Source: a virus. From it: a stretch of DNA of 64,000 bases. Positions 1 to 64,000 of this stretch are shown here, piece by piece; the stretch's first letter is position 1, and each line of letters opens with the position of its first letter. The notes under the pieces were generated by a model. The model made no database searches and was not told where the DNA came from. It saw only the letters and a program-made list of their open reading frames with translations. The position numbers were made by a program, and so were the translations under genes. The stretch lies in the IMG/VR virus record IMGVR_UViG_3300047160_020099, positions 1 to 64,000 of that record, one strand, 5' to 3'.

Positions 1-44
1 GACTGCTGGCGAGGGGTAATACCCCCGCCAGCAGTCCTTTTTTT
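1..44 (+). terminator. Intrinsic terminator
   Basis: GACTGCTGGCG-a-GGGG/TAATA/CCCC-CGCCAGCAGTC stem followed by a T7 run. Confidence 0.85.
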
Positions 45-49
45 AGCCA

Positions 50-78
50 TTGCCGGACGCTGATTCTTCGGGTAGGCT
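50..78 (+). promoter_or_regulatory. Putative host sigma70-type promoter
   Basis: TTGCCG-N17-TAGGCT upstream of the ORF at 120. Confidence 0.45.
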
Positions 79-90
79 GTCAAAACAGGC

Positions 91-104
91 AGTATTCCAA
101 TACT
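91..104. promoter_or_regulatory. Palindrome AGTATT-SS-AATACT, copy 1
   Basis: AGTATTCCAATACT between the putative promoter and the RBS. Confidence 0.8.
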
Positions 105-119
105 TTTGAGGAGTCAGCC

Positions 120-668
120 ATGACCAAGTCTTACGGGAAGTCGGGCCGCCACTATCGTTATGAGCCTACGGACAAGAAGGGCCAGGGTGCCCTGGAGTTC
201 TGGGCCGAGAACGGGATGATCTGCATGCTCGACGAGCGCATTCCACCTCGCGACCCCGATCACTTCGTCGTCCTGACCGTACGCGAGTTCCTCGTCAACC
301 TCCGGGCCATCAACGCTTCTATTCAGCGCTGTGCCAATGCGGTGGCCCGTGTCGCTCTAAGCCGTGGTGTGAATCCAGGTGGGGCGGCTACTGAAGAGCG
401 CGAAGCCTTGCAGAAGTTGGTAGAGGATGGCATTGCCGCAGCCAAGGAAGCACAGCGAATGGGCGACCCACTGAATCCCCGTCATGCCGCTGATATGATA
501 AAAGAGCGACGGAAGAGCATGCTTCATGCCGGCGTTTCTACACAGACAGCCGGTATGGGCGCTGGTGCCGTCAGCCAGGATATTGCCCCGGAAGCCAGGG
601 AACTTCCGCCACTGATCCTGCCCGGACAGGATACGCCAAAGTCTGACAAAAAGCTCATCATCCCTTGA
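120..668 (+). CDS. Hypothetical protein
   Basis: 182-aa ORF with GAGGAG RBS; no recognised motif. Confidence 0.75.
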   Translation: MTKSYGKSGRHYRYEPTDKKGQGALEFWAENGMICMLDERIPPRDPDHFVVLTVREFLVNLRAINASIQRCANAVARVALSRGVNPGGAATEEREALQKLVEDGIAAAKEAQRMGDPLNPRHAADMIKERRKSMLHAGVSTQTAGMGAGAVSQDIAPEARELPPLILPGQDTPKSDKKLIIP

Positions 669-686
669 AGTACCAAGGAGACTCCA

Positions 687-1034
687 GTGGCACTCACACC
701 TCGCGAGGCTTTCAAGATTGGCTTCGTTCTGCGGTGTGCAGACGAGGGACTGTCTGCCACTGAAACCAGCGAGCGGGTCGAGAAAGCTGCTGCTCTCCTT
801 GAGAAACAGGCCGGCCTGTGGGACACCACCAAGGGTATTGGCAACCTGGGATGGAATATTGGTGTTATCGCGCCCCTTGCAGTCGGCCTCGGCGGTGCTT
901 ACATGCTTCACAAGGCTACCGAGGACACCGTCGATGTGGAAGACTTGCGTAAGCGTGAGTTGATCGCGGAGATGAAGCACTGGGCCAGGCGTGCTCGCGA
1001 ACAAAAGAAGATGAAGCAGCTCTGGTCCTCGTAA
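687..1034 (+). CDS. Small putative virion protein with one hydrophobic segment
   Basis: AAGGAG RBS, GTG start; EKAA and EKQAG motifs precede the hydrophobic IGVIAPLAVGLGGAYML stretch. Confidence 0.7.
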   Translation: MALTPREAFKIGFVLRCADEGLSATETSERVEKAAALLEKQAGLWDTTKGIGNLGWNIGVIAPLAVGLGGAYMLHKATEDTVDVEDLRKRELIAEMKHWARRAREQKKMKQLWSS

Positions 1035-1046
1035 CAGGAGGCCTCG

Positions 1047-1973
1047 ATGTCAGAGAAAAAGTTGGTGCTTGGTGGCTTTGTAACCTGCCGTCCCGCGCCA
1101 ATCCTTTTCGACTACGGCAAACCCGTCGGCCTATCTCTTCTCAGTGACCTCCACATTGGCGCTCCACACGTCGATTACAAGCTCATCAAGGAAGAAATAC
1201 AGCAGGCTGTGGATCACGAGGACCGGATCCTGATCAATGGCGACGTGCTGGATCTCATCCTTTGCAAGGACATGAAGCGTTTCAGTCCTGACTGCTTGCA
1301 TCCGCGCCTTCAAGGCAAGCGCAATGTCCTCAACCAGGCCGTCAACTGGGCAGTCGAGCTTCTGAAGCCGGCAGCGCATCTTATCGACATGATCGGTTTC
1401 GGCAATCACGAAAGCGCAGTCGAAAAGTGGCATGGTTTCGACCCTATTGCCGTCATCGTCGAGAAGCTTCAGAGCGGTCTACATCCTGTCCACGCTGGTC
1501 ACGTCATTCATTACGGCGGTTTCACTGGCTTTGTGGACTACCGCCTTCGCCATCCCCCTGTCGAGCAACGCCACGGCACCCGCTTCGTGATCTACTATCA
1601 TCACGGTGCCGGCCATAACGCTCCCGTCACCAAGGGCCTCATCGACTTCAACCGCTGTGATACGTTCGTGGACGCCGACATGATCTGGCTGGGCCACAAG
1701 CACAACCGGCTTCACGTCGCTGTCCAGAAACTATCCTGTGCATTGAGTGGTGACGACCCACGGGTCAAAGATGTTCGCCACGTCATGACGGGAGCATACT
1801 TCAAGACTTACGTCGGCCAGTCACAAGAAAGCGTCCGCAAGCACGGGCGTAGGAGCAATTATGCTGCCGACGCCTGCATGCCGCCTCAAGGAACGGGTGG
1901 TGCCCGGGTTGAGCTGACAGTACGCCAGTCTCAGGGCAAGACTGACCTCCTCAACATCCGTGTTAGCCAGTAA
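1047..1973 (+). CDS. Calcineurin-like metallophosphoesterase
   Basis: Motifs SDLHIG, NGDVLD, GNHE, HHGAG and GHKH in canonical order. Confidence 0.88.
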   Translation: MSEKKLVLGGFVTCRPAPILFDYGKPVGLSLLSDLHIGAPHVDYKLIKEEIQQAVDHEDRILINGDVLDLILCKDMKRFSPDCLHPRLQGKRNVLNQAVNWAVELLKPAAHLIDMIGFGNHESAVEKWHGFDPIAVIVEKLQSGLHPVHAGHVIHYGGFTGFVDYRLRHPPVEQRHGTRFVIYYHHGAGHNAPVTKGLIDFNRCDTFVDADMIWLGHKHNRLHVAVQKLSCALSGDDPRVKDVRHVMTGAYFKTYVGQSQESVRKHGRRSNYAADACMPPQGTGGARVELTVRQSQGKTDLLNIRVSQ

Positions 1974-2063
1974 AAGAGGTGTTTTATCTCGCTCTTTAGA
2001 TTCTTCGGAGAGCAGGGCGATGAACACGGGGGCCACCTGTTTTGGTCAGAAGCACTGGGCGGG

Positions 2064-2351
2064 TTGCCGTTCCGGGGACCGGCCGCGCCTTTACTGACCC
2101 GCGACGAGTTGGAAAACATGGTGGAGATCCACCATGATTATCATTGCGAGACGTTTGATCTGACCGACCCCGAACAGAAGGCGCGATACGTTCACGTCAT
2201 GACGCGAGTCGTCAATGGCTGGTACATTGTGCATAAGAGCACAGAGCCAACGCCAACTACTCGCATCCTTGAGTGGTCGCAACGCTACGGAGAACTGTCG
2301 CCCAGCGCAAAGGCGGCCATCGGAGGAAGGTCATATGACGTCCCTCGCTAA
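2064..2351 (+). CDS. Hypothetical protein (start uncertain; frame open back to 1974)
   Basis: ORF fills the gap between flanking genes and overlaps the next start. Confidence 0.6.
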   Translation: MPFRGPAAPLLTRDELENMVEIHHDYHCETFDLTDPEQKARYVHVMTRVVNGWYIVHKSTEPTPTTRILEWSQRYGELSPSAKAAIGGRSYDVPR

Positions 2352-3588
2352 TTTCATGGTCAAGATCGGCGGCCCGTACGTCGCCACCATGTCTCCTGAA
2401 CATGCACAGCACAACGAAGCCATGAAGGCTGAGGCCTTACGTAGGCTGCTGCGCATTAGCTTGCGAACCGCTGGTGCTGGTGCTGGCCTTGGGCTACTGG
2501 CTGGCTGGCTCGGCCGCAAGAACGTGCCGCGGCCGGAGAGTGAAGATATAGACGTTGACGTGCCGTACCCGCAGCTCAAGACAGGCGCTGTCAGCCCAAC
2601 GATGCCGTTGTTGTTGCCGCTTGTGGGCCTTGGCGCCGGTACTGCCTATGGTGCTATCCGATCGTCACACAGCCCCGGCTACGGGGCGACCTATGGGGCC
2701 GTCCGTGGACTTGGCGAGGGCGGCGGTGCTGGGCTGGGCAATCTGGGCGGTCAATATGGTGGTCTGGCGCTTGGAGAGGCATTGGCCAGCCTGCTGCCAG
2801 CCGGACGTCCCACACTCAAAAAGGCCCTGGCCACGGCTGGTCGATGGCTAGGTGGTACTGCCGGCGGTGCCGGTGGCGCTTACGCAGGCAACAGGGCGAC
2901 AGACCTTCTAGCCCGCGAGGTTCTCGGTAAGCCGCCGTGGCCGACCAAGCGAGCTGACTGGGCTGATGTCGTCACCAAGACGATCATGCCCACCACGCCC
3001 GGCGACACCATGCCGTCTATACTCATGCCTCGTTGGTGGCGTGGTGATTCACAGACTGCTCCTCACCGGATGCCCTGGTTCGGCGCCGCAGCTGCCGGCG
3101 CTGGCCTTGGCGGCTTCTTCGGCGGCAGTGCATTGATCCGACACCTGCTCAAGAAGAAGCGGCAGGCATCGCTTGACGCTGAAGTGGAGGCTGCCAAGAA
3201 GGAGTACGAGGACGCGATGATGGGGCAGTATGATCCCGAGAAGGTCCACAAGCTGGCGTCAGTGAAGAAGGACCGGCTGGACACTGCTTTCGATGTGCTG
3301 GAAAAGACTGGCTGGGACTCGAACGCCATTCTCGGCAACCTTGGTAGCGGGTATGGCGCCTTGGCAGCAATACTTGCCGGTGCCTCCGGCTATGGTCTGT
3401 GGAGGTTCCTCCGCGACAAGAGCAAGGCCAAGCTCTACACGGACGCCCTGAAGCAGCGGGCGCTGATCCGGCAGCTGTCCAACCCGCCGGAAGTGTACTT
3501 GCACCCCGTGCCGGCACATCGCAATGACAAGGGCGACGTGGTAGAAGACAGCCCCAACGCTGACACGTTGCGTGAAATAGGCGTTTGA
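2335..3588 (+). CDS. Glycine-zipper-rich putative internal virion protein
   Basis: ATG 2335 follows GGAGG; several GxxxG hydrophobic tracts separated by K-x-[AG] motifs. Confidence 0.7.
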   Translation: MTSLANFMVKIGGPYVATMSPEHAQHNEAMKAEALRRLLRISLRTAGAGAGLGLLAGWLGRKNVPRPESEDIDVDVPYPQLKTGAVSPTMPLLLPLVGLGAGTAYGAIRSSHSPGYGATYGAVRGLGEGGGAGLGNLGGQYGGLALGEALASLLPAGRPTLKKALATAGRWLGGTAGGAGGAYAGNRATDLLAREVLGKPPWPTKRADWADVVTKTIMPTTPGDTMPSILMPRWWRGDSQTAPHRMPWFGAAAAGAGLGGFFGGSALIRHLLKKKRQASLDAEVEAAKKEYEDAMMGQYDPEKVHKLASVKKDRLDTAFDVLEKTGWDSNAILGNLGSGYGALAAILAGASGYGLWRFLRDKSKAKLYTDALKQRALIRQLSNPPEVYLHPVPAHRNDKGDVVEDSPNADTLREIGV

Positions 3589-3590
3589 TC

Positions 3591-6500
3591 ATGCCCGACG
3601 TCATTACGCCAAGTCTGATGGAGTCTGCTCCCGTAGAGACTCCCAAGCTGGCCGACCCCAGCCAGATGCGCGAGTTCGGCGACGCTGATGCTACGCGCAA
3701 GGCCATCTACGACAATCTTCTTGTTTCTGCTGGCAAGATCCCCACGGTCAAGAACAAGTTCTACTCCCTCTCCGTCGAGGAGCCACATTATGACGGCCCC
3801 GACCATTACTCTATCGCCGAGCAGAAGAAAGCAATTCTTGAAGGGCGTACGCTCTCACGGCGACTTCGTGGCACCTGGGTTCTGAAGGACAACGACGGCA
3901 AGGAGGTCGAGCGGAAGCTCATGACGTTGGCACAGGTGCCGCACATGACCAACCGCGGCACCTTCATCCTCAACGGCAACGAGTACACACTCTCCCACCA
4001 GATGCGGCTCCGTTCCGGTGTGTTCACACGCATCAAGGAGAACGGTGAGATCGAGTCGCACCTGAACATCTTGCCTGGCAAGGGTCTCTCTCATCACTAC
4101 TTCCTGGAACCAGCGACCGGTATCTTCAAGGTCCAGGTCCGGCAGTCGGCCATGCCGCTCCTACCCTTGTTGCGGACGCTGGGTGTTACTCCCGAAGAGA
4201 TGAAGGGAGCGTGGGGGCCTGACCTGTATGCGGCTAACCAGCTCAAGGACGATCCACGGGTTGTGGACAAGCTGTACGACAAATTCGTCAGCAAGAAGGA
4301 AACCGGGCTGAGCCACCAGGAAAAGGAGCAGGCGGTCAAGAACGCCATCACGGCGATGGAGCTGGACCCGGAGGTCACGTCACGTACTCTTGGCAAGCCG
4401 TACGCACGGCTGGATCGCGACGCAGCACTGGCCACGACGAGGAAGTTGCTCACAGTGAGTCGTGGTGAGATGGAGCCTGATGACCGTGACCACCTGGCCT
4501 TCCAGCACTTCCTTGGGCCAGAGGATCTTTTGGCTGAGCGGATCGGGCGTGATCGTGGTGTCTTGAATCAGTTGCTATGGAGGGCGACAAGTCGGAAGGG
4601 ATTGGCCGGCGTGCAGCCGAACGTCTTCACGAAGCACGTTAACGCTGCAATCATGGATAGTGGACTTGGTCAATCTCTTGAGGAGATAAACGGAGCCGAC
4701 GTGTTTGATCAGCAGACGCGGGTATCGCGGTTGGGGTATGGCGGAATCCCCTGTCATTCTGCCGATACTGAAGTGTTTACAGCAGAGGGTTGGAAGGCGT
4801 GGCCAGCTGTCACGATGGCTGATCGACTCGCCTGCGTAATTGATAGACAGCTAGCTTTCCGCTGTCCGCGACAATTGTTTGCAGAGACTTATAACGGGGA
4901 GATGCTGCAAGCAGTCAATGAGCAGATAGATTACCTAGTGACACCGCAGCACCGTATGTACGTCCTGCCGACTGATGAGCCGGAACCATCGTGGCAGTTC
5001 AAAACTGCGGAAGAGATACACGGTAAATGTGTGTGGCAGCTGTTGGGTAAGGCGGGTCGTAGTATCTCGCAGTTGGCTGGCATTGTCGTTCAACCTGAAC
5101 ACTACCAGCGGATAGCATATGCTGGTCGGGTCTATTGCGCCGAGATCGAAGGCGGGCTCTTGTTGACCAGACGGAATGGCAAACTTCTTTGGTCCGGCAA
5201 TTCCATTGATGCGGTCCCTGATGAGGCCCGCTCAGTACAGCCTTCACATCTTGGATACGTAGACCTACTTCGCACACCGGAATGTTCAGGGCCACTGACC
5301 GAGGTCATGACTAGCAAAGGCTGGAAGTTTTGGCCAACGGTAACAGCCGATGACGAACTGGCCTGCTTGATTGACGACCGTCTTGAGTTCCATAAGCCGT
5401 TGAAGCTCATCGCTGCCGATTACGTCGGCCCGATGTGTGGCGCTCGCACAGATACTCTGGAGTATCTGAATACTCCCAACCATCGGCAGTATGTTCGTCC
5501 GATGCACAAGGGCGCTACGTGGCGAATCGAAACATCCGAGCAAATCGGCACCAAGTCTAGGATCCATCGCACAGGCGGGCATTTGCCGTGGGCCGGCATG
5601 CCCCAGTCCATGTTCGAGCTTCCTGCGATCGAGCGACTCGGCAATCATACGAACACTGTTCCGCCCATTCCGTTTCAGGACTGGGCAGAATTCATGGGTT
5701 GGTATCTCTCGGAGGGGCACTGCACCTATGAGGAGGTGAGGCCTACTTACAACGTAGGTATCTCTCAGAGCCAAGAAGCCAATCCTGAGAACTGCCAGCG
5801 TATCGAAGCGTTACTGGCCCGATTGCCGTTCGCGTGGCACTACAACCGGTCGATGCGATGCTACATCTTGCAGGGCAAGCAACTGGCATCCTATTGCCGC
5901 CAGTTCGGCTACTGCCAGGACAAGTGGATCCCGCGGGAACTGCTTGAAGCCGATGAGCCTACCCGTCGTCTCTTGATGGAGTCGATGCTGCTCGGAGACG
6001 GTCACCGCAGGAACGGAACTTCAAAGCGTGACCGATACGACACTACGAGCGAGAAGCTAGCCCAGGATTTTCAGTGGCTGGCTTTCACACTTGGTATTCC
6101 ATCGCGTATCACACGGAGTGTTGACAAGCGCAAAGAAAGCTATCTGCCGGTCTTCAGTGTCAATCTACATGACCGTACCGAACGGCAGATCCATCAATGC
6201 AATCGCTACACCATCCCGTACAGCGGCAAGGTGTATTGCGCTTCTGTGCCCGGTGGTTTGTTGTACATACGACATGGCGATACTGCCGGACATTGGTCCG
6301 GCAATAGCTTTCGCGTCGGTGTTGACTCCCGCGTCTCCTACGCCGCTCGCAAAGGTTCCGACCGCCGTATCTACACACCGTTCATCGACGCCCACTCTGG
6401 CCAGACCGTCTGGAAGTCGCCGCAGGAAGTAGCCGACTCCGTTATCGGTTTCCAGGATGCAGGCTGGGCTGCCCACGGTCTCGTGCCAGCACAAGTCGCC

Positions 6501-9485
6501 GGCAAGACGCGTATGGTCATGCCGAACAAGATCGACTTCTGGCTCCCTCACATGGAGCAAGCCTTCTCCCCGCTCAATAACCTGGTGCCGCTCAAGTCCA
6601 CGATCAAGGGTCAGCGGGCGGCCATGGCTTCCCGCTTCATCACCCAGGCACTACCACTGAACAAACCCGACGCGCCATTGGTTCGCGGACAGGTGCCTAA
6701 CCGTCCTGGCCAGTCATTCGAGGAGTTCTACGGCAGGTTCATGGGCGCTGTGCAGGCTGCTAACAGCCCAGGACGTGTGGCGTCTGTAACGCCTGACGAA
6801 ATCGTTGTCAAGCACGCGGACGGGACTACAAGGAACTACGAGCTATACAAGACGTTCCCGTACAATCGCAAGACTTACCTTCACAACACCCCACTTGTGC
6901 AAGAAGGCGACCCTGTTCAGCCTGGCCAGTTGCTCGCCAAGAGCAATCAAACCGACGACCAGGGCCACGTCGCCCTCGGCAAGAATCTCCGTGTTGCTTA
7001 CATCCCGTTCCGTGGTGGTAACTACGAAGACGCCTACATCATCTCGGAATCGGCCGCCAAGAAGCTAACCAGTGAGCACATGTATCAACATGTGCTGGAA
7101 TGGGACCCCAGCCACCGTAAGGGTAAGAGGATTTACTCCTCGATCTTCCCCGGCACTTACGACAAGAAGACGCTGGACAAGATGGATGACGATGGTGTCA
7201 TCAAGGAAGGTGAGACCGTTCACTTCAATGACCCGGTCGTTCTGGTCGCTGCCGAACGTGAGTTGTCGCAGAAGCAGATTCACTCGGCACACAAAGGCTC
7301 CTTCGTCGATCGCTCGTTGACATGGGAGCACCACGCCGACGGTATCGTTACCGACGTGGCCAAGACGCCGAAGGGCATTACGGTAGCCATTCGCGGGCTG
7401 GCCCCTTCGAACATTGGAGATAAAATTAGTGGGAGATTCGGCGATAAAGGGGTAGTGTCGCAAATCGTCCCCGACGACCAGATGCCTCACGATGAAGAGG
7501 GCCGCCCGTACGAAGTGCTGGCCAACCCACTCGGCATCATTTCACGCTGCAACGTCGGCCAGGCCATCGAAGCACGTCTGGGTAGGATTGCCGAGCGCAC
7601 CGGCAAGCCGTTCGTCATCGAGGACTTCCCGGCTGACGGTCGCGATATTACCCAGTGGGCAATGGACCAGGTGGCCAAGGCCGGCTTGCCCGACACCGAA
7701 ACGGTCATTGACCCAGCCACCGGCAAGCACATACCTGGCGTGCTGACAGGCAACCGCTACTTCATGAAGCTGATGCATACGGCCGAAGCGAAAGGTCAAG
7801 GCCGTGGTCTTGGTGCCTACACCGCGGAAGACGTGCCGGCTCGCGGTGGCGCCGAGGGCTCCAAGAAATTTGCCATGATGGACCTGCACGCAGTTCTCTC
7901 TCATGGTGCCACGGAAGTTCTCCGCGACGCCAAGCTGGTCCGCGGCCAGAAGAACCAGGAATACTGGTCGAACTACATGAGTGGTTTCCGTCCGCCCACT
8001 CCCAGGCCGCCTATTGTCTACGACAAGTTCATCAACATGCTGAAGGGTGCCGGCATCAACGTCCTTCGCGACGGCCAAAAGATGCGCATCATGGCTCTGA
8101 CGGATAAGGCCATCGACAAACTTAGCGAGGATCGAGAGCTTCAGAACGCCGAAACCGTTGACTGGAAGACTGGCTTGCAACCCAAGAGAGGCGGCCTCTT
8201 CGACGTACACCTGACGGGCGGTCACAGCGGCAACCGCTGGTGCCACATCAAGCTAGTCGAGCCCATGCCGAATCCAGTCATGGAGGAGCCTATTCGCCGG
8301 CTGCTCGGTCTGACGGCCAAGAAGTTCGAGGCTGTCGTGGCCGGACAGGAACAGCTCGACGGGCGTACCGGCCCTGCTGCCATCTCCGCGGCCCTCAACC
8401 GGGTGAATCTGGACCAGGCCATCGAGCAAGCACTGGCCGACGCGAAGTCTGGTCGAAAGACTCTTCGCGATAACGCCATCCGCAAGATTGGCTTCCTGGC
8501 CGGGGCCAAGAAAAATGGCATACACCCTCGCGAGTGGATGCTCTCCAAGGTGCCCGTCCTGCCGCCGCTTTTCCGTCCCGTTTCTGTCATGCAAGGCACG
8601 GGCGGGCAGCTAATCAGTGACGCCAACTACCTCTACAAGGAAGTGTTCGACGCCAACCAGCTACTCGGCCAACTCAAGCAGGCGACGGACGACGTCGGTG
8701 AAGAGCGACTGAACCTGTACAAAGCCTTCAAGGGCGTTACTGGCCTTGGCGAGCCTACACAGCCCAAGAACCAGGAGCGACGGGTCAAAGGCATGTTGGC
8801 CCAGATATTCGGAACGAGCCCCAAGTGGTCGTTCGTGCAGCAGAAGCTGCTCGGCACAGCCGTGGACCTCGTCGGCCGAGCTACTGTCATCCCGAATCCC
8901 GACTTGAACATGGACCAGGTCGGCTTGCCAGAGACTCGTGCCTGGGAGGTCTACACGCCCTTCGTGGTGCGTCGAATGGTGCGTCGTGGCGTGCCCCGTG
9001 TGCAGGCACTGGAGTATGCCAGGGACCATCATGCGCTCGCCCGGCAAGCTTTGATGGAGGAGCTCAACGAGCGGCCGGTGCTGGTCAACCGTGCTCCGGT
9101 GCTGCACCGCTACGGCATGATGGCCTTCTGGCCGCGACTGACCAAGGGAGATGTGCTGCAAGTGCCGCCACTGATTGTGGGCGGGTTTGGCATGGACTTC
9201 GACGGTGACGCTGCCAACTACCACGTGCCTGCCTCCGACGAGGCAAGAGATGAAGCCCTGGCCAAGATGTTGCCGTCGCACAATCTTTTCAGTGTGAGCC
9301 GGTTCCGAGTTCACTATTTGCCCCGGCAAGAATATCTTTCTGGGCTTTGGGCAGCCACGAATGGTGTAAACTCAAAGCAACGCCCTCGGGTGTTTGCCAC
9401 TACCCGGGAAGCAATCGAAGCTTTCAATCGCGGAGAGCTTGAGCCAGGGCAGCGGGTTGAGATCATGGAACACAGCAAGCCCTAA
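3591..9485 (+). CDS. rpoB: Phage multisubunit RNA polymerase: beta fused to the N-terminal (catalytic) part of beta', with two inteins
   Basis: Beta motifs FILNGNEYTLSHQ, GNYEDAYIISE, GDKISGRFGDKG, LANPLGIISRCNVGQ, YFMKLMH; after about 8080, beta' motifs VPVLPPLFRP, LLGTAVDLVGRA, VLVNRAPVLHR and DFDGD (9195-9209). Confidence 0.95.
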   Translation: MPDVITPSLMESAPVETPKLADPSQMREFGDADATRKAIYDNLLVSAGKIPTVKNKFYSLSVEEPHYDGPDHYSIAEQKKAILEGRTLSRRLRGTWVLKDNDGKEVERKLMTLAQVPHMTNRGTFILNGNEYTLSHQMRLRSGVFTRIKENGEIESHLNILPGKGLSHHYFLEPATGIFKVQVRQSAMPLLPLLRTLGVTPEEMKGAWGPDLYAANQLKDDPRVVDKLYDKFVSKKETGLSHQEKEQAVKNAITAMELDPEVTSRTLGKPYARLDRDAALATTRKLLTVSRGEMEPDDRDHLAFQHFLGPEDLLAERIGRDRGVLNQLLWRATSRKGLAGVQPNVFTKHVNAAIMDSGLGQSLEEINGADVFDQQTRVSRLGYGGIPCHSADTEVFTAEGWKAWPAVTMADRLACVIDRQLAFRCPRQLFAETYNGEMLQAVNEQIDYLVTPQHRMYVLPTDEPEPSWQFKTAEEIHGKCVWQLLGKAGRSISQLAGIVVQPEHYQRIAYAGRVYCAEIEGGLLLTRRNGKLLWSGNSIDAVPDEARSVQPSHLGYVDLLRTPECSGPLTEVMTSKGWKFWPTVTADDELACLIDDRLEFHKPLKLIAADYVGPMCGARTDTLEYLNTPNHRQYVRPMHKGATWRIETSEQIGTKSRIHRTGGHLPWAGMPQSMFELPAIERLGNHTNTVPPIPFQDWAEFMGWYLSEGHCTYEEVRPTYNVGISQSQEANPENCQRIEALLARLPFAWHYNRSMRCYILQGKQLASYCRQFGYCQDKWIPRELLEADEPTRRLLMESMLLGDGHRRNGTSKRDRYDTTSEKLAQDFQWLAFTLGIPSRITRSVDKRKESYLPVFSVNLHDRTERQIHQCNRYTIPYSGKVYCASVPGGLLYIRHGDTAGHWSGNSFRVGVDSRVSYAARKGSDRRIYTPFIDAHSGQTVWKSPQEVADSVIGFQDAGWAAHGLVPAQVAGKTRMVMPNKIDFWLPHMEQAFSPLNNLVPLKSTIKGQRAAMASRFITQALPLNKPDAPLVRGQVPNRPGQSFEEFYGRFMGAVQAANSPGRVASVTPDEIVVKHADGTTRNYELYKTFPYNRKTYLHNTPLVQEGDPVQPGQLLAKSNQTDDQGHVALGKNLRVAYIPFRGGNYEDAYIISESAAKKLTSEHMYQHVLEWDPSHRKGKRIYSSIFPGTYDKKTLDKMDDDGVIKEGETVHFNDPVVLVAAERELSQKQIHSAHKGSFVDRSLTWEHHADGIVTDVAKTPKGITVAIRGLAPSNIGDKISGRFGDKGVVSQIVPDDQMPHDEEGRPYEVLANPLGIISRCNVGQAIEARLGRIAERTGKPFVIEDFPADGRDITQWAMDQVAKAGLPDTETVIDPATGKHIPGVLTGNRYFMKLMHTAEAKGQGRGLGAYTAEDVPARGGAEGSKKFAMMDLHAVLSHGATEVLRDAKLVRGQKNQEYWSNYMSGFRPPTPRPPIVYDKFINMLKGAGINVLRDGQKMRIMALTDKAIDKLSEDRELQNAETVDWKTGLQPKRGGLFDVHLTGGHSGNRWCHIKLVEPMPNPVMEEPIRRLLGLTAKKFEAVVAGQEQLDGRTGPAAISAALNRVNLDQAIEQALADAKSGRKTLRDNAIRKIGFLAGAKKNGIHPREWMLSKVPVLPPLFRPVSVMQGTGGQLISDANYLYKEVFDANQLLGQLKQATDDVGEERLNLYKAFKGVTGLGEPTQPKNQERRVKGMLAQIFGTSPKWSFVQQKLLGTAVDLVGRATVIPNPDLNMDQVGLPETRAWEVYTPFVVRRMVRRGVPRVQALEYARDHHALARQALMEELNERPVLVNRAPVLHRYGMMAFWPRLTKGDVLQVPPLIVGGFGMDFDGDAANYHVPASDEARDEALAKMLPSHNLFSVSRFRVHYLPRQEYLSGLWAATNGVNSKQRPRVFATTREAIEAFNRGELEPGQRVEIMEHSKP
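4752..5201 (+). mobile_element. Mini-intein 1 (150 aa, no endonuclease) in RNAP beta
   Basis: Begins CHSADTEVFTAEGW after GYGGIP; block B VTPQHRM; block F VYCAEI; ends WSGN followed by Ser. Confidence 0.9.
5283..6305 (+). mobile_element. Intein 2 (341 aa) with LAGLIDADG homing endonuclease in RNAP beta
   Basis: Begins CSGPLTEVMTSKGW after RTPE; TPNHR; FMGWYLSEG, MESMLLGDG and TTSEKLAQDFQWLAFTLGI blocks; ends WSGN followed by Ser. Confidence 0.92.
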
Positions 9486-9500
9486 CGATAGGAAGTCATC

Positions 9501-10250
9501 ATGTTCAACGGACTGAATCCAGAGCTTATCACGATGGGCCTGCATGCTGTGAGGCGCCGCGAGAAAAGCGGTTTTGTTCCATCGGATGCTGTTGCAGGCG
9601 GACAGCCAGGCGGTGGCGGCGGCGATCCATCAGGTGGTGCTGGTGGCCCTCCGCCTGACCCGTCTGGTGGTGGAGGTGGCGGTCCACCGCCTGACCCGTC
9701 TGGTGGTGGAGGCGGTGGCGGTGGGCCCGGTCCTGGCGGCGTTGACCTTATGTCTGCGTTGCCGCAGATGATCCAACAGCAGATCCAGCAGGCTCTTCAA
9801 CAGAGTGGCATGGTGGGGCAGCCTGGTGTTGCTGGGACTGGTGGCGCTGGCAAGCCACCCAAGCCTGACATCAACACCGTGGCCATGGACCTCTTCCAGC
9901 TCAAGAAGATGTTCCTGCACTTCCTGAAGGTGCAAGGCATCGACCTGCCACCTGACATTCTCGATGGGCCGAACCGCGATCCGTCTACCGGTATGCCGAC
10001 GCCGCCTGACCCGACAGGTGGCATTGGTGGTGCTGGTGGTGGCGGTGGTGGCAATGGTGCTGGTCCTTCCAGTGCCATCAGCCCGGTCCAGCCGATGCAG
10101 GCTGCGTTCCCGACACCGCCAGGTGGTCAGGCCAAGGCGGGTGCGGTCATGCAGCCGCGGGTTGGTGAGGAGATCAACGGCCACAAGATCCTCTCGAAGG
10201 CTGCGGCCGTGGCTCGGATGTGCCGTCAACGAGCAGGGAGTAGCTCGTGA
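9501..10250 (+). CDS. Gly/Pro-rich low-complexity protein
   Basis: 249 aa; PPPDPSGGGGGG repeats around a short helical core. Confidence 0.75.
   Translation: MFNGLNPELITMGLHAVRRREKSGFVPSDAVAGGQPGGGGGDPSGGAGGPPPDPSGGGGGGPPPDPSGGGGGGGGPGPGGVDLMSALPQMIQQQIQQALQQSGMVGQPGVAGTGGAGKPPKPDINTVAMDLFQLKKMFLHFLKVQGIDLPPDILDGPNRDPSTGMPTPPDPTGGIGGAGGGGGGNGAGPSSAISPVQPMQAAFPTPPGGQAKAGAVMQPRVGEEINGHKILSKAAAVARMCRQRAGSSS
9651..9712 (+). repeat. Direct repeat with 36-nt period (coding PPDPSGGGG)
   Basis: ccgcctgacccgtctggtggtggagg at 9651 and 9687. Confidence 0.8.
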
Positions 10251-10492
10251 TCGTCGAGAGTCACAATGGCTTGCACGATCCGTTGAAGGTGCCGGCTACC
10301 CGGGTCCTTGTAACTGGCGACGACGGTACGCCGATCTGCCTAGTAGTGGAATACTCGAAATTACCCCACCCCTGGGTACGAGTCTTTCGTGTCGGGGACA
10401 AGGATTTCAACGAGCAGCTTCATCATCACGGCATCAACAAGACGGTGACGGTCACAAAGATGGCAGGGCAGGGACTGCACTTGCCGGGGTGA
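10247..10492 (+). CDS. Hypothetical protein
   Basis: 81 aa; GTGA overlap with the upstream stop; GGGAG RBS. Confidence 0.7.
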   Translation: MIVESHNGLHDPLKVPATRVLVTGDDGTPICLVVEYSKLPHPWVRVFRVGDKDFNEQLHHHGINKTVTVTKMAGQGLHLPG

Positions 10493-10496
10493 GACA

Positions 10497-12404
10497 ATGC
10501 TGCACGTGACGGCCGGACAACTTGCGGTGAATTCAGTCCTGCCGGAAGACTTGAGGGACTACAACCGGACTCTGGACAAGAAGGGTCTTGAGAAGCTTCT
10601 TCAAGCCGTTGCAGACAAGTACCCAGAAAAATACCGCCAGGTCGTTCATGACCTCTCTCGGCTCGGCTACCACACCGCCTATCTGACCGGTGGCAATTCC
10701 TTCGGCCTTTCCCACCTGCGACAGTCCATGGCCGGTCATAAGGCCCAGGTAGAACTGGAAGATGCTGTCTCCAAGATCTACACGGACCCTACGCTGAAGG
10801 GTCGTGAGAAGGACATGCGGGTTGTGGAGTTGTTGCTGGGCAAATCCAAGGACCTGGAAGACCAGACCTACAAGGAAAGTCTGGCCGAGAACAACCCCTT
10901 CGCTCACCAGGTCCTGTCTGGTGCCCGCGGCAACCCAACCAACCTCCGTTCGTTGCGGGCCGGCGACCTTCTTTACGTTGACCACCACGACAACCCGATA
11001 CCCGTGCCTGTGCTGCACAGCTATTCCCACGGGCTGAGCCCGGTCGAGTATTACGCCAGCACCTTCGGCGCTCGCAAGGGTGTGATCGACGTCAAGTTTG
11101 CCACGCAGGACGCTGGGGCTTTCTCCAAGAATCTCAACCAGATCGCACACCGACTCATCGTCGTCGCACCTGACAACGAAAAAGACCCCACCACAGTCCG
11201 CGGCCTGCCTGTCGAGACTGAAGACCCTGACAACGAAGGTGCTTTGCTGGCCAAGCCAGCCGGCGGCTACCCGCGCAACACGATGCTCACGCCCAAGATC
11301 CTTGGCGATCTCAAGGAAAAGGGCGTGATGAAGCTCCTGGTGCGTAGCCCGATGGTCGGCGGACACGAGACTGGCGGACTGCTGGCCAGAGATCTCGGCT
11401 ACCGAGAGCGTGGTGGTCTGCCTCCTGTAGGCGACTATGTGGGTATCGCTGCCGCACAGGCCCTGTCAGAGCCATTGAGTCAGGCACAGCTGTCGTCCAA
11501 GCACTCGGCCGGCGTTGCGGGAGCTGCCAAGGGTGTTTCTGGCTTCAAGCTGGTCAACCAGCTCGTTCAGGTTCCCAAGACTTTTCGCGGTGGTGCCGCA
11601 CATGCCCAGAAGGACGGACGCGTACAGTCGGTTGAGCCTGCTCCCCAGGGCGGTAACTACGTGACTGTGGACGGGACCCGTCACTATGTTGCTCAGGGCT
11701 TCGAGGTCACTGTGAAGCCCGGCCAGACTGTTGAAGCCGGTGACCTCCTGTCCGAAGGCATCCCCAACCCCTACGAGATCACCAAGCACAAAGGGAACGG
11801 CGAGGGCCGGCGTTACTTCACGGACGCCTTCCGCAAAGCCTTTGCGGACGCCGGCATCGGTGCCCATCGGAGGAATATTGAAATACTCGCGCGTGGCCTC
11901 ATTGATCATGTTCGACTCGCCGACGAGTTCGAACAGTACCAGCCCGGTGATGTAGTCTCCTACTCGCGGCTGGAACACCATTACAAGCCGCGGGACGGCT
12001 ATGACGTGGTGGAGCCGAAGCGTGCCCTGGGCATGTATCTGGAAGCACCAGTCTTGCATTACACGATTGGCACTAAGGTCCGCCCAAGCGTGGTCCAGAA
12101 CCTGGCCGACTTCAGCGTGCCGAGCATTGCCGTACACAAGGACCCACCGCCCTTCGAGCCTGAAATGATCCGTGGTATGGATACGATGTCCCATGACCCC
12201 GACTGGATGACCCGTTTCCTGGGTTCCTACCTTCAGAAGAACCTCTTGAAAGGTACCTACCGGGGTGACGTGTCCGACGAAGCTGGCACGAGCTACGTGC
12301 CGCCGCTCGCCCACGCTGTCGAGTTCGGCCACAAAGGCCTCACAAAGGGCTGGAAACTCGAAGACGTCAAGAAAATGCCCTCCTCTTCCATCATGTCTGA
12401 CTGA
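10497..12404 (+). CDS. rpoC: Phage RNA polymerase beta' C-terminal part
   Basis: SGARGN; bridge helix GLSPVEYYASTFGARKGVIDVKFATQDAG; trigger loop VGIAAAQALSEPLSQAQLSSKHSAG; HRRNIEILAR. Confidence 0.93.
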   Translation: MLHVTAGQLAVNSVLPEDLRDYNRTLDKKGLEKLLQAVADKYPEKYRQVVHDLSRLGYHTAYLTGGNSFGLSHLRQSMAGHKAQVELEDAVSKIYTDPTLKGREKDMRVVELLLGKSKDLEDQTYKESLAENNPFAHQVLSGARGNPTNLRSLRAGDLLYVDHHDNPIPVPVLHSYSHGLSPVEYYASTFGARKGVIDVKFATQDAGAFSKNLNQIAHRLIVVAPDNEKDPTTVRGLPVETEDPDNEGALLAKPAGGYPRNTMLTPKILGDLKEKGVMKLLVRSPMVGGHETGGLLARDLGYRERGGLPPVGDYVGIAAAQALSEPLSQAQLSSKHSAGVAGAAKGVSGFKLVNQLVQVPKTFRGGAAHAQKDGRVQSVEPAPQGGNYVTVDGTRHYVAQGFEVTVKPGQTVEAGDLLSEGIPNPYEITKHKGNGEGRRYFTDAFRKAFADAGIGAHRRNIEILARGLIDHVRLADEFEQYQPGDVVSYSRLEHHYKPRDGYDVVEPKRALGMYLEAPVLHYTIGTKVRPSVVQNLADFSVPSIAVHKDPPPFEPEMIRGMDTMSHDPDWMTRFLGSYLQKNLLKGTYRGDVSDEAGTSYVPPLAHAVEFGHKGLTKGWKLEDVKKMPSSSIMSD

Positions 12405-12416
12405 AAACAGCTCCGC

Positions 12417-12450
12417 TAAATTTCCAACTTCAACGTGTCACTATTACATG
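12417..12450 (+). promoter_or_regulatory. Phage promoter-like motif P1
   Basis: TAAA-N14-GTGTCACTATTACATG. Confidence 0.7.
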
Positions 12451-12509
12451 GAAGTCTCCTAGAGAGTCTGGGAGGCAACAGTTTCGAAACCCTCTTACAG
12501 GAGGTCGCC

Positions 12510-13472
12510 ATGAAATACTTGGCGGGTAGGAATCGCGATCGGCTGTTGGCCCAGTTGCGGGCCGAGATCGCGTTGCCGGCCAACACCGGCAAGGGGTTCG
12601 GCACGGTCGAGACCGTGTGGGGCCGCCAGACCATCGGCGTGGGTGACGGGGCCCTGCTGGCCCTGAACTACGTCGGCCCCCCGGGGACCTCGGCCGCGAT
12701 GGCGCCCAACTACGGGCATCCCGAGCGGCTGGCCATCATCGGCCTCGGGCCGCACTTCGACATGAACGTCCTGGTCGGCGCCCTCGCCCTCAACGGGCGC
12801 AAGCCGCCCGCCCACCAGTCGTTGTACGAACTGTTGGCATTTGTGGACCAGGAGGGTCTGCACAAGATCGGCACGGCCACGCGACCGAGATGGGAGACCG
12901 TGGACCTGGACATCTACAACGCCTTTCGGGTGTGGTCCCGGGCCAACCGCTTTCCGTCGCTGCCCAGCGACGGCACGCCGGTGGACGCGACGAGCCACAT
13001 GGAGGCGGCAACGACCGCGTTCAACACGGCGACGGCCCGCGACGCTGTCATGATCGAGTCCGGTCGGCGGCTCGTGGCCGACGAGGCCCGGCTGAATGGA
13101 GAATCGTACGTCCGGACCTACGGACGAACGATTCTCCGGCGGTCGCCGGAGTTCGTCAACGGTCTCTACGCGGAACCCGGGGGCACGCCCCGGGATGCCT
13201 GCGTGGCCATCAACCCCGACAAGGGGACGGTCATGATCACCGTGCCGTTCCCGATCGCCCGCCGGTACCCCAACATCAGCTGCGCGAGCCTCGCAACGCA
13301 GTTGTGGGGCTCGCGGGCGACGGGCCGCGAGGACGTGGCCAACTCGCCGCAGGGACAGCTCCTGAATGAGTCCCACGCGGAACAGGCCGCCGTGGAGCTG
13401 GACCGTCAGCTCCAGATGGCCAGCGGGGTCACGCCCACCTCCGCCGGGGCGCCCACCACGGCCGGGGCCTGA
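12510..13472 (+). CDS. Hypothetical protein, possibly a degenerate DHH/DHHA1-like fold
   Basis: ATG after AGGAGG; GC visibly higher than its neighbours; weak resemblance to phage DHH-like proteins (recalled, not searched). Confidence 0.6.
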   Translation: MKYLAGRNRDRLLAQLRAEIALPANTGKGFGTVETVWGRQTIGVGDGALLALNYVGPPGTSAAMAPNYGHPERLAIIGLGPHFDMNVLVGALALNGRKPPAHQSLYELLAFVDQEGLHKIGTATRPRWETVDLDIYNAFRVWSRANRFPSLPSDGTPVDATSHMEAATTAFNTATARDAVMIESGRRLVADEARLNGESYVRTYGRTILRRSPEFVNGLYAEPGGTPRDACVAINPDKGTVMITVPFPIARRYPNISCASLATQLWGSRATGREDVANSPQGQLLNESHAEQAAVELDRQLQMASGVTPTSAGAPTTAGA

Positions 13473-13550
13473 TCGTCGAATTCGCCGGCCACTTGCCCAC
13501 CACCGCGGCCGGCGCCCGTACGTGCCCCACTTGGAGTGGGGCAAAGAGGG

Positions 13551-13591
13551 GGACCCGGTATGCTGCCCCAGCAGCGTACCGGGTCTTTTTT
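13551..13591 (+). terminator. Intrinsic terminator
   Basis: GACCCGGTATGCTGC/GCAGCGTACCGGGTC stem followed by a T run. Confidence 0.85.
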
Positions 13592-13596
13592 AGCTA

Positions 13597-13629
13597 TAAA
13601 ACCACTCATTGTTGTGGCATTATTATGTG
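13597..13629 (+). promoter_or_regulatory. Phage promoter-like motif P2
   Basis: TAAA-N13-GTGGCATTATTATGTG. Confidence 0.7.
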
Positions 13630-13688
13630 ACATGGGTAACCCTGCCAAAGCGGCGGGAACCCGTCCCTCTGATAGAAGGAGTCAAGAC

Positions 13689-14132
13689 GTGGTGGAAATC
13701 CGTGACCCTCTCCAGCGCCATTTCGTGGCACTGGTGGAGGAAGGTCGTCTGCTGACCGAACGGGTCAGTAAGGCGACTGAGGTAGCCGAGCGGATTGCTC
13801 GGCTGGAGCAGGAGCTTGCCGAGGCGAAGAAGGAACTCGGCGAGTTGGTCCAGCCGGCAGTGACGCCGGCCAAGATTTCGTCGGCCCTGGCGGACGCCTG
13901 TCAGGGGAAGACGGGTCCGCAGCCAGGAAACCTGCGGTGGGCGATCTTGCGTGAGCTGAGGGAAAGGGGACCGCTCACTTCCAGGCAAGTCTTTCACAAC
14001 TTGCGTAGGGAGTTCAAGGCCAAGTTGCGTGGCGAGAAACCCCAGCAGCGGATCTACAGTGAGCTCTACCAGCTGAAAAACGTCGGACAGATCGTCCGAG
14101 AGGACGACGGGAGCTACGCTCTCGTCGAGTGA
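13689..14132 (+). CDS. Coiled-coil plus winged-helix putative DNA-binding protein
   Basis: GTG after AAGGAG; heptad region then LRWAILRELRERGPLTSRQVFHNL...IYSELYQLKNVGQIVREDDGSYAL, a wHTH pattern. Confidence 0.65.
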   Translation: MVEIRDPLQRHFVALVEEGRLLTERVSKATEVAERIARLEQELAEAKKELGELVQPAVTPAKISSALADACQGKTGPQPGNLRWAILRELRERGPLTSRQVFHNLRREFKAKLRGEKPQQRIYSELYQLKNVGQIVREDDGSYALVE

Positions 14133-14140
14133 TATCGACA

Positions 14141-14179
14141 GGCGGGTCCGGACTCTGTTCCGGACCCGCCCGTCTCTTT
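14141..14179 (+). terminator. Hairpin terminator
   Basis: 12-bp perfect stem GGCGGGTCCGGA/TCCGGACCCGCC followed by a pyrimidine tail. Confidence 0.75.
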
Positions 14180-14185
14180 AACTAC

Positions 14186-14219
14186 TAAATCCCACCCCTT
14201 TATGTGTCACTATGTAGTG
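14186..14219 (+). promoter_or_regulatory. Phage promoter-like motif P3 (no downstream ORF)
   Basis: TAAA-N14-GTGTCACTATGTAGTG. Confidence 0.65.
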
Positions 14220-14272
14220 ACAATCGCATAGGCCTTCCCCTTTGGGGAAGTCCTTCAGCTACCTATCAGTAT

Positions 14273-14306
14273 TAAATTCAGCTGAAATCGGTGGCATTCT
14301 TTAATG
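14273..14306 (+). promoter_or_regulatory. Phage promoter-like motif P4
   Basis: TAAA-N14-GTGGCATTCTTTAATG, immediately followed by the GAGGAG RBS. Confidence 0.7.
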
Positions 14307-14319
14307 AGGAGAATTACGG

Positions 14320-14871
14320 ATGCATGTTCTCGTGACTGGACCTTCGGGAGCCGGAAAATCTACCTTCGCTCAGACCCTGGCGAAGGTACGAGGTTTGCCC
14401 GTCTGCAACCTCGATCGGGATACTGTCTGGCGGCAGTACGTGGACGAGGACAAGGACGCGTTCCGCCGGCTGATCATGCGGCAGGACCCGGCCTCCCGTG
14501 AATACGCCAGGCTCAAAGAGGCGCAGGAGGAGGTGGTCAACCGGGCGCTCAAGCAGGGACCCTCGATCATCGAGGGCTGTCAGCTTCTGGCGTTCCCGAT
14601 GCTGACTCGTCTCTATGAGACATTCCTGCTGACGCCGCCAATGCCTGTAGTTCTTGCCCAGAGGATGGAGCGCAAGAAGCGGCACAGAGTCGAGCGTGGT
14701 GAACCTCCCATGGCCAGGGAGGAGGAAGAGCGCGCTGCGGAGTTTTCGGCAGCGCTATACCGCTCCATGGAAAAGGAGGTGGCGAGCTTCAAGCAGCGAC
14801 CTGGAGTCACGGTGATCTACTCGCCGCGATATGTCGCTGCAAGAATGCGGGCTCGTCCTGAAGGTGCGTAA
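14320..14871 (+). CDS. P-loop nucleotide/nucleoside kinase-like protein
   Basis: N-terminal VLVTGPSGAGKST Walker A; IIEG strand; LAQRMER lid. Confidence 0.8.
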   Translation: MHVLVTGPSGAGKSTFAQTLAKVRGLPVCNLDRDTVWRQYVDEDKDAFRRLIMRQDPASREYARLKEAQEEVVNRALKQGPSIIEGCQLLAFPMLTRLYETFLLTPPMPVVLAQRMERKKRHRVERGEPPMAREEEERAAEFSAALYRSMEKEVASFKQRPGVTVIYSPRYVAARMRARPEGA

Positions 14872-14893
14872 GGTCTTACTGCGTAGGTAGGAC

Positions 14894-14907
14894 AGTATTG
14901 CAATACT
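14894..14907. promoter_or_regulatory. Palindrome copy 2
   Basis: AGTATTGCAATACT, intergenic. Confidence 0.8.
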
Positions 14908-14935
14908 CGTGGAATTTGTGGAAAGGATGGCGCGT

Positions 14936-15175
14936 ATGGCCGACGAAGACGACGGTATGTACAAGTTCAAGGTTTACACGGAAGAAACGGTTGCCAAGGT
15001 AGGCATTGAGAGTCCCCCCATGGGGCCCGGCTTCACGCCGGAACAGCTGCAGGGGGCAACCTTGATGGAAGTCTGGGGCACTCTTGCAAGCGCGAAAGGC
15101 CCCGACCGGACGGAGTTCCGGTTGTTCGACAAGGAAGGACGGCTCAAGGCCGTCCGAGAGGTGAAAGGATATTGA
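14936..15175 (+). CDS. Hypothetical protein
   Basis: ATG after AAAGGA; 79 aa. Confidence 0.65.
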   Translation: MADEDDGMYKFKVYTEETVAKVGIESPPMGPGFTPEQLQGATLMEVWGTLASAKGPDRTEFRLFDKEGRLKAVREVKGY

Positions 15176-15176
15176 C

Positions 15177-15332
15177 GTGACGCAACGTGAGAAGAGTCAG
15201 AGAATCGTAACCTACACGACGTGCGGCATGCTGTCGCTCGTCGTGTCGGTGTTTTTCCCGCCTGCATTCTTCATGACCATGGCCTGCTTCGTTGGGCTGA
15301 TGGCCATGGTGGGGACAACGCCCACCAAGTAA
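15177..15332 (+). CDS. Small two-helix membrane protein (51 aa; not in the ORF track)
   Basis: GTG after AAAGGA; MTQREKSQRIVTYTTCGMLSLVVSVFFPPAFFMTMACFVGLMAMVGTTPTK; ends just before a hairpin. Confidence 0.6.
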   Translation: MTQREKSQRIVTYTTCGMLSLVVSVFFPPAFFMTMACFVGLMAMVGTTPTK

Positions 15333-15339
15333 ACCAACA

Positions 15340-15365
15340 AGGCCGGCTCCTTCGGGGGCCGGCCT
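15340..15365 (+). terminator. UUCG hairpin, probable terminator
   Basis: AGGCCGGCTCC-TTCG-GGGGCCGGCCT. Confidence 0.65.
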
Positions 15366-15475
15366 CGCCCTTTCATGGCTTTCTTTTAGTTGTGGGATTA
15401 TAGTGAAAGCAGCCCGACAGGCACCTGGACGTGCCCATCGGGCCTGACCGATACCGATCTTGTAGGGAGACCGAT

Positions 15476-16030
15476 ATGGCTATGACTGAAGCTAGCCGAA
15501 AGGCTCGTCGCGATCAATGGCGTCGCGATGGTCGTTGCACGATGTGTGGCCGTGACCCGATTCCAGGTCGCAGGCTGTGTCCACGCTGTACTAAGTACCA
15601 CCGCAAGCTCAGAGCTAAACGAGCCGCTGCTGGCATTTGTAAACGCTGTGGCGGGATAGTTGCCGAGGGTCATATTCATTGCCAGGATTGTCTCAGGAAG
15701 GTACGGGAAGACAATCAAGCAGTCAGAAGGGAAGTCATTGCGGCATACGGTGGCACGTGTGCCTGTTGTGGCGAGCCGGAGGAAGATTTTCTCCAAATCG
15801 ATCACATTCATGATGACGGTGCTGAACATCGGCGGCAGATAGGTGGAGGGGGAGCCATCTATCGATGGTTGAAACGTCACGGCTTCCCCAAAGACAGGTT
15901 CCAGCTGCTTTGTGCCAACTGTAACTACGCCAAGGAATTTTACGGCAGCTGTCCACACCAAAGGACTGGCACGGAGATAAGAGAACATGCAAGGCTCAAC
16001 AGATGTGCTGGAAAGAAACCGGCTGCGTGA
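15476..16030 (+). CDS. HNH homing endonuclease with N-terminal Cys repeats
   Basis: YGGTCACCGE...LQIDHIH...FQLLCANCN; two CxxC..CxxC units. Confidence 0.85.
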   Translation: MAMTEASRKARRDQWRRDGRCTMCGRDPIPGRRLCPRCTKYHRKLRAKRAAAGICKRCGGIVAEGHIHCQDCLRKVREDNQAVRREVIAAYGGTCACCGEPEEDFLQIDHIHDDGAEHRRQIGGGGAIYRWLKRHGFPKDRFQLLCANCNYAKEFYGSCPHQRTGTEIREHARLNRCAGKKPAA

Positions 16031-18800
16031 GCGATTGCGATCACTCTCTTTCGGGCACGGTCTCGTAAAGGTAGCTGATTTGGGTGGATCGCCCGATCAG
16101 ACTTTTGAGGCCGCGTTTTCGAATTTATCGCATGCGTATCTGAAAGATAAAGCGCCTAAACTACTCGACTATGAGTTGGGCTTCCAGCTCATTGACAAGA
16201 ACGAGGAGAACACCAAAGCTGTTGGTGTCTTCGGCTTCAAGCTTGGCTCTCAATACCTCTACGCGCCTGTCTTCTTCCTCAATGGTGAGCTCAAAGGTCA
16301 CGAACTGCTCTATATCAAGAACCAGGATCTGTTCGTGCCTCTGAAGGACAACTGGGTGAACTATCTGCTCGGTCGTCGTCCGTCTGTTCTCGGCGAAGGC
16401 ATGAATCGCAATTTGTCGCTCGTCGGCGTGATGCCACCCAACCTCTATCAGCTCTCTCGCTCCCCGAACAAGTTTGCTTCTGTCACAAAGTATTACTGTC
16501 CGAAGTGTGGCTGTGATGAACACGGCAAGAAGTGCGAGCATTGTGGTTGTGCTACTGTCGAACGCACCAAGATGGCTTCCTGGGTTCACGAGGTCATGCC
16601 AGACCTGGCATACTTCGCTACACAGGACGTGGCCACCGAGCCAAAGTATGCCGGCCTGAAGACCTTCCCCGAGTTCTTGAAGGAAGCCGGGGAAACGGCG
16701 TTCCGTTTTCTGGTCGAGAAGGTCGGCAGCGAATACCCGACCGTCTTGCGTGCGGTCGATACATTATACGGCCCGGACATGCTGACAAAGCTGGCCCAGC
16801 AACTTGCTGCACAGAGACAGGCTGCTGCTCCGACCAACTCCATCCTCAAGCAAGGCACACTGGCCATGGCCGGCGAGACACCTCCCGGCTGGAACGGCGG
16901 TTTCCAGAATCCCTCGGTCGAGAATGGCGGCCGGCTAAGCACCGGGCGTGAAGCCTGGGATAGCTCTCATGTTGGCCGTCGTCGCAGTGAAGCTCAGGTC
17001 GGCAGCCTGGATGACATGGGTGTCAAATCCGGCCACTATCCAGGCTGTGGCGCCAAGGCCGGCCACTACCCCGGTTGCGGTGCCAGAGGACCTGCCAAGC
17101 CCAAGGCTCCCACCAAGGTAACCCGTCCACGACCTGTCAAGCACGCCTCCATCATGAAGGTGGCCAAGCCAGTCGGCTCCGAGCACGTTTCGGAGATGAA
17201 GCCACGCAAGGTGAAGGTAGTTACACACGACGAAATCAACGACAAGAACCGTGCAGACCTTCTGCACAACCTGGACAAGGACGAACGCGAGCGTCTGCTC
17301 AAAGAGCGGATCGTGGTTAAGGACGATCGCGATGACAAGGAGGTCACGCTCGCTTATAACGTCCAGACGGAGATCAAGCTCCAGACTCCCGACCGAACAA
17401 ACATCTACCGCCTGCTGGTCAAGCCCGACACATTCAAGGACTGCCTCGTACTGTTCGGGCCGTATGACGAGACAGGCCGCAATACATTCTGCACCGTCGT
17501 TGACCTGGACACCAAGCGCTGGGTGAACATCCACCCGTCACGTATCTGGGCCGAGAGTGAGTATGACGACGAGGCCTGGCGGGAATGGTTCGACGGGCTG
17601 AAGAAGCTCGACTCGCCGCCCGACAAGGGCGACCTGTACCTTGTTCTCACTCCGTGGGGTCAGGGTACTTGCCCCTGTGAGCTGGTTGAGTCTTACGGGA
17701 GTGACGCGGCGGACACGGACCTGTACGACGTACGCTTCCGCAGCTATGCCGACATTAGCCAGCCGTTCTACCAGAACGACTACCCGCGTATGGTTCGTCC
17801 TTTCCGCGAAGGCGTCTGGAACGGCTCTCGTATTCGGCTGACGCATCAGCCTGGCAAGGCATTCAAGGTCACTGAAGGTGACGTCTGTGTGCCGGACGGC
17901 GCCCGCTACCTTGAGCTGAAGAAGGCCAAGCCCTCGAAGCCTGACTTCGACGCAGACTCGGACGACCATTCCCCGGAACCATCCGGCACGGAGCCCGAAC
18001 CCCTCCAGCTTGGCAACCTTGTTGACGTGCAGCTGGCTCTTGCCAATCAAACCAAGGCGCTACACCTTTATGCAGACGGCACCGACGTGACCTTCGATCG
18101 TGCCAAGAAGCTCAACAAGGTGGCTGCACTCAAGGAGCTGGTACTCACCTACAACCTTCGAGAAAAGGTTGCCCGACAGATTCTCGAAGAGGCAGAACGA
18201 CAAGGTCAGCTCTTCCGGCGTTCATACACCTGTCTGCTCAAGAAGGCCGCGCCCGGCAGTCCGATGGGCGACATGGTCTCTGGTGCGCCCAACTCGCCAC
18301 CCTTCCCCGAGCCAAACATCGGCTATGACCCGATGACGGGTTCGAACGTTCCCACCATGGGTGAGTCTGAGTTCAACGTCAAGGTGCCCGACATGTCGGC
18401 ATCCAAGACTGACCGCTCAATTTACTACCCGCTCAGTCCAGATGCTGCCTCCATGCAGGTGGCCCAGCGTGCCGCCCAGACCGGCCAGCGGGAAGTCTTC
18501 GATACGGCAATGCTCGGTTCCATGCTCAAGTCAGTCCGCCAGGACTCAATGGTCGAGAAGTATCTCGGCGACCTGACCAAGGGCATGGACCGACTGGGGC
18601 GTATCTTGTTCCTCTTCTACTGGCATGGCGAAGAGTTCGAGGAGCGCTACGGCAAGCAAGACATGCCTGAGCTCGAAGACGGCATCCGCAACGCCTTCGA
18701 GGGTGTCGGTGACATTCTCTGGAAGCTGAAGCAGAAGACGGTTGACCCGTATCCTGACGAGGGTACGGATGCCGACCTGTCTGAGATCGCCAACCAGTAA
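15987..18800 (+). CDS. Large putative virion (head-associated) protein
   Basis: 937 aa; many K-x-A motifs; Zn ribbon CPKC..CEHC; GHYPGCGA tandem repeat at 17031-17084; start uncertain. Confidence 0.65.
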   Translation: MQGSTDVLERNRLRERLRSLSFGHGLVKVADLGGSPDQTFEAAFSNLSHAYLKDKAPKLLDYELGFQLIDKNEENTKAVGVFGFKLGSQYLYAPVFFLNGELKGHELLYIKNQDLFVPLKDNWVNYLLGRRPSVLGEGMNRNLSLVGVMPPNLYQLSRSPNKFASVTKYYCPKCGCDEHGKKCEHCGCATVERTKMASWVHEVMPDLAYFATQDVATEPKYAGLKTFPEFLKEAGETAFRFLVEKVGSEYPTVLRAVDTLYGPDMLTKLAQQLAAQRQAAAPTNSILKQGTLAMAGETPPGWNGGFQNPSVENGGRLSTGREAWDSSHVGRRRSEAQVGSLDDMGVKSGHYPGCGAKAGHYPGCGARGPAKPKAPTKVTRPRPVKHASIMKVAKPVGSEHVSEMKPRKVKVVTHDEINDKNRADLLHNLDKDERERLLKERIVVKDDRDDKEVTLAYNVQTEIKLQTPDRTNIYRLLVKPDTFKDCLVLFGPYDETGRNTFCTVVDLDTKRWVNIHPSRIWAESEYDDEAWREWFDGLKKLDSPPDKGDLYLVLTPWGQGTCPCELVESYGSDAADTDLYDVRFRSYADISQPFYQNDYPRMVRPFREGVWNGSRIRLTHQPGKAFKVTEGDVCVPDGARYLELKKAKPSKPDFDADSDDHSPEPSGTEPEPLQLGNLVDVQLALANQTKALHLYADGTDVTFDRAKKLNKVAALKELVLTYNLREKVARQILEEAERQGQLFRRSYTCLLKKAAPGSPMGDMVSGAPNSPPFPEPNIGYDPMTGSNVPTMGESEFNVKVPDMSASKTDRSIYYPLSPDAASMQVAQRAAQTGQREVFDTAMLGSMLKSVRQDSMVEKYLGDLTKGMDRLGRILFLFYWHGEEFEERYGKQDMPELEDGIRNAFEGVGDILWKLKQKTVDPYPDEGTDADLSEIANQ

Positions 18801-18810
18801 GGGGTGAGCG

Positions 18811-19980
18811 ATGTTCCAGGTTTACGAACGGGTCTACAGCCTGTTGAAAGGCAATCCTATTTCGATTGCAGTCAACGGCGATGCATATCTATTGCAGATC
18901 CCGTTTATGCCGGTTGGCTTTCTGACCAAAGTCCTGGTAGAGCAAATCCAGGGTGCTAGTGTTACGTTCACTGTGGACGTATTTAACTCTAGCCTTGGCC
19001 TGACGCCTGGTGAAATCAGTGGTTTGGTGCTGCCGCCTAGCTGGAAGCAGTATCACATCCTGGATCAGCTGAGTGGAACTGCCGGAGGTCAGGTTAAGTC
19101 TTACGTCACAGCCGGTAATCCATATCGCAACCAGGACGGCCCTGATCCTGTTCGGTCAGGTGTTTCAGCCGCCGGCCTTGGTCCTGGCTTCACCAACGCT
19201 CAGCGGTTTATCTACGTACTACTGCAACCAGCAGTAGCCAGCCTTGCAGCACCGCCAGGTGCCAATACCGCTACGATCAGCCCACCGGTCCAGAATAGTC
19301 CAGCTGTTGCAGCTGGTGGTGGGACATGGGCCGGCACCGGGACTTACTATTACGCGATTACCGCAGTTACAGCGGCTGGCGAATCCACGATCTCGAATGA
19401 AAAGTCGGCCATCGTCACTGCCCTCACACAGACAGTTAACCTGTCCTGGACTGCGGTCGCGGGAGCCACAAGTTACAAGGTCTATCGAGCTACCTCGTCC
19501 GGTGCCGAAACTTCTGGCTCTACACTGATCACAACGATCGGTAGTGGTTCGACAGTCACCTATGCCGACACAGGCACTGCTGCCTCGGCTAGCCACGCTC
19601 CGACTTCCAATACTGCCGCAATCCCTGCTCCGACGGTCACTCCTACTGTGGCCGTAACAGGTGGTGGTACCACAGGTGGTCACCTGCCGCCCGGTGCTTA
19701 CTATCTCAAGTACACCTTCACCAACGCGGCTGGCGAAACAACCGTTTCCGCTGAATCTACCCAGTTCACTGTGGCAGCCGGCAATATCCCGCAGGTTACC
19801 TTGCCAGCACTGGAAGCCGGGGCAACGGGTATTTCCATTTACCTCACACCGGCTAATGGAGCTAGCGGCTCCGAAATATATTACACGTCGGGTGTGACGG
19901 TAACCGCCTTCAACATGGTCAACGCTGCTGGCTCGTCAATGTGGGAAGTGTCGGTCAACGCGTACGAAGATACCCGTTGA
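18811..19980 (+). CDS. Virion surface protein with two FN3/Ig-like modules
   Basis: YYYAITAVTAAGEST..VNLSWTAVAGATSYKVYR and GAYYLKYTFTNAAGETT modules. Confidence 0.7.
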   Translation: MFQVYERVYSLLKGNPISIAVNGDAYLLQIPFMPVGFLTKVLVEQIQGASVTFTVDVFNSSLGLTPGEISGLVLPPSWKQYHILDQLSGTAGGQVKSYVTAGNPYRNQDGPDPVRSGVSAAGLGPGFTNAQRFIYVLLQPAVASLAAPPGANTATISPPVQNSPAVAAGGGTWAGTGTYYYAITAVTAAGESTISNEKSAIVTALTQTVNLSWTAVAGATSYKVYRATSSGAETSGSTLITTIGSGSTVTYADTGTAASASHAPTSNTAAIPAPTVTPTVAVTGGGTTGGHLPPGAYYLKYTFTNAAGETTVSAESTQFTVAAGNIPQVTLPALEAGATGISIYLTPANGASGSEIYYTSGVTVTAFNMVNAAGSSMWEVSVNAYEDTR

Positions 19981-20004
19981 GTATTGCACTACTCGGGAAA
20001 CTCC

Positions 20005-20949
20005 ATGTTTGTCCCCCACGAGAATGACCCTTTTCGGCCTCCCGACTGGCGCTGGGAGCGAGCGAAGTGGCTGCGCGTACACGGCAAGTACTTGCGGAAG
20101 GATCGTGAGGACACGTTCGTCCGGGTAGCGATGGCCTACCAGACCGACGAGACAAGGGCCCGCAACGAGATCGATCGGGAAGCTCTGTCGTACAAGTACC
20201 CGGGCATCTTCAATGCTCGCCGGCTGCACGAGCGGCTGGACATTGATGCTCGCTGGCAGCTTGAAGGTTACCTTCTCGGCCGTGCGTCTGCCGAACAGAC
20301 AGCTGTATATACGGGCATCGACCCCGAGACCGTGATCTGGTACGAGCGGTTGTTCTACAACGTGCTGCCACACCTGGAACACGACACATACATTACGTCC
20401 GTAGTCATGGGCAGTAGCATTCATCACGGGCTCCTGGAGCGGGACTTCGCCCTACTCTGGAAGATGATTGGCTACGGACTCGGCCACGTGGTGCTGCGCG
20501 ATTGGATCAAGCCGATGGGTTCCCCGTTCGTGCGAGACCTGGACCAGGCGCCCGGTGCCGAGACTGCCGTCTTCGATGCCAAGCTACGCCGCAAGGCCAT
20601 CGTCGCAATTCATACCATCCCGGTCTATAACAACCAGGCCATTATCTTTGATGCCTGGCAACGGTCGCGAGAGCTGGCTCGACAGAGTGGCGGCCAGGAC
20701 GCTACCGCCATGATCGTTACCAACATCCAGGCGGCGCTTTGTGCGTTGCCGCTCGTCGTGGGCAAGCAGGGGGCAATGGATTTGCCCAAGCTGGCCCACT
20801 ATGATGAACAAAGCGTGGAACTGCGTGCCGGCGAGCAAATGCAGATTGCTTGTGGCCACGAGACTGAGGCTCATCGACAGGCACTCACCTGGAAGTTTCC
20901 AGAGACGGCAACTGCAACCACAGCCAACGGCTGCGGAGGTCAGGGATGA
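20005..20949 (+). CDS. Hypothetical protein
   Basis: ATG 20005; co-linear with the head module. Confidence 0.7.
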   Translation: MFVPHENDPFRPPDWRWERAKWLRVHGKYLRKDREDTFVRVAMAYQTDETRARNEIDREALSYKYPGIFNARRLHERLDIDARWQLEGYLLGRASAEQTAVYTGIDPETVIWYERLFYNVLPHLEHDTYITSVVMGSSIHHGLLERDFALLWKMIGYGLGHVVLRDWIKPMGSPFVRDLDQAPGAETAVFDAKLRRKAIVAIHTIPVYNNQAIIFDAWQRSRELARQSGGQDATAMIVTNIQAALCALPLVVGKQGAMDLPKLAHYDEQSVELRAGEQMQIACGHETEAHRQALTWKFPETATATTANGCGGQG

Positions 20950-22331
20950 CTAAGCGGATGACCAAGGAAGCTGAAGAGCGAATCGTCCGCGGCGTCGAGC
21001 AGGTGGTTGACCTGGTCGGCGATGGCTGGACTCCAAATGATGCCATCGTCAAGATCGCTCATGACGGGGAGTATACGCCCGGACACATCCGGCTCATGGT
21101 CCAGGCATACAACACTGGTCGTACGAACTACCAGCGAAAGACCCACGCCGACCTTTTCGAGAAGACAGCAGATTTCCCGTTAGCGGATGCGGCTGTCGTT
21201 CTCGAAGCTCTCTATCCCTCCACCGTCAAATCAGCTGCCATGCTCCACCGGGAGTCGTCGGTCTCTGACGATTACCTGTACCCGCCCGAGTCGCCAGGAC
21301 ACAAACTGGCCACAGTGCCACCATTGGTACAGCCAGTCTCGCCCTATCCTTGCGACCCTGATCGACGCGTCAAGAAGGCTTTCGCCTTACTGCGAGATCT
21401 TGACCGTGAACGGGACGAACGGCGTATGCTCGTATCGCACACACGGGACAAGCTAGCGGCGGCACTCGATGAGCTGGACCTGTATTTCAAGCAGGCCGGC
21501 CCGCCGATCGCTTTCAAGGCCGTACGCAATAACGCCTCGGCGCTGTGGGGTCGCCCGGCGGAGGTAGTACTGGACAAGGTGGCAGAGGCGAATCCACGCT
21601 TGCTGAAAACAGCGTCGTGGGACTCATACGGTGGCCGTGTTGACAGGACCAGGGAGCCGTATGTTCTTGTCGGCAAGTGTATCGAGCTGGCGCAGGAACA
21701 CCACAAGCTTGCACAGGACTACCAGGAGTTTGAGAAGGCAGCTGTTGAAGCTGCCGCCAGACTCCTGGGTGAGTTTCTGCCGGTGACCCACAAGGAGCCG
21801 TCGGTTCTGACTACCTCGATCATGGGCACGGAGAAGGCAGCTCTTTTGGGTTCCGGGATTCTGGATCCGATTAGTGCAGCTCCGTTTGCCGTCACTAGCG
21901 AGTTCACTCGTTCGGTAATGGACAAGATCAAACCGGACAGTGAGGACAAACTCAAGAGCAAGGCCCTGGCTGAACTCATGGACCCAGCCCACGAGGCTCG
22001 GCTTCGCAAGATACGGACCCAGGCGACTCTGCACAACCTGATGGCCAACGACGAATTCGTCAGTGCCGAGCATCCAGAACGGGTCGCTGAACTGTTCAAT
22101 AAGATCACGTCGCTGGCGCCGCGGGCCGCTGAACAACCTATCCTCATGCAGGCCTTGATGCGGCGTTATCTGGCCCAGGGACAGGTTGATCCGCACGACA
22201 TTGATCAGCTGGTCGGCATCGAGTACAAGCTCAAGCAGCGGGACCAGCCAATGGAGGATATACCGGCCTACCCCGGACTCCAGTTTGGGGGTAGCAAGCC
22301 ACCCAGGGCACAGAAGGAAGGGTTGACGTAA
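20946..22331 (+). CDS. Helical putative internal head protein
   Basis: 461 aa; about 11 K-x-A motifs; ATGA overlap with the upstream gene. Confidence 0.65.
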   Translation: MTKRMTKEAEERIVRGVEQVVDLVGDGWTPNDAIVKIAHDGEYTPGHIRLMVQAYNTGRTNYQRKTHADLFEKTADFPLADAAVVLEALYPSTVKSAAMLHRESSVSDDYLYPPESPGHKLATVPPLVQPVSPYPCDPDRRVKKAFALLRDLDRERDERRMLVSHTRDKLAAALDELDLYFKQAGPPIAFKAVRNNASALWGRPAEVVLDKVAEANPRLLKTASWDSYGGRVDRTREPYVLVGKCIELAQEHHKLAQDYQEFEKAAVEAAARLLGEFLPVTHKEPSVLTTSIMGTEKAALLGSGILDPISAAPFAVTSEFTRSVMDKIKPDSEDKLKSKALAELMDPAHEARLRKIRTQATLHNLMANDEFVSAEHPERVAELFNKITSLAPRAAEQPILMQALMRRYLAQGQVDPHDIDQLVGIEYKLKQRDQPMEDIPAYPGLQFGGSKPPRAQKEGLT

Positions 22332-23392
22332 TGACTCGACCGGCATGGCTCGATGGCACCTACGCAGACGCTATTCGCGTCGTCGCAGAGCGTGCGCTTT
22401 ACAGCCGGTCCGTCGGTGGGCTGGTCAAGAACGCTGGGTTCTTTTCGAACCCGGTGGACTCACCGGAACGTGTCGAGGCAGTTAACAAGGCACAAGCTGC
22501 ACGACAGGAGCTGGGCATTCTGGGTGCTGACGAGAAAGGACTGAATGCCGCTTTGAAGAACATGGCTGCCGGCAAGTCTTCTCCCGGCGGGACCAGGGAG
22601 AAGATGGAAGACGCGGTGCCTGGGGCGTACACTCAGTTTCGCTCACTCGTACCAAGCTTTGCGAGTGCCGGAACGGCTATGCAGCAAGGACGGTTTGGAC
22701 AGGCTGCCAAACAGTTCGATATTCTGGGCATAAAGAACCTTATCCCCTTCAGCGGTCACTTTAGTCCGCTGACGGCAGCCGCAGCTCTGGGTGCCCATCA
22801 GCTTGCCAGCCGCGGTCCGTCTAACGTGTTGCACGGCCTTGAGGACCTGATAAGGACCAACCGGTTTAGTAGCTATCTGCCGCAGGGTTTCCGGGACTGG
22901 CTACAGGAACGTCATCACGGACGCTTGGGTGAGTTCCTGCGGGGGCCATTGCCAGCAGGTGTAGACACAAGCCATTTGACAGAAGGGCAACACGTCACAT
23001 TAAGACAAGCACGTCAAGCAGCCACTCCTATGCGAGTGGGCGATTATGTTGATCCGTTTACCATGGAAACTACACGGGCGTTTGAGCCGCCTAACAGGGA
23101 TATCCCGGAGGTAACGCTAGGACGAAGCAGACGCCCAGGCCGCGAGGTACATCCACAAGATATCCCTGTACAGCTTGCAGAACGACTCCGTCGCAGCGTG
23201 CCGCGTGCCGAAGCAGCCGCTAAGGATGCTAAGTGGTATCAGATTGTGCGTAGACTAGGTGGCTGGGGGCCATCACTAGCGTTCTTCGCGCCACTAGCTG
23301 CCCGCGAATGGCTCGGTGCCGGCTATCGTTCCGGCCAGAAGCCCATCCGAGAGCTGGTCGAAGCCAACCGTGTTCTCAACAAAAAGAGGTAA
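22331..23392 (+). CDS. Hypothetical (putative virion) protein
   Basis: TAATG overlap; LVKNAGFF motif. Confidence 0.65.
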   Translation: MTRPAWLDGTYADAIRVVAERALYSRSVGGLVKNAGFFSNPVDSPERVEAVNKAQAARQELGILGADEKGLNAALKNMAAGKSSPGGTREKMEDAVPGAYTQFRSLVPSFASAGTAMQQGRFGQAAKQFDILGIKNLIPFSGHFSPLTAAAALGAHQLASRGPSNVLHGLEDLIRTNRFSSYLPQGFRDWLQERHHGRLGEFLRGPLPAGVDTSHLTEGQHVTLRQARQAATPMRVGDYVDPFTMETTRAFEPPNRDIPEVTLGRSRRPGREVHPQDIPVQLAERLRRSVPRAEAAAKDAKWYQIVRRLGGWGPSLAFFAPLAAREWLGAGYRSGQKPIRELVEANRVLNKKR

Positions 23393-23395
23393 GCC

Positions 23396-23578
23396 GTGGA
23401 CAAAGCCGGTAGTACGAAGATTCATGACATTCGGGAACTGGTCAGGGTCGCCAACGCAAGGAAGGAAACGCTGGTCGTCAACATGGACAGAGGCGATCAG
23501 AAGGCTGTCGTTGTGGTAGCCACCGGCAAACGAGCAACGTTGTTGCGGCGTCTTGCCGAGGAGTTTTCGGAGGTTTGA
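23396..23578 (+). CDS. Small hypothetical protein
   Basis: 60 aa; GAGGT RBS; fills the gap exactly. Confidence 0.5.
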   Translation: MDKAGSTKIHDIRELVRVANARKETLVVNMDRGDQKAVVVVATGKRATLLRRLAEEFSEV

Positions 23579-23581
23579 CCA

Positions 23582-25036
23582 ATGATGATCAAGGTGATGT
23601 CGGCTCAGGACCAGAGCAAGGTGCTCATGGGAGAGCCGGCCAACCGGTTGATCAAGATGGCTTCAGGCGGCTGGAGTGGCGAAGACTTCAGGGCGCTCGT
23701 GAAGCGCGCCGGACACCTTGTCGCCGACGCTGTGAAAGACGTGAAGTTCGAGAAGGGAGAGGTGCCGGTTCATTCGATCGCACTGGGTTCCGGGGAGTGG
23801 TACGGGCACAACCGCAACGGCGACTTCTTCAGCGAAGACGCCTGCCGCAAACACCACAAGACCTTCGAGAAGTACGCCCGCGCGTATCGCGACCACGAGA
23901 ACAAGGACCCTTCCAAGAGCTACGGCACCGTCAAGCTAGCCCTGTACAACGAGCCGATGCACCGCATCGAGCTGATCATTGGCTACAACGGCACCAAGGA
24001 AGCGGCCGAACGAAATGGCGGGCTGGTCGCTGACGAGGAGCTGAACCTTCTGAACAAGGGTTCGGACTTCGACACGTCAATGGCCTGTAAGGTTGCCTAT
24101 GACGTATGTAGCTGCTGTGGCAACAGAGCTCGCACTCGTGCTGACTACTGCAAAGGCACACACGAAGGCGGTCACTGCAAGGGCGGCGGACTCAAGAACA
24201 ACATGGGTACCGTTCTTGACGACGGTACCCAGGTCTATGCTGAAAATCCGCACCCCTTGTGGTTCGATAACTCCAAGGTCTGGCGACACGCTGATCGCAT
24301 TGCTGTTGCCGGCCTGCTCAAGTCTGCCGCGAGTATTCCAATACTTGGTGGTGCAGCCCTGGCCGAGTCACTTGGTGTGACCATGCCGTGGGAGGTTGCC
24401 ATGGCCGGCTATGAGACTGCTCCTTATGCGGTCCGTTTAGCTGTCAAACTTGCCAGCCACGAGCGGGCTTTGTCTCTGGTCAAGCCGCGAGACACGCTAG
24501 CCCTGGCTCTTGCTTATGCTCCAGCTTCCTGGACCAATCATGGCGGGACCATGCAGCAGGCCATCACGGCACTGGCTCATGAGAAGATTGCCCTGCCGCT
24601 TCGTGGTTTCCTGGAGTTGGTACTGAACGAGCCGGAGCGTGCCGCTATCAACCTTGCACCCACACAGGCTCGCTTGCCTGGTGTGTATACACGCATGCTC
24701 GAAGACGGCTCTGCGGAGAAGCTGGCGTACGACAATCCTTTCGCTGTTTCTCCACGACCAGCGCCACCTCGTGTCCGTGAATGGGCACACAAGCTGGCCG
24801 CTGATTACTCTTTGGACCGCGAACACTTGTTGAGGCGGGCAATGCGAGCAGGCATCTATCGCAGCAACCCTGAGTTGCTGGCGCTGCCACTCGTCAAGGA
24901 AGCTGGTGCGGCTGAAGAATTGGCCCGGCACTATGCCGCCTACAAGTTGGCCTTTCTGCACAGTCTGGCAGGTACAGACCCCTGTTTTGAGTTGACAAGC
25001 ACAATGGTCGTGCGGCAGAATTACGTACAGCAATGA
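23582..25036 (+). CDS. Prohead (capsid maturation) protease
   Basis: NRNGDFF, DHEN, TSMACKVAYDVCSCCGN and WFDNSKVWRHADRIA match the Zn-containing assemblin-type phage protease pattern; lies upstream of scaffold and MCP. Confidence 0.75.
   Translation: MMIKVMSAQDQSKVLMGEPANRLIKMASGGWSGEDFRALVKRAGHLVADAVKDVKFEKGEVPVHSIALGSGEWYGHNRNGDFFSEDACRKHHKTFEKYARAYRDHENKDPSKSYGTVKLALYNEPMHRIELIIGYNGTKEAAERNGGLVADEELNLLNKGSDFDTSMACKVAYDVCSCCGNRARTRADYCKGTHEGGHCKGGGLKNNMGTVLDDGTQVYAENPHPLWFDNSKVWRHADRIAVAGLLKSAASIPILGGAALAESLGVTMPWEVAMAGYETAPYAVRLAVKLASHERALSLVKPRDTLALALAYAPASWTNHGGTMQQAITALAHEKIALPLRGFLELVLNEPERAAINLAPTQARLPGVYTRMLEDGSAEKLAYDNPFAVSPRPAPPRVREWAHKLAADYSLDREHLLRRAMRAGIYRSNPELLALPLVKEAGAAEELARHYAAYKLAFLHSLAGTDPCFELTSTMVVRQNYVQQ
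24332..24345. promoter_or_regulatory. Palindrome copy 3 (intragenic)
   Basis: AGTATTCCAATACT. Confidence 0.7.
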
Positions 25037-25082
25037 ACCGTCGGCAGCACGACGCTAACGGTCGAGCCAAAGGAGTGGCACG

Positions 25083-26411
25083 ATGCCTTTTGCACCTGAA
25101 ACATCTGTCATCAGCCGGATCTCGAATCTTCTCAACGAGATCAACGGCGAGACAAAACAAGCCAGCAACAAGCGGGCTGACGACGGAACCGTGCTTGACC
25201 ATAGCGGCCAGGGTTCCAAGGACCCAGGCGGCTATCAAGGCCCGTCCAGTCATCCCAGCGCCAAGGTGGACTCCAACACCCAGGCCGCACCTATCGGCTC
25301 GCGGTTCCGCGAGAACCACTCCGACATGAAGGACCAGTTCGCCGTCGGCAACGTTGACCGTACATCGGCTGGCGGAGGCGGCGACCAGGATGCCAAGCAA
25401 ATCGAGCAAGGCACCGACCAGTCGTCCACCGGCCAAGAGCCCAAGGTCGAAGACCACTACAAGGGTCGTAAGGACGACCCGGGGACTACACATCCGGCGA
25501 ATGCCGAGGAAGTGGGTCCAAAGTACGGCTCGATGCATGTGGGCCAGTTGACCAAGATGGCCTATGACCGGATGAACGAGTGTCTGGCCGACATGGCCAA
25601 CGGCGTTTATCTCAACAAGCAAGGCTCTCAGCTGCCCACCTCCCGACCTCTCACCGAACAACAGAAGCAGGCCCAGGCCGCCGCACAGGCTGGCTATGAG
25701 CTTGCCGCGTCTGTCCCCAACTTCGAGTTGGAGAAGGCGGCTGCGGTCAACGGACTGATCGAGCACTGGATCAAGACGGCCGAGGAAGACGCTGACATCG
25801 TCGCCGATTTCCTCTACAAGTATGCGGCCGAGCGCGAGCGTGAGCTGCACAAGCAGGCTGACGACGTGATGCCGCCCATGCCGCCTGGTGGTGCTGCCGG
25901 TCCTGGTGGTGATCCAACGGGCGGTGGCGCTCCTCCGATGCTGCCTCCAGACGCTGCTGCCGGTCCTGGCGGTGGGCCTGGTGGTGGCCCTGGTCCTGAC
26001 ATGGGTGGTGGCCCTCCTCCTGGTGCTGACATGGGTGGTGGCCCTCCTGGTGGTGGCCCTGGCGGTGGTGGTGGTGAGGAAGAGGCTATCAACGAGCTTG
26101 CCAACGCTCTGCTTGAGCTTGGTGTATCGCCCGAGCAACTCATCGCTGCGATGCAGGGCGCTGGCGGTGGCGGTGGTGGTGAAGGTGGTGGCCCTCCAGG
26201 GCTGGAAGGCGGACCTCCCGGTGGCGAAAAGGCCGGCGCGGCCAGGATGGCTGCGGACGACCGGCACCTCTTCGTCACACTCATGCACAAGGTTGCCGCT
26301 CACAGTCGCACTGGCAGGATGCAAATCAAGGAAGCGCGACCGGGTACACCGTTGCGGGCGGAGCGCGACGAAATCAAGGGCTACATCCGCGATGTATGTG
26401 GTATCCGGTAA
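25083..26411 (+). CDS. Scaffold-like protein with Gly/Pro-rich tract
   Basis: AAGGAG RBS; low complexity, K-x-A rich; between protease and MCP. Confidence 0.65.
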   Translation: MPFAPETSVISRISNLLNEINGETKQASNKRADDGTVLDHSGQGSKDPGGYQGPSSHPSAKVDSNTQAAPIGSRFRENHSDMKDQFAVGNVDRTSAGGGGDQDAKQIEQGTDQSSTGQEPKVEDHYKGRKDDPGTTHPANAEEVGPKYGSMHVGQLTKMAYDRMNECLADMANGVYLNKQGSQLPTSRPLTEQQKQAQAAAQAGYELAASVPNFELEKAAAVNGLIEHWIKTAEEDADIVADFLYKYAAERERELHKQADDVMPPMPPGGAAGPGGDPTGGGAPPMLPPDAAAGPGGGPGGGPGPDMGGGPPPGADMGGGPPGGGPGGGGGEEEAINELANALLELGVSPEQLIAAMQGAGGGGGGEGGGPPGLEGGPPGGEKAGAARMAADDRHLFVTLMHKVAAHSRTGRMQIKEARPGTPLRAERDEIKGYIRDVCGIR

Positions 26412-26414
26412 GGC

Positions 26415-26428
26415 AGTATTCCAATACT
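26415..26428. promoter_or_regulatory. Palindrome copy 4
   Basis: C-AGTATTCCAATACT-G, intergenic. Confidence 0.8.
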
Positions 26429-26447
26429 GTGATCATGGAGGATTGAC

Positions 26448-26870
26448 ATGCCAGCTCCAACGTTCGAAGAGAAGGTGATTGACGCCTTCCAGCTCGCGGG
26501 TGCTGCTCTCGTCAAGTACGAGAAGATGGCAGAGGAAAAGAAGGCCGAGGACGAAAAGGTCGCTGCGGCCATTCCGACTGTCGTCGAAGCCTTGCTCCGC
26601 TTCAACCGCATCGACGCGACCGACAAGGAGGCTTGTGCCCGTGCATTGGCCAATCCTGTCGAAGTCCTGAACCTGATGAAGAAGCTTGCCGCCCATCGCA
26701 ATGCGACTGAGATCGCGTCGCTGGGTGAGCAGGTGGACGGTCAGGGCAACGCTGCAAACGGCCAGTCCAAGGAAGCTTCCGTCGAGAAGCGAGGCGGCTA
26801 CGTTGGTCGTGTGACCAGCGAGAAGCCTGAGTCCTGGCGGCGTTTCGAGGCCGGCCTCGGAATGCACTGA
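26448..26870 (+). CDS. Small scaffold/head assembly-like protein
   Basis: GGAGG RBS; EKMA, EKVA, KKLA and KEAS motifs. Confidence 0.65.
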   Translation: MPAPTFEEKVIDAFQLAGAALVKYEKMAEEKKAEDEKVAAAIPTVVEALLRFNRIDATDKEACARALANPVEVLNLMKKLAAHRNATEIASLGEQVDGQGNAANGQSKEASVEKRGGYVGRVTSEKPESWRRFEAGLGMH

Positions 26871-26934
26871 TCGAAATTGACAGGTCGGAGCCGTTTTGGT
26901 TGAATGTGGCAAGCCCGACTCATCGGAGAAGGTA

Positions 26935-27393
26935 ATGTCACAGGCTTCGGAACGAACGGCAACCCGACGGGAAAAGTTAGCGGCAGCCGGCCTTTGCACA
27001 GACAGCTGTGGCCGCATGGCTATCCCAGGTGAGGTTAGGTGTTCGATCTGCAAGGACAAGAACATTGCGAGAAATTTGGCACTTCGTGCTGCTTTGAAAG
27101 CTGATGTCATTCAGCATTACGGTGGCCCGACCTGTGCCTGTTGTCTCGAAACTTTCGATCTGTGTTTCTTGTCGATCGATCACGTTCACGGCGGCGGCAG
27201 AGAGCACCGGAAGGAAATTGGGGGTGGTGGTCACAAGACATACAAATGGCTGAAAGACCACAATTATCCCGACGGTTTCCAGGTTCTTTGCCACAACTGT
27301 AACCAAGCCAAGGGCATGAGAGGCGAGTGCCCGCATAAGCAACAGCAGACGGAACTGCTGAAGAAACTGGCAACGATTCCGCTCGAATATTGA
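26935..27393 (+). CDS. HNH homing endonuclease (paralog of 15476)
   Basis: YGGPTCACCLE...LSIDHVH...FQVLCHNCN. Confidence 0.85.
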   Translation: MSQASERTATRREKLAAAGLCTDSCGRMAIPGEVRCSICKDKNIARNLALRAALKADVIQHYGGPTCACCLETFDLCFLSIDHVHGGGREHRKEIGGGGHKTYKWLKDHNYPDGFQVLCHNCNQAKGMRGECPHKQQQTELLKKLATIPLEY

Positions 27394-27408
27394 GACAAGG
27401 AGGATCTC

Positions 27409-28002
27409 ATGCCTTCCACTCCTGGACAGATGTTTACGAATCTCTTGAACCCCGCCAAGGGCTGGCCGAATCCCGTTGCGCTCGACTACCGCGCGAAGGT
27501 GGATGCCACGGTTCTCTACAACATGGTGGCTGGCCAAGCCGCCCACCTGAACGCCACAACCGGCAACACCCTTCTGCCTGGTGTCGTGAACAACCAGATG
27601 GGCTTGTTCCTCTTCCAGGGTGTGAACGAGCTCGACACGAACAACGCTGTCGGCACCGCTGGTGGCATCACGCAGTGGATCCCCATCAACCCGGTCGGCT
27701 GGATCATGTGTCTGGTCGCGAAGGGTCCGTACGAGCTCGAAACGACCGAGTTCGACTCGACACAGACCTATACAGCGAATCAGCCGCTGCGTGCTCCGAC
27801 GGGTGTGGCTGCCAACTCCTATCCGGGTTCCGGCCAGCTGACCAACCAGAGCGTGACCATGGCCTCGCAGACCAACACTCCGCAGTCGAGCTCGACTGCT
27901 GTCTGTGGCCTGGTCTCCCGCGGCCAGTTCCGCAACTCCTACGGCATGCCTGCCCTGGCGTTCTGGCCGATCTACAACCCAGGACGTTCCGGGGAGACGT
28001 GA
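27409..28002 (+). CDS. Putative capsid decoration/cement protein
   Basis: AAGGAGG RBS; beta-rich, 197 aa; immediately upstream of the MCP. Confidence 0.6.
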   Translation: MPSTPGQMFTNLLNPAKGWPNPVALDYRAKVDATVLYNMVAGQAAHLNATTGNTLLPGVVNNQMGLFLFQGVNELDTNNAVGTAGGITQWIPINPVGWIMCLVAKGPYELETTEFDSTQTYTANQPLRAPTGVAANSYPGSGQLTNQSVTMASQTNTPQSSSTAVCGLVSRGQFRNSYGMPALAFWPIYNPGRSGET

Positions 28003-28083
28003 GAAACTACCGGCCGCGGCGCCGGGAGTTCCGACGTCGCTTCTTCGAAGGAATCGATTTCATTGCACACGGAGGTGCCTTCA

Positions 28084-29010
28084 ATGGCGACTCAGTCGGA
28101 AACCCGGGTCATCAACGAGACGCTCTTTGAGCAGCTCGGGACGCCCGGTCTGGAAAAGCGAGCCATCGACGCGGTGAATGATTTCACTCGCGTCAAGATG
28201 CGTGAAGACGGTTTCTTCCGTCGCATCATCCCGCCGCTTCAGATCAGCAACGACGATCTGGACCGCCAGGTCGATACGGACAAGCCAGTCAAGGTCGTGG
28301 ACAAGGAGCCCGACTCCCCGGCCGCGATCAGCTTGCCGTTCGCGTCCTTGCCGATCAACATCTACATCAAGGGCCCACGCTACCGCGTCCTGTTCGACCG
28401 CGTCGTTACGCCGCGGTTCACCAAGGACGTCGATGAGCTGCGTACCTGGGTGATGGATATCCGGCAGGTGCTGTCCGACAACGCCATCAAGGACATGCTG
28501 GCCGAGGAGGATTCCAAGTTCCTCACCGCGGTCAACGTCGGCCTTGTCGGCCAGGACACGGTCGTGCCGGCTTCTGGCGTGCCGCAGTGGCAGACCATCA
28601 GCGGTGGCATCACTCGTGATACCTTGCAGGACGCGTTCAAGATCATGCCGCGTACCCCCAGCCATCTGGAGGTTCATACGGTCCTGATCAACAACGTAAC
28701 CATTCGCGAGGTCATGAAGTGGGGCCGCGACGAGATGGGCGGCGACTTCAGCCAGGACCTGGTGAAGAACGGGTGGAGCGAGCAGGAATTCATGAACGCT
28801 CGGTGGATCATCACCATCAAGCGTGACCTGGTTCCTGACGACTCCGTCTACATGTTCAGCGACCCGAAGTTCATCGGGAAGAGCTACCTTCTTGAAGATA
28901 CGACCATGTATATCAAGAGGGAGGCCTTCATGCTTGAGTTCTTCGCCTACGAGACGATGGGCGCGGCGATCGGTAACACGAGCGGGCTCGCTCGTGCCGA
29001 CTTCGTCTGA
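28084..29010 (+). CDS. Major capsid protein (HK97-fold candidate)
   Basis: GGAGG RBS; strongly biased codons; C-terminal EFFAYETMGAAIGNTSGLARADF pattern; follows protease and scaffold; followed by a hairpin. Confidence 0.8.
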   Translation: MATQSETRVINETLFEQLGTPGLEKRAIDAVNDFTRVKMREDGFFRRIIPPLQISNDDLDRQVDTDKPVKVVDKEPDSPAAISLPFASLPINIYIKGPRYRVLFDRVVTPRFTKDVDELRTWVMDIRQVLSDNAIKDMLAEEDSKFLTAVNVGLVGQDTVVPASGVPQWQTISGGITRDTLQDAFKIMPRTPSHLEVHTVLINNVTIREVMKWGRDEMGGDFSQDLVKNGWSEQEFMNARWIITIKRDLVPDDSVYMFSDPKFIGKSYLLEDTTMYIKREAFMLEFFAYETMGAAIGNTSGLARADFV

Positions 29011-29038
29011 TACGCGAGGATTCGACAACTTCCTCTTC

Positions 29039-29070
29039 AACAGGCGGCCTTCGGGCCGCCTGTTCTATTT
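29039..29070 (+). terminator. Terminator after the MCP
   Basis: AACAGGCGGCC-TTCG-GGCCGCCTGTT followed by a T-rich tail. Confidence 0.85.
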
Positions 29071-29113
29071 CTATCTGGCTGCTCTGGTTCGTCTCTCGTG
29101 TTTCTGTTAATAT

Positions 29114-29155
29114 CATCGTTGTTCCTATCTCAGGCCTTGAGGAGTAACAACGATG
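29114..29155 (+). promoter_or_regulatory. Hairpin sequestering the RBS and start codon of an HNH gene
   Basis: CATCGTTGTT pairs with AACAACGATG, which includes the ATG; GAGGAG lies inside the hairpin. Confidence 0.6.
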
Positions 29156-30028
29156 GACGTCGTATCATTCGATCATTCGCAAACCGCACTGATCGCAGCG
29201 AAGCCGACCAAGGAATCCTCCAAACGGAAGAATCGGGAGGCTGGTCTTTGTGCCAATAACAAGGACCACGCACGTCCCACCGGTACACACAGCGAGTGCG
29301 ACGCTTGTTTGAAGCAACGCCGTGACATACTGGCTGAGAAAAAGAGACTTGGTATTTGCAGCCGCTGTACCGAGCCTGTTGAACCCGGCAAGCAGGCGTG
29401 CAAAAAGCACCTGAAGATACGCAGAGACAAGAAACAGACCTACAAGCAACGGGGACTTTGTACTGACTGCGGGCTTAGGCAAGCACGACCTAACAAGGTG
29501 AAGTGCAAAATATGCAGTGACATCAATAAGAAGCTTCTGCGGGAAGGTCGTGACAAGCTCCGGCTAGAAACGTTTAAGGCTTACGGTGGCGCTTTCTGTT
29601 GCTGCTGTTACGACACGGAACTAACGGTTCTCACCCTCGATCACATCTTCAATAACGGGAATGCCCATCGACGGGAAATTGACAAGAAGGGCCGTGGCGG
29701 TGGCGCCAAGTTCTACAGCTACCTCCAGAAGCGCGGTTATCCCGACCGCGACAAGTACCAGGTTCTCTGCTTTTCCTGCAACGTAAGCAAATACCGTAAT
29801 CACGGTTGTTGCCACCACGCTGCCTGGCCACCCGAAAAGCTTGAGGCTCTCCGGCGACTCCACCGGTGCATGGAATCGCCGGTGACCATAATCGAGCCGC
29901 GGCAGTATTGGAATACTGGCACGGCGTTTGCAGCTGCTTGCGACTCCATGGTGCTGCCGGACTATGCGACCGACAAGGAGCTGGTCCCTGCGATCTACGA
30001 ACTAGCTGTTTCTTTCGACTTGTTCTGA
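29153..30028 (+). CDS. HNH homing endonuclease with three N-terminal Cys repeats
   Basis: YGGAFCCCC...LTLDHIF...YQVLCFSCN. Confidence 0.85.
   Translation: MDVVSFDHSQTALIAAKPTKESSKRKNREAGLCANNKDHARPTGTHSECDACLKQRRDILAEKKRLGICSRCTEPVEPGKQACKKHLKIRRDKKQTYKQRGLCTDCGLRQARPNKVKCKICSDINKKLLREGRDKLRLETFKAYGGAFCCCCYDTELTVLTLDHIFNNGNAHRREIDKKGRGGGAKFYSYLQKRGYPDRDKYQVLCFSCNVSKYRNHGCCHHAAWPPEKLEALRRLHRCMESPVTIIEPRQYWNTGTAFAAACDSMVLPDYATDKELVPAIYELAVSFDLF
29904..29917. promoter_or_regulatory. Palindrome copy 5 (intragenic)
   Basis: C-AGTATTGGAATACT-G. Confidence 0.7.
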
Positions 30029-30050
30029 TAACCCTTAACAGTGTCCTCTC

Positions 30051-30082
30051 AAAGGCCTGCCAACAACTGGCAGGCCTTTTTT
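30051..30082 (+). terminator. Intrinsic terminator
   Basis: AAAGGCCTGCCA/TGGCAGGCCTTT followed by a T run. Confidence 0.85.
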
Positions 30083-30086
30083 CGTC

Positions 30087-30120
30087 TAAATTTCTACCAT
30101 TTATGTGGCATAAATAGATG
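30087..30120 (+). promoter_or_regulatory. Phage promoter-like motif P5
   Basis: TAAA-N14-GTGGCATAAATAGATG. Confidence 0.7.
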
Positions 30121-30152
30121 AACCAACCCTACCCTCTTTCCAGGAGTCTCAC

Positions 30153-30572
30153 ATGAACGTTGGGCTGCCCAACAGTCGGAACGCCGAAAACATCGCGCTG
30201 GATTTCGTGCGATTCCTGGCCAGGGCGGAATACCCGCCGGCCATACCCAACCCAGCGATCCATGACAGTATTCAGCCGGGGCCGATCTACTGCGGCTCCG
30301 GCCTCGACATCGTCTGGTACCTCTTCTGCTTGGGGGACGAAGAGCCCTTCTGGATTCGTGACGACGTGCGTGTCGTCAGGGTAGGCAAGGATGCCTGCCT
30401 CAAGAACCTCCAGACGATTCCGCCCCCGCGACTGCACGCGGTGATCGCCAATGGCGGTACCACCGCGCTGACGTGGGCGCTGGCACGGTTGGCGTTCGCC
30501 ACCGAGCCCCAGCCGCACGTCTACAACGTCCAGCAGGACGGGGTCACGGAACTGTCACCGTACCCGTCCTAA
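30153..30572 (+). CDS. Hypothetical protein
   Basis: AGGAG RBS; 139 aa; single-gene unit between P5 and a hairpin. Confidence 0.7.
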   Translation: MNVGLPNSRNAENIALDFVRFLARAEYPPAIPNPAIHDSIQPGPIYCGSGLDIVWYLFCLGDEEPFWIRDDVRVVRVGKDACLKNLQTIPPPRLHAVIANGGTTALTWALARLAFATEPQPHVYNVQQDGVTELSPYPS

Positions 30573-30586
30573 CCCACTAGTTCGAC

Positions 30587-30616
30587 AGGCCCTCCCCACC
30601 TCTTCGGGGAGGGCCT
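30587..30616 (+). terminator. Hairpin, probable terminator
   Basis: AGGCCCTCCCC/GGGGAGGGCCT, 11-bp stem. Confidence 0.65.
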
Positions 30617-30650
30617 TAAATTTACTCATCATTTGCGGCATTATTCAATG
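30617..30650 (+). promoter_or_regulatory. Phage promoter-like motif P6
   Basis: TAAA-N14-GCGGCATTATTCAATG. Confidence 0.7.
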
Positions 30651-30703
30651 GACTTGCTTACTCGCGTAAGCAGGCCCGCGGTTCTTTTAGGTAGGAGGTT
30701 TGG

Positions 30704-31336
30704 ATGTACGCGAATACTGTGGCAGCGCGAAAGGTTGCAGGACTTTGTATCGAGACCGCTTGCGGAAGGCCGTGCGACGGCACAAAACTGAGGTGCAAGG
30801 AACATCTGGAAGCTGCGCGTAAACATGACAGGGCGCGCTACGCGGCAAGAAAGGCCGCTGGAAAATGCGTGCAGTGCGGCCGTCGTCCTGCAACGTCGGG
30901 TTATGTCCGGTGTGCAGTATGCCGTGTTAGTCACAACGCGATTGATGAAGAACACCGCCGTTACTGCAAAGAACAGCGCTTGTGTTCGCGCTGCCCGTGG
31001 GATCATCCCGAGCCAATCTGCGACGAAAGCGTGGTGTTCTGCGCGAAACACTTGCTCGAAGAAAAGGAGACAGGACAGCTGCGAGCCCGGCCCAGCAAAC
31101 AACCACGCCACGAAACACGCAGCACGCACGCTCGCCCGCCCGAGGAGTACGTCGCCCCCGCGCGGATTGAGGTCGGTTCCACTTGTGAAGAGGAGCCATA
31201 CCCACAGTATCCAGACGGTTACCTCAACAACCGCGGAAAGAGCATGACGCTGGGGCTGCGTCGCTGGGATGGTCGGCTGGGAACCAGAGGAGATGATGTC
31301 AACAGTGCCTCTTTTCCGATTGGAGACCATGAATGA
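30704..31336 (+). CDS. Cys/His repeat (zinc-finger-like) protein, paralog A
   Basis: Three GLC..C..CxxH/C units, no HNH core; AGGAGG RBS. Confidence 0.7.
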   Translation: MYANTVAARKVAGLCIETACGRPCDGTKLRCKEHLEAARKHDRARYAARKAAGKCVQCGRRPATSGYVRCAVCRVSHNAIDEEHRRYCKEQRLCSRCPWDHPEPICDESVVFCAKHLLEEKETGQLRARPSKQPRHETRSTHARPPEEYVAPARIEVGSTCEEEPYPQYPDGYLNNRGKSMTLGLRRWDGRLGTRGDDVNSASFPIGDHE

Positions 31337-31875
31337 GACAAAACTGTCGGACGCGTTACGAAGCTGGGCTGTGCATAATGGCCACCTGCGGAAAGCCGCG
31401 TGACGGTACCAGTCCGATGTGCAAAGAACACAACGAACAGAAGAAGTGCAAGGCCAGGGAACGATACGCCAGGCGAAAGGCTGCTGGTCTCTGTGCAACA
31501 TGCAAGAAGCGGGCAACGCCGGGTTTCAGCAGATGTCGTGAGTGCCTTGATCGCAACATCGAAGAAGCGTTGAAGCACTACCACGACTGCATAGCTCGTG
31601 GCGTGTGCCCGCTGTGTCCGAGAGCTAACCCGAAACCACACTGTGCCGGTAGTAAGGTATACTGCGAGGCTCACTGGCAGAAAGTCAGGAAAGAGGACAC
31701 ACGTCGCCGTCGGCAAACGCGGCCCAGGATACGACATACCAGCCCTGCCGTGCTGGCTGAAGCCAGCACGCCTCACGAAGAGGGAATGTACCCCGAATAC
31801 CCAACCGGCTACCTCAACCAGCCAGGTTTCGCTCTGCCCGGTCAGTGGGACGAACGACTGTTCCAAAGGAGGTGA
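31333..31875 (+). CDS. Cys/His repeat (zinc-finger-like) protein, paralog B
   Basis: Same three units; shares ARxRYAxRKAAGxC and YPxYPxGYLN with paralog A. Confidence 0.7.
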   Translation: MRQNCRTRYEAGLCIMATCGKPRDGTSPMCKEHNEQKKCKARERYARRKAAGLCATCKKRATPGFSRCRECLDRNIEEALKHYHDCIARGVCPLCPRANPKPHCAGSKVYCEAHWQKVRKEDTRRRRQTRPRIRHTSPAVLAEASTPHEEGMYPEYPTGYLNQPGFALPGQWDERLFQRR

Positions 31876-31910
31876 TGCCGGCTGACACTACCAACAATCC
31901 CGTTGCTACG

Positions 31911-31950
31911 AGGCCCTGCCGGGCACAAACCGGCAGGGCCTTTTCTCTTT
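31911..31950 (+). terminator. Intrinsic terminator
   Basis: AGGCCCTGCCGG/CCGGCAGGGCCT followed by TTTCTCTTT. Confidence 0.8.
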
Positions 31951-31965
31951 CAAAAGGAGATCCCG

Positions 31966-32226
31966 ATGCGTATTCTGTTTCTCGCTATCATCGTCCTGCT
32001 GCTCTCCGGCTGTGCCATGTCGCCTGAAGAGCGGCAAAAGTTCATGCGGGAAAACCCACCACAACTCGTTGGCGAGCAAGACGGCGTCAAGCTGTGGCAC
32101 GCCCTGGTGCCACTCAAGTACGGCGGCACCCAGGACGTTTTCTTCACCACTCCGGGCGGTGCCACCAACTGGCGGGAAAAGCAAGGAAAGGTGTGGGTAG
32201 AGAAGGGCGTTCCCGGTACTCCGTAA
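31966..32226 (+). CDS. Putative lipoprotein
   Basis: MRILFLAIIVLLLSGC lipobox; AAGGAG RBS. Confidence 0.75.
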   Translation: MRILFLAIIVLLLSGCAMSPEERQKFMRENPPQLVGEQDGVKLWHALVPLKYGGTQDVFFTTPGGATNWREKQGKVWVEKGVPGTP

Positions 32227-32231
32227 CCGGC

Positions 32232-32265
32232 TAAATTCCAATCACTTTGGTGGCATTCTTCAGTG
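32232..32265 (+). promoter_or_regulatory. Phage promoter-like motif P7
   Basis: TAAA-N14-GTGGCATTCTTCAGTG. Confidence 0.7.
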
Positions 32266-32296
32266 GAGGATCCTTTCCCCACACAAGGAGGTTCGT

Positions 32297-32584
32297 ATGG
32301 AGGCGAAGTTGATTGTGCCGTATCTCGACCGGGACGGTCGGGTACAGCACCTCATGAAGCGAGTGCCGCTTGCCCTGCGGCCGTGCTGTGGTTCAGAAGT
32401 AGCGCTGGAGCCTGAACAGCGAGACCGTTCGCCGATAGCCTGCGTCAAGGCTATCAAGTATGACTGCTGTGGCTGTCTCTTGATCTACTTCAACGTGGTA
32501 AAGCCTGGCTCCGGCTGGTTCGGGATCTCCCACGAGGCCTTCCAGAAGGCGATGGCTTCGTGGTCCCGGGTGGTCCTCGTGTGA
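32297..32584 (+). CDS. Hypothetical Cys-containing protein
   Basis: AAGGAGGT RBS; 95 aa. Confidence 0.7.
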   Translation: MEAKLIVPYLDRDGRVQHLMKRVPLALRPCCGSEVALEPEQRDRSPIACVKAIKYDCCGCLLIYFNVVKPGSGWFGISHEAFQKAMASWSRVVLV

Positions 32585-32598
32585 GAAGTGAAGTGATC

Positions 32599-32635
32599 GG
32601 TTCTCCTCGTCAAAGCGACGAGGAGAGCCTTTTTT
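32599..32635 (+). terminator. Intrinsic terminator
   Basis: GGTTCTCCTCGTC/GACGAGGAGAGCC followed by T6. Confidence 0.85.
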
Positions 32636-32643
32636 CTAGCTGT

Positions 32644-32677
32644 TAAAAAACGACAAGAGCGGTGGCATTATTAGATG
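32644..32677 (+). promoter_or_regulatory. Phage promoter-like motif P8
   Basis: TAAA-N14-GTGGCATTATTAGATG. Confidence 0.7.
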
Positions 32678-32744
32678 ACATGCCAAGTATATAACGTTTG
32701 TCGCAGTATGGTGGTGTCAGTAATTAGCTATCGGCAGGAGGACC

Positions 32745-33155
32745 ATGAAAGCAACAGTATTCCAATACTTCGATCTTCACGCTGCCAGTCTGGACCGTCC
32801 TGTCGCAGCAGATTGGCTTGAGGATCAGGGCTGGTACCCCATTGAGGCGGCAGCATTGAGAGGCAAGCTAGACTTGCCTGCGGAACCACATTCCTGTGAA
32901 GAAACAGACCCTGACAGTATGGCTAGCGTGTATGCCTATCACGGCAATGGCGTTGGTGGCCTGGACGTGAATTTTAGCGGTGGTTGCGACCGGTCCATAA
33001 TTGAACACAAAGGTGCCGTGTCTACAAACGGCATAAGCGGACAGCAAGGCGGCATTGCTGACGGAGCTCAAGGCTACGACATTTACGATGCCGATGATGA
33101 TGCGGGAAATGCGGGCGATGAGACACCGGCCTGGCGTCCTGCGGCCGGCTGTTAG
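32745..33155 (+). CDS. Hypothetical protein with ADWLEDQG motif and Gly/Asp tail (paralog 1)
   Basis: AGGAGG RBS; similar to the ORF at 33517; palindrome copy 6 at 32756-32769. Confidence 0.7.
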   Translation: MKATVFQYFDLHAASLDRPVAADWLEDQGWYPIEAAALRGKLDLPAEPHSCEETDPDSMASVYAYHGNGVGGLDVNFSGGCDRSIIEHKGAVSTNGISGQQGGIADGAQGYDIYDADDDAGNAGDETPAWRPAAGC

Positions 33156-33178
33156 TGGTATTGAAATGAGGAGGAGAA

Positions 33179-33529
33179 ATGATAGGCGAATTCGTCCTAA
33201 TTAGAACGTACTCAGCTGGCGTACACATGGGTACGCTGGTCAGTTGTAATGGCACCGCGGTTTTGCTGGAAGCACCCGAGCTGCACATCAAAGACCCAAA
33301 GGAACGGGCCGCAGCGATGGCCAGGAATCCAGACAAGAAGGGGTGGCCCCGTCGGCTATGGCGGTGGCGTGGGGCAAACACTTTGCACGAGGTATCGCTA
33401 TACGGTATCGAGCCTGGCTCACGCATCAGCGAGCCGATCGAGCAGATCCTGCTGACTCAGGCCATCGAGGTCCTGGTGCCCACGGAAAAGGCTCGGGAGA
33501 CGTTGGAAGTTTCGGCATGGCCAGATTGA
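33179..33529 (+). CDS. Conserved phage hypothetical protein
   Basis: IRTYSAGVHMG..RRLWRW.G..TLHEVSLYG pattern; GAGGAG RBS. Confidence 0.75.
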   Translation: MIGEFVLIRTYSAGVHMGTLVSCNGTAVLLEAPELHIKDPKERAAAMARNPDKKGWPRRLWRWRGANTLHEVSLYGIEPGSRISEPIEQILLTQAIEVLVPTEKARETLEVSAWPD

Positions 33530-33909
33530 TAGTATTCGAATACTTCGACCTTCATGCAGGCAGCATTGACTGGCCTATTGCTGCCGACTGGTTCGAGGAC
33601 CGCTACCCTGACCCTGTTCAACCAGCGGCCTTGCGTATCGCTCTTTTTCTTCCAGATCATATCAAGATGGCCATCCAGCACCACGATGAACGGGCGAGTG
33701 GTTCGGCCTGTGGCGCCGGTACAGGAAACGGTCGCGGTCATGCGGCCGGACCTGCGGCCAGTGGTGGCACATACGCTTGGGCCAATTCTTGTGGTACGGG
33801 TGACGGTGCTGGCCACATAGGCCTGGCCGGGTATGTTTATGGCGGTGGTACAGGCGACGGCAGCTCAGAAGGTGCCGACGACTCTGATATCCCACCCGGA
33901 GCTTTTTAA
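33517..33909 (+). CDS. Hypothetical protein with ADWFED motif and GxG tail (paralog 2)
   Basis: MARLIVFEYFDLHAGSIDWPIAADWFED aligns with the ORF at 32745; palindrome copy 7 at 33531-33544. Confidence 0.7.
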   Translation: MARLIVFEYFDLHAGSIDWPIAADWFEDRYPDPVQPAALRIALFLPDHIKMAIQHHDERASGSACGAGTGNGRGHAAGPAASGGTYAWANSCGTGDGAGHIGLAGYVYGGGTGDGSSEGADDSDIPPGAF

Positions 33910-33951
33910 GTAAGATGAGTTTCGTTCCTGTCCTATTTGGAGGGCCACATC

Positions 33952-34401
33952 ATGCCGAAGACCAAGATCACTGACGACGACGTTCTGCACGTGCTGAACG
34001 AAGCCGGATTGGATGCCGAGGACATCACGGCCTTTCGGATGGCCCGGCACCTCCTGTCGCACGGCGTGCCGGCCTGCTGTGTGTATTACCACATGGCCCT
34101 GGACACGGAAGTGCCTTCCCCGTCCGCCGAGCTGATCAACGAGCTGATGGCTGACAGCGGGCTGCTGGGGGCCTATGCCAACTGTACATTGGCCTCGTTC
34201 GCCCACGCGAACCGAGCACGTATTCTGGCCAAGAAGGCCCACGTCAACCTGCGGTATGTGCCCTGCCCCGCCTGTGTGCTGACGCGCAAGTTCGTCCGTC
34301 TGCCAAAGGGTTGTGGCTGCTGTCTGGACCGGAAGAAGCATCCCGGCACTGACTGCGACCCGCCTCCTGACGACACGACGGAGAAGGCTTCGACAGAATG
34401 A
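33952..34401 (+). CDS. Hypothetical Cys-rich protein
   Basis: GGAGG RBS; CPAC and CGCC motifs. Confidence 0.65.
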   Translation: MPKTKITDDDVLHVLNEAGLDAEDITAFRMARHLLSHGVPACCVYYHMALDTEVPSPSAELINELMADSGLLGAYANCTLASFAHANRARILAKKAHVNLRYVPCPACVLTRKFVRLPKGCGCCLDRKKHPGTDCDPPPDDTTEKASTE

Positions 34402-34407
34402 TCTGAT

Positions 34408-34436
34408 TTGCGTGGTCCAGGGACGTCTGCCATAAT
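34408..34436 (+). promoter_or_regulatory. Putative sigma70-type promoter
   Basis: TTGCGT-N17-CATAAT with TGn extension. Confidence 0.5.
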
Positions 34437-34469
34437 GCTGGCAGACGTCCCTCTTACGGAGATTTGTGA

Positions 34470-34919
34470 ATGAAGACCCTGAAGCTCTTCGGACTCGCCC
34501 TGCTTCTGGCGTTGATTCCGACCGTGAGTCGTGCAGGTTGTGGGTATGGCTACGGATACAGCTCGTATTACCCGAGCTACTCCTATTCCTACCCGAGTTA
34601 CTCTTACCCAAGCTACTCTTACCCGAGTGTCTACTACCCGCCCTACGTTGCTTACCCAAGCTACTACCCGGCGACACTCGGCCAGCCACAACTCGGGCTT
34701 GGTGGCTTGAACAGTCTCGCCCAGCTTCAGCAACTTGCTGGGTTGGGAACCGCCGGAACTGACTTGCAGCAGTTGCAATTGATCCTTCAGCTCAAGCAGC
34801 TGTTGGGGCAGCAACAGACGACCCAGCAGCAAGTTCCGCCGGCGCCGGGTCCCATTCCTCAGCTGACTGCCGAGGAAGTTACTCGCCTGCGAGCCATCTT
34901 GCAGGGCGGGCTCAAGTGA
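34470..34919 (+). CDS. Secreted Tyr/Ser/Pro-repeat protein
   Basis: Signal peptide MKTLKLFGLALLLALIPTVSRA; YPSYS repeats; Gln/Leu-rich tail. Confidence 0.7.
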   Translation: MKTLKLFGLALLLALIPTVSRAGCGYGYGYSSYYPSYSYSYPSYSYPSYSYPSVYYPPYVAYPSYYPATLGQPQLGLGGLNSLAQLQQLAGLGTAGTDLQQLQLILQLKQLLGQQQTTQQQVPPAPGPIPQLTAEEVTRLRAILQGGLK

Positions 34920-34968
34920 ACAAGTTGTTCACAGGTGAACAGGCTCAATATTGAGGAAGGAACCTCTC

Positions 34969-35373
34969 ATGGCCGAACAGCAACAGCTCCAGTTTCCGCA
35001 GGCCGCGTACGAAGTCCTGGTCAACAAGGTCCACCGGCCTGTTTTCCTGGAGAAGCTGGCCGCCGAGTACAACATCATCCCGCAGTCGCCGCAGGACGAG
35101 TTCCAGTTGCTGGAGCTTGCCGGCCTCTTGCGGGAAGCCCGCGAGTCACAGACCGTCAAGACGGCTGCGGCCGGTGGCGGCAACAACTTCCTGACGGAAG
35201 CTACTGACAGCCTCAAGGGCGCCTTGTCGCAGCTTGGCTATGGCCAGGTTCCGACTTTCCGTGACCGGCTGATCAAGCAGGCCGCGGCTGGGCTGTCGCA
35301 AGATCCCGAGGTCGTCAGGGCCGTCGAGGAGTTCGGTAGCTACTGGGGCAAGGTGGCCGAGCAGAACGGCTAA
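34969..35373 (+). CDS. Putative head protein rich in K-x-A
   Basis: EKLA, VKTA, IKQA and GKVA motifs; AAGGA RBS. Confidence 0.65.
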   Translation: MAEQQQLQFPQAAYEVLVNKVHRPVFLEKLAAEYNIIPQSPQDEFQLLELAGLLREARESQTVKTAAAGGGNNFLTEATDSLKGALSQLGYGQVPTFRDRLIKQAAAGLSQDPEVVRAVEEFGSYWGKVAEQNG

Positions 35374-35423
35374 TTGCCGCTTCGCTAATCTTTTTTTACA
35401 TGTGACCACGGAGGGTTCTCCAC

Positions 35424-37004
35424 ATGGCTGGTCTGTATACAACCGTCAAGAACCTCATGGGTGTGGACCACGTTTTTGGCTACATTCCGCCCCACGGCAA
35501 GAAGCTGCTCGCCAACGCGGCCTACACTTTGCCGGGCGATCTGCTCAGCCACACGTTGTTCGGTCGCACCAGCAATTTCAGCCGCATGCGCTTCAAGTCG
35601 CTGGAACGTGACTTGTATCGTGGCCGGCTGGCTGTCGAGAGCACGCCCGCGCCGATCTTCTTCGATGCGGCTGCGCCAACGGCCCTCACAGCTGCCAGCG
35701 GTGCCCCGACACTCGGTACAGCTGGCGGCACCACCTGGACTGGCACAACCGGCAGCTACTACTTCGTCTACACCTACCTGAACGCGTACGGTGAAACGAC
35801 GATTGGTTCGAGCCGCACCGCTGCCACCACACTGACCAACGGCACAACCAAGGAACAGATCACCATCCCGACGAAGACAGGCGCTACCAGCGCCAACGTC
35901 TACGCCAGCACCACAAGCGGTTCCGAGGTGTTCTTGCAGAACATCGCTTCGGCCAGCTTCGGCTCTGCTGTGGACATCGTGGCCAACTTCCCGAGCGGCA
36001 CGGCGTTGCCAAGCTCCAACACAGCGACACTGCCTGCTCCGACTCTGATCCCGGCGGTCAACGTCACAGGTGGTGGTGCCACAGGCGGCTCGCTTCAGTC
36101 CGGTGCGTACTTTGCCAAGTACACCTGGACCAACGCCAATGGCGAGACCACGGTTTCGCCCGAGACGCTCCAGTTCACCGTCGCCACCGGCAACATCCCT
36201 GCACTGACTTTGCAGCCGGCGCCTAACGGTGCGACCGGTGTCAACATCTACCTCACCGCGGCTGCTGGTGGAACAGGTACAGAAACCCTCTACGACAGTG
36301 TGCCGATCCCGGCTGGTGGCCTTGCCAGCAACCTGGCCGGCTACTTGCAGCCGGGTATTGGTGGTTCGGGTTCCAACCCGGAGACGCCACTCTCGCTGTA
36401 TCTCTTCCAGAAGGCCCAGGCGACTGGCGCCTCCATGCCTGGTGCCAATACGGCGGTGGTTTCGGCTCCGACTGTCACACCGGTCGTGACAGTTCTGGCG
36501 TCTGGTGTGCCCGGCGTGACGCCGCCACTGAGCAACCTCGCACCTTACCTTGCCCCTGGTATGCAGGGCGATGTGTGGTTCGGGGCGCAACAGTACAACG
36601 GTCAGCTTCAGCCTGGTACATACTACGCCAAGTTCACCTACGTCAACGCTGGTGGTGAGACCACTCCGTCCCCAGAGTCCAGCCCGTTCACTGTCGTGGC
36701 CGGGCAGATTCCGGTGATGCAGCTGGTGCCACCGGGCCGATCGCCGGAAGGGTTGGCCCTATTCCCGCCTGGTGTGACCAGTGTGAACGTGTACCTGACA
36801 GCTGCTGGCGGTGGCGCTGGCAACGAGACGCTTTACCTGAGCGGTGTCACTGCGGCTTTCGCCCTGCTGACCATTCCGACCGGTAACGTATCGTGGCCGA
36901 CAACCAACACGACTGGTGGCCACTCCGTTCGAACGATTCGCGTGAATGCCGATACTCTCGGCACCCTTGACCCGGCCTGGGGTGCCTACCGCGGGCCGGC
37001 GTGA
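35424..37004 (+). CDS. Virion surface protein with three Ig/FN3-like modules
   Basis: Repeated Y(Y/F)xxYTxxNAxGETT..VNxYLT modules shared with 18811 and the sheath. Confidence 0.7.
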   Translation: MAGLYTTVKNLMGVDHVFGYIPPHGKKLLANAAYTLPGDLLSHTLFGRTSNFSRMRFKSLERDLYRGRLAVESTPAPIFFDAAAPTALTAASGAPTLGTAGGTTWTGTTGSYYFVYTYLNAYGETTIGSSRTAATTLTNGTTKEQITIPTKTGATSANVYASTTSGSEVFLQNIASASFGSAVDIVANFPSGTALPSSNTATLPAPTLIPAVNVTGGGATGGSLQSGAYFAKYTWTNANGETTVSPETLQFTVATGNIPALTLQPAPNGATGVNIYLTAAAGGTGTETLYDSVPIPAGGLASNLAGYLQPGIGGSGSNPETPLSLYLFQKAQATGASMPGANTAVVSAPTVTPVVTVLASGVPGVTPPLSNLAPYLAPGMQGDVWFGAQQYNGQLQPGTYYAKFTYVNAGGETTPSPESSPFTVVAGQIPVMQLVPPGRSPEGLALFPPGVTSVNVYLTAAGGGAGNETLYLSGVTAAFALLTIPTGNVSWPTTNTTGGHSVRTIRVNADTLGTLDPAWGAYRGPA

Positions 37005-37029
37005 ACGAAGCTCCTGTTCTCCCTCTCGG

Positions 37030-37061
37030 CCGGCCCCTGTTCTGCAGGGGCCGGTTTTTTT
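37030..37061 (+). terminator. Intrinsic terminator
   Basis: CCGGCCCCTG/CAGGGGCCGG followed by T7. Confidence 0.85.
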
Positions 37062-37070
37062 AGCACTCAC

Positions 37071-37625
37071 ATGCTGCCACTGAACTACGCGCTTGCATTG
37101 GCTTTACTGACAGCCGGCGGGCCGGACGAAGGCCCACTGGACTGCAAGGGCTACGGCACCCTTCTGCCTACGCTGCAAGACGTGGCGGTTTCGATCGAGG
37201 TTCTCGACAAACGTGAGCTACGCTACTGGCTAGCCAAGTACGAAGAACTGCCTCTTGACCTGCGCAACATACGGAAGCGCTGTCGGGAGCTAGGAGACGC
37301 ACCGCCTCTGGCAGAACACTGGCGTTTTCCTACCCGCGAGCTCCTGATCGAACAGAAAGGTTTCAACCGGGAATGCCACGCGTATCTCGAAGGGCAGCGG
37401 GAGATGGACTTCTTGCGACCGGGCTGGTACGTGGAACGGCTAGCAGAATTGGACAGGCTCTTACTGATATATGACAAGGCGACGGACGTGAAGACCGAGT
37501 ATTACTATACTACGGTCAGGCGAGGCGCCCTGAAAGATCTCCGCGAGCTGCTAGGCTGGAAGCGCTACAGCGAGGGAACGTTACCGCCTTGCGTGCCTGT
37601 GAACCTGTTTAGGGTGGCCAACTGA
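37071..37625 (+). CDS. Putative exported protein, possibly host-derived
   Basis: Hydrophobic N-terminus; recalled resemblance to a Gemmataceae hypothetical family (unverified). Confidence 0.6.
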   Translation: MLPLNYALALALLTAGGPDEGPLDCKGYGTLLPTLQDVAVSIEVLDKRELRYWLAKYEELPLDLRNIRKRCRELGDAPPLAEHWRFPTRELLIEQKGFNRECHAYLEGQREMDFLRPGWYVERLAELDRLLLIYDKATDVKTEYYYTTVRRGALKDLRELLGWKRYSEGTLPPCVPVNLFRVAN

Positions 37626-37634
37626 CCTGTTGAT

Positions 37635-37663
37635 TTGTAGCGTCGTCCTGGCCTTGTTATAGT
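37635..37663 (+). promoter_or_regulatory. Putative sigma70-type promoter
   Basis: TTGTAG-N17-TATAGT with TGn extension. Confidence 0.45.
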
Positions 37664-37710
37664 CAAGGTGGACATCGTAGCTGGCTCATAAACGGGCAAA
37701 GGACTGCACC

Positions 37711-38499
37711 ATGAGCATTATCCTCACCGCACTTCTGGTCGTTGTGTTCCTGCTGTTGCTTGATCTCAACAAGCTCATCATGGTGCCTTCGGCCGGTGGC
37801 GTGGAGTTGCTGAAGCGGCAGCTCTATGGCCGCGGCGGCACCATTACAGCCGCCACCAACGCCAGCCCCACGGTCATCACCAGCACTTCCCACGGCCTGT
37901 CTAACGGTGATGCCGTCTACATCGCGGGTGCGACAGGCAACACGAACATCAACGGCGGTCCCTTTGTGGTCAACAACGTGGCCACAAACACTTTCCAGAT
38001 CGCCACGATTTCAGGCACCACCCTTACCCTGGTCAACGGTAACGGCACGTTCGGCGGCACCTGCTACTGGTCGCTCGCCAACATGGAAAACTGTGCCCTG
38101 AAGCTTTACTCCAGCAACACCACCCCGGCTGAGGGTGACACAGCTGGTACGTACACCGAAGTGGCCAACGGCTCCGGCTACACGACCGGCGGCGTTACGC
38201 TCAACAGCGTTACCCAGGCGACCGGTCAGTCCGGCTGGACAGTGCCGGCCACAGTGGGTTCAGGCGGTACTGGTGCCTGGGGCACAGGTCTTGGCACTGG
38301 TTCGACAAACGTGCCGGAAAGCACGTACAACCAGCAAACCTGGTCCTGGACCGGCAACGTGACAGCGTACGGTTACTTCGTGGTCGGAGGCACTTCGACG
38401 ACAATCTGGTGGAGCGAGCGGTTTGCCAACCCGCCAAAAAACTTCGGGTCGGGCGATACACTCCAGCTAACGCCGAGGTTGGGCTTGACGCACGCTTGA
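37711..38499 (+). CDS. Virion structural (fibre-associated) protein
   Basis: Thr/Gly-rich; ITAATNASPTVITSTSHGLSNGD module; LKLYSSNTTP..YTEV..GY..YGYFV pattern; alternative start at 37780. Confidence 0.65.
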   Translation: MSIILTALLVVVFLLLLDLNKLIMVPSAGGVELLKRQLYGRGGTITAATNASPTVITSTSHGLSNGDAVYIAGATGNTNINGGPFVVNNVATNTFQIATISGTTLTLVNGNGTFGGTCYWSLANMENCALKLYSSNTTPAEGDTAGTYTEVANGSGYTTGGVTLNSVTQATGQSGWTVPATVGSGGTGAWGTGLGTGSTNVPESTYNQQTWSWTGNVTAYGYFVVGGTSTTIWWSERFANPPKNFGSGDTLQLTPRLGLTHA

Positions 38500-38557
38500 C
38501 AGAATTCTACGTTATCTGTAAATTAGCTCCTGATGGTAACTTAATCAGGAGCTAATT
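38496..38557 (+). promoter_or_regulatory. Sigma70-type promoter overlapping an RBS-sequestering hairpin
   Basis: TTGACA-N17-TAAATT; 14-bp perfect inverted repeat AATTAGCTCCTGAT/ATCAGGAGCTAATT (38521-38557) covering AGGAG. Confidence 0.7.
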
Positions 38558-39538
38558 ATGACAGAGACATGGAAATCGCCGTTGGGTAAACGACCGAGAA
38601 CTTACAGTCCAGAATTCGAGCAAACAGTTTTACAAGCGTTCCGCGAGGGAAAATCCGCTTCAGATATCGGTCGCGAAACAAATAAGCCGGCTTACTTGAT
38701 TCGGCTCATTCTGCAACGGTTTGGACTTAAAGCATCCGTGAATCAGCGGAGAGGACCACAAGGAAAACCACCAGAGACCCAACAAGCTATCGTGGTTTTT
38801 TATCAGGAGCCTCATACGATTCACGCAACAATGGAGCGCTTTGGCATGTCATATGGAGGTATTCGCAAGATACTGTCCAAAAATAATGCGCTTCGTGGTG
38901 ATGAGGGTCGCCGAGCTTTTAGTCCAGACGAAGTAGCTGAAATGAAAAGGCTGTTTCTGGCTGGCACGTCGCTCTGTGAAATAGCTGAGCAATTCCACAC
39001 ATGCGCACGAACAACGGAACGCTGGCTACACGAGAACGGTGTTGAACTTCCGGTTAAAAAGGATCAGCGACGTACAGAATTAGCCGAAGGGGTGGCCGAG
39101 GCAATCAAAGCATTGTGGGCTGACGGCAATAACACCGGTACGATCGCAGAAGCGTGTGGATTGAAACGAGGAGCGGTGATCTGGTTTATACGACGCGAGG
39201 GATTGAGTCGTCCACGTAAAGATGGCCGTATTTTCCATCGCAGAGATGGTTATTGGTACATTCTTGTTCGCGCGGACGATCCTATGCACGCTATGGCTAA
39301 TACCAATAGCTATGTCCTTGAACACCGCCTCGTCGTGGCCCGCCACCTCGGCCGTCCGCTGACCCGGCACGAAACCGTTCACCACATCAACGGTGACAAG
39401 AACGACAACCGGCTGGACAACCTCCAGCTTCGCCACGGCAACCATGGGACTGGAATCGTTCTCCAGTGTCGCTGCTGTGGCTCAACCGATATCACCGAAC
39501 GACCTTTGGCCGTCAGTGAACTTAAACCAGGAGATTGA
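38558..39538 (+). CDS. HNH homing endonuclease with tandem HTH repeats
   Basis: YVLEHRLVVARHLGRPLTRHETVHHINGDKNDNRLDNL; four HTH-like units; lower GC than neighbours. Confidence 0.88.
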   Translation: MTETWKSPLGKRPRTYSPEFEQTVLQAFREGKSASDIGRETNKPAYLIRLILQRFGLKASVNQRRGPQGKPPETQQAIVVFYQEPHTIHATMERFGMSYGGIRKILSKNNALRGDEGRRAFSPDEVAEMKRLFLAGTSLCEIAEQFHTCARTTERWLHENGVELPVKKDQRRTELAEGVAEAIKALWADGNNTGTIAEACGLKRGAVIWFIRREGLSRPRKDGRIFHRRDGYWYILVRADDPMHAMANTNSYVLEHRLVVARHLGRPLTRHETVHHINGDKNDNRLDNLQLRHGNHGTGIVLQCRCCGSTDITERPLAVSELKPGD

Positions 39539-39541
39539 TTC

Positions 39542-40153
39542 ATGAAGGATTCTCTCGGCCTCGAAGCTCCAGTGCAGCCGGCTCCCCGGCTTCGTCCTCG
39601 CTCGTTCGTCAAGCTTCAGCTCAAGGACAAAGCGAAGCAGAAGTACTTTACGGAGCAGGGCGCACACACTGCCCGTGACGGCTCCCTCGTTGCGATCTTC
39701 TATGGCGGCTTTACTTCCACCGCCATCGAGGTCACCCGTCAGGACGGGACCAAGGAGACACATAGCAGCGAGTGGATTCCTGAACACTTCCAGCTCATTC
39801 GGGCCAATGGGACCAACCTCTCGTTGCCTGTGCTGGAGGAGAAGCTCGGGCACTGGGTGATCCAGGACATCAACTTCCTGCCTCACACCAAGGACGGTGC
39901 TCCCAACCCGAACATCGTGTCCTGGGCGCCTGTCAATGATGCCCGGGACCTGCCGCCTGGCCGGATCGTCCATCCTCAGTGGCTTGAGGCACTTCACAAT
40001 GCCGACAAGAAACCAGGCGAGGAAGGGCACCGGCTGACCGACGCACAACACACGGAACACGCAGCCGGCCTGACGCCTGCCCAGTTCATGGCCAAGGCCG
40101 CGAAGTTCGTGCCTCACCCAGCAGCGGAAGCTGCTTTGACCGCGAAGGACTGA
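39542..40153 (+). CDS. Hypothetical protein
   Basis: AGGAG RBS; 203 aa. Confidence 0.7.
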   Translation: MKDSLGLEAPVQPAPRLRPRSFVKLQLKDKAKQKYFTEQGAHTARDGSLVAIFYGGFTSTAIEVTRQDGTKETHSSEWIPEHFQLIRANGTNLSLPVLEEKLGHWVIQDINFLPHTKDGAPNPNIVSWAPVNDARDLPPGRIVHPQWLEALHNADKKPGEEGHRLTDAQHTEHAAGLTPAQFMAKAAKFVPHPAAEAALTAKD

Positions 40154-40179
40154 ACGTTGAAGCTAGGGAGGGCTTACCC

Positions 40180-40785
40180 ATGGCCGTGCGTCTGTCAGAT
40201 ACGGAAAAGCTGCTTGCCGTGATGTGGCGGTCCAAGATGGAGGCCGCCAATATCCCTCTCGATCCAGCTCACCGCAATCCCAGCCAGCTGCAAGCCTCTG
40301 TATTCATGCTGTGGACTGCCCGAATGGAAATGGCAGTGGACGGGCAGACAGTAGACTACAGGATCTTGCAAGAGTGGATTCATCCAGCCTCGGGTCCGCC
40401 GGGTTCACTCGCGCCGCCAGTGTCAGCAGACGTCCTTGCCGCTTCTGGGCCGACGCCCATCACGTTCTCGATCGCTCCCGCTGCGCGTTCAGGCGCCTTT
40501 GGCTCGTCCGTTGTGACGCATCCGGGCGGTGCTTACACCCGGCTCTACTGGGAACTCAACCTGCCGACGGTCACGGACTACGTCAATCCGGCGAACCAGA
40601 TTGTCATGAACTTCATCGTCAATGGCAATCCAAGCCAGATCATCTGGCAAGGAAACGACGGCAACGTACCTCCTTTCGCAATGGAGTACGACATCAGCCG
40701 TTACGGCGCCGGCACGACGTTCCAGATAACAGGCAGCCTGAACAATACAATGAACATGGGCATAGCGAACGGTAAGCTATCGTGA
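40180..40785 (+). CDS. Hypothetical (putative virion) protein
   Basis: GGGAGG RBS; beta-rich C-terminal half. Confidence 0.65.
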   Translation: MAVRLSDTEKLLAVMWRSKMEAANIPLDPAHRNPSQLQASVFMLWTARMEMAVDGQTVDYRILQEWIHPASGPPGSLAPPVSADVLAASGPTPITFSIAPAARSGAFGSSVVTHPGGAYTRLYWELNLPTVTDYVNPANQIVMNFIVNGNPSQIIWQGNDGNVPPFAMEYDISRYGAGTTFQITGSLNNTMNMGIANGKLS

Positions 40786-40786
40786 C

Positions 40787-43700
40787 ATGGCCACTATTGC
40801 CTATGTTACCGGTCAGACAACCGGAACCTCAGCGGCCAGTGCCGCGTCTGTTCAGACATTGGGGATGCCCAATCCCCCGACGGTGGGCAATGTAGTAGTC
40901 GCCTTTTGTGCTGCATCAGCAGGCGCTGCTGCTGTTTATTCGGTTACTGACAACGCCTCTCCTCCCAACACTTTCAATCTGCTGGGCTCATTCGCCTCTT
41001 CCAGCAACCGTGACTCGCTAATCTACGCCGCCTACATTGCCACCAGTACAGTCGGCGCCAACTCCTACAAAGTAACCTTCAGTGAAACAGGCGGCTCTGG
41101 TCCTGGCCTACGAGTCTCTGCGCTTGAGTTCTCTGGGGTGAAAATATCAGGTTCTGCGCCCGTACAGGACGGTAGCTCCGTGGGCGCTACTGGTACAAGT
41201 TCCGCTCCTGCACCAGGCAACATGACAGTCAGTGCCGGAGACCTGGTGTTGGGCGTTTCGATCAACAGCTCGGGAACCTATACGGGTCCAACCGGCTGGA
41301 CCCAGGCGATGAATACTAGCACGAACCCGGCTAGTGACGGGGAATACATCATCAATCCGGCCTCGCCCACGAATCCTACATGGGGTTTGAGTGGTAGCTT
41401 CAGCTGGTCGGCGGTACAGGCGGCTCTTCTTGCGGCCCCGAGCGTCGTTACTATAGGCGGTACGGGAGGTTCAGTAACAGGCAGCGATTCCAGCGGCACC
41501 TATGTCCCAACGTTGTCGGGTGGTTCCGTTGGTGGCAGCAGCCCTGCAGTTCCTGCCACTTACAACCCAGCACCTTCAGGCGGAGCGATAGACGGCTCTG
41601 ACGGTTCACCTATCGACGTCCCGGGAATCAAAGGCGGAACCCTGGACGGGTCTGGCATAGGAGCCACAGCCACTTACACTCCGGCTCCATCAGGGGGTGA
41701 CATAGTTGGTACCACCGCAAACGTGCCCAACGCTGCTGCTAGTGTTACGTTGCTGGGCCATACAACCGCTACCAACGCTAGTGCCACATCGCTTATCGTC
41801 AACCGTCCAACAGGCGCGACCGTAGCTGGCAACATTTTGCGAGCCACGTTTGCATCTGGTACAACTAACGGCTTCACACCCGGTACGCCAAGTGGCTGGA
41901 CTCGGGTGATAGCTAACAACCTGGACTCCAACAATTACCTGTACGTTTTCGAGAAGGTTACGGGCGCCTCGGAGCCCACAACATACACCTTTACCCAAGG
42001 TGGCGCTAACGACAATATGGCCGTGATCCTGGCGTGCTACGGCGGAGCTGCCAGTATATCGGAAGCCCAGGCGACCAATAACTCAGGGCTCCCTGGTGTT
42101 ACGCCAACGGCCAATAGCGTAACCACGTTAGGTACGAATCGTCTCCTGTGTAGTGACTTCCTTGCCGACGGTGCCACGACCATCAGTCCACAAGGCTCAA
42201 TGACCAGCGTTGCTGGCACCATAGCTGTAGGTGCTATCTCACTCAACTGTGCCTATGAAACCGTGGCAGCTTCTGGCAGTACAGGTACACGCACGGCCAG
42301 CTACAGTCCCATAAAGACCTGGGCCACTTCGGCAGACGCTCTTCCTCCCGGTGGTGGAACAACCGGTACTCAGGCCATCTACAATCCGCCTCCTTCGGGC
42401 GGTACGGTTGATGGCAGCCAGGCCAGTCCAGCCTGGACTGATACTCCAGTTCCTTCGGGTGGTGACATAGTTGGCACCACTGTCGGCACGCAGGCCACCT
42501 ACAATCCTGCTCCTTCAGGCGGTTCGCTTGATGGCAGCAAAGCCAGCCCAGCCTGGACTGACACTCAGACTCCGTCTGGCGGGTCGCTAACCGGCACTAC
42601 CGCTAACGTTCCCACTGTTCCCACTCCAGCTCTACGTAGCTCTTCGACGCAACACGGGAGTGCTACTTCTCTCACCGTTAACAAACCGGCAGGCACACAG
42701 TCCGGCGACTTGTTGAGAGCTGTCGTATCGGTGAGTCAAGTAGGTGGTAGCTTCCCAGCCACGCCAACTGGTTGGTCAGTTGACGTCTCTACCCAAGACT
42801 ATGTCGGGAACACCTACACCACAGCTTTCTGGAAGATAGCCGGATCAAGTGAACCTAGCACGTACACGTTCACTCAGCCAGGTGTGGCAGACCACATGAT
42901 GGTCATCCTGGCCGCCTATACTGGCATTTCGGCTGGGCCAGAAGCTCACGTTGGCAACTACAACATTGCCAGTACAACAACTGCCACGGCAAACGGTGTC
43001 ACTACGCTGGGTGCATACCGGCTGCTTTGCTGCGACTTCATGCCCACTACAGCAGTCTCCATAACACCACAAGCTTCCATGACCAGTGTGGCGGGCACGG
43101 TCACGGAAGGTTACGCAATGAACTGTGCCTTCGAGATCGTGCCGGCAACGGGGGTTACTGGAAGCCGTACAGCCACACTCGGCTCAGCTTCGTCTAGCTC
43201 TGAAATCTCAAGTGCCTTCCCGCCCACCGGAGTTCCTTCGACTGGTACTCAGGCTACTTACAACCCAGCACCTGCTGGCGGCACGATCGATGGCAGTCAG
43301 GCCAGTCCGGCTGGAACGGACATTCAAACGCCGACTGGTGGAGACGTGATTGGCACTGTTGCCGACACTCCAACCATCTACAACCCGCCTCCTTCCGGCG
43401 GCTCACTTGATGGCAGCCAGGCCGATATAGCCAAGACCACTACGCCAGTACCGGCTGGTGGCACTCTTGATGGCTCACAAGCCGACGTATCTAGCAGCTA
43501 CGTGCCGACAGCAACCGGCGGCAGTTTGACAGGGTCTCAGGAAACATTGACCTTGCTGCCAGCACCGCAAGGGGGCAGCTCTGTTAGCTCACAAGCCAAT
43601 ACACCCAGCAGTTACGTACCAAAAGCTACTGGCGGTGGTTTGGAAGGAAGCGAAGCTGGCGTTGGTTCTGTTCCTCCAGTAATAGCTAGTGGCGGCAGTT

Positions 43701-44887
43701 TGGCTGGGTCTCAGGCAGCGACAACCTTGCTTCCAACGCTACAAGGTGGCGACCTTGCTGGAAGCCAGGCTGACGTGTCCAGCATTCCGCTGGTAACAGC
43801 TACCGGTGGTAGCCTGACAGGTTCTCAAGCACCACCGACTTTGCTTCCTGCACCGCAAGGTGGTAGTGCTGTCGGCAGCCAGGCCAACACAACCGGTACT
43901 TTGATAACACCCTCTGGCGGTGGTGTGGAAGGTTCCCAGGCTGACGAATCGAGTACTGCTCCTCCAGTCGTGGCTGTCGGCGGTAGTTTGACGGGGTCTC
44001 AAGGAACGATAACCTTGTTTCCGCCAACGCAAGGTGGAGAACTTGCTGGAAGCCAGGCTGGCGCTTTGACAACTGTTCCAACAACAGGCGGAACTGCAGA
44101 GGGTAGCACTGCGGCCGGTACGACAACTACGCCCACTGCAACGGGCGGCGGCCTTGACGGCTCACAAGCAGACAGTGGCCCGATTACAGCCCCTATCGCG
44201 ACAGGTGGCACTTCTGCTGGAAGTACAACAGCTCCAGGCACGGTTCCTGGAATATCAGGCGGTACGGTGGCTGGCAGCGTGGCTCAGCAGCTGCAAACGG
44301 CCAATCCACCACCTACCGGTGGAACAATAGCCGGCTCCTACGCCGATGCTGGTAGACCGGCCATCTACGTCATACCCATAGGCGGCACGATCACTGGCGC
44401 AATGAGTAGTCCAGCGGCCACTTATCCGTTGTCGGCCAAGGGAGGCGCTGTAACTGGTGGTACCGCTACTTCACCTTCTACCTTCGTGTCGAGGCCTACT
44501 GGTGGCGGGCTAACCAGCGGAATCAGTGACTGGATAATCATCAGAGTGAGCTTCCCCGAGGGTGGTTCGCTTGTCGGTAGTACGGCGAACGCCATCTCGG
44601 AGATTATTGCGGCCGGTGGAGGCGGTGGACTTACTGGCGGACAGGCCAGCTCCTTCCTGGTCGTGCAAGCTCACGGTGGTACGCTAGAGGGTGGTATTGT
44701 CACCCCGATCTTGCTGGTCACTCCACACGGAGGAAGCGTAGACGGCTCGCGAGTGGTAACGCACGGCCTGGTAATCATGCCAACTCGCGGTGGAAGCATA
44801 GTGGGCGGTCTGATGATGGTCATGATTCCGCCGCGCGGTACAGGCGCTGGAATTTTTATGGCCCCGGTAGAGTCCGTCTTCACATGA
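40787..44887 (+). CDS. Large Ser/Thr/Gly-rich fibre/adhesin-like protein
   Basis: 1366 aa; dozens of about 19-aa GG(S/T)xxGSxA repeats; duplicated about 200-aa domain (PxGW..ASEPxTYTFTQ). Confidence 0.7.
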   Translation: MATIAYVTGQTTGTSAASAASVQTLGMPNPPTVGNVVVAFCAASAGAAAVYSVTDNASPPNTFNLLGSFASSSNRDSLIYAAYIATSTVGANSYKVTFSETGGSGPGLRVSALEFSGVKISGSAPVQDGSSVGATGTSSAPAPGNMTVSAGDLVLGVSINSSGTYTGPTGWTQAMNTSTNPASDGEYIINPASPTNPTWGLSGSFSWSAVQAALLAAPSVVTIGGTGGSVTGSDSSGTYVPTLSGGSVGGSSPAVPATYNPAPSGGAIDGSDGSPIDVPGIKGGTLDGSGIGATATYTPAPSGGDIVGTTANVPNAAASVTLLGHTTATNASATSLIVNRPTGATVAGNILRATFASGTTNGFTPGTPSGWTRVIANNLDSNNYLYVFEKVTGASEPTTYTFTQGGANDNMAVILACYGGAASISEAQATNNSGLPGVTPTANSVTTLGTNRLLCSDFLADGATTISPQGSMTSVAGTIAVGAISLNCAYETVAASGSTGTRTASYSPIKTWATSADALPPGGGTTGTQAIYNPPPSGGTVDGSQASPAWTDTPVPSGGDIVGTTVGTQATYNPAPSGGSLDGSKASPAWTDTQTPSGGSLTGTTANVPTVPTPALRSSSTQHGSATSLTVNKPAGTQSGDLLRAVVSVSQVGGSFPATPTGWSVDVSTQDYVGNTYTTAFWKIAGSSEPSTYTFTQPGVADHMMVILAAYTGISAGPEAHVGNYNIASTTTATANGVTTLGAYRLLCCDFMPTTAVSITPQASMTSVAGTVTEGYAMNCAFEIVPATGVTGSRTATLGSASSSSEISSAFPPTGVPSTGTQATYNPAPAGGTIDGSQASPAGTDIQTPTGGDVIGTVADTPTIYNPPPSGGSLDGSQADIAKTTTPVPAGGTLDGSQADVSSSYVPTATGGSLTGSQETLTLLPAPQGGSSVSSQANTPSSYVPKATGGGLEGSEAGVGSVPPVIASGGSLAGSQAATTLLPTLQGGDLAGSQADVSSIPLVTATGGSLTGSQAPPTLLPAPQGGSAVGSQANTTGTLITPSGGGVEGSQADESSTAPPVVAVGGSLTGSQGTITLFPPTQGGELAGSQAGALTTVPTTGGTAEGSTAAGTTTTPTATGGGLDGSQADSGPITAPIATGGTSAGSTTAPGTVPGISGGTVAGSVAQQLQTANPPPTGGTIAGSYADAGRPAIYVIPIGGTITGAMSSPAATYPLSAKGGAVTGGTATSPSTFVSRPTGGGLTSGISDWIIIRVSFPEGGSLVGSTANAISEIIAAGGGGGLTGGQASSFLVVQAHGGTLEGGIVTPILLVTPHGGSVDGSRVVTHGLVIMPTRGGSIVGGLMMVMIPPRGTGAGIFMAPVESVFT

Positions 44888-44894
44888 GGCGGCC

Positions 44895-45563
44895 ATGCAG
44901 CTGATCAAAACTGTCACGCCGAACGTGAACATCAGCGCTGAAGCGCAGGTGCTGCTCTACACCTACACGGGCAGCGATCCGGTGGAGGTCATTGCTCGCG
45001 TTGATCTCGGTGACTCCATCAAGCCCATCATCGGTGGCGGCAGTTACGTGGTGAACTTCTACGTCAACAACGTTCTGCTGACCCCGGTCACGGTAGATCA
45101 GGTGCCGTCAGGACAGACACGGACGATCCTGGTCAGCCGGCCGGTCCCGCTTTACACCAGCGACACGGTCTCCTTGACAGTGGTTGGGCAACCGGCTGAC
45201 ACGTCGGTGAACATAACGGCCAGCCTGCGTACCTCGACACCGTTGCAGATAACCGATGTCTACGGCACCGGTCCTACGGCCGTGGACCAGAACTACGGTG
45301 GCCCCAATACCCTGGCTTACCAGACTTCGACGGGTGGTGGGATCGTCGGCGCAACGGTGCTGGCCTACCTGACTACCGACTACAATGCCGGGCGTCGTGG
45401 ACAAGCGTACGCACAAGGGCGCACCGTTACGATTGCTGGCGGAGCCTGGCAGGAACCGATTTACCTGACGCCTGGCGCTGGCGGTGGCGGCGCCGGCAAC
45501 TACACGCTCGTGTACTACCTGCAGAACCAGTACGGCACGGACACGATAACCATCACGGTCTGA
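44895..45563 (+). CDS. Putative virion structural protein
   Basis: Beta-rich, 222 aa; next to the neck genes. Confidence 0.6.
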   Translation: MQLIKTVTPNVNISAEAQVLLYTYTGSDPVEVIARVDLGDSIKPIIGGGSYVVNFYVNNVLLTPVTVDQVPSGQTRTILVSRPVPLYTSDTVSLTVVGQPADTSVNITASLRTSTPLQITDVYGTGPTAVDQNYGGPNTLAYQTSTGGGIVGATVLAYLTTDYNAGRRGQAYAQGRTVTIAGGAWQEPIYLTPGAGGGGAGNYTLVYYLQNQYGTDTITITV

Positions 45564-45575
45564 CCAGGAGGCACC

Positions 45576-46499
45576 ATGCCCGTAATCGGCACCCCGGTAC
45601 AGACGCCGACCATTCCTGGTCAAGGCACTGGGCTTGGTCAATTGACCATCGTCCCCACCTTGACGCAGGTCGAAGGTTCGTCCGTTCCCGCCAAGATCCA
45701 GGGCATTCAAGTTGTCCAGGGACAGCTCGCGACTGTTTCCTGGACGATGAAGGACCGCAATGGCGATCCGGTCGATCTGACCAACGTCAGCGGCGGCACA
45801 GTCAATCTGATCATCCGCGAGTCCATGTCGCTGGACGGCCAGGTAGACGCCGGTACGCTTCTTGTGGGCAGCATCGTCAACGCCACGGCCGGGCAGGTTC
45901 AGGCCACGCTCACCGCTGACGTGACCTACGCTCCTGGCATTTCAGTGGCCGAGTTCGGGATCTTCCTGAACAACGCACTCGTCTTCACGAACTGGTTTTA
46001 CCTGATCGTTGAGCCCAGCCAGTCCGGCTTCCTGCTTGGCGAGCGGCTGACCATGCAAGGGCCGCCGAGCATGGCCGAGATCCGGTTGCATCTGCGGGAC
46101 GTGGACCCAGGCGGGAACCTGTGGATGGGTACCTACGAGTGGGATCTGGCAGAGATTGCAGCCTGCATCGTCCGACCTATCCAGCAGTTCAACGAGGCAC
46201 CGCCGCCCATAACCAGGACGTACACCACGGCAACCTTCCCGTGGCGGCACAACTGGCTGAACGCTATCTGCGGCAACCTCATGCGAATCTCGGCCGACTG
46301 GTACCGGCGTGTCCATTTGCCTTACCAGGGCGGCGGGTTGGCCATCGATGACAAAAATAAGTTCCAGCAGTACGACGCGAGAGGGAAAGAATTGCAGGAT
46401 GAGTGGAAGACGTGGACCCAGTGGAAACGAGTGCAGCTCAATGCTGACGAGGCATATCAGACAATGGGGAGCAGCTATAGTAATTTTGGCTGGTACTGA
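45576..46499 (+). CDS. Neck / head-tail adaptor protein
   Basis: BppU-like N-terminus, then EIRLHLRD..FNEAPP..LPYQGGGLAIDDKNK; position in the module. Confidence 0.6.
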   Translation: MPVIGTPVQTPTIPGQGTGLGQLTIVPTLTQVEGSSVPAKIQGIQVVQGQLATVSWTMKDRNGDPVDLTNVSGGTVNLIIRESMSLDGQVDAGTLLVGSIVNATAGQVQATLTADVTYAPGISVAEFGIFLNNALVFTNWFYLIVEPSQSGFLLGERLTMQGPPSMAEIRLHLRDVDPGGNLWMGTYEWDLAEIAACIVRPIQQFNEAPPPITRTYTTATFPWRHNWLNAICGNLMRISADWYRRVHLPYQGGGLAIDDKNKFQQYDARGKELQDEWKTWTQWKRVQLNADEAYQTMGSSYSNFGWY

Positions 46500-46510
46500 G
46501 CCATGGCCTG

Positions 46511-46524
46511 AATATTGGAATACT
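46511..46524. promoter_or_regulatory. Palindrome variant (1 mismatch) abutting a start codon
   Basis: AATATTGGAATACT, intergenic. Confidence 0.6.
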
Positions 46525-46525
46525 C

Positions 46526-47359
46526 ATGCCGGCGTCACCGTTCGTACCCTACAATCCGATCACGCGTGTAGTCGTGGACTACTCGATGCGTGGCAAGGCC
46601 ACGATCTCGTGGGAGCTCTGTCCACACTTCTTCGAAACGGAGCCGTGGTCCTTCCAGGTGCAGGTCGCCGACAGCCAGCTTCCTACGGCCGCCTGGACCA
46701 ACGTCGGTAACCCTGTGGTCGGCACGTTGACCACATCCATACAGGACACCACGCTCCGTCTGCCGGCCGGCAAGGAGCCGCAGCTCTTCTACCGTGTCGT
46801 TGTCACAACCAGCACACCGAACACATACATCTCCCCGGTAGCCAACGTGCTTGGCGATCTGCCGAAGTTCCTGTGGCTGAAGTACCAGGAGCTGCTCCGC
46901 AAGGAACTGCTTATGTTGTCCCGCCATCACGTCGGCGGCAACGAGGGCATCCTGCTGCGAGCCAAGCGCTCGGGGCAGCCGTGTACTGCCTGCACCGATC
47001 CCAACACCGAGGAGCAGACGGACGCACAGTGCCCCACCTGCTTCGGCCAGCGTTTCGTCGGTGGTTACTACCAGGCACAGGCCAAGGTATATTTCGACAA
47101 CCAGCCGTTGAGTCGTTACCAGCTCCTTGACCTGCAAAATCGTGGCAACGTCAACGACGCAACGGTCTTCATGGGTCGCAGTGCCGGCTATCCGCTTCTG
47201 AGCACCTACGACATCTGGATCGACAAGACGTCTGACATCCGCTACTTCATCCACAAGGTGGACACGTTGTACCATGTACGTATGGTGCCTGTTGCACACC
47301 AGATATCGTTGAAGCTGATCCCGTTCGACTCGATCATCTATCTGTTCCCAACCTCATGA
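46526..47359 (+). CDS. Neck / head-closure protein with Zn ribbon
   Basis: SGQPCTAC..CPTCFGQRFVGGYY; position between adaptor and sheath. Confidence 0.6.
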   Translation: MPASPFVPYNPITRVVVDYSMRGKATISWELCPHFFETEPWSFQVQVADSQLPTAAWTNVGNPVVGTLTTSIQDTTLRLPAGKEPQLFYRVVVTTSTPNTYISPVANVLGDLPKFLWLKYQELLRKELLMLSRHHVGGNEGILLRAKRSGQPCTACTDPNTEEQTDAQCPTCFGQRFVGGYYQAQAKVYFDNQPLSRYQLLDLQNRGNVNDATVFMGRSAGYPLLSTYDIWIDKTSDIRYFIHKVDTLYHVRMVPVAHQISLKLIPFDSIIYLFPTS

Positions 47360-47366
47360 GGCGGCC

Positions 47367-47552
47367 ATGGACAAACCCGCCAGAGACGTGCGAGCCGACG
47401 AAGCTGTCAAGAACCCATTCATCCGCAAGATCAAGGACCTTGGTGAGTTTGTCCCTGACCAGAACGCCATCGACGTGGCGGCATCGACGGATGAGGGGGC
47501 CGTGGTGTCAGCCTTGCGACGGAAGCTCAGGGTCGGCGAGGACGTCCGGTAA
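47367..47552 (+). CDS. Small hypothetical protein
   Basis: GAGG RBS; TAATG overlap with the next gene. Confidence 0.55.
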   Translation: MDKPARDVRADEAVKNPFIRKIKDLGEFVPDQNAIDVAASTDEGAVVSALRRKLRVGEDVR

Positions 47553-48178
47553 TGGTCTATCCGCAGTTCGACAGCAACTGGGTCAGTCTGCTCTGTACTG
47601 CCGGCCCTCGCCCACTCATTACTACGGGTTGGTTACGCCTGTGGCTGACCGGCCACTTTCAACTGGCCAACCTGGAGGATCAGTCCCAGGCCGTCCAGCA
47701 CATGCTCTGGACCCCGGTCTCCACGACCGGGATCATGATCGAGAGCATTACGCGCTGGCTTCCGGAGATGACCGAAAAACGCCCGGCGGTTATTATCAAG
47801 AGGAACCCCTGGAAGAGGATTCGGCTGGGCATCGGCGACAAAATGCTGGGCCTGACGGAACTCGATGGGCAGGGTGTATACGCCAACGCCTGGCAAGGCA
47901 GTCACACGTTATTCTGTATCACAGGGAAAGGCGCTGAGACCGAACTGCTGGCAGCCGAAGTCTACCGGGAGATGAATGAGTTTGGCCCGGTCTTCCGCGA
48001 AGTTCTCGACCTGTTGCGGTTCGAAGTCTCAGAAGTCGGCGACCTGATGATACTGGACGAAGCAAGGCAGAATTTCGTTGTCCCGATCGTTGTTGCCTAT
48101 GCATTCGTCGAAGGCTGGCGTATCAGGCGGGAAGTGCCGGTACTCAAGACGGCGTCGGTTACTTTACTGACGCCTTGA
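47552..48178 (+). CDS. Tail completion/terminator-like protein
   Basis: EKRPAVIIKR motif; immediately upstream of the sheath. Confidence 0.55.
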   Translation: MVYPQFDSNWVSLLCTAGPRPLITTGWLRLWLTGHFQLANLEDQSQAVQHMLWTPVSTTGIMIESITRWLPEMTEKRPAVIIKRNPWKRIRLGIGDKMLGLTELDGQGVYANAWQGSHTLFCITGKGAETELLAAEVYREMNEFGPVFREVLDLLRFEVSEVGDLMILDEARQNFVVPIVVAYAFVEGWRIRREVPVLKTASVTLLTP

Positions 48179-48207
48179 CAAGTCAACGGGACACGGAGGT
48201 CCGATAA

Positions 48208-51200
48208 ATGCCTTCCCTCGTTCTGGACCAGGCCACGGTCTTCAAGGAGTTCACCGACAACATCCCGGTGGATATCTACGGCTCGTTGCGAAGCCATGTT
48301 TGCGGCGGCCACGCGGCACTGCACCGCTACAAAGCACCAGCTGAAAAGCCGACGATCGCGCTGGGTGCCTACAACTCGGTTCAAAACCAGGCCTACGCCT
48401 GGCCCGGTCTCGTCTCGCCGACGTCCGTCATCGACCTGTCCTACTTCCAGCTCTTCATCGACAACGCGTACCTCCAGTACTACCAGGACCTGATCGGTAG
48501 CGGCGACACCATCGCACCGGTTACCAACTTCCCCAATCGCATCCGGGCTCTGGCTACCAACTGGGTGGCCAATGGTACTTCGTACCCGCGTGCTGCCGGT
48601 CTGTTTGACCGCGACGTTCGCATCGGTGACTGGATCTACTTGTCGGGCGGTGGTGACACACTCTGGACTTCGGTTGCCTCGATCCTGCCAGACTCCCTCT
48701 CCGGTACAGTCGGCTCGGCTTCTGGCGACCCCGGCAACTACGGCAGCCAATCTGCCAGCACTACCTCGTCGCAGACTGGCGGTTCGAGCAACTACATCAG
48801 TCTGTCGTCAATCACGGGGACCTATTACGACGGTTCGCCTACAGGAGACCTGTCTGAAACCTACACCCTGGTCGTGACAACGGCTTCGACTGGTGGTGAT
48901 GCGACGCTGGCTCGCTTCAGCGTGGCTAGCGCCTCTGGTCGAGACAATGTTGCGTCGGTGCAGCCGGCTGCCTTTGGCACCGCCTTCGCCGTAGGCACTC
49001 GTGGGCTGCGGATCACGTTCACCAACACGAACACCGGCAACCCGCTAACCGGTGGTGCTACCCCGATCGACTTCATCGTCGGACAGACCTGGCAGGTTAC
49101 CGTTCTACAGGCCTGGACGCCACCAAACGCTACCAGCGGTGGAAGCTACATCGGAACCGCCAACCAGAAGTACATCGTGACCGTGACTCGCGGTGGACTT
49201 TACCAGGTCCAGCTGCCTATCACGGCACCAACAGCGACGCCTACCGTCAGCCCAACCGGCGGCGGACCAACCGGCGGTAACTTGCAGGCTGGCACCTATT
49301 ACGTCAAGTACACCTACGTCAACGCAATCGGTGAGACGACGCCCAGCCCGGAGTCCACACAGTTCACGGTTGCTACGGGCAACGTGCCACAAGTTACCTT
49401 GCCGGCGCTGCCGACAGGCGTGACGAGCATCAACCTGTATCTGACACCGACCAACGGTGCTTCGGGTACTGAGGTGCTTTACGCGACAAGCATCACGACA
49501 ACGACCTACAATCTTTCGGCCGCTGTCACACAGCAGCCGCCAACCAGCAACAACGCAATTGGTGTGGAGTCTGCACCAACGGTTGTGCCGACGGTCAATC
49601 CTACTGGTGGTGGTGCCACTGGCGGCGCCTTGCAGGCTGGCGTTTTCTACCTGAAGTACACCTATGTCAATGCGAACGGTGAAACCGCTCCAAGTCCTGA
49701 GTCGGCTGCGTTCACAGTGGCTTCTACCAACCAGCCACAGGTCACTTTGCCAGCTCTCCCAGCTGGTGTGACGAGCATTTCGCTCTACATCACGCCTCCG
49801 GGTGGTGCTTCTGGCGGTGAATGCATCCGGTACGCAACGGGTATTACAACCACGACGTACACCATGGCGACGGCTTCTATCAAGCTGCCGCCTACAACGA
49901 ACACCACATCCCCGTCTGTGACCAACCCGGCCTTTACGCCAACAGTCAGCGCGTCGGGTGGTGGTTCGTCCGGCGGCAAACTGCCGGCCGGTGTGTACTA
50001 CCTGAAGGTGACCTACACCGGAACGTCCGGTGAAACCCTTCCTGGGCCTGAATCCGCCTCGTTCACAGTCGTTGCTGGCGGCGTGCCACAGATCACCAAT
50101 GTCCCAACAGCGGCACCGACCAACGCGACCGGCTTCAATGTTTACCTGACGCCGGTTGGCAGTGCTTCCGGTTCCGAAGTCCTGTATTCCACCGCCAACG
50201 CTTTCCCGGGTGGTGGAACGTACAACCTGTCCACTGCCTTCCCAACTACGGCAGGCTCGCCGCCTGGCTCCAATACGACCAATCCGGCCGTCTCCAATCC
50301 GGCGACGACACCTACTGTCAACGTCACAGGCGGTGGTGCGAGTGGAGGTTTGCTGCCACCTGGTGCGTACTACGTCAAGTACACATACTCAGGCAAGGGT
50401 GGTGAGACTCAGGCAAGTTCGGAGTCCACACTCTTCACCGTTGCTGCCGGCAACATTCCGCAGGTCACTCTGCCGTCATTGCCGACCAACGTAACGGCCA
50501 TCAACCTGTACCTCACTCCTACAGGTGGTGCTTCCGGCAGTGAAATCTTGTATGCCCAGGGCATCACCACGGTGACCTACAACCTGGCGCTACCACTGCC
50601 GGTACAGACGCCACCGCCAGGGCCCAACACGGCGGCCACATTCTCGCTGAGCAATCCGTCTATTGCCCCAACGGTCAACGCGACAGGTGGTGGGACGACA
50701 GGCGGCAACCTCACTGCCGGTTCCTATCGACTGGACTACACCTGGGTTGGTGGAGTCAGCGGCGAGACGCTTAGCAGCGTAGAAGCGGCCTTCACGATCG
50801 GCGCCGGTAACATTCCCCAGGTCACCATTCCCAGCCTGCCAAACGGTGTGTCTGGGGCCAACATCTACTTGACCCAGCCGGGTGGTGCGGCTGGCTCGGA
50901 GACCAAGTTCCCGTCTGCGGTCAACCAGGCCGGGCCAACCATCAACCTGAACGCTTCTTCGACAAGCGGGTTGGTCGGCCGGCCGCCGACCACTACCACA
51001 GCCACGGCACTCGGTGCGAACCCCAGCCCACCGCAAGTGACAGTGACGACCAGCTCGGGGCTGGATTCGTCTGGGCCGACGAATGTCACCGCAGCGACGA
51101 CGAACGTTTCGATCGGCACGGAAGGCGTCTTGATGCAGTGGAGTGGTAATGGGCTTCGCAAGAGCGATCTTTACACACTCCAGGCCACTGAAGTCGCTCA

Positions 51201-52848
51201 AGGGCCGTTCCGCACGCTGGTACTGACCAACAACATGTCGGCGGCCATGCAGGGTGCCAGCGACCTGTCTGTTACCTTGTACATCAAGGAGAACATGACG
51301 GTCCCGCAGCAGCGACTGTCGTCGCCGCCCAACCTGAACTGGACGGTTACCCAGGCTGCCATCACTGTTAACTCCGGGCTGACTGCCTACAACCCGACGC
51401 TGACCAACGGCGGCGTGCCTTTCTCGGTGCCGGTCGTCTCTGGCCTGGACACCGTGATGTACGCCAACTACCGCGAATGGTTGATGACTTACGCACAGGT
51501 GCTGACGCCCGTCAGCGTGCCTGTCAGCAGCGACCCGCTGACCGTTGCGACCACAGCGCTGGGTACGGTGGACCCGGACAACCCGCTGGCCTACGGCGTC
51601 TACAAGGCCTTGCTGAATTGCAATGGCACCCTACTGTACTTCAGCGCTTCTGGAGACCCCACGGTCGAGGCCAACTGGGCTGGCTGTCTGGCGATCCTGG
51701 CTGGCCTGAAGAACATCCGTCACCTGGTGCCACTGACAGCCAACCAGGCTGTGCTGACCGCTTACCAGCAGCACATCGATACGCAGTCGGACGACAACGT
51801 CGGTGGCGAGTGGCGGTTCGGCCTGTTCAATCTGAAGGCCCAGACATCGATCCCGGTCGTCTTCGGACCACCGACCTCGACGACGCTCAACCTTACGCCT
51901 ACGACGTCGGACGGCAATGCGGCCAACGCCACGATTGCCAACAATCCGTTGCTCACCGGTACCAACTACACGTACGTTGCTTGCACGACCCGCAACGGCA
52001 AGTTCGTGACCAACGGCGTGCAGCCTGGCGACGTGATGAGGTTCCTGTTCACTCAGGATGCCTTCGGCAATCCATCCTGGACTTCGTTTACCGTCCTGTC
52101 GGTTGTCAACGAGGACACGCTCACACTGGCGGCCGGGCCTAACGCGGCTGTCAGTACGGCGCAGCGGTTCGAGATCTGGCGTAACTTGACGTCCAACCAG
52201 GTCGCCGACAACCTGGCCGACACGATCGAGGCCACGAACGACCGGCGTATCGCTTATGTGTGGCCCGACTTCATGCTGGACGGCGGCCAGCAGGTTGACG
52301 GCGTCTTCCTCTGTGCAGCCATCGGTGGCTTCCTCTCCGGCATCGCCCCTCACCAAGGCATCCGGTATGTCGCGATCGGCGGCTTCGACGGTTCGGTGCC
52401 AAGGAGCCAGCAGTTCTTCACCAATGCACAGTTGCAGATCTTGAAGACGGCCGGTGCCATCGTCGTTACGGCCGACGAGTTCAGCAACGTCTACTCGATG
52501 TGTGCGTTGACGACCTCGCAGAGTGGTGTGATCGATGACGAGAGTGAACAGGCGGTGCGGACCAACGACGCTCTCAAGTACAGCTTCTATAACGCTACCC
52601 AACAGTTCTTTGGGAAGGCGAACATCACACCGACGGCAATGAGCATGATCAACGCTCAGGTGCAAGGAGCCATCCAGACGGCCAAGCAGCAAACGAACAT
52701 CAATCGAATTGGGCCACTGCTCACAGATGGCTCGATCAACACACTGAGGCCGCACGCCACCATACGCGATCGCATCGTACTCATCGTCAATGTCACGTAC
52801 AGTTACGCTGTGGATGATGCCACGGTGTCGGTGATCATCGGTACGTGA
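48208..52848 (+). CDS. Contractile tail sheath protein with five inserted Ig-like repeats
   Basis: C-terminal sheath pattern RIAYVWPD..LCAAIGG..PHQGI..FTNAQLQIL..FGKANIT..RIVLIVNV; upstream of the tube. Confidence 0.85.
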   Translation: MPSLVLDQATVFKEFTDNIPVDIYGSLRSHVCGGHAALHRYKAPAEKPTIALGAYNSVQNQAYAWPGLVSPTSVIDLSYFQLFIDNAYLQYYQDLIGSGDTIAPVTNFPNRIRALATNWVANGTSYPRAAGLFDRDVRIGDWIYLSGGGDTLWTSVASILPDSLSGTVGSASGDPGNYGSQSASTTSSQTGGSSNYISLSSITGTYYDGSPTGDLSETYTLVVTTASTGGDATLARFSVASASGRDNVASVQPAAFGTAFAVGTRGLRITFTNTNTGNPLTGGATPIDFIVGQTWQVTVLQAWTPPNATSGGSYIGTANQKYIVTVTRGGLYQVQLPITAPTATPTVSPTGGGPTGGNLQAGTYYVKYTYVNAIGETTPSPESTQFTVATGNVPQVTLPALPTGVTSINLYLTPTNGASGTEVLYATSITTTTYNLSAAVTQQPPTSNNAIGVESAPTVVPTVNPTGGGATGGALQAGVFYLKYTYVNANGETAPSPESAAFTVASTNQPQVTLPALPAGVTSISLYITPPGGASGGECIRYATGITTTTYTMATASIKLPPTTNTTSPSVTNPAFTPTVSASGGGSSGGKLPAGVYYLKVTYTGTSGETLPGPESASFTVVAGGVPQITNVPTAAPTNATGFNVYLTPVGSASGSEVLYSTANAFPGGGTYNLSTAFPTTAGSPPGSNTTNPAVSNPATTPTVNVTGGGASGGLLPPGAYYVKYTYSGKGGETQASSESTLFTVAAGNIPQVTLPSLPTNVTAINLYLTPTGGASGSEILYAQGITTVTYNLALPLPVQTPPPGPNTAATFSLSNPSIAPTVNATGGGTTGGNLTAGSYRLDYTWVGGVSGETLSSVEAAFTIGAGNIPQVTIPSLPNGVSGANIYLTQPGGAAGSETKFPSAVNQAGPTINLNASSTSGLVGRPPTTTTATALGANPSPPQVTVTTSSGLDSSGPTNVTAATTNVSIGTEGVLMQWSGNGLRKSDLYTLQATEVAQGPFRTLVLTNNMSAAMQGASDLSVTLYIKENMTVPQQRLSSPPNLNWTVTQAAITVNSGLTAYNPTLTNGGVPFSVPVVSGLDTVMYANYREWLMTYAQVLTPVSVPVSSDPLTVATTALGTVDPDNPLAYGVYKALLNCNGTLLYFSASGDPTVEANWAGCLAILAGLKNIRHLVPLTANQAVLTAYQQHIDTQSDDNVGGEWRFGLFNLKAQTSIPVVFGPPTSTTLNLTPTTSDGNAANATIANNPLLTGTNYTYVACTTRNGKFVTNGVQPGDVMRFLFTQDAFGNPSWTSFTVLSVVNEDTLTLAAGPNAAVSTAQRFEIWRNLTSNQVADNLADTIEATNDRRIAYVWPDFMLDGGQQVDGVFLCAAIGGFLSGIAPHQGIRYVAIGGFDGSVPRSQQFFTNAQLQILKTAGAIVVTADEFSNVYSMCALTTSQSGVIDDESEQAVRTNDALKYSFYNATQQFFGKANITPTAMSMINAQVQGAIQTAKQQTNINRIGPLLTDGSINTLRPHATIRDRIVLIVNVTYSYAVDDATVSVIIGT

Positions 52849-52855
52849 GGTAGCT

Positions 52856-53431
52856 ATGCCGGAAGTATTCGAATACTGCTCTGAGGAACGGCGGATGGTC
52901 GAGACAACGACCAAGAAATGTCGTCGTTGCAAAGAGGTGAAGCCGCTGGCGGAGTTCAACAGGCAGCAACGAACCCCTGATGGCTTGAACTACTATTGCC
53001 GGCAGTGCCAGAGCGAATGGAACCGGAAATGGGCAGCCGAGTTGTCTGAAGAGAAGCGGGAGGCTCGCAAGAAATACAATCAAGAATGGCGAGATAGCCA
53101 TCGTGACAGACTGCGAGCCAAACAGCCCCGAAATCAGCGCAAGTCGAATTACGGGCTAGATGACACGATCTATCAACAGATGCTTCGTGATCAGAATGGC
53201 CGATGTGCGATTTGCGGTGAGCTGGAGACAACGGAACTGCGAGGTAAAGTTTGGAGTCTCTCGGTTGATCACGATCACGTAACCGGACAGATACGTGGGC
53301 TGCTGTGCAGGCGATGTAACTCCATGCTTGGACACGTTCAAGATAATCCAAGCTTGCTGGAGAAAGCGATAGCTTATCTCCTTAAACACCAACCGACCGA
53401 CATGGTCGTGCCTCCGAATAAGGGAGATTAA
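52856..53431 (+). CDS. Endonuclease VII-like HNH homing endonuclease
   Basis: YGL..YQQMLRDQNGRCAICG..LSVDHDHVTGQIRGLLCRRCNSMLG; alternative start at 52895. Confidence 0.9.
   Translation: MPEVFEYCSEERRMVETTTKKCRRCKEVKPLAEFNRQQRTPDGLNYYCRQCQSEWNRKWAAELSEEKREARKKYNQEWRDSHRDRLRAKQPRNQRKSNYGLDDTIYQQMLRDQNGRCAICGELETTELRGKVWSLSVDHDHVTGQIRGLLCRRCNSMLGHVQDNPSLLEKAIAYLLKHQPTDMVVPPNKGD
52864..52877. promoter_or_regulatory. Palindrome copy 8
   Basis: AGTATTCGAATACT. Confidence 0.75.
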
Positions 53432-53436
53432 AGACA

Positions 53437-53910
53437 ATGGCGGTCACAGATGTCTTCGGAAGACTGCCCCTGGAGTTTGGTGGAGCCTTCGCTGCCGACG
53501 CGGCTATTGCAACTTTCGGCGGCGTGGCCGGTGGTGGTGTGGGACTTCTAACGCAACAAATACAACTCGGATATCAACAGTCTATTACTAGATTGTACGA
53601 AGTCGGCACCCGTGCCACCTTCTACGTCGCTGGCCGTTCCCAGGGCAACGCCAACGTATCCCGCGTGCTTGGTCCCCGACCAGTGAGCGCAGCCTTCTAC
53701 GCTGCCTACGGCAACATCTGTAACGCAGCCGCCAACACCTTGATCTTCCAGGTCATCAGTGGCTGTAACGTTGCCGGCGACACTGGTGCGGGCTTGACCT
53801 TCGCGGCCATCGGTGTTGTGATCGTATCCCTGGGTATGACGGTCACCGCCGAGAACATGATCATCAACGAAGCCCTGGCACTGATGTACGTCGCTCTTCT
53901 GGCCAGCTGA
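53437..53910 (+). CDS. Tail tube protein
   Basis: 157 aa after the sheath; QQIQLGYQQSITRLYEVG..GRSQG..VSRVLGP. Confidence 0.78.
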   Translation: MAVTDVFGRLPLEFGGAFAADAAIATFGGVAGGGVGLLTQQIQLGYQQSITRLYEVGTRATFYVAGRSQGNANVSRVLGPRPVSAAFYAAYGNICNAAANTLIFQVISGCNVAGDTGAGLTFAAIGVVIVSLGMTVTAENMIINEALALMYVALLAS

Positions 53911-53928
53911 CCCGCGTGACAGCCAGGC

Positions 53929-53968
53929 AAGCCCGTCAGAAAAGCGTCATGCTTTCCTGACGGGCTTT
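53929..53968 (+). terminator. Terminator after the tail tube
   Basis: AAGCCCGTCAG..AAAGC/GCTTT..CTGACGGGCTT stem. Confidence 0.75.
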
Positions 53969-53982
53969 AGTATTGGAATACT
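53969..53982. promoter_or_regulatory. Palindrome copy 9
   Basis: T-AGTATTGGAATACT-A between the terminator and the RBS. Confidence 0.8.
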
Positions 53983-53994
53983 ACGAGGTCAAGG

Positions 53995-56577
53995 ATGCCA
54001 GAGCGGGCTTACTCGCTGGAGCTTCGCGGGTCCCGGGATTTCCCGGGTCCTGTCGGCAACACCCGTCCCCACCAAGACCCGACCGTTTCCTCTGGCTTGC
54101 ACAGCATGGGGCTGCACGTCGAGCCCCGCCTCCTCTTCGGCCGGATCGTCGATTGCGTCGCGTACGGCCATCTCTACAAGGTCCAGCTGGAACGTAGCGG
54201 TCAGATCATCCTTTGCACGTCTTCCGGTCAAGGCACTTTCCAGCTTGTCGGCGCCCGCGTCATCAACACCTACAACTACGGGTGCGGCGTCATCGTCTTC
54301 TACCACCCGCAGTCGCCTCTCGGCTTCATCCTCTGTGCCCTGCCCGATTTCATGTTTGACGGCACCAGCGGCATGGCCGACTTCCTCGTGCAGGGTTCCA
54401 ACGTCGGCCTTCGCACTGACGGCGTTCACAAATTCCCGTTCTTCATGGCTGGTGCCGGCGGCCTGGAAGACCGTTCTGGTGGCCGACCGTTCGACAGCTT
54501 GCCTGTCGGCGAATGGGGCGCTATCACCGAGACCGGGCTAGCTTTCTTCCTCGATCCATTTCTGGCTTATATGCGAGTGGACGAGGAGACAGGACTCTTC
54601 CTCTTCTATCACGACCAGCTGGCCCGTCTTGCCGGCCACAACTTGCAAATCTGGTCAGCCGGCCGACAGCGCGAAGAGCTTGACGATCAGAACGAGTTCA
54701 TCGGTGAGGAAGGCTGGACACACCAGCTCTTCGAGGCCCGCGGCACCTTCGGGCCGTTGACTGGTACTGCCGTTTCCCGCTCCTACGGTTCTTCCGACAC
54801 CCAAGTCGCGTCACCCTGGTATTCGGCACTGGAGCCGGCCTATGACGACCAGGTGCCTTTCCACCGGCGCCGCAGCTACAGAGGCTATCTCGGGCAAGGC
54901 GGCACAGAAGTGCTGGCACTGCCGCCCGTTGGTGCCTACAACGACTCGTTCAACCGGCTCTCTGAACCACCGACCATACCCGGGGCCTTCGAAGAGGGTG
55001 TGGGCGTAGACGGCACCTACGCACTGCGCTCGGCCAAGTCCGTCATCATTTCGAAGTGTCCGAACATCCCGGTGCCAGCCAGGAAAGCTGCTCCAGACGA
55101 CCCGGAAGGCGACACGCCAACCGACTACAAGTTTGCTGGCATTTACGGCTCCGGCCCTTCACATTCGGTCCATGACATTTCCGGTCCGTCGTCCGGTACC
55201 CCCAGCCAGGTACGAGCCGCTGCCGTTGCCGACTACTACGACTTCGTCTTCAACTGGAAGGCCTGGCGACACGCCTTCCACTACCACACGCTCGACTGGT
55301 ATCTGCCGGACGAGTCCGGCATGCCAATGGAAAGCAACATGGCTTCCGGCGTGCCGAGTTACGGCTCCCTGGCAACCCAGCAGTACCTGCCCACGCCAAC
55401 GTCGTTCACGCTCAAGGTTGACGAGCGCTACGGCAACATCATCTACTTCCCGAACAACGCCTTCATCGCTCTCCTCGAAGACGGCGGCATCATGTTCGTG
55501 GACGGCTGGGGCAGTGAGTTCCTCATGTCAGCCGGCTCCATACGTCAATCCTGTGCCGGCGACCATTGGGTTGTGGCAGGCCGCAACGCCAACGTGCTGG
55601 CCGGCTATGACGTCATCCAGCGAGCTAACAACGAAGTCAACCTGACCGCCAATCTGGGCAACGTGCGTGTCGAAGCCTACCAGAGCGTCATGGCGCTTGC
55701 AGGCAACGGCGGCTGTGGTGGCTTCCTGTTTGAGAGCAGGGCCATACAGGCCGGTTATGCGTACGACGCACACAACCCTGTGTGTTCCGGCTTTCTTGTC
55801 CGCTGCAAGGAGAGCCCTGTTGTGCTGCTCGGCGCCGACATGCTGATCTCCACACGTTACCCGTCGCAGGGCGGTCACATCGTGCTCGACGCCGGCACTG
55901 CCAAGACCATGCTGCACGGCAGCGACATCGAATTGCAGGCCACATACTCGGTGCTACTGGCGGCTGACGGCACGGCGTTTGAATTCTGGAGTGACGAGGC
56001 GAATTTTGGTGCCGACGTCGGTATCGATGGCAAGCTGGTCGCAACCGACTGCGGCATGTTTGGTACCAGTGTCTCGTCGCCTACCGTAGCCGGCAGCCTG
56101 GCCACTTACACGTCCGGCGTGGCTTCTACTGTTACTACCGCCAAGACAGCAGTCGCTGACCGGGCAACTGTAGCCAACGCTTACGCAGTGGCAGCACTTG
56201 CCGACATACAGGAACTGTATACTGCCGCACCGGCTATTGTTTCGGTACAATTTGAGCACCGTGACCAGGCTGACTATTTGACAACCGGCATGAGTTTCTA
56301 CGAGCCACGCTGGCACCAGATAGCCCGGCTGAGTGGGCAGACACTGGCGTACTGGACCGAGACTCCTTGCACAGACGACGCGGCCAATGTGACCTATCCG
56401 TACCCTGGCAAGACTGTCTGGCTAGGTTCGCATTACGCCAAGGAGAACCTGGCTCTGCACAACCAGGTCACCAACCTGGCAGCCGACCGCGGTTCGACTT
56501 ATGAGACCGCTGCATATGACTCGCCCAGCTTTGTGGTAATGGACGGTAACTTCCCAGTGATCGTTAACCCCTCATAA
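53995..56577 (+). CDS. Putative baseplate spike (gp5/VgrG-like)
   Basis: N-terminal OB-like GRIVD..YKVQ; beta-helix-like tract (IALLEDGGIMFVDGWGSEFLMSAGSI); position. Confidence 0.55.
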   Translation: MPERAYSLELRGSRDFPGPVGNTRPHQDPTVSSGLHSMGLHVEPRLLFGRIVDCVAYGHLYKVQLERSGQIILCTSSGQGTFQLVGARVINTYNYGCGVIVFYHPQSPLGFILCALPDFMFDGTSGMADFLVQGSNVGLRTDGVHKFPFFMAGAGGLEDRSGGRPFDSLPVGEWGAITETGLAFFLDPFLAYMRVDEETGLFLFYHDQLARLAGHNLQIWSAGRQREELDDQNEFIGEEGWTHQLFEARGTFGPLTGTAVSRSYGSSDTQVASPWYSALEPAYDDQVPFHRRRSYRGYLGQGGTEVLALPPVGAYNDSFNRLSEPPTIPGAFEEGVGVDGTYALRSAKSVIISKCPNIPVPARKAAPDDPEGDTPTDYKFAGIYGSGPSHSVHDISGPSSGTPSQVRAAAVADYYDFVFNWKAWRHAFHYHTLDWYLPDESGMPMESNMASGVPSYGSLATQQYLPTPTSFTLKVDERYGNIIYFPNNAFIALLEDGGIMFVDGWGSEFLMSAGSIRQSCAGDHWVVAGRNANVLAGYDVIQRANNEVNLTANLGNVRVEAYQSVMALAGNGGCGGFLFESRAIQAGYAYDAHNPVCSGFLVRCKESPVVLLGADMLISTRYPSQGGHIVLDAGTAKTMLHGSDIELQATYSVLLAADGTAFEFWSDEANFGADVGIDGKLVATDCGMFGTSVSSPTVAGSLATYTSGVASTVTTAKTAVADRATVANAYAVAALADIQELYTAAPAIVSVQFEHRDQADYLTTGMSFYEPRWHQIARLSGQTLAYWTETPCTDDAANVTYPYPGKTVWLGSHYAKENLALHNQVTNLAADRGSTYETAAYDSPSFVVMDGNFPVIVNPS

Positions 56578-56587
56578 CGGAGGACAA

Positions 56588-57682
56588 ATGAACGATTTCA
56601 ATCTCATCGGCGACCGCAGGCCACAGCCTCCTGTCAGGCCGAAGCAAGTCAACACCCTGTCCGGTAGGCTACCTCTGCCTGCTGGCGTCGTACTCCACGA
56701 GAGTGAGACACAGGACCTCAGACCCTTTGGCTGGGAACAGGGCGATCCCATCCCACCGGATTTTGCCCAGGCACTGTCGCAAGCCCGTGCTGAGGCGCTC
56801 GATGACGTGCAAAGCGGCAAGCTGCACGATGTCGGGGACATCCCGCCCCTGAGAACGCCAGAGGAAGTACCGCTTCACCTGCTCGCTCCGGAACGTCGTA
56901 AAGAGCTGGAGGAGATGGTCACGACCTACAGGCGACTCGCGCCGCAGATAGCTGCTGCCGCAGCCGAACAGCAGTCACCTCAGCAGCAGATGACGGGTAT
57001 TGACCCGAGCGTGCGTCGGGCCATTCACGCTGCCATGGCCAGGGACGGCATCCAGTTCCCAGCCGCTGAACCTGCAGCGCCGGCACCGGAAGCGGCACCG
57101 GAGGTTGCCAAGCCCTCCTCGCCGGCTGCTCCCTCTCTGCCACAACGTTGCCCAAGCTGTCTGTATGACCTGGTGAACGGGACCGTCGTCGAGCCGACCG
57201 AAGACGACAAGGTCAACTTCGTCGGGGCCATTCTTGGGCAGCAACGCTTCGTCAAGCAGTACACCTTCCTCGGTGGCCGGCTCCGTGTGGTGTTCCGGTC
57301 GGCCACGAGCAGTGACAGCAGTGCCGTGGCCGAGCAGCTTAGCCGCGATCAGCGTGATGGCCTCGTTCTCAACCTGGACGACATGTTCCGCCGCGGCTTC
57401 GACTATCGCACGATGCTGGCGCTGGACGTGGTCGAAACCGGAAACCAGGTCCTGCAAGTCGGTAAGGCTGTGGATGAGTTCCTGGCGAAGCCGCCTGGTG
57501 AATTCCTGGAGAGTAAGGCCGTGCTTCCGGCCATCCTGGAACGCCTGTTGGCCCGGCAGCCTTTCCAGAACGAGGCCGTGTGGGGCATGCTGCTCAATGC
57601 GTCCCGCCGCTTCAACGATCTGGTAAAGCTGCTGCAGGACAGAGCCGACAAGCCGGATTTTTGGAAGACGGTCGGGGGCTAA
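56588..57682 (+). CDS. Tail assembly chaperone (short form)
   Basis: GGAGG RBS; ends PDFWKTVGG over a slippery site; upstream of the tape measure. Confidence 0.6.
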   Translation: MNDFNLIGDRRPQPPVRPKQVNTLSGRLPLPAGVVLHESETQDLRPFGWEQGDPIPPDFAQALSQARAEALDDVQSGKLHDVGDIPPLRTPEEVPLHLLAPERRKELEEMVTTYRRLAPQIAAAAAEQQSPQQQMTGIDPSVRRAIHAAMARDGIQFPAAEPAAPAPEAAPEVAKPSSPAAPSLPQRCPSCLYDLVNGTVVEPTEDDKVNFVGAILGQQRFVKQYTFLGGRLRVVFRSATSSDSSAVAEQLSRDQRDGLVLNLDDMFRRGFDYRTMLALDVVETGNQVLQVGKAVDEFLAKPPGEFLESKAVLPAILERLLARQPFQNEAVWGMLLNASRRFNDLVKLLQDRADKPDFWKTVGG

Positions 57683-58119
57683 TACTGCTCCGCGAGGCTC
57701 ACGTTCGGAAGTTGATCGACTTCCGCGAAGCCAAGTTCCTCGACCGTAACTGGTGGCTCTCTGCCGGCTGGGTTCTGGAGTGGCTGGAGAAGGAGCTCTA
57801 CGGCGAGGTGTATGGGCTGAAGTATGCCCTGCACCTTGCCCTGCTGGAGTACGCTCTCGAACAACGGACGTTCGACCTGCACTGGGAACAGGCACAGGAT
57901 TTCCAGGCGAGGATCATACGCCACAAGCTGCCTTGGCTGAAAATAGAGCATGGGCCTTCGCAGCAGGAGGTCAAGAGCATGGCGGCCAAGTGGGCTGAGA
58001 TTTTCGGCGACCCGAATGACCCGGAGGTTGCACAGAAGATTGAGGCCACGGCTGCCGCGCTGCGTTCTGGTGCTGCCGTTGGATTGGATCCGACAAGATT
58101 GGCTGGCAGGGTGAACTGA
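57655..58119 (+). CDS. Tail assembly chaperone -1 frameshift extension
   Basis: G GAT TTT T at 57655; -1 frame is open (FLEDGRGLILL...) and has no good start of its own. Confidence 0.6.
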   Translation, partial: GFLEDGRGLILLREAHVRKLIDFREAKFLDRNWWLSAGWVLEWLEKELYGEVYGLKYALHLALLEYALEQRTFDLHWEQAQDFQARIIRHKLPWLKIEHGPSQQEVKSMAAKWAEIFGDPNDPEVAQKIEATAAALRSGAAVGLDPTRLAGRVN

Positions 58120-58121
58120 GT

Positions 58122-60287
58122 ATGCTGCCCTTTGACCCATCACGTCCGCGAGCAGACCCGCAGTTCAACGTCGGCGGGGCTATGGGGCTGCTGTCTCAGC
58201 TGTTCCAGGGGCCCGCCAACCAGATGATGGGCAGCCAGGGCTTTGTCCCTGGACAGTTCTCTCCCACCCAGAGCTTCTACTCGCGACTGGAAGGCCAGCA
58301 GTACAACCGCGAGATGATGGCGGCCATGAAGACAGCCGCCGAGTCCGACAAGCCTACCTACTCGGCCCTGGCACAGGGCGCCTGGAACCTTAGCCACAAA
58401 GATCAACCTTGGGGGCCACAGCAGCAACAGAGCGCAGCCGCTTTTGCCAACCAGATGGCAGCAGCTGGCCCGATGATGGCCCAGCTCTTCCCTGCCACTT
58501 TTGATTCCCTGCACGGACAGCGTGGTTCCGCGCAGGTCATGGCGATGAACGTCTTCGATGCTTCTCGCTTCTTGCAGACGCCGGGTGGAGCGCCAATGAG
58601 CGGTGCTGCCGCCGGCAACCTGACTCGCGGCTTGCACGAGCAACTTTTCGGCAAGGGAGCCAACCTTTCTGAGATGCACGGTCTGGGTGGCGGCCAGGCT
58701 GGCATGATGTTCGGCGAGATGGTCCGCCGTGGACAGATCGGGCAAGTCTCAGGAGATAACCGCACTGACACGTCACGCATTGCCGGACAGATGAAGGAGA
58801 TGTCTGGCGCCGTCAAGGCCATGCAGGAAATCTTCGGTGACGCCGGCCATCCCGATGCGCCGATGAAGGCGATCTTCGACGCGCTGGAAAAGGTCACGCA
58901 AGGTGGTCTCACCAGCATGAGCCCGGCCAATGTGCAGGGTATCGTCAGGCAGATGCATACCCTGGCCCACAACACCGGGCAGAGCTTCGAAGCTATTGCG
59001 GGCATGGTGAGTACCGGCGGGCAAATGGCCCAGGCCGTCGGGCTCAACCGGCAGTTTGGCGTCGTTTCGGCGATGGGTGCCGCTGGATTCAGTCAGGCTT
59101 TTGCGAATATGGCCGGACCACAAGGCTTTGGTGGACTCTCCCGTGACGAGGCCACACAACTGGACATGCGACTGCGTACGTCTGCTGCAGCAAGCGCCCG
59201 CGGCAACGACCTTGGTGCCATCGCCAATCTGGCCGAGCAGGGTCTTATCAGTGGCATCGGGTTCGACCCCAAAAGCGGTAGCATGACCGATGCCGGTAAG
59301 GCTGAGTTGCAAGGCATCATGCGGCAGGCAGCCAACCTGTCTCCGGACCAGCTTGGTGCGTTTCTAAAGAGTCGTGGTGTTAGCGAGCGTACTTTCTCCG
59401 CCTTCCGCAATGCGCGAGAAGCCAACCAGGGAGCGGGCTTGCGACACGGTGCTGGTGAGATCGCGAGAGAGAACCAGTGGAAAGACGTTGCCCCGATGAT
59501 GGAAAACGCCTTGGCGGCAGGGGCCATGAACGCTGGGGCCGGAGCACAAAGCGACCGCATCGGTCGTGTCATGCGAGGCATGCTTGAAGCTGGTGTCTTG
59601 TCGCCCGAAATGCTAAGCGATCCGACGAAGATTCGTGCGCGTAACAAGGCTATGCGGGATGCCTTGGCTGGGCAAGGTATCAACGTGAGCGACGAGGTCA
59701 TAGCCAATTCACTGAATGAACTGGACCAGACGGTCAGATCTGACCCAACGCTGAGTGCCTTCGGCAATATCAGTGGCGTGCTGGCCATGACCCGCCCAGG
59801 GATCCTGGCCCAGGGCAAGAAGAACGTGCAGGCAGCTGACGCTGCTGCCAAACTGGCGGGTGTTACCTCGGGCCTCGGGCAGCAAGACGTCGTTCAGAGA
59901 ATCTCTGATGCCATACAGAAGGCGAAACCAGGAGATGACGCGCTCAAGGTTGCCGCCGCAGCGCTCGGTGGCATTGACATGGAGCAGATCAAACAGGCTC
60001 TCGGTCCCGACGCCGAGAAGATCATCAAGGATATTGCGGGGGCAGCTACTGGAGATGGTGGGGGTGCGGCAGCTGCTAGTGTTGCTGGTGCAGTTGCTGG
60101 TGATAAGAAATTACCCGCTGGTATGGGTGGTGTTCTCGGTGCTCTTGCAGGTGTAGGTGGCGGTGGTGGCGGTGGTGGCGGTGGTGGCGGTGGCACCATG
60201 ACGATTACCGGTAACTTGAACTTGACTACCGGTGCGATCAAGGCCGAGGGACATACTGGCGACGCACCGTCTCCGGACACGAAGTAA
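58122..60287 (+). CDS. Tape measure protein
   Basis: 721 aa, Ala/Gly/Gln/Met-rich and helical; follows the chaperones. Confidence 0.7.
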   Translation: MLPFDPSRPRADPQFNVGGAMGLLSQLFQGPANQMMGSQGFVPGQFSPTQSFYSRLEGQQYNREMMAAMKTAAESDKPTYSALAQGAWNLSHKDQPWGPQQQQSAAAFANQMAAAGPMMAQLFPATFDSLHGQRGSAQVMAMNVFDASRFLQTPGGAPMSGAAAGNLTRGLHEQLFGKGANLSEMHGLGGGQAGMMFGEMVRRGQIGQVSGDNRTDTSRIAGQMKEMSGAVKAMQEIFGDAGHPDAPMKAIFDALEKVTQGGLTSMSPANVQGIVRQMHTLAHNTGQSFEAIAGMVSTGGQMAQAVGLNRQFGVVSAMGAAGFSQAFANMAGPQGFGGLSRDEATQLDMRLRTSAAASARGNDLGAIANLAEQGLISGIGFDPKSGSMTDAGKAELQGIMRQAANLSPDQLGAFLKSRGVSERTFSAFRNAREANQGAGLRHGAGEIARENQWKDVAPMMENALAAGAMNAGAGAQSDRIGRVMRGMLEAGVLSPEMLSDPTKIRARNKAMRDALAGQGINVSDEVIANSLNELDQTVRSDPTLSAFGNISGVLAMTRPGILAQGKKNVQAADAAAKLAGVTSGLGQQDVVQRISDAIQKAKPGDDALKVAAAALGGIDMEQIKQALGPDAEKIIKDIAGAATGDGGGAAAASVAGAVAGDKKLPAGMGGVLGALAGVGGGGGGGGGGGGGTMTITGNLNLTTGAIKAEGHTGDAPSPDTK

Positions 60288-60289
60288 CG

Positions 60290-60763
60290 ATGGACGTATT
60301 TCTTACACATCCTGGCATTGCCATAGCTGTTGACTCGCCAGGCATACCCATGAACCTCTTCGTGGGTAACTGGAAGGGCTACACCGGCTACAAGTCCATC
60401 CTCACCAGCTTTGCCGTACACATGAAGGGTGGCGTTCGCTACATGCACACCCTCCGTGACATGATATATGTCTACACGTTCGGCGAGCGCATGGCACCGA
60501 TCACCATAAGCGGCGTTTCCTTCGCCGCAGTCTGCGAAAATCTGAAAGACCGTGTTGCCACAACCAGCCATGGTCTGGAATACGCCATGTCGTACTACTG
60601 GACTCAGCGAGTGACGGCGACAGGGCTGCCAATAAGACTCGTACTCGGTCTGGCAGCCATATTCCAGGGCTTCCTTGATGAGGGAACTTTCCAACTGGCT
60701 GATCCGAACAGTTACGTTGGGCAGTTCTCATTCAACTTCAATGCTATTCAGATGGGTCGCTGA
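60290..60763 (+). CDS. Baseplate/tube-initiator-like protein
   Basis: YMHTLRDMIYVYTFGERMAPITISG; follows the tape measure. Confidence 0.55.
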   Translation: MDVFLTHPGIAIAVDSPGIPMNLFVGNWKGYTGYKSILTSFAVHMKGGVRYMHTLRDMIYVYTFGERMAPITISGVSFAAVCENLKDRVATTSHGLEYAMSYYWTQRVTATGLPIRLVLGLAAIFQGFLDEGTFQLADPNSYVGQFSFNFNAIQMGR

Positions 60764-60765
60764 TT

Positions 60766-61560
60766 ATGGTTAATCACCTGCGAACCTGTTTGCTGAACGT
60801 CAACGGTAGCTTGTCGCCATCGCCTGCATATCCCGGCGAGGAGTACGTGCCACCTACCTACGTGGCGAAGTTTTTGCCTGGCGAGCTAGCACAGGGCTAC
60901 GAGCTGCTCTTCGGCCTGCAGCCAGATCGAGCCTTGATGAACTATAACCTTCGGGCCTTGCTCGACATGCTTCACGCGTCTGAGCTGGAGTCGCACGTAC
61001 TGGCGTTGGACCCGCGTATCACGTACATGCCGCCCAAGACAGACCTATTCGATCTGGTAGCCAGCGGTGCCGTGATAACGCAACTGGCCGGTACGCAGAC
61101 GCTCACGTTTGCTGGCGGCAACGCTGTCAGTCAGGTCGGCAATAACATCAGCTTCCGCTGGCAAGTGGCTGTACTGGATAGCTCGCACGTCCAGGTGACC
61201 CAGTATTCGAATACTTTCACGTCCGCAGTGACGACCATCCTTCCTTACACAGTCAGCAACGGTCTTTCTTGCCCGATCGCCTTGCCTGGCTCCAGCTTGT
61301 CTGTCCACTTCACAGCAGGAACAGGTAGCTCATGGCAGATTGACGCAATGGCCAGACCGGCACTCGACATACCAGCACTTTCGTACGGGTTGTCAACCAG
61401 TCTGACCGCCGACATGGCTGACGCTATCTTCGGCCCAGTTGGCTCGCCGGAGCCCTACAAGACCTTCCGCAACTTGTGGGAGATGCACGACCAGCTACCC
61501 TACCGGTTGGGTGGCTTGGTGTTAGCTCTCGGTTACCAGATAGACAGCTTGAAGAAATGA
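60766..61560 (+). CDS. Hypothetical baseplate-region protein
   Basis: 264 aa; palindrome copy 10 at 61202-61215. Confidence 0.6.
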   Translation: MVNHLRTCLLNVNGSLSPSPAYPGEEYVPPTYVAKFLPGELAQGYELLFGLQPDRALMNYNLRALLDMLHASELESHVLALDPRITYMPPKTDLFDLVASGAVITQLAGTQTLTFAGGNAVSQVGNNISFRWQVAVLDSSHVQVTQYSNTFTSAVTTILPYTVSNGLSCPIALPGSSLSVHFTAGTGSSWQIDAMARPALDIPALSYGLSTSLTADMADAIFGPVGSPEPYKTFRNLWEMHDQLPYRLGGLVLALGYQIDSLKK

Positions 61561-61563
61561 GCT

Positions 61564-63288
61564 ATGGCTGTACCAAACTGGTCTCTGTCAGACATCAAAT
61601 TGTTCGGCCTTGTGTGGCTTACCATCCAGGGCAAGCTCACTCCCTACATTCTGGACATTGTTAATGCGAGCGTCAGCTGGGGCCTGAACACCATACCGCG
61701 GGCTCGTATCACCGTTGCAGCCGGCCGAGAACTCAAGAGTCTGCAGCCATCAAACATCCACAACCTTGTTGACTACCTGAAGATGCAGCTGCCATTCCAG
61801 CTGTACATGGTAGCCCAGGAGAAAGGCAACTCCTACGGCATTCCTGTGGAACAGTGGCCGGCCAACCAGCAGCCCTTTCTCATCTTCGACGGCTACACGG
61901 CCAACGCTGGCTTCGCAAAGTCAATGTCTGGCGACGTCAACTACACACTCACCCTGACACACTGGCTGACGAACATGAACTTCTCGTCCTGTCTGAGCAG
62001 GACGACGAACACATTCAACCCAGCCCAGTTCGCGAAATCGGCAGCCATACGCGGCGGCTTTGGGGTTACCAACAGCTTCGTGGCCAGTACGCTCGGCAAT
62101 ACCTTTTTCACCACCGCGAACATACGACAGGACTTCTGGGGCTCTGCTTTGCTGCCCTGGCTGCAGAGGGTCTGCACCCAGGACATTCTGACTGATTCCA
62201 AGGACCCATTACTCCAGAACCCGGCTGGCAAACTCAACTACGAAGCCACACGAGCTCTACAACTCTTTGAACCGATCGTCAGGAACGGTGTGCCCACCTA
62301 CATCTACGGCGTACCGTTGTCCCTGGATGTCAACGCCCCATTAGCTGGCAGCATCATTACCGCGATCTCGGCAAACATCTCGAAGACGACCGGCGAAGCC
62401 ATGGCTTCGACAACCTTGTGGGACAAGCTTGTGGGCAACATGGGCTTTGCCGGCAGCTACTTGTTCTCGGTGGTACCGCTCGTGCGTTCGGCACTTGTCG
62501 TACCATTCCAGCCGGGGCTGCGAGCCGTCTGGCAGACCATCTACGCCCAGGAATACGATTCCATTGGTCTGGAAGGTGATACACCACGGGCCTTGCGTGG
62601 CGTCCGCATCTTTGGCGGCTTCGGTGATTCATACGGGCTGGGAGGTGCGCGTGTCGGCACGGCTGCGGATCAGACTTCCATCGGCGGTGCTTACACGAAC
62701 CCGAACATGACAGACGGTATGATCCGCTATTTCAATGCCGTCAGCTGGATGAGCAGTATCGTCAGCCCAAATGTTTACGGCACACAGGCGATGCAGCCAG
62801 CCGGCGTGATCGGCAATGCACTATTCCCTGGAAACGGGCAGCCACTGGTGGGACCTCGACCCGGGCTGGTGCGGCAGCAGGTGCAACCGTTACTAAACCA
62901 GTTCGCCCAGGCAGTGTATGTGAACGAGGTGTTGCAGGACCGCTCAGGAGTCATCAAGAGCAAGCTGCGGTTCGACATTGGGCCCGGCTCCTCGGTACAG
63001 ATCATGATCAACGAGGAGCCGTTCGTGGATCGGGCACTGGGATTGGGCGGCAGAAACTCTCTCTTCGGCTCTGTCCGCTCACTGACGCATTATTTCGACG
63101 CCGAGTCAGCAGATGCGTATACGGTCTTTGACATTGGCTGGCTCCGCAGCCCGCTGGAAAATACGCAAGACGGTACGTCGGTGATCGGGCATCCTTTGTG
63201 GCAGAATCAGTGGGTGGGCTCCCCGAACGTGGAGGGCTTCCTACCCAATCAACAACTGCCATTGCAGCTCGGCTGGACAGCAGGATGA
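61564..63288 (+). CDS. Putative baseplate hub protein
   Basis: ASVSWGLNTIPRARITV, IFDGY and RSGVIKSKLRFDIGPGSSV; gp27/GpD-like layout. Confidence 0.55.
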   Translation: MAVPNWSLSDIKLFGLVWLTIQGKLTPYILDIVNASVSWGLNTIPRARITVAAGRELKSLQPSNIHNLVDYLKMQLPFQLYMVAQEKGNSYGIPVEQWPANQQPFLIFDGYTANAGFAKSMSGDVNYTLTLTHWLTNMNFSSCLSRTTNTFNPAQFAKSAAIRGGFGVTNSFVASTLGNTFFTTANIRQDFWGSALLPWLQRVCTQDILTDSKDPLLQNPAGKLNYEATRALQLFEPIVRNGVPTYIYGVPLSLDVNAPLAGSIITAISANISKTTGEAMASTTLWDKLVGNMGFAGSYLFSVVPLVRSALVVPFQPGLRAVWQTIYAQEYDSIGLEGDTPRALRGVRIFGGFGDSYGLGGARVGTAADQTSIGGAYTNPNMTDGMIRYFNAVSWMSSIVSPNVYGTQAMQPAGVIGNALFPGNGQPLVGPRPGLVRQQVQPLLNQFAQAVYVNEVLQDRSGVIKSKLRFDIGPGSSVQIMINEEPFVDRALGLGGRNSLFGSVRSLTHYFDAESADAYTVFDIGWLRSPLENTQDGTSVIGHPLWQNQWVGSPNVEGFLPNQQLPLQLGWTAG

Positions 63289-63294
63289 CAAGAC

Positions 63295-64000
63295 ATGGAC
63301 TCGTTACTTGAGCCTGAATTCAAGCAACCGTTTGAGCTCTGGAAGCAGGACCCAGGCCCGCATACGGCTGGTCCTTTCCTGGCGGCCATCGACCCGGTGC
63401 TGCAGTCCGCCATACGGACTTATGGAGGTAGCCGGCCCAGCACGGCGCTGCATAGCCACGCCAAGTTGCTGGCACTCGATGCCGCGGCTCGCTACGACCC
63501 ATCACGGGCGAAGCTGCGTACCCATCTGATGACCAATCTCCAGGGCCTGCGACGCATCGGCGCCCGGCAAACGCAGATCATCTCCGTGCCGGAAAGAGTC
63601 GGTCTGGACCTGCATCGGTTGCATATTGCCAACCAGGAACTGCACGATCGGCTTGGTAGGGAGCCTTCGGACGCCGAGCTTGCTGACCACACGGGGCTGT
63701 CTCTGAAGCGGCTGACGCACATTCGCAGGGCTCGTCCCGGCTTTGCCGAGAGTCAGCTCGTATCGCGACACGAGGACAGTGAAACGACCTTCAACCCAGC
63801 GGTGACAGACACGGGCGATGACACCTGGGTCAACTTCGTCTATCACGACCTGCAGCCGACGGACCAGCTCATTCTCGAACACATCCTCGGCCTGCATGGC
63901 AAACGGGTCTTGTCAAAGCAACAGATAGCAGCCAAGCTGAAGTTGTCGCCTGGTGCTATCAGTCAGAGGGCTGCTAAGATCCAGATGATGCTGGACAAAC
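63295..64000 (+). CDS. Sigma-70 family (FliA/WhiG/SigF-like) RNA polymerase sigma factor, 3' end outside the window
   Basis: Own translation: region 2 ALDAAARYDPSRAKLRTH, IISVPER; region 3 ELHDRLGREPSDAELADHTGLS; region 4 LQPTDQLILEHILGLHGKRVLSKQQIAAKLKLSPGAISQR. Confidence 0.88.
   Translation, partial: MDSLLEPEFKQPFELWKQDPGPHTAGPFLAAIDPVLQSAIRTYGGSRPSTALHSHAKLLALDAAARYDPSRAKLRTHLMTNLQGLRRIGARQTQIISVPERVGLDLHRLHIANQELHDRLGREPSDAELADHTGLSLKRLTHIRRARPGFAESQLVSRHEDSETTFNPAVTDTGDDTWVNFVYHDLQPTDQLILEHILGLHGKRVLSKQQIAAKLKLSPGAISQRAAKIQMMLDK

Follow-up and report, generated by a model that had tools for sequence, protein, structure and literature searches.

Why should a phage genome repeat one short palindrome both at the borders of its genes and deep within them? 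This question is raised by the first 64,000 bp (hereafter the window) of a 161,936-bp record, 78% complete, of an uncultured soil jumbo phage, which encodes its own RNA polymerase and sigma factor. An earlier note on this DNA, made from the letters alone, had pointed to the 14-bp palindrome AGTATT-SS-AATACT and proposed that it binds a dimeric protein, as part of either a stoperator-like repression array or a set of genome-organisation sites of the parS/Noc type.

A palindrome selected at the DNA level

Ten perfect copies were found in the window, at 91, 14894, 24332, 26415, 29904, 32756, 33531, 52864, 53969 and 61202, each with a G/C centre and each exactly where the earlier note had placed it. 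None appeared in 100 dinucleotide shuffles, and Markov models of order 1-4 predict 0.0001-0.0007 SS-centred copies per 64 kb, which agrees with the previous estimate of well under 0.01. Enrichment over a Markov background on the full record had been set as a check beforehand, and it was indeed observed: the 161,936 bp contain 19 perfect copies (16 centred on SS and three with another centre) against 0.001-0.004 expected, an enrichment of more than 5,000-fold, and 37 sites if at most one arm mismatch is allowed. One-mismatch copies listed at 5461, 10342, 11874, 19980 and 46511 were located correctly, although the non-G/C centres of those at 5461 and 11874 had been left unstated and a further copy, at 37498, had been missed.

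The sites lying inside called genes use the three reading frames about equally (8, 8 and 6), which indicates that selection acts on the DNA and not on the protein; the peptide readings reported before (SIPIL, QYWNT, VFQYF and QYSNT) were reproduced. Short contigs assembled in four other soil metagenome runs are identical to this sequence and span the whole of sites 19980, 24332, 26415 and 33531, and part of site 14894, hence the copies are not assembly artefacts. The fragments recovered from these four soil DNA runs were all identical, of low depth and from one strain, and thus showed no population variation at the sites. When IMG/VR was searched for exact 14-mer matches to AGTATTCGAATACT, nothing was returned apart from single chance matches, none of them related by tblastx. 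The palindrome is a real element, strongly selected at the DNA level, and not a chance repeat.

Placement along the genome

The first site (91..104, CC centre) lies 15 nt 5' of the start codon (ATG) of g120, the gene with which the RNA polymerase operon begins. It is preceded on the + strand by a hairpin resembling an intrinsic terminator, with a T7 run (1..44, as read from the sequence), and by a sigma70-like promoter, TTGCCG-N17-TAGGCT (50..78, +), from which the host RNAP probably transcribes the operon. Promoters of the form TTG[AC]CG-N17/18-TAnnnT are found upstream of g120 orthologues in the related genomes L301, G001 and G002 and in the L127 lineage, and four of the five genome matches to the TTGCCG-N17-TAGGCT type are situated just upstream of genes. 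The palindrome starts 13 nt after the -10 hexamer in this phage, 17 nt after it in L301, 25 nt in G002 and 38 nt in G001, so that, judged by sequence, its place in this phage and in L301 is that of an operator. The multisubunit polymerase itself is encoded at 3591..12404 (+), as a beta-beta'N fusion with an intein/LAGLIDADG region (3591-9485) and a separate beta'C subunit (10497-12404), and a phage sigma-70-family factor begins at 63295 and runs past the end of the window, from 63295..64000 on to 64026 (+; Sigma70_r3, 29.2 bits, above the cut-off). Three one-mismatch sites fall within this polymerase region: 5461..5474 (TG centre) in the intein region of the beta-beta'N gene, 10342..10355 in an 81-aa gene (10247-10492), and 11874..11887 (GA centre) in the beta'C gene, where it is read as NIEIL.

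Several further copies are placed at gene junctions. A perfect site with a GC centre (14894..14907) lies in the 64-nt gap preceding gene 14936, another (26415..26428) lies between a stop codon, 3 nt away, and gene 26448, whose ATG is 19 nt further on, and a third (53969..53982) abuts a hairpin resembling a terminator (53929-53968) and has the ATG of an 860-aa gene 12 nt downstream; the earlier statement that copies occur just 5' of ribosome sites was thus correct for 91, 26415, 53969 and others. The perfect site at 52864..52877 follows a 1546-aa gene; 17 nt separate it from the ATG at 52895, the likely true start of a mobile gene resembling endonuclease VII, and its position equals that of G002:77707, where this mobile gene is absent. 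Two one-mismatch copies occupy even tighter places. The site at 19980..19993 overlaps the TGA of gene 18811 and leaves 11 nt to the ATG of g20005 (a protein-atlas model of its product is helical, with low confidence), and the site at 46511..46524 is found 11 nt past a stop codon, with a single nucleotide between it and the ATG of gene 46526, which has no Shine-Dalgarno sequence. At the g20005 junction such a sequence is missing from five relatives and is at most weak here, and in distant relatives the two genes overlap as TAATG; the genes flanking the 46526 junction are only 4 nt apart (stop to ATG) in G002. As far as can be told from these comparisons, both sites are insertions between formerly translationally coupled genes, as a result of which the start codon has no ribosome site. 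A promoter at either place would produce a barely translatable RNA, while a DNA site there costs nothing.

The remaining copies in the window are intragenic. Perfect sites at 24332..24345 (SIPIL), 29904..29917 (QYWNT) and 61202..61215 (QYSNT) lie in a conserved gene (23582-25036), an HNH-family gene (29153-30028) and gene 60847-61560, respectively. Those at 32756..32769 and 33531..33544 are in early genes that lie behind class-A promoters, only a few codons from the start; the former (VFQY) is 11 nt past the ATG of gene 32745, with a class-A promoter box about 90 nt upstream (32662), and the latter (VFEY) has the equivalent place in the paralogue 33517, pointing to common ancestry of the two. 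The one-mismatch site at 37498..37511 is within gene 37071, and the G002 cognate lies instead upstream of the orthologue.

Over the whole record the 37 sites are distributed more regularly than expected, with a coefficient of variation (CV) of spacing of 0.48 against 0.96 by chance (P<5e-5); a site recurs roughly every 4.5 kb, and no interval exceeds 9 kb. Spacing is likewise regular in two relatives (CV 0.36, P=0.009, in G001; CV 0.20, P=4e-5, in G002). Random placement of the intragenic sites, 22 of the 37, brings the CV up to 0.89 (P<5e-5), hence the even spacing depends on these copies, which occupy the gaps left by those at gene junctions. Some of them are 700-1900 nt from the next gene, though nearer junctions exist. 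Nearly all genes are on the same strand, and about 40% of the sites in this phage are directly 5' of a ribosome site, as are 17 of the 19 in G001 and G002; the distance to the start codon varies from 1 to 79 nt. Only two of the 13 junction sites fall in gaps longer than 100 nt, though such gaps make up 73% of intergenic bases, and the other 11 are in gaps of 84 nt or less, so that the tightest junctions are used and large regulatory gaps are avoided. The earlier note had remarked on neither this even spacing nor the cognate motifs of relatives, nor on a possible promoter role.

Symmetry and cognate elements in related phages

Related phages bear cognate elements with different arms. In place of AGTATT/AATACT, lineages L216 and L218 have AGTTTT/AAAACT (AGTTTT-NN-AAAACT), L301 has AGTTTC/GAAACT (AGTTTC-CG-GAAACT), and L118, L119 and G001 have AGTAAA/TTTACT (AGTAAA-WW-TTTACT). 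These comparisons show that dyad symmetry is preserved by compensating changes, the two arms co-evolving between related phages. Information is confined to positions -1 to +15, with no conserved asymmetric flank, in the 37 sites of this phage as well as in 31 junction sites from three phages, and A-runs and T-runs occur at the centre with about equal frequency in G002, which leaves the element without polarity. A resemblance of the left arm to a sigma70-type -10 hexamer (TAnnnT) was also considered; it fits some relatives and fails in this phage and in L216/L218, with no -35 signal, and was rejected.

The element is confined to the closest relatives (beta'C at least 61% identical) and absent from more distant ones with the same RNA polymerase. 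The polymerase, the sigma factor and the class-A promoter motif are family-wide; the palindrome is an addition of the closest relatives only. Among these, sites turn over while their density is kept. Two orthologous junctions retain the element in five or six lineages: the start of the RNA polymerase operon, with cognates at G001:46759, G002:40281 and L301:276, and the head-gene junction of site 19980, where it is kept in at least five lineages, six with G002. Scanning for the L301 variant as a 16-mer yielded five single matches; one of these was in a 224-kb record, which was not enriched. Megablast of 20 kb against GenBank phages found no match, and the closest cultured relatives by beta'C, Vibrio phages D181/D148/D69 and Salmonella phage Arash, are only 26-28% identical. 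A beta'C profile scan of approximately 185,000 bacterial genomes revealed no prophage-like relatives, only cellular rpoC at 22-28% identity.

The gene for a binding protein was sought in the same record. No ParB_N (PF02195) candidate was found in its 161,936 bp, 78% of the genome, by a search that detected the domain in control genomes, and neither Phage_integrase nor a lysogeny module was found in this 78%-complete record, the missing 22% of which could hold such genes. With no integrase, ParB, lysogeny module or prophage-like relatives, a global repressor of the lysogeny type is unlikely. A non-exhaustive search for SMC, topoisomerase or comparable partners identified none. A single HTH_3 protein is encoded (110119-110385, 88 aa, 42 bits); no site adjoins its gene, and the relatives with cognate sites lack a homologue of it. 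As to the binders suggested previously, ORF 13689 has no detectable domain (no Pfam match), and ORFs 30704 and 31333 belong, as Zn-ribbon paralogues, to a family of HNH endonucleases that also includes 26896, 29153 and 15477-15986; none of the three could be linked to the site. The product of g9501, which lies between the RNAP genes, was rejected as a candidate, being Gly/Pro-rich and of low complexity; g9501 and g10247 are family-wide and not clade-specific.

Possible roles: operator array, promoter or chromosome mark

We infer that the palindrome is bound by a dimer, and that binding would block or regulate transcription. The explanation which we favour, tentatively and as somewhat short of probable, is that the copies are operator or roadblock sites for a putative phage-encoded homodimer, working like stoperators or KorB sites and belonging to neither family. 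A two-fold symmetric homodimer would dock on the palindrome, each half reading one arm (AGT... or ...ACT), about one helical turn apart, with the middle read indirectly. The copies occupy mainly the tightest junctions within long operons, where they separate a stop codon from the ribosome site that follows it, and at least one is just downstream of a promoter; the bound protein could act as an operator or a road-block, damping or timing transcription genome-wide; the operon for the phage's own RNA polymerase, driven by the host polymerase, may also come under such control. The dimeric-protein site put forward in the earlier note is well supported in this respect by the three reading frames, the negligible RNA hairpin described below, the lack of an asymmetric flank and the compensating arms, its function being a prediction. 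It may be added that the road-block reading must assume a purpose for road-blocks in the lytic cycle.

It is also conceivable, though unlikely, that the palindrome is a self-contained promoter for the multisubunit phage RNA polymerase, of a middle/late or a general class; transcription would then begin at, or immediately past, the TA of the right arm and give very short leaders. The phage does encode a polymerase and a sigma factor, RNAP-encoding jumbo phages typically use phage-specific AT-rich promoter motifs (PMC7598289), and the AGTA-N6-TA geometry matches that of the AR9 late promoter, AACA-N6-TA(+1). No other recurrent promoter motif was found in 33-77 kb or 78-142 kb. The copies directly 5' of ribosome sites, their conserved positions upstream of orthologous genes and the mobile endonuclease gene inserted right after site 52864 would suit a promoter too, as would four sites (91 and 53969 here, G002:70120 and G001:9208) that follow a terminator-like hairpin at 0-46 nt; this last argument is weak because several other terminators directly precede an SD-ATG with no recognisable promoter. 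However, a perfect dyad with compensating arm changes, no asymmetric flank and, in G002, a centre found in either orientation argues against a directional signal, and so does the intragenic position of most copies, on which the even spacing rests. Moreover, site 91 already has a sigma70-like promoter upstream, the sites before g20005 and g46526 leave only 1-11 nt to an ATG with at most a weak ribosome site, and distant relatives with the same polymerase lack the element.

Even spacing in three phages, with gaps filled by intragenic copies in all three frames, and the turnover of sites at constant density are what would be expected of a system of chromosome organisation, in which the sites are loading or anchoring points for a bridging, clamp-loading or compacting protein (parS/Noc/matS/KorB-like), or sites for topoisomerase, replication or recombination. 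A 14-bp palindrome is also of the size class of NBS, matS, parS and OB/OA sites (PMC11790492). We regard this account as quite unlikely, since neither a ParB_N protein nor an SMC- or topoisomerase-like partner was recovered in the searches described above, junction sites prefer the tightest junctions to large free gaps, and the two conserved junctions, together with the operator position of site 91, point to gene-specific control. Far less probable is a signal at the level of RNA, namely a small hairpin or AU-rich patch 5' of ribosome sites that acts as a translational operator or a polycistron processing site. Sites of relatives do lie 0-5 nt 5' of Shine-Dalgarno sequences, the one-stranded arrangement of genes means that every copy is transcribed, and site 91 would fall in the 5' leader of the RNAP operon. 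Nonetheless, the RNA hairpin of the palindrome has a negligible energy of -0.2 to -1.6 kcal/mol, shuffled sequences fold locally at least as well, one-mismatch variants have no G-U bias (position 5/10 in G002 is mostly A-C), and an Rfam search of the window matched no family; the variable distance to the start codon and the copies deep in genes do not fit either.

Returning to the operator array, comparison with known systems helps to define what it may resemble. Noc-binding sites, matS and SlmA-binding sites are palindromes of 12-16 bp, in and between genes, bound by dimers, and their distribution along the chromosome is the functional property; in contrast to the present array they mark chromosome regions and are not known to be evenly spaced or to prefer gene junctions, and no homologous binder was found here. 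The operators of phage 434 are 14 bp long (ACAA-N6-TTGT) and bound by HTH dimers of the Cro/CI type. They share with the present family invariant outer bases, AGT(A) and (T)ACT here, and a variable, mostly AT-rich centre of 6-8 bp. Phage 434 has, however, six operators in two clusters at divergent promoters rather than a genome-wide array, and the single HTH_3 protein of our phage could not be linked to the site. Stoperators of Cluster A mycobacteriophages (L5 gp71, TipsytheTRex repressor; PMC9283540, PMC6550527) likewise comprise more than 20 copies of one short site genome-wide, located mostly in short intergenic spaces of operons with at least one at a promoter, and diverge in sequence between related phages. 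They are, however, asymmetric 13-mers, bound by a monomeric two-domain repressor in an orientation-dependent manner (PMC9283540) and oriented in accordance with transcription, in temperate phages that have an immunity repressor and a module for integration or maintenance and are transcribed by the host RNA polymerase, whereas the present sites form an orientation-free perfect dyad of 14 bp, evenly spaced and for the most part intragenic despite those in short intergenic spaces and at an early promoter, in a phage with its own polymerase and sigma factor. The stoperator-like array proposed earlier consequently survives as a model of how the sites might work and not as a statement of membership.

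The same applies to the parS/Noc-like sites of the earlier proposal. Like the element described here, the sites of the KorB/KorA network of the IncP plasmid RK2 (OB, OA) are palindromes of 13-14 bp dispersed over a mobile genome, some at promoters and some kilobases away, where a dimeric protein exerts global silencing (PMC11790492). Dispersed palindromes of 13-16 bp are thus common to this phage and the ParB-parS, Noc-NBS and KorB-OB systems, and the working model stands; KorB is, however, a ParB-family CTP clamp, the sequences are unrelated, and the incomplete record of 161,936 bp contains no detected ParB_N gene beside the sites, which speaks against membership. The AR9-type promoters of jumbo-phage RNA polymerases (PMC7598289) are, like the palindrome, AT-rich, phage-specific, highly conserved and directly upstream of genes, with the 4-N6-2 geometry in the AR9 late class. 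Known phage-RNAP promoters are nevertheless asymmetric, in one orientation and not evenly spaced, as opposed to a symmetric motif with about two-fifths of its copies upstream of genes, and the polymerase here is of the bacterial beta-beta' type with a sigma-70-family factor, for which class A is a plausible, sigma28-like promoter class.

A more speculative idea, which we consider rather doubtful, is that the palindrome and a fast-evolving homodimer constitute a genome ruler of lytic jumbo phages. Copies at even intervals of 4-10 kb along a one-directional genome, forced into coding sequence where needed, would pace or punctuate the work of the phage's bacterial-type RNA polymerase, or link chromosome folding with transcription. 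If true, such a principle would be distinct from promoters, lysogenic stoperators and ParB systems.

Large uncultured phages that encode a sigma factor along with a bacterial-type RNA polymerase are abundant in metagenomes from soil, freshwater and the sea: our beta'C search gave 2,160 matches among 8,000 candidates scored. The element offers a defined handle on gene control in these phages, being 14 bp long and present in three to five natural variants of specificity, with two anchors that are conserved and an even spacing that can be measured. The compensating changes in its arms amount to a clean natural experiment on the co-evolution of protein and DNA, and finding the binder would yield orthogonal protein-operator pairs and disclose either a global brake on transcription used by a lytic phage or a new chromosome-organising system.

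Distribution and co-variation of the palindrome

The 14-bp palindrome AGTATT-SS-AATACT is a genuine feature under strong selection; it has dyad symmetry, its sequence co-evolves and its copies are evenly spaced. All ten perfect copies reported for the window in the earlier note (starting at 91, 14894, 24332, 26415, 29904, 32756, 33531, 52864, 53969 and 61202) were confirmed, as were its five one-mismatch copies (5461, 10342, 11874, 19980 and 46511), from which a sixth, at 37498, had been missing. The excess estimated there by hand holds: 100 dinucleotide shuffles gave no copy, and in the whole record 19 perfect copies were counted versus 0.001-0.004 expected (Markov orders 1-4). The centre is G/C in 16 of the 19 (GT, TG and GA in the others), and 37 copies have at most one arm mismatch. 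Half-sites by themselves show hardly any enrichment, thus the palindrome is the unit. Copies in called genes are indeed read in different frames (8, 8 and 6 in the three), yielding peptides VF(E/Q)Y, xYxNT and SIxIL; those at 32756 and 33531, in paralogous genes, were counted as one event.

Spacing along the genome is markedly even: the CV of gaps between the 37 sites (775 to 9,013 bp) was 0.48, versus 0.96 for random points (P<5e-5). Taken separately, neither the copies in gaps between genes (junction sites, CV 0.66) nor the intragenic ones (1.01) are strikingly regular. Random re-placement of the intragenic copies in coding DNA raised the combined CV to 0.89 (P<5e-5), and their distance to junction sites exceeds chance (5,958 versus 3,990 bp, P=0.002). 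Intragenic copies therefore fill gaps, which argues for one function of both classes, with coverage of the genome mattering. Spacing is also regular in contigs of two relatives, G001 (CV 0.36, P=0.009) and G002 (0.20, P=4e-5; for perfect copies only, 0.39, P=0.013).

A cognate element was found only in the closest relatives (beta'C at least ~61% identical), and AGTA-N6-TACT was absent from more distant ones. G001 (62 kb) bears eight AGTA-[A/C]WWWTT-TACT sites versus 0.03 expected, and G002 (94 kb) 9-11 AGTA-R-WWWW-Y-TACT sites; almost every one stands 0-5 nt ahead of a ribosome site, and in many the stop codon of the preceding gene falls within the palindrome. Other lineages carry AGTTTT-NN-AAAACT (L216, L218), AGTAAA-WW-TTTACT (L118, L119) or two copies of AGTTTC-CG-GAAACT with identical flanks (L301). 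Since the arms differ among lineages but stay complementary, positions 4/11, 5/10 and 6/9 vary in compensating pairs while AGT...ACT is constant. These compensating changes and the even spacing are new here. The site is kept upstream of g120, which opens the RNA polymerase operon (91 here, G001:46759, G002:40281, L301:276), and of g20005 (19980 here; L118, L121/G002, L216, L218 and L301); in the region syntenic with G002, other sites have come and gone between the two phages.

The phage genome and its probable promoters

The IMG/VR contig (161,936 bp, 57.8% G+C, CheckV completeness 78%), whose first 64 kb make up the window, is matched by identical, low-depth fragments in soil metagenome runs. 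Coding sequence, nearly all on the plus strand, occupies 92% of the DNA; a few minus-strand calls at ~15.2-16.0 kb are errors, because plus-strand genes fill that stretch. The record encodes a single bacterial-type RNA polymerase set, a beta-beta'N fusion (3591-9485, with an intein/LAGLIDADG insert) and beta'C (10497-12404). No close cultured relative of the phage was found; metagenomic homologues of beta'C number thousands, on contigs of 150-230 kb. Between the two polymerase genes lies g9501 (9501-10250), whose Gly/Pro-rich low-complexity product has one strongly conserved 45-residue core (...PKPDINTIATDVFQLKKMFLHF...) and is encoded at this place in many phages of the family. A sigma-70-family factor of 243 aa (63295-64026; Sigma70_r3 29 bits, above cut-off; C-terminal helix-turn-helix), in which Pfam detected no region 2, is encoded within a structural operon; its G002 orthologue is 50% identical and has a one-mismatch palindrome directly upstream. 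The most conserved gene seen, 28084-29010, has a high coding score and a 3' terminator; its 308-aa product, 85% identical to the G002 orthologue versus 40-50% for neighbours, is a candidate for the major capsid protein or some other abundant virion protein. Outside the window, a 312-nt gene-free gap (record 106724-107035; L206:2724-3035) holds three direct repeats of ~30 bp, tatgggttgaa.gtc..cttaatgtac; they look iteron-like, and a replication origin may lie there.

A second, bipartite motif (class A), CTAAAww-N12-13-GYGKCAYTAT, resembles sigma28/FliA promoters (TAAA-N15-GCCGATAA); the phage sigma factor probably recognises it. It occurs at 12435, 13614, 14204, 14291, ~15395, 30105, 30635, 32250 and 32662 in the window and at 77098, 142713 and 149200 further along the record, usually 3' of an intrinsic terminator and 5' of small genes. 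Several lineages share a sigma70-like promoter before g120 (TTGCCG-N17-TAGGCT here, TGGCAG-N17-TAAGAT in L301, TTGACG-N18-TACCYT in G001 and G002, TTGCCG-N17-TATACA in the L127 lineage). At 91, the palindrome begins 13 nt past the -10 hexamer, roughly +6 to +20; the distance is 17 nt in L301 and greater in G001 and G002. The placement at 91 is a classical operator position on the phage polymerase operon, whose first reading must be by the host enzyme. TTG[AC]CG-N17/18-TAnnnT occurs five times in the genome versus 1.5 expected, four of them 17-76 nt before a gene. Matches to TTGACG-N17/18-TAnnnT at 38485-38513 in the window and at record 138670 and 147607, likewise 17-76 nt upstream of genes, suggest a small host-polymerase promoter set. 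The word TTGGTAGAAT, found outside the window in two intergenic gaps (record 69991-70031 and 76307-76383; once directly 3' of a terminator), is a possible extended -10 promoter.

Sites at gene junctions

Non-coding DNA is touched by 14 or 15 of the 37 sites, versus 8.7% expected (P ~1e-6). Junction sites favour the tightest gene junctions over big regulatory gaps: gaps above 100 nt hold 73% of intergenic bases but 2 of 13 junction sites (~2.5e-5, hand binomial). Many directly adjoin the preceding gene's stop codon or share bases with it (TGA|GTATT...); in most cases a ribosome site comes next, with the ATG 11-28 nt from the palindrome (full range 1-79 nt). At g20005 the ATG lies 11 nt from the palindrome, with at most a weak ribosome site; the junctions of the five relatives examined have none in the 3-8 nt between, and distant relatives show an overlapping TAATG. 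A single nucleotide separates the palindrome from the ATG at g46526, and the G002 stop-to-start distance is only 4 nt. The element was thus inserted between translationally coupled genes, which would do no harm to a DNA site, but an RNA initiated there could hardly be translated. The endonuclease VII-like gene 52856-53431 (PHROG E=3e-37), directly after the palindrome at 52864, is absent from the same G002 junction and therefore looks mobile, having landed beside the site.

Information outside the 14 bp is almost nil, save a weak G before and C after, themselves symmetric; no -35-like signal surrounds the sites, and A-run and T-run centres are about equally frequent in G002. A signal acting in RNA is very improbable, as the hairpin energy is just -0.2 to -1.6 kcal/mol, shuffled sequence folds locally at least as well, mismatch variants lack a G-U pair bias, and the window matches no Rfam family. 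Flanks, centres and folding argue for a symmetric DNA-binding protein. The architecture resembles phage 434 operators, 14 bp in which the outer bases are fixed and the AT-rich centre varies.

Possible functions of the array

Our tentative preference, quite possible though short of probable, is that the palindrome is the docking site of a putative phage homodimer, forming an operator or road-block array. A serious, though rather unlikely, alternative is that the phage RNA polymerase uses it as a promoter. Phage-specific AT-rich motifs serve as promoters in jumbo phages that encode an RNAP, and AGTA-N6-TA has the geometry of the late promoter of AR9, AACA-N6-TA(+1) (PMC7598289); terminator-like hairpins precede four sites, and long genome stretches lack another recurrent promoter motif. 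Several observations fit this badly, however. The genome already has the class A promoter, identical in G001 and G002, while the palindrome interior differs in every lineage, and g120 has its own conserved sigma70-like promoter. Ribosome sites are weak or missing after the palindrome at g20005 and g46526, sites 32756 and 33531 lie a few codons inside early genes behind class A promoters, and the gene following an intragenic copy can be as much as 1.9 kb away despite nearer junctions. Moreover, the palindrome is a clade-specific addition, whereas polymerase and sigma factor are common to the whole family. Chromosome-organisation sites, which would explain the even spacing equally well, are about as unlikely; something else takes the remainder.

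As an operator or road-block array, the system would work most like the Cluster A mycobacteriophage stoperator/operator system and the RK2 KorB/KorA network. The earlier note's stoperator or parS/Noc proposal holds for this likeness and fails for membership: stoperators are asymmetric 13-mers whose action depends on orientation and whose binder is a monomer (PMC9283540), unlike the dyad-symmetric palindrome, and KorB is a ParB-family clamp (PMC11790492), whereas the 78%-complete record contains no ParB_N domain.

No binder emerged from the phage candidates considered. The sole HTH_3 protein (110119-110385) has no homologue in relatives, g9501 is a low-complexity protein present throughout the family, and 30704 and 31333, proposed in the earlier note, belong to a Zn-ribbon/HNH paralogue family. 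Its Cys-rich members are 15477-15986 (missed in gene calling, minus-strand ORFs being wrongly called there), 26896-27393, 29153-30028, 30704-31336 and 31333-31875; given the HNH nuclease motif in three of these, they are probably homing endonucleases of the free-standing type. Three tandem paralogues (110-118 aa) with a weak sigma-70 region-4-like helix-turn-helix lie beyond the window, at record 115546-116572.

Neither integrase nor ParB_N was found in the record, nor any relative within bacterial genomes; a lytic life cycle is therefore suggested, and one has to assume what a genome-wide brake would be for. Such a brake could, for example, serve temporal shut-off or pacing of transcription.

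Follow-up and report, generated by a model that had tools for sequence, protein, structure and literature searches.

A phage-encoded bacterial-type RNA polymerase with beta fused to the front of beta-prime and a separate gene for the rest of beta-prime

We analyzed a window of 64,000 nucleotides, which is the whole stretch of DNA considered here, from the IMG/VR record IMGVR_UViG_3300047160_020099 of an uncultured soil phage (161,936 bp; 78% complete according to CheckV). A single open frame with its ATG at 3591 and its TAA at 9483-9485 encodes a complete bacterial-type beta subunit, followed in frame by the front of beta-prime through the DFDGD site (Table 1). Pfam domains in this 1964-aa chain were Rpb2_6 (aa 1058-1411; E = 6e-49), Rpb1_1 (aa 1636-1698), and Rpb1_2 (aa 1825-1891; E = 4.8e-21), and the beta part matched bacterial beta chains in the PDB at an E value of 6e-55. 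The DFDGD triad was invariant across 29 homologous sequences, and the residues before it are GM in the window chain (GMDFDGD), compared with NA in NADFDGD. The gene for the rest of beta-prime (beta'C) starts 1011 nt past the stop of the fusion gene, and its product aligned to residues 659-1171 of bacterial beta-prime (E = 1.7e-34). Catalytic motifs are intact in both chains. An earlier sequence-only reading of this DNA had proposed a phage-encoded bacterial-type enzyme in which one chain holds all of beta and beta-prime through DFDGD, including both catalytic barrels, with beta'C encoded about 1 kb downstream. The open reading frame, the Pfam domains (Rpb2_6 and Rpb1_2 together in one chain), the junction, and the Rpb1_5 match, bridge helix, and trigger loop of the downstream product bear this out.

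Table 1. Coordinates of the polymerase genes and associated features in the window
Feature	Position	Strand	Details
beta-beta'N fusion precursor gene	3591..9485	+	1964 aa; 1473 aa without both inteins
Intein 1 (predicted), 150-aa mini-intein	4752..5201	+	aa 388-537; after GYGGIP in beta; Cys1, TPQH block B, end SGN followed by S
Intein 2 (predicted), 341 aa, LAGLIDADG endonuclease domain	5283..6305	+	aa 565-905; after LLRTPE (ETPEG motif of beta)
beta barrel motif GDKISGRFGDKGV, catalytic lysines	7416..7454	+	aa 1276-1288
beta C-end to beta-prime N-start junction	8037..8099	+	aa 1483-1503; matches the end of E. coli beta (1337) and the beta-prime N-terminus
DFDGD Mg-binding triad of beta-prime	9195..9209	+	aa 1869-1873; Rpb1_2 match
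Conserved gene P0002	9501..10250	+	Gly/Pro-rich N-half and conserved C-domain; AGGAAG ribosome-binding site before ATG
Conserved 81-aa gene P0243	10247..10492	+	directly upstream of beta'C
beta'C gene	10497..12404	+	635 aa; Rpb1_5 E 2e-17 (Pfam); zero cysteines
Bridge helix of beta'C	11067-11153	+	part of 10497..12404
Trigger loop of beta'C	11451-11522	+	part of 10497..12404
Sigma-70-family factor gene	63295..64000 in window, to 64026 in record	+	Arash gp10 homologue, E 8e-12

The beta part of the fusion gene carries two inserts. Both begin with Cys1, have a block B TxxH in the form TP(Q/N)H, and end in Asn before a +1 Ser nucleophile (SGN followed by S), with Gly rather than His as the penultimate intein residue. 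Intein 1 is absent from five intein-free homologues. The two inteins are paralogues (45% over 92 aa; E = 1e-23), and the LAGLIDADG_3 match in intein 2 fell slightly below the Pfam cut-off. Judged by these motifs, both inserts are class-1 inteins, and their splicing is predicted. Because they interrupt conserved motifs of beta (one follows GPGG, the other lies within ETPEG), the precursor is expected to lack activity before splicing. Inteins are frequent in the fusion gene, which makes it a good system for intein ecology.

At the junction, the final strand of beta passes through a DGQ turn into the initial strand of beta-prime. AF2 modelled this segment as an ordered hairpin (pLDDT 67-87) within a model that was mediocre overall (pTM 0.49; pLDDT <50 in the active-site region), and Foldseek searches with the junction model returned bacterial beta chains as the sole matches. 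The junction is conserved in gp206 of Salmonella phage Arash, which aligns end to end with the window fusion chain (31% over 1556 columns), and is continuous in 1060 cluster representatives (50% identity). Among the best 150 of these 1060 representatives, none had beta'C in the same chain, and there was no single-chain beta-beta' form in the top 120 "longer" beta'C matches. The contig is metagenomic, but the idea that the fusion or split arose from faulty assembly or gene calling, or marks a gene in decay, found no support and can be dismissed with near certainty, given a continuous junction in the cultured, fully sequenced Arash (whose Gp206 has 100% peptide coverage) and in about 1000 independent representatives, intact catalytic motifs, and conserved intervening genes. 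The junction is real.

We placed the beta-prime cut between E. coli residues ~556 and 568 (about 551-556 on one side and 568-569 on the other) in the window chains and in those of Arash and Vibrio phage D181, and stand-alone beta'C formed at least 2079 clusters. The segment with the N-terminal zinc ribbon of beta-prime (E. coli C70/72/85/88) is deleted in the window and the Arash family, and the second zinc site (E. coli C814/888/895/898) is absent from the window, where beta'C is cysteine-free. An intron or frameshift linking beta'N to beta'C was rejected because the 1-kb gap is occupied by two conserved protein-coding genes, each of which has its own start signal. The C-domain of the P0002 product is 38-55% identical at the same position in three related loci (L010, L011, and L029), and P0243 has homologues at the same position in these loci and in L030. 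Neither product had a Pfam, PHROG, or ESM-Atlas match, and Foldseek matched nothing below an E value of 1 when queried with the AF2 model of P0243 (pLDDT 69); a hidden omega or alpha in these two genes is thus unsupported by the three databases, and by Foldseek in the case of P0243.

Profile searches for alpha (PF01193) and omega (PF01192), which extended the earlier observation on the window to the 162-kb record (78% complete), gave no match at E ≤ 1, and the positive controls matched in 14/14 genomes. A second beta/beta-prime set was likewise not found across the 161,936-bp record (78% complete), and the complete Arash genome also has a single set. The enzyme had been suggested to be minimal, which overlooked a phage sigma-70-family gene near the end of the window, whose homologue in Arash accompanies the polymerase in the virion. 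The product of this gene matched the sigma factor family phrog_351 and Pfam Sigma70_r3 (29.2 bits, above the cut-off).

The fused-and-split layout is not a one-off. Clustering at 50% identity gives about 1000 clusters that have it; their contigs reach about 235 kb and come from many habitats. It is also shared with the cultured phages Arash and Vibrio D69/D148/D181. In unrooted trees of the N and C parts of beta-prime, the family formed a clade of its own outside eight bacteria, the cultured phages with unsplit beta-prime, and phiKZ/AR9, and the window, Arash, and the Vibrio phage relatives grouped together in both trees (99/96 and 94). The bacterial rpoC genes in these trees were chromosomal sequences from records mislabelled "plasmid." In the beta'C tree (family clade, 99/96), phiKZ and AR9, each represented by its non-virion-type beta'C, stood apart on long branches, and the family does not group with them. 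A related-locus search with an alignment returned family members in MAGs only and no bacterial rpoC, the same search with a single protein as the query returned nothing, and a plasmid search returned chromosomal rpoC as the sole matches. The unrooted trees show a separate clade and not a donor, and the independent capture that had been suggested, like the suggested independence from alpha, is a possible but unproven reading of these sequences. Our literature search found no description of a beta-beta'N fusion with a separate beta'C.

In Arash, the polymerase genes lie inside the virion module, adjoining the portal gene, and those of the window lie within a colinear module. Virion mass spectrometry of Arash gave Gp206 the most spectra (3516), above the major capsid protein, with 1210 for Gp216 and 100% coverage for the sigma factor Gp10 (PMC10585845). 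It is important to note that the authors of that study caution that virion preparations could be contaminated by enzymes abundant inside the cell; the paper labels the proteins plain beta and beta-prime and leaves the fusion unmentioned (PMC10585845).

We consider it probable, at roughly 0.6, that the window encodes a virion-carried two-chain core which, with the phage sigma, is the phage's own and only multisubunit polymerase. The 1964-aa precursor would lose both predicted inteins to give a 1473-aa chain in which beta ends in a strand that continues, by way of a three-residue turn, into the opening strand of beta-prime. This chain would carry the DFDGD Mg site and the clamp helices as well as the two double-psi barrels. 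The separately made 635-aa beta'C would supply the bridge helix, the trigger loop, and the secondary-channel side, the cut lying where cellular enzymes, too, appear able to assemble after being split. The covalent beta-beta' link may assume part of the scaffolding role of alpha, and the phage sigma-70-family factor would provide promoter recognition. Core and sigma would be packed in the capsid and injected, and would start transcription without the host polymerase; newly made enzyme would then continue with later genes. Several points weigh against this reading. The evidence for packaging comes from a relative that is only 26-32% identical and carries the contamination caveat, the phage sigma might act with the core enzyme of the host, and the missing part of the 78%-complete record could hold another polymerase or sigma gene, or one resembling alpha. 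Moreover, the AF2 model is mediocre, and splicing is predicted for inteins that have Gly instead of the penultimate His. Host alpha or omega could also be recruited, since Helicobacter, which has a full beta-beta' fusion, keeps alpha.

This last point leads to an alternative in which the phage core assembles on a host alpha dimer, perhaps with omega, as a hybrid enzyme that is not alpha-independent. Such an enzyme would fit a phage without alpha or omega genes whose beta and beta-prime parts are more bacterial-like than those of phiKZ (E values of 1e-34 to 1e-55 against bacterial chains in the PDB), and the bacteria known to have beta-beta' fusions retain alpha (PMC7483510). We nevertheless regard it as unlikely: an injected virion enzyme would need alpha carried over from the previous host cell, the phiKZ and AR9 cores are active without alpha (PMC7598289), and hosts as different as Salmonella, Vibrio, and soil and freshwater bacteria would make one conserved alpha interface demanding. 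Somewhat less likely again is the same two-chain enzyme in unpackaged form, made after infection for middle or late genes only, with early genes read by the host polymerase, which the phage sigma may redirect. The virion data do come from the distant relative Arash only, with carry-over of abundant enzymes allowed by its authors, and the sigma factors of many large phages act with the host core (PMC7824862). However, Gp206 spectra that exceed those of the major capsid protein, sigma found alongside, and polymerase genes beside the portal in a module colinear with that of the window argue for packaging.

The virion-carried reading has a stronger form, in which beta-beta'N, beta'C, and sigma, all from the phage, make up a zinc-free holoenzyme independent of alpha and omega that enters the capsid, is injected, and can by itself transcribe all phage genes throughout infection, with the covalent link replacing the alpha scaffold and the lineage as deep as the bacterial one. 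We hold this form only tentatively, at somewhat less than even odds; if true, no smaller sigma-dependent polymerase of the cellular type would be known than this three-chain holoenzyme. If the enzyme works alone, structural and mechanistic studies would gain a sigma-dependent polymerase that is minimal by nature, it would offer a test of the true need for alpha and omega, and host-independent early transcription, a question of the rifampicin era, could be addressed in a cultured Salmonella phage. The layout is experimentally testable through this relative, Arash.

Phage multisubunit polymerases have so far been understood through the phiKZ/AR9 enzymes, which come in many pieces and use no sigma, and through crAss-type enzymes. 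The present family is at least as widespread. It resembles the bacterial enzyme much more closely, although its chains are divided differently. Its nearest known counterparts are Arash Gp206 and Gp216 with the sigma factor Gp10 (OQ632216; PMC10585845) and the proteins of Vibrio D69/D148/D181, which have the same fusion, split point, and loss of the N-terminal zinc ribbon, and likewise one set of polymerase genes, a homologue of the sigma factor, and a colinear virion module. They differ from the window in sequence (26-32% identity) and in detail: Arash lacks inteins, whereas the window gene has two; the second zinc site still has its four cysteines in Arash and D181, whereas the window has none of them; 4.7 kb and nine other genes separate the polymerase genes in Arash, compared with 1 kb and two conserved genes in the window; and the fusion gene of D181 is in two pieces.

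The phiKZ/AR9-type enzymes (Chimalliviridae and relatives) are likewise phage multisubunit polymerases without alpha or omega, with beta-prime cut after the catalytic barrel and one form packaged in the virion (PMC7598289, PMC7824862). In contrast to the window, where beta is whole and fused to beta'N, they have beta in two or three pieces; they have two paralogous sets (virion and non-virion), compared with one set in the record, and use no sigma-70, whereas the window phage has a sigma-70-family gene. The earlier statement that phiKZ-like enzymes are split differently thus holds for beta but not for beta-prime, which in those enzymes, too, is divided in this inter-domain region past the barrel (PMC7598289), although at a different residue in our alignment, in which the placement of AR9 and phiKZ is uncertain. 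The RNAP-encoding Caudovirales termed mReC are also recognised by cellular beta/beta-prime profiles and branch deeply outside Bacteria, but in the available part of their description they have a separate beta (about 900-1520 aa) and an unsplit beta-prime (about 900-1390 aa) as two proteins (Weinheimer and Aylward 2020, PMC7481178). The criteria given there are separate beta and beta-prime of at least 800 aa each and NADxDGD; the window has fused chains, a beta'C of 635 aa, and GMDFDGD, and falls outside them. Rhizobium phage RHph_Y65 and Vibrio phage Va2 have an unsplit beta-prime, keep the zinc ribbon, and cluster beside Bacteria and not with the window family.

Among cellular enzymes, an rpoB-rpoC fusion is known in Helicobacteraceae and Wolbachia, and an rpoC1/rpoC2 split in cyanobacteria and plastids. 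In Helicobacter, the C-end of beta is joined directly to the N-start of beta-prime, as in the window (PMC7483510, citing Zakharova 1999). The cyanobacterial cut is near that of the window, as had been proposed, at a distance of roughly 12-25 residues by alignment (RpoC2 residues ~9-12 align with beta'C 21-23); by the alignment coordinates it appears to fall just after the TTxGR motif, whereas the window cut falls before it. To our knowledge, no cell combines the fusion with the split, and cellular enzymes that are fused or split keep alpha, omega, and the zinc sites, whereas the window chains lack both zinc sites and no alpha or omega gene was found in the 78%-complete record.

The source record is linear (161,936 bp; 78% complete by CheckV), with the window as its first 64 kb. 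The 1964-aa product of the fusion gene, whose start codon (ATG) is two bases downstream of the preceding gene's TGA, matched Rpb2_6 (the beta barrel; E = 6e-49) and, on the same chain, Rpb1_1 and Rpb1_2 (beta-prime, with DFDGD). A LAGLIDADG signal in this product was marginally below the Pfam cut-off. The separate beta'C aligned with bacterial beta-prime residues 659-1171 (E = 1.7e-34) and contains both the bridge helix and the trigger loop. Thus, Pfam and the alignments bear out the sequence-only reading that beta runs into beta-prime through DFDGD in one chain, with the bridge helix and trigger loop on another. In E. coli beta-prime numbering, the fusion chain stops at ∼556 and the first residue of beta'C is 569.

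Coordinates of the polymerase, intein, gap, and sigma features
Feature	Position (nt)	Length	Remarks
Fusion-chain precursor gene	3591-9485	1964 aa	One open frame, ATG at 3591 to TAA ending at 9485
Insert 1 (intein)	4752-5201	150 aa (aa 388-537)	Site after GYGGIP
Insert 2 (intein)	5283-6305	341 aa (aa 565-905)	Site after LLRTPE
Gap gene	9501-10250		Gly/Pro-rich N-half and conserved C-domain; kept at same position in relatives
Gap gene	10247-10492	81 aa	Kept at same position in relatives
beta'C gene	10497-12404	635 aa
Sigma gene	63295-64026		Arash Gp10 homologue; phrog_351; Sigma70_r3 above Pfam cut-off

Alignment to five intein-free homologues set the boundaries of two inteins, so that, as read from sequence, the precursor would require two splicing events. 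Both begin with Cys, carry a block B of the form TP(Q/N)H, and end in SGN followed by S, and their sites correspond to the E. coli beta motifs GPGG and ETPEG. They lie 27 residues apart and are paralogous (45% identity over 92 aa; E = 1e-23); intein 1 looks like a copy of intein 2 minus the endonuclease. The closest intein-bearing relative (protein P0006) has a single intein at a different site. Representatives bearing the junction had a median length of 1986 aa versus ∼1470 aa for intein-free chains, which suggests that members of this gene family very often carry inteins.

After intein removal, the fusion chain is 1473 aa long. In alignments with the E. coli subunits, its residues 104-1000 correspond to beta 115-1337, without the two large insertions of the latter, and residues 1096-1472 to beta-prime 174-557. 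The junction, which had been placed at about 8040-8100, was measured at 8037-8099 and reads GINVLR (the last beta strand), DGQ, and KMRIMAL (aligning with the first conserved beta-prime strand). An AlphaFold2 model of residues 906-1964 of the precursor (mean pLDDT, 71.5; pTM, 0.49) placed the junction in a helix, beta-hairpin, and helix (pLDDT, 67 to 87) and retrieved bacterial beta chains in Foldseek (E ∼1e-41). Confidence was good in the beta part and poor in the beta C-terminal segment and the beta-prime active-site region, as expected because beta'C was absent from the model.

The layout is widespread. Residues 1250-1964 of the precursor matched at least 1,035 clusters at 90% identity, and PF00562 and PF00623 occurred in one protein in all 120 top matches. 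In a full HMMER scan, the 201-aa junction segment alone matched 1,060 representatives at 50% identity (428 with E ≤ 1e-30). Among the best 150 of these, most matched the whole segment in one stretch; three matched it in two stretches, and a few others were short fragments. Ordinary bacterial beta and beta-prime were not among the matches to this segment, which makes it a signature of the family. The end-to-end alignment of Arash gp206 (1525 aa) with the spliced chain also spans the junction (31% over 1,556 columns), and this continuity, with that in the junction representatives, rules out an assembly artefact.

None of the best 150 junction representatives carried beta'C in the same chain, and none of the best 120 longer beta'C relatives carried beta or beta'N. 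Stand-alone beta'C of about 625 to 640 aa formed at least 2,079 clusters. At 37 to 70% identity, relatives' loci keep the order of fusion gene, 1 to 3 kb of small genes, and beta'C. The split point is identical in the window, Arash, and Vibrio phage D181, which argues, on sequence, for one ancestral cut. In D181 (3830-9344), a homing endonuclease gene separates the fusion gene itself into pieces of 514 aa and 1006 aa, which represents either another split or an insertion resembling an intron. Family contigs L028-L045 (115 to 226 kb) are filed in species-representative MAGs of Gemmataceae, Dependentiae, Pacearchaeota, Sediminibacterium, and others; entire phage genomes were probably mis-binned here, and the MAG labels are therefore unsafe for assigning hosts.

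Relatives with beta'C identity as low as about 55% retain the two gap genes. Neither product had a Pfam, PHROG, or ESM-Atlas hit, and a model of the 81-aa protein, which shows three strands and a single helix, had no Foldseek match below E = 1; both products may be accessory subunits or be packaged along with the polymerase. Located 2 kb downstream of beta'C is a free-standing gene for a P-loop kinase (AAA_18/AAA_33; 14320-14871), and in some relatives (P0337, P0362, P0363, P0138, and P0139) beta'C itself carries a fused domain, either a kinase of this type or NUDIX, a hint that the two are linked in function or packaging. The window's most GC-rich stretch (12435-13544; 63.7%) holds overlapping long ORFs on opposite strands (345 aa, plus; 349 aa, minus), neither with a family match. 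A 12-bp GC-rich hairpin (14141-14170) follows gene 13536-14132 and a smaller one (2117-2136) precedes gene 2215; these could bound a transcription unit with the polymerase genes, with terminator-like sites overall not above chance.

The 161,936-bp record, like Arash, encodes a single beta and beta-prime set. Profile searches of this record (78% complete) gave no match to alpha, omega, or Sigma70_r2, extending the lack of alpha and omega genes first read from the window. Alignments showed that the zinc ribbon at the N terminus of beta-prime (E. coli C70-C88) is absent from the family, whereas bacteria, RHph_Y65, Va2, IME392, and YerA41 keep it. The window's beta'C has no cysteine, so the second zinc site is also lost in this phage, unlike in Arash and D181, which retain its four cysteines. 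By sequence, the two-chain core is catalytically complete, with no alpha or omega encoded, no zinc sites, and a linked sigma gene. By BLAST, the record and Arash have twelve genes in common, sigma and the large terminase among them, most in Arash order from the polymerase genes through structural gp218 and gp222 to the tail-region genes. Tail-like and head-closure-like genes are also present in the window; an HNH endonuclease gene (38558-39538; phrog_20891, E = 1e-23) lies among the tail genes.

We propose that the beta-beta-prime hairpin link would aid assembly in place of alpha; the rival reading is that the enzyme depends on host alpha. The sigma would steer the enzyme to phage promoters, or might act on the host core instead. 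Core and sigma may be packaged and then injected, as suggested by the Arash virion proteome, in which Gp206 had the most spectra (3,516), Gp216 had 1,210, and sigma Gp10 had 100% coverage (PMC10585845); in a rival reading, the enzyme is not packaged. Newly made copies of the same enzyme would serve later genes, since the phage encodes no other polymerase in this record.

A beta'C tree (IQ-TREE, LG+C20; 31 rows, 567 columns) placed the window, 14 metagenomic members, Arash, and D181 in one clade (99/96) and eight bacteria from six phyla in another (100/99). RHph_Y65, Va2, IME392, and YerA41 adjoined Bacteria (96/95), and phiKZ and AR9 were on long separate branches. The beta'N tree agreed (family, 94; bacteria, 99). 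It is important to note that the trees are unrooted, with a small bacterial sample (eight) and long branches. They show the family as a distinct lineage at the sequence level, so of the proposed capture independent of phiKZ/AR9, the separate clade stands, but the number and direction of captures lie beyond unrooted trees.

Full-text literature searches found no description of the fused-and-split architecture. Split beta-prime is known from cyanobacteria and plastids. Fusion and split are each known separately in cells, and phage multisubunit polymerases are also known. Helicobacteraceae and Wolbachia have a beta-beta' fusion (PMC7483510), and the Arash paper labels its proteins beta and beta-prime only (PMC10585845). 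The family is of interest for how abundant it is, for its proposed dependence on sigma, and for the cultured model at hand. The mReC phages have a separate beta and an unsplit beta-prime, whereas here they are fused and split. The idea that phiKZ-like enzymes split differently held for beta only, since these also cut beta-prime after the barrel (PMC7598289). In the alignment, the IME392 cut is ∼40 residues earlier than the family's and that of YerA41 about 70 to 110 residues later; placement is too uncertain to call for AR9 and phiKZ. The Pfam score of the beta'C in the window (64 bits) puts it no closer to cellular enzymes than that of YerA41 (84 bits) and only slightly closer than that of AR9 (53 bits).

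Follow-up and report, generated by a model that had tools for sequence, protein, structure and literature searches.

The 64,000-nt window analysed here (positions 1 to 64,000 of IMG/VR record IMGVR_UViG_3300047160_020099) encodes a beta-beta' RNA polymerase and a sigma factor, and a bipartite motif recurs in front of several of its genes. This raises the question of what the motif does and which protein reads it. On balance, it is probable that the motif forms a sigma-70-family promoter class for accessory genes, read most likely by the phage sigma together with the phage polymerase.

Copies and layout of the motif

All eight copies reported in the first-pass annotation were present on the plus strand. 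The strict pattern TAAA-N13/14-GTGKCAY-N6-RTG gave seven exact matches in the window, all on that strand: P1 (12417-12450), P2 (13597-13629, the one copy with N13), P3 (14186-14219), P4 (14273-14306), P5 (30087-30120), P7 (32232-32265) and P8 (32644-32677). No match was found in 100 dinucleotide-preserving shuffles. The eighth copy, P6 (30617-30650), reads GCGGCAT (the GCGG variant) and aligned in the same register. As annotated, the copies are intergenic (coding fraction 0 for 8 of 8). Seven of them lie 13-67 nt upstream of a Shine-Dalgarno (SD) sequence and start codon; the exception, P3, precedes P4 by 87 bp, and the two have one gene in common. A purine directly follows RTG in every copy. 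The source is a 162-kb soil phage, and the scan of its whole contig (161,936 bp) that the annotation had proposed added one further full copy, TAAA-N14-GCGTCATCAT at 149182, and one near-copy, TGAAAAC...GCGTCATTAT at 142695-142722. Both lie outside the two accessory islands to which the motif had been thought confined.

P1, with a TAAAT -35 box, a GTGTCAC-TAT -10 region and ATG at the predicted start, begins 12 nt past the stop codon of the gene for the C-terminal part of beta' (beta'C) and precedes a 320-aa gene (12510-13472), a position that is homologous in relatives. P7 also directly follows a stop codon, at 5 nt, and precedes a 95-aa gene (32297-32584). The other six copies follow terminator-like hairpins, in agreement with the earlier count. 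The hairpins before P2 (about 13546-13591), P3 (14141-14170), P5 (30051-30079), P6 (30587-30616) and P8 (32599-32629) are strong (z -5.0 to -6.7), that before P4 is weaker (z -2.6), and clear U-tracts follow those of P2, P5 and P8. Downstream of these copies are a 147-aa gene for P2 (13689-14132), a P-loop kinase-like gene for the tandem P3 and P4 (14320-14871; AAA_18, E 1.9e-11), a 139-aa gene for P5 (30153-30572), two Cys-rich paralogues for P6 (30704-31336 and 31333-31875) and a 136-aa gene for P8 (32745-33155). The predicted P3 transcript starts with a hairpin (14232-14254), the P6 leader contains a terminator-like hairpin, and the predicted P4 leader is about 13 nt long and begins at the SD; an Rfam search of the window returned no known RNA family. 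Homologues in the related genomes G001, G002 or G012 were found for none of the eight motif-driven genes but for 75 of the 143 others (Fisher p 0.006), which argues that the motif-driven genes are accessory.

The consensus is (C)TAAAT, 13 nt, G-Y-G-K-C-A-Y, an A/T run and TG at the predicted start. The two boxes keep a fixed spacing, TAAA-N14 (N13 in P2)-GYGKCAY, in nine sites of this phage and 38 of its relatives, which agrees with the roughly 17 bp between the hexamers of sigma-70-family promoters. Co-orientation with the genes and a short upstream intergenic position, as expected of such promoters, were found here and in G012. This architecture is compatible with any sigma-70-family factor, including one of the host.

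Conservation in related phages and likeness to sigma-28 promoters

Nine close relatives carry the motif (L005-L008, L010, L089-L091 and L093; contigs of GC 47-68%). In six it directly follows the beta'C stop codon (L005, L007, L010, L089, L091 and L093), in L008 it lies within 500 nt downstream of beta'C, and in L006, L089 and L090 it occupies other intergenic gaps. The beta'C gene is likewise directly upstream of the motif in G002. The form TAAAT-N13-GCGKCAT occurs in many phages that are less closely related but have a homologous sigma (GC 43-68%), and the GCGGCAT variant of P6 is the commonest form among relatives. A scan of 29 IMG/VR records encoding a sigma homologue gave 43 matches, versus 17 for a reversed-pattern control, and a tighter pattern gave 24 versus 4; some of the 29 records had no match with the patterns used. 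Nine copies of TAAAT-N13-GCGTCAT-ATATAG-TG occur in G012 (GC 47%; sigma 46% identical). They all lie on the plus strand and precede genes of 82-178 aa, eight of the copies being fully intergenic, and words of the motif are the most intergenic-enriched 7-mers of that genome. At least seven copies, with ...CAA, were found in G001. TAAA itself was fixed by the search pattern in the relatives' sites, but the preceding base was left free, and it was C in 34 of those 38 sites and in five of the nine sites of this phage, extending the box to CTAAA.

These relatives were found with alignment-based scans, whereas a search of IMG/VR for related loci with the single beta'C protein returned nothing, and an over-specific exact pattern gave one chance match only, in an unrelated AT-rich contig. 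Homologues are numerous in metagenomes (more than 1,700 of beta'C and 358 of sigma). Literature searches returned no paper on promoters of this phage lineage, and a search of sequencing runs found no RNA run with the phage sequence, whose words occurred, in small shares, in soil DNA runs alone. The proposal that the motif is a promoter class is well supported: the copies are placed and oriented as promoters would be, their geometry is of sigma type, and the motif is kept throughout a lineage that has the sigma and RNA polymerase genes in common. As far as sequence can tell, it is a real class common to that lineage and not private to this phage.

The annotation had noted that the motif keeps the -35 TAAA of sigma-28 promoters with a different downstream element. 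Sigma-28 promoters have TCTAAAG at -36 to -30 and GCCGATAA at -15 to -8, with A-11 flipped (PMC12784957). Those of the group 3 factors FliA, SigD and WhiG read (T)CTAAA(G)-N14/15-GCCGATAA, and the phage motif has the identical -35 core, (C)TAAA, of that consensus (PMC12784957). The distance from TAAA to A-11 is 19 nt in both, since GYGKC after N14 in the phage takes the place of GCCG after N15. When TAAA is aligned with its sigma-28 position, -11 is occupied by the A of CAT, and T and A/T come next, so that both share the melted segment A-T-(A/T)-(A/T); both also have a duplex block rich in G/C immediately before the -10. The block itself differs: the phage has G-Y-G-K-C (5 nt from -16) where sigma-28 promoters have G-C-C-G, a mismatch at all four sigma-28 positions. 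The sigma-28 -10 element is absent, the phage reading GYGKCAT(W)3 with all of positions -15 to -12 changed. Unlike sigma-28 promoters, the motif serves phage accessory genes, and its likely reader is a phage sigma that falls below the FliA/WhiG family cut-off. The sigma-28 analogy thus far holds better than the annotation could see.

Candidate readers of the motif

Three plus-strand genes of the window bear on the reader. One encodes RNA polymerase beta fused to the N-terminal part of beta' (3591-9485), with an intein/LAGLIDADG insert and predicted sigma-docking helices at residues 1664-1733. The second encodes beta'C (10497-12404), the conserved anchor directly upstream of P1. The third encodes a sigma-70-family factor (63295-64000 in the window, 63295-64026 for the full gene in the contig), the candidate reader, which is the sole sigma found in the contig and is packed inside an operon of large genes. 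The sigma and polymerase genes lie with virion genes, and the motif copies precede early-type cassettes.

The sigma had been described as FliA-like, but it cannot be filed as FliA because it scored 30.6 bits against a cut-off of 189.6 (TIGR02479), with RpoD-type and SigB/F/G models scoring alike. It has 243 aa in three helical domains, and its predicted structure (pLDDT 83) shows the sigma2-3-4 fold. Among PDB entries this structure came closest to a model of SigD from B. subtilis (E 4e-7); WhiG, SigA, SigB and SigS ranked lower, the last three within tenfold. Region 4.2 (...SPGA(I/V)SQR(A/K)AKIQ) is kept across the lineage. Covariation of its SQRA and SQRK variants with the promoter was looked for and gave no signal, both variants going with TAAA. 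Homologues of the sigma in a phage database occurred only in phages that also hold an RNA polymerase homologue. Docking of the sigma on residues 1480-1964 of the phage beta' scored 0.76 (best of three controls 0.00). Of solved complexes, 58 of 80 attain that mark, against 2 of 110 mismatched pairs, though a pass may reflect likeness only, because sigma2-clamp-helix complexes are solved. At least 51% of contacts agreed between docking runs, with a partner pLDDT of at least 69 and an interface between beta' 1664-1733 and sigma 21-61. No alpha-subunit homologue was found.

The motif is probably the phage sigma's own promoter code, because it is kept by many related phages with their own bacterial-type RNA polymerase and sigma, and we infer that this sigma reads it with the phage polymerase. 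On this reading each copy begins with (C)TAAAT as its -35 box. A spacer of 13 nt separates this box from G-Y-G-K-C, the duplex block that serves as 'extended -10', after which an A/T-rich stretch opens with an A predicted to flip at -11; the TG 9-10 nt further on is the expected transcription start. The reader would be the diverged, group-3-like sigma bound to the phage beta-beta' polymerase, with region 4 reading CTAAA as sigma-28 does and diverged regions 2.4/3.0 reading GYGKC instead of GCCG. At least two other promoter-like classes occur in these genomes, one of TGCTATAAT type and one reading TTGCC-N17-TGyTAC(G/C)AT, and these could equally be the targets of the phage sigma instead.

Other readers were considered. 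Host RNA polymerase might use the motif with a host sigma, either a sigma-28-type flagellar factor able to accept the changed -10 block or the housekeeping sigma of an unusual host, at strong early promoters as in T4 or T5. The CTAAA box and its spacing match sigma-28 promoters, and a separate promoter and terminator for each accessory cassette is a usual trait of early regions transcribed by the host, the T4-like PeSLs among them (PMC2839356). Yet GYGKC at -16 to -12 matches GCCG at no position, not even at the GC pair that serves sigma-28 as its extended -10, and the difference is kept in relatives from GC 43% to 68%. Moreover, no copy fits TTGACA/TATAAT (a generic scan called none of them), and the genomes with the motif also have canonical TGnTATAAT-type promoters and hence already possess a host-type class; a host sigma seems an unlikely reader. 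In T4 middle promoters, MotA/AsiA replace the -35 contact of host sigma-70. A comparable arrangement, in which host sigma-70 reads Y-G-n-CAT(W)3 as an extended -10 and a phage DNA-binding protein on CTAAAT replaces the -35 contact, would explain G at the predicted -14 with T at -15 in seven of the nine copies, which resembles the TGn extended -10, as well as A at -11 and the A/T run after it. It is nevertheless quite improbable, as an invariant C stands at -12, for which sigma-70 favours T, -15 is C in most relatives, and every motif-bearing genome encodes a sigma with an intact region-4 helix-turn-helix.

The annotation had also offered an operator or a cassette-recombination site, based on an invariant CAY-N6-RTG dyad. 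The inverted repeat it had seen in P3, TGTCAC-N6-GTGACA, is real and perfect but occurs in that copy only. The Y and R positions do not covary, and the arms are not complementary in P1 (C with A) or in P2 and P7 (T with G). RTG becomes AAG, ACG, TTG or CTG in the ninth copy and relatives, being CTG or absent in the ninth copy and near-copy and often absent in relatives. Both conserved parts, CTAAAT and GYGKCA, lack symmetry and always point in the direction of the genes, and this genome already has a separate true palindrome, AGTATTNNAATACT. Copies do lie at borders between conserved genes and variable cassettes, and T4-like PeSL promoter-terminator units mediate cassette shuffling (PMC2839356), so the motif could have a secondary role of this kind; as its chief function, operator binding of a dimeric regulator or cassette recombination deserves very little credence, because the dyad is not conserved. 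A sigma-54 promoter (TGGCAC-N5-TTGC, GG and GC 10 nt apart) was rejected: six copies read TGGCAT, but the downstream TG is one nucleotide out of register and lacks the C, and relatives read GCGTCAT where TGGCAC would be needed.

The lineage, which has both polymerase and sigma, now has a candidate promoter code kept from GC 43% to 68%. The assignment, if true, would supply a natural sigma-promoter pair orthogonal to bacterial ones, a simple marker of early or accessory genes in a large uncultured phage group, a test case for a sigma that changes extended -10 reading while retaining -35 reading, and a way to test if injection of phage DNA can bring in a sigma-dependent holoenzyme.

Comparison with known systems

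Salmonella phage Arash is a distant cultured relative whose RNA polymerase and sigma are homologues, 26-27% identical to those of the soil phage, and its sigma gene likewise lies among structural genes. Mass spectrometry of Arash virions found beta (with the top spectral count), beta' and sigma (PMC10585845). The soil-phage motif is absent from the Arash genome, which carries GGTATAAG-N5-GTAAAC instead. Two Arash copies read GGTATAAGAATACT, like the palindrome AGTATTNNAATACT of the soil phage, but given the Arash family consensus the likeness was attributed to chance. Because the sigma and polymerase genes of the soil phage are among virion genes, its promoters stand before early-type cassettes and Arash packages all three proteins, the holoenzyme may enter with the phage DNA and start the accessory genes first; from this arrangement we infer the early role and timing of the motif promoters.

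Phage sigma factors that work with the host core are familiar from SPO1 (gp28 and gp33/34), T4 (gp55) and phiEco32 (gp36). As proposed here, a phage sigma-family protein provides these phages with a private promoter code distinct from that of the host; unlike them, the soil phage also encodes beta and beta'. Reviews of 2021 and 2026 (PMC7824862, PMC13282480) describe polymerase-bearing phages without sigma homologues and sigma-bearing jumbo phages without polymerase; in phages, the multisubunit enzymes described until now (phiKZ, AR9) work without a sigma-70-family factor, and large phages with a sigma are taken to rely on the core of their host. It is possible, though we put it forward only tentatively, that this widespread, almost wholly uncultured lineage of 150-230-kb phages has a complete private transcription system (beta-beta', a sigma-70-family factor and the sigma-28-derived code CTAAAT-N13-GYGKCAT), whose virion-packaged holoenzyme starts accessory (early) genes without host sigma and would be the first sigma-dependent virion RNA polymerase.

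The layout is that of the promoter-early stem-loop (PeSL) cassettes of T4-type phages, in which a stem-loop terminator and a strong promoter flank single non-essential genes in hyperplastic regions (PMC2839356): hairpins precede six of the eight copies and the genes are accessory. PeSL promoters are sigma-70-like and host-read, whereas the motif is probably read by the phage sigma. Contigs from four soil runs shared with positions 12400-32399 only short identical pieces of 150-700 nt, with no joint at the motif, which say nothing on cassette borders. Early promoters of virion RNA polymerases (the hairpin of N4 vRNAP and the AT-rich promoters of phiKZ/AR9 vRNAP) stand ahead of small early-type genes, as here. 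Their enzymes are delivered in the virion, which the Arash virion proteins make possible for the soil phage, packaging having been seen in Arash only. The N4 and phiKZ/AR9 enzymes act without a sigma-70-family factor, and their promoters lack the bipartite -35/-10 architecture of the soil-phage motif.

Motif copies and the genes behind them

The first-pass annotation proposed a two-box motif, TAAA-N14-GTGKCAY-N6-RTG, as a probable promoter class with eight intergenic copies on the + strand (P1 to P8, at 12417, 13597, 14186, 14273, 30087, 30617, 32232 and 32644). The copies were borne out: the window contained seven exact matches to the pattern, all on the + strand, compared with none in 100 shuffles, and the eighth copy, P6 (GCGGCAT), fell in the same alignment register as the others. 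Alignment of the eight gave TAAAT-N13-G(T/C)G(G/T)CA(C/T)-TATT-N2-(A/G)TG, with a purine next in every copy, and all eight were intergenic. A strong Shine-Dalgarno sequence and start codon were found 13-67 nt 3' of each copy other than P3, which lies 87 bp 5' of P4 and serves the same gene; the first genes start at 12510, 13689, 14320, 30153, 30704, 32297 and 32745. Six copies were preceded by a hairpin, as had been noted, which was strong at P2, P3, P5, P6 and P8 (z -5.0 to -6.7) and weaker at P4, with U-tracts at P2, P5 and P8. A generic TTGACA/TATAAT scan called none of the eight copies. The claim that all copies lie within two accessory islands did not survive a scan of the full contig (161,936 bp, linear, GC 58%, 78% complete by CheckV, with nearly all genes on the + strand), of which the window is the first 64 kb. 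Two further sites were located there: a ninth copy, gCTAAAA-N..-GCGTCATCAT...CTG, at 149182, and a near-copy, TGAAAAC...GCGTCATTAT, at 142695.

None of the eight first genes behind the motif had a homolog (E <1e-5) in G001, G002 or G012, three related records that encode a sigma homolog, compared with 75 of the 143 other genes of at least 80 aa (Fisher p 0.006). Only one first gene, for a P-loop kinase-like protein, had a Pfam match. The copies in G012 and G001 were likewise in regions without a counterpart in the source contig, and most of those in G012 were in a 60-kb accessory block upstream of the RNA polymerase (RNAP) genes. The source contig ends exactly at the counterpart of this block and therefore may miss further copies.

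Two adjacent genes (30704-31336 and 31333-31875), overlapping by 4 nt and sharing promoter P6, encode Cys-rich paralogs with repeated CxxC pairs, similar C-terminal halves and no Pfam match. A gene at 31966-32226, behind a terminator and lacking its own promoter motif, encodes an 86-aa protein whose signal peptide is of the lipoprotein type (…LLLSGC). Many of the transcripts predicted from the motif start with a small stem-loop or carry a terminator-like leader hairpin (window 14220-14262, after P3, and 30651-30690, after P6; contig 142735-142775 and 149215-149260; also the related loci L128, L130, L135, L143 and L151), and these could act as 5' stabilizers or attenuators. A conserved AGCTAT(C/T)AG tail (TTTTTAGCTAT) comes after the U-tracts of this lineage's terminators; it was seen at 13587-13596 and 32630-32643 in the window, at 156800 in the contig, at L007 16250, L091 9160 and L093 15620, and in several G001 gaps.

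Conservation across related phages

Metagenomes contained more than 1,700 homologs of beta'C, the separately encoded C-terminal part of RNAP beta', and 358 of the sigma protein, many of them from contigs 150-230 kb long. Among the closest relatives, whose beta'C is 63-76% identical and whose GC is 47-68%, the motif was found directly 3' of the beta'C stop in six loci (L005, L007, L010, L089, L091 and L093) and no more than 500 nt downstream of it in L008; the TAA stop was often the start of the TAAA box, and the genes that follow varied. The motif was also present in other gaps in L006, L089 and L090. When 29 IMG/VR records with a sigma homolog (29-57% identity) were each scanned whole, TAAA-N13/14-GYGKCAY had 43 matches against 17 for a reversed-pattern control, and a tighter pattern had 24 against 4, with a strong strand bias. 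In G012 (194 kb, 93% complete, GC 47%, sigma 46% identical), TAAAT-N13-GCGTCAT-ATATAG-TG occurs nine times, always on the + strand and in eight cases wholly between genes, ahead of genes of 82-178 aa; its top intergenic-enriched 7-mers were words from the motif. G001 (complete, sigma 54% identical) had at least seven copies, ending ...CAA, and G002 had one, immediately 3' of beta'C. C preceded TAAA in 34 of 38 curated sites from relatives, a position left free in every search pattern. With its intergenic placement before Shine-Dalgarno sequences and start codons, and its retention across the lineage, the motif is, with high confidence, a genuine promoter class of sigma-28-like type that serves accessory genes and is conserved in the lineage.

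In some relatives the motif after beta'C led into a non-coding stretch of 350-450 nt that appears to be structured (L008 12343-12872, L007 11927-12275, L093 11927-12305), and in L008 then by a tRNA-Asn, so the class may also drive RNA genes.

Other repeated signals were seen in these genomes. A 14-bp palindrome, AGTATTNNAATACT, had 39 copies with at most two mismatches (19 perfect) throughout the contig, at window positions 91, 14894, 24332, 26415, 29904, 32756, 33531, 52864, 53969, 61202 and onward, divided about equally between gene interiors and gene junctions, with no conserved -35 box upstream. Because the palindrome at G001 gene junctions, ACTTAAAAATTAAGT, is a different one, each phage may have a site for its own dimeric regulator. 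A second promoter-like class, with an extended -10 of the TGCTATAAT type that looks host-type, was found 5' of homologs of a 937-aa virion gene (L091 9118-9247, L092 4039-4283, L010 13835-13956, L005 12411-12597, L093 16065-16186) and in the window at 15381-15396, where it reads TTGTGGGATTATAGTG. More distant relatives (L014, L016, L028, L034, L035, L038, L040, L057, L063, L067 and L087) had a conserved (C)GTTGCC-N~17-TG(C/T)TAC(G/C)ATAAT in the place of P1, within the first 60 nt after the beta'C stop.

Promoter type and candidate reader

In the cryo-EM structure of P. aeruginosa sigma-28, TCTAAAG lies at -36 to -30 and GCCGATAA at -15 to -8; A-11 flips out, and sigma-28 reads a GC pair as an extended -10 element (PMC12784957). 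When the TAAA of the motif was set at -34 to -31, the A of CAT fell exactly at -11, followed by T and A/T, and the G-Y-G-K-C block spanned -16 to -12. The motif thus resembles sigma-28 promoters in its -35 box (CTAAA), its spacing and its melted segment, but the duplex block just 5' of -11 differed at every position. The TG, earlier written as RTG, is 9-10 nt 3' of the -11 A, the expected place of the start site, and was kept at either of two neighboring registers in about 32 of the 38 curated sites (manual count). Read in this register, the CAY-N6-RTG dyad, which had been considered invariant and a possible operator, corresponds to positions -12 to -10 plus the start region. An operator is unlikely because the Y and R show no covariation (P1 combines C with A; P2 and P7 combine T with G) and the downstream arm is frequently absent in relatives.

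The contig encodes a bacterial-type RNAP beta fused to an N-terminal portion of beta' (3591-9485; Rpb2_6 E 6e-49, Rpb1_2 E 5e-21; LAGLIDADG insert), beta'C (10497-12404) and one sigma-70-family protein (63295-64026; Sigma70_r3 above its cut-off), while searches of the contig for a second sigma and for an alpha subunit found neither. In many relatives beta'C or the beta-beta' fusion is split at varying sites by inteins or homing-endonuclease domains (Hom_end_hint, LAGLIDADG, Hint; for example L006, L091 and L092, and proteins P0127, P0146, P0148 and P0179), and in two (P0136, P0137) a NUDIX domain is fused to beta'C. In reviews from 2021 and 2026, multisubunit RNAPs of phages are said to lack a sigma, and jumbo phages with a sigma to lack an RNAP (PMC7824862, PMC13282480), and a literature search found no paper on promoters in the present lineage.

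The sigma had been called FliA-like. Its structure model (pLDDT 83) has the sigma2-3-4 fold and is closest in the PDB to a B. subtilis SigD model, but SigA, SigB, SigS and WhiG were only slightly behind and its score was far under the FliA/WhiG family cut-off; it is described here as group-3-like, not FliA. The region 4.2 helix, SPGA(I/V)SQR(A/K)AKIQ, was kept lineage-wide. Docked on phage beta' 1480-1964, the sigma scored 0.76 and the best of three controls 0.00, a pass that may show likeness only, because complexes of this kind are solved; of the solved complexes, 58 of 80 reached this mark, as did 2 of 110 mismatched pairs. Docking runs shared at least 51% of contacts, with partner pLDDT of at least 69, and the docked surfaces, beta' 1664-1733 and sigma 21-61, form the classical clamp-helix/sigma2 contact.

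The motif differs from the housekeeping consensus and also from the -10 consensus of sigma-28, and it co-occurred with the sigma and RNAP genes over GC 43-68%, a range that implies very different hosts. A host-type promoter class is already present, because canonical TGnTATAAT-type promoters occur beside the motif in the same genomes, for example before homologs of the 937-aa virion gene. The favored, moderately confident reading is that the motif is recognized by the sigma that the phage itself encodes, probably together with the phage polymerase.

Timing of use and comparison with known systems

The sigma gene is packed within an operon of large genes, and the RNAP genes adjoin virion genes, including those for the 937-aa protein and a 484-aa protein that match structural proteins gp218 and gp222 of Salmonella phage Arash. 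Arash is the nearest cultured relative, though distant (beta'C 26% and sigma 27% identical); its sigma gene is among structural genes, and mass spectrometry of its virion detected beta (with the highest spectral count), beta' and sigma (PMC10585845). Vibrio phages D69, D148 and D181 are also among the nearest isolates. The gene placements suggest, more weakly, that the sigma is made with late proteins, while the cassettes behind the candidate promoters are of early type. A holoenzyme that is packaged and injected would reconcile the two, and by analogy with Arash such early use of the motif is conceivable, though somewhat doubtful. The motif was absent from Arash, where GGTATAAG-N5-GTAAAC was found in its place, in at least 14 co-oriented copies (L095, 18.5-50 kb, minus strand; and L088) about 25-30 nt 5' of small early-type genes. 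Arash-like phages read GGT-ATAAG where the motif has GYGKC, and an ATAAGA core was seen in Arash. Arash also has a few canonical TTGACA-N17 promoters.

The unit of terminator hairpin, promoter and one accessory gene seen here is similar to the promoter-early stem-loop (PeSL) cassettes of T4-type phages, where recombination between cassettes also shuffles genes (PMC2839356). By this analogy, a secondary role of the motif units in gene shuffling is possible.
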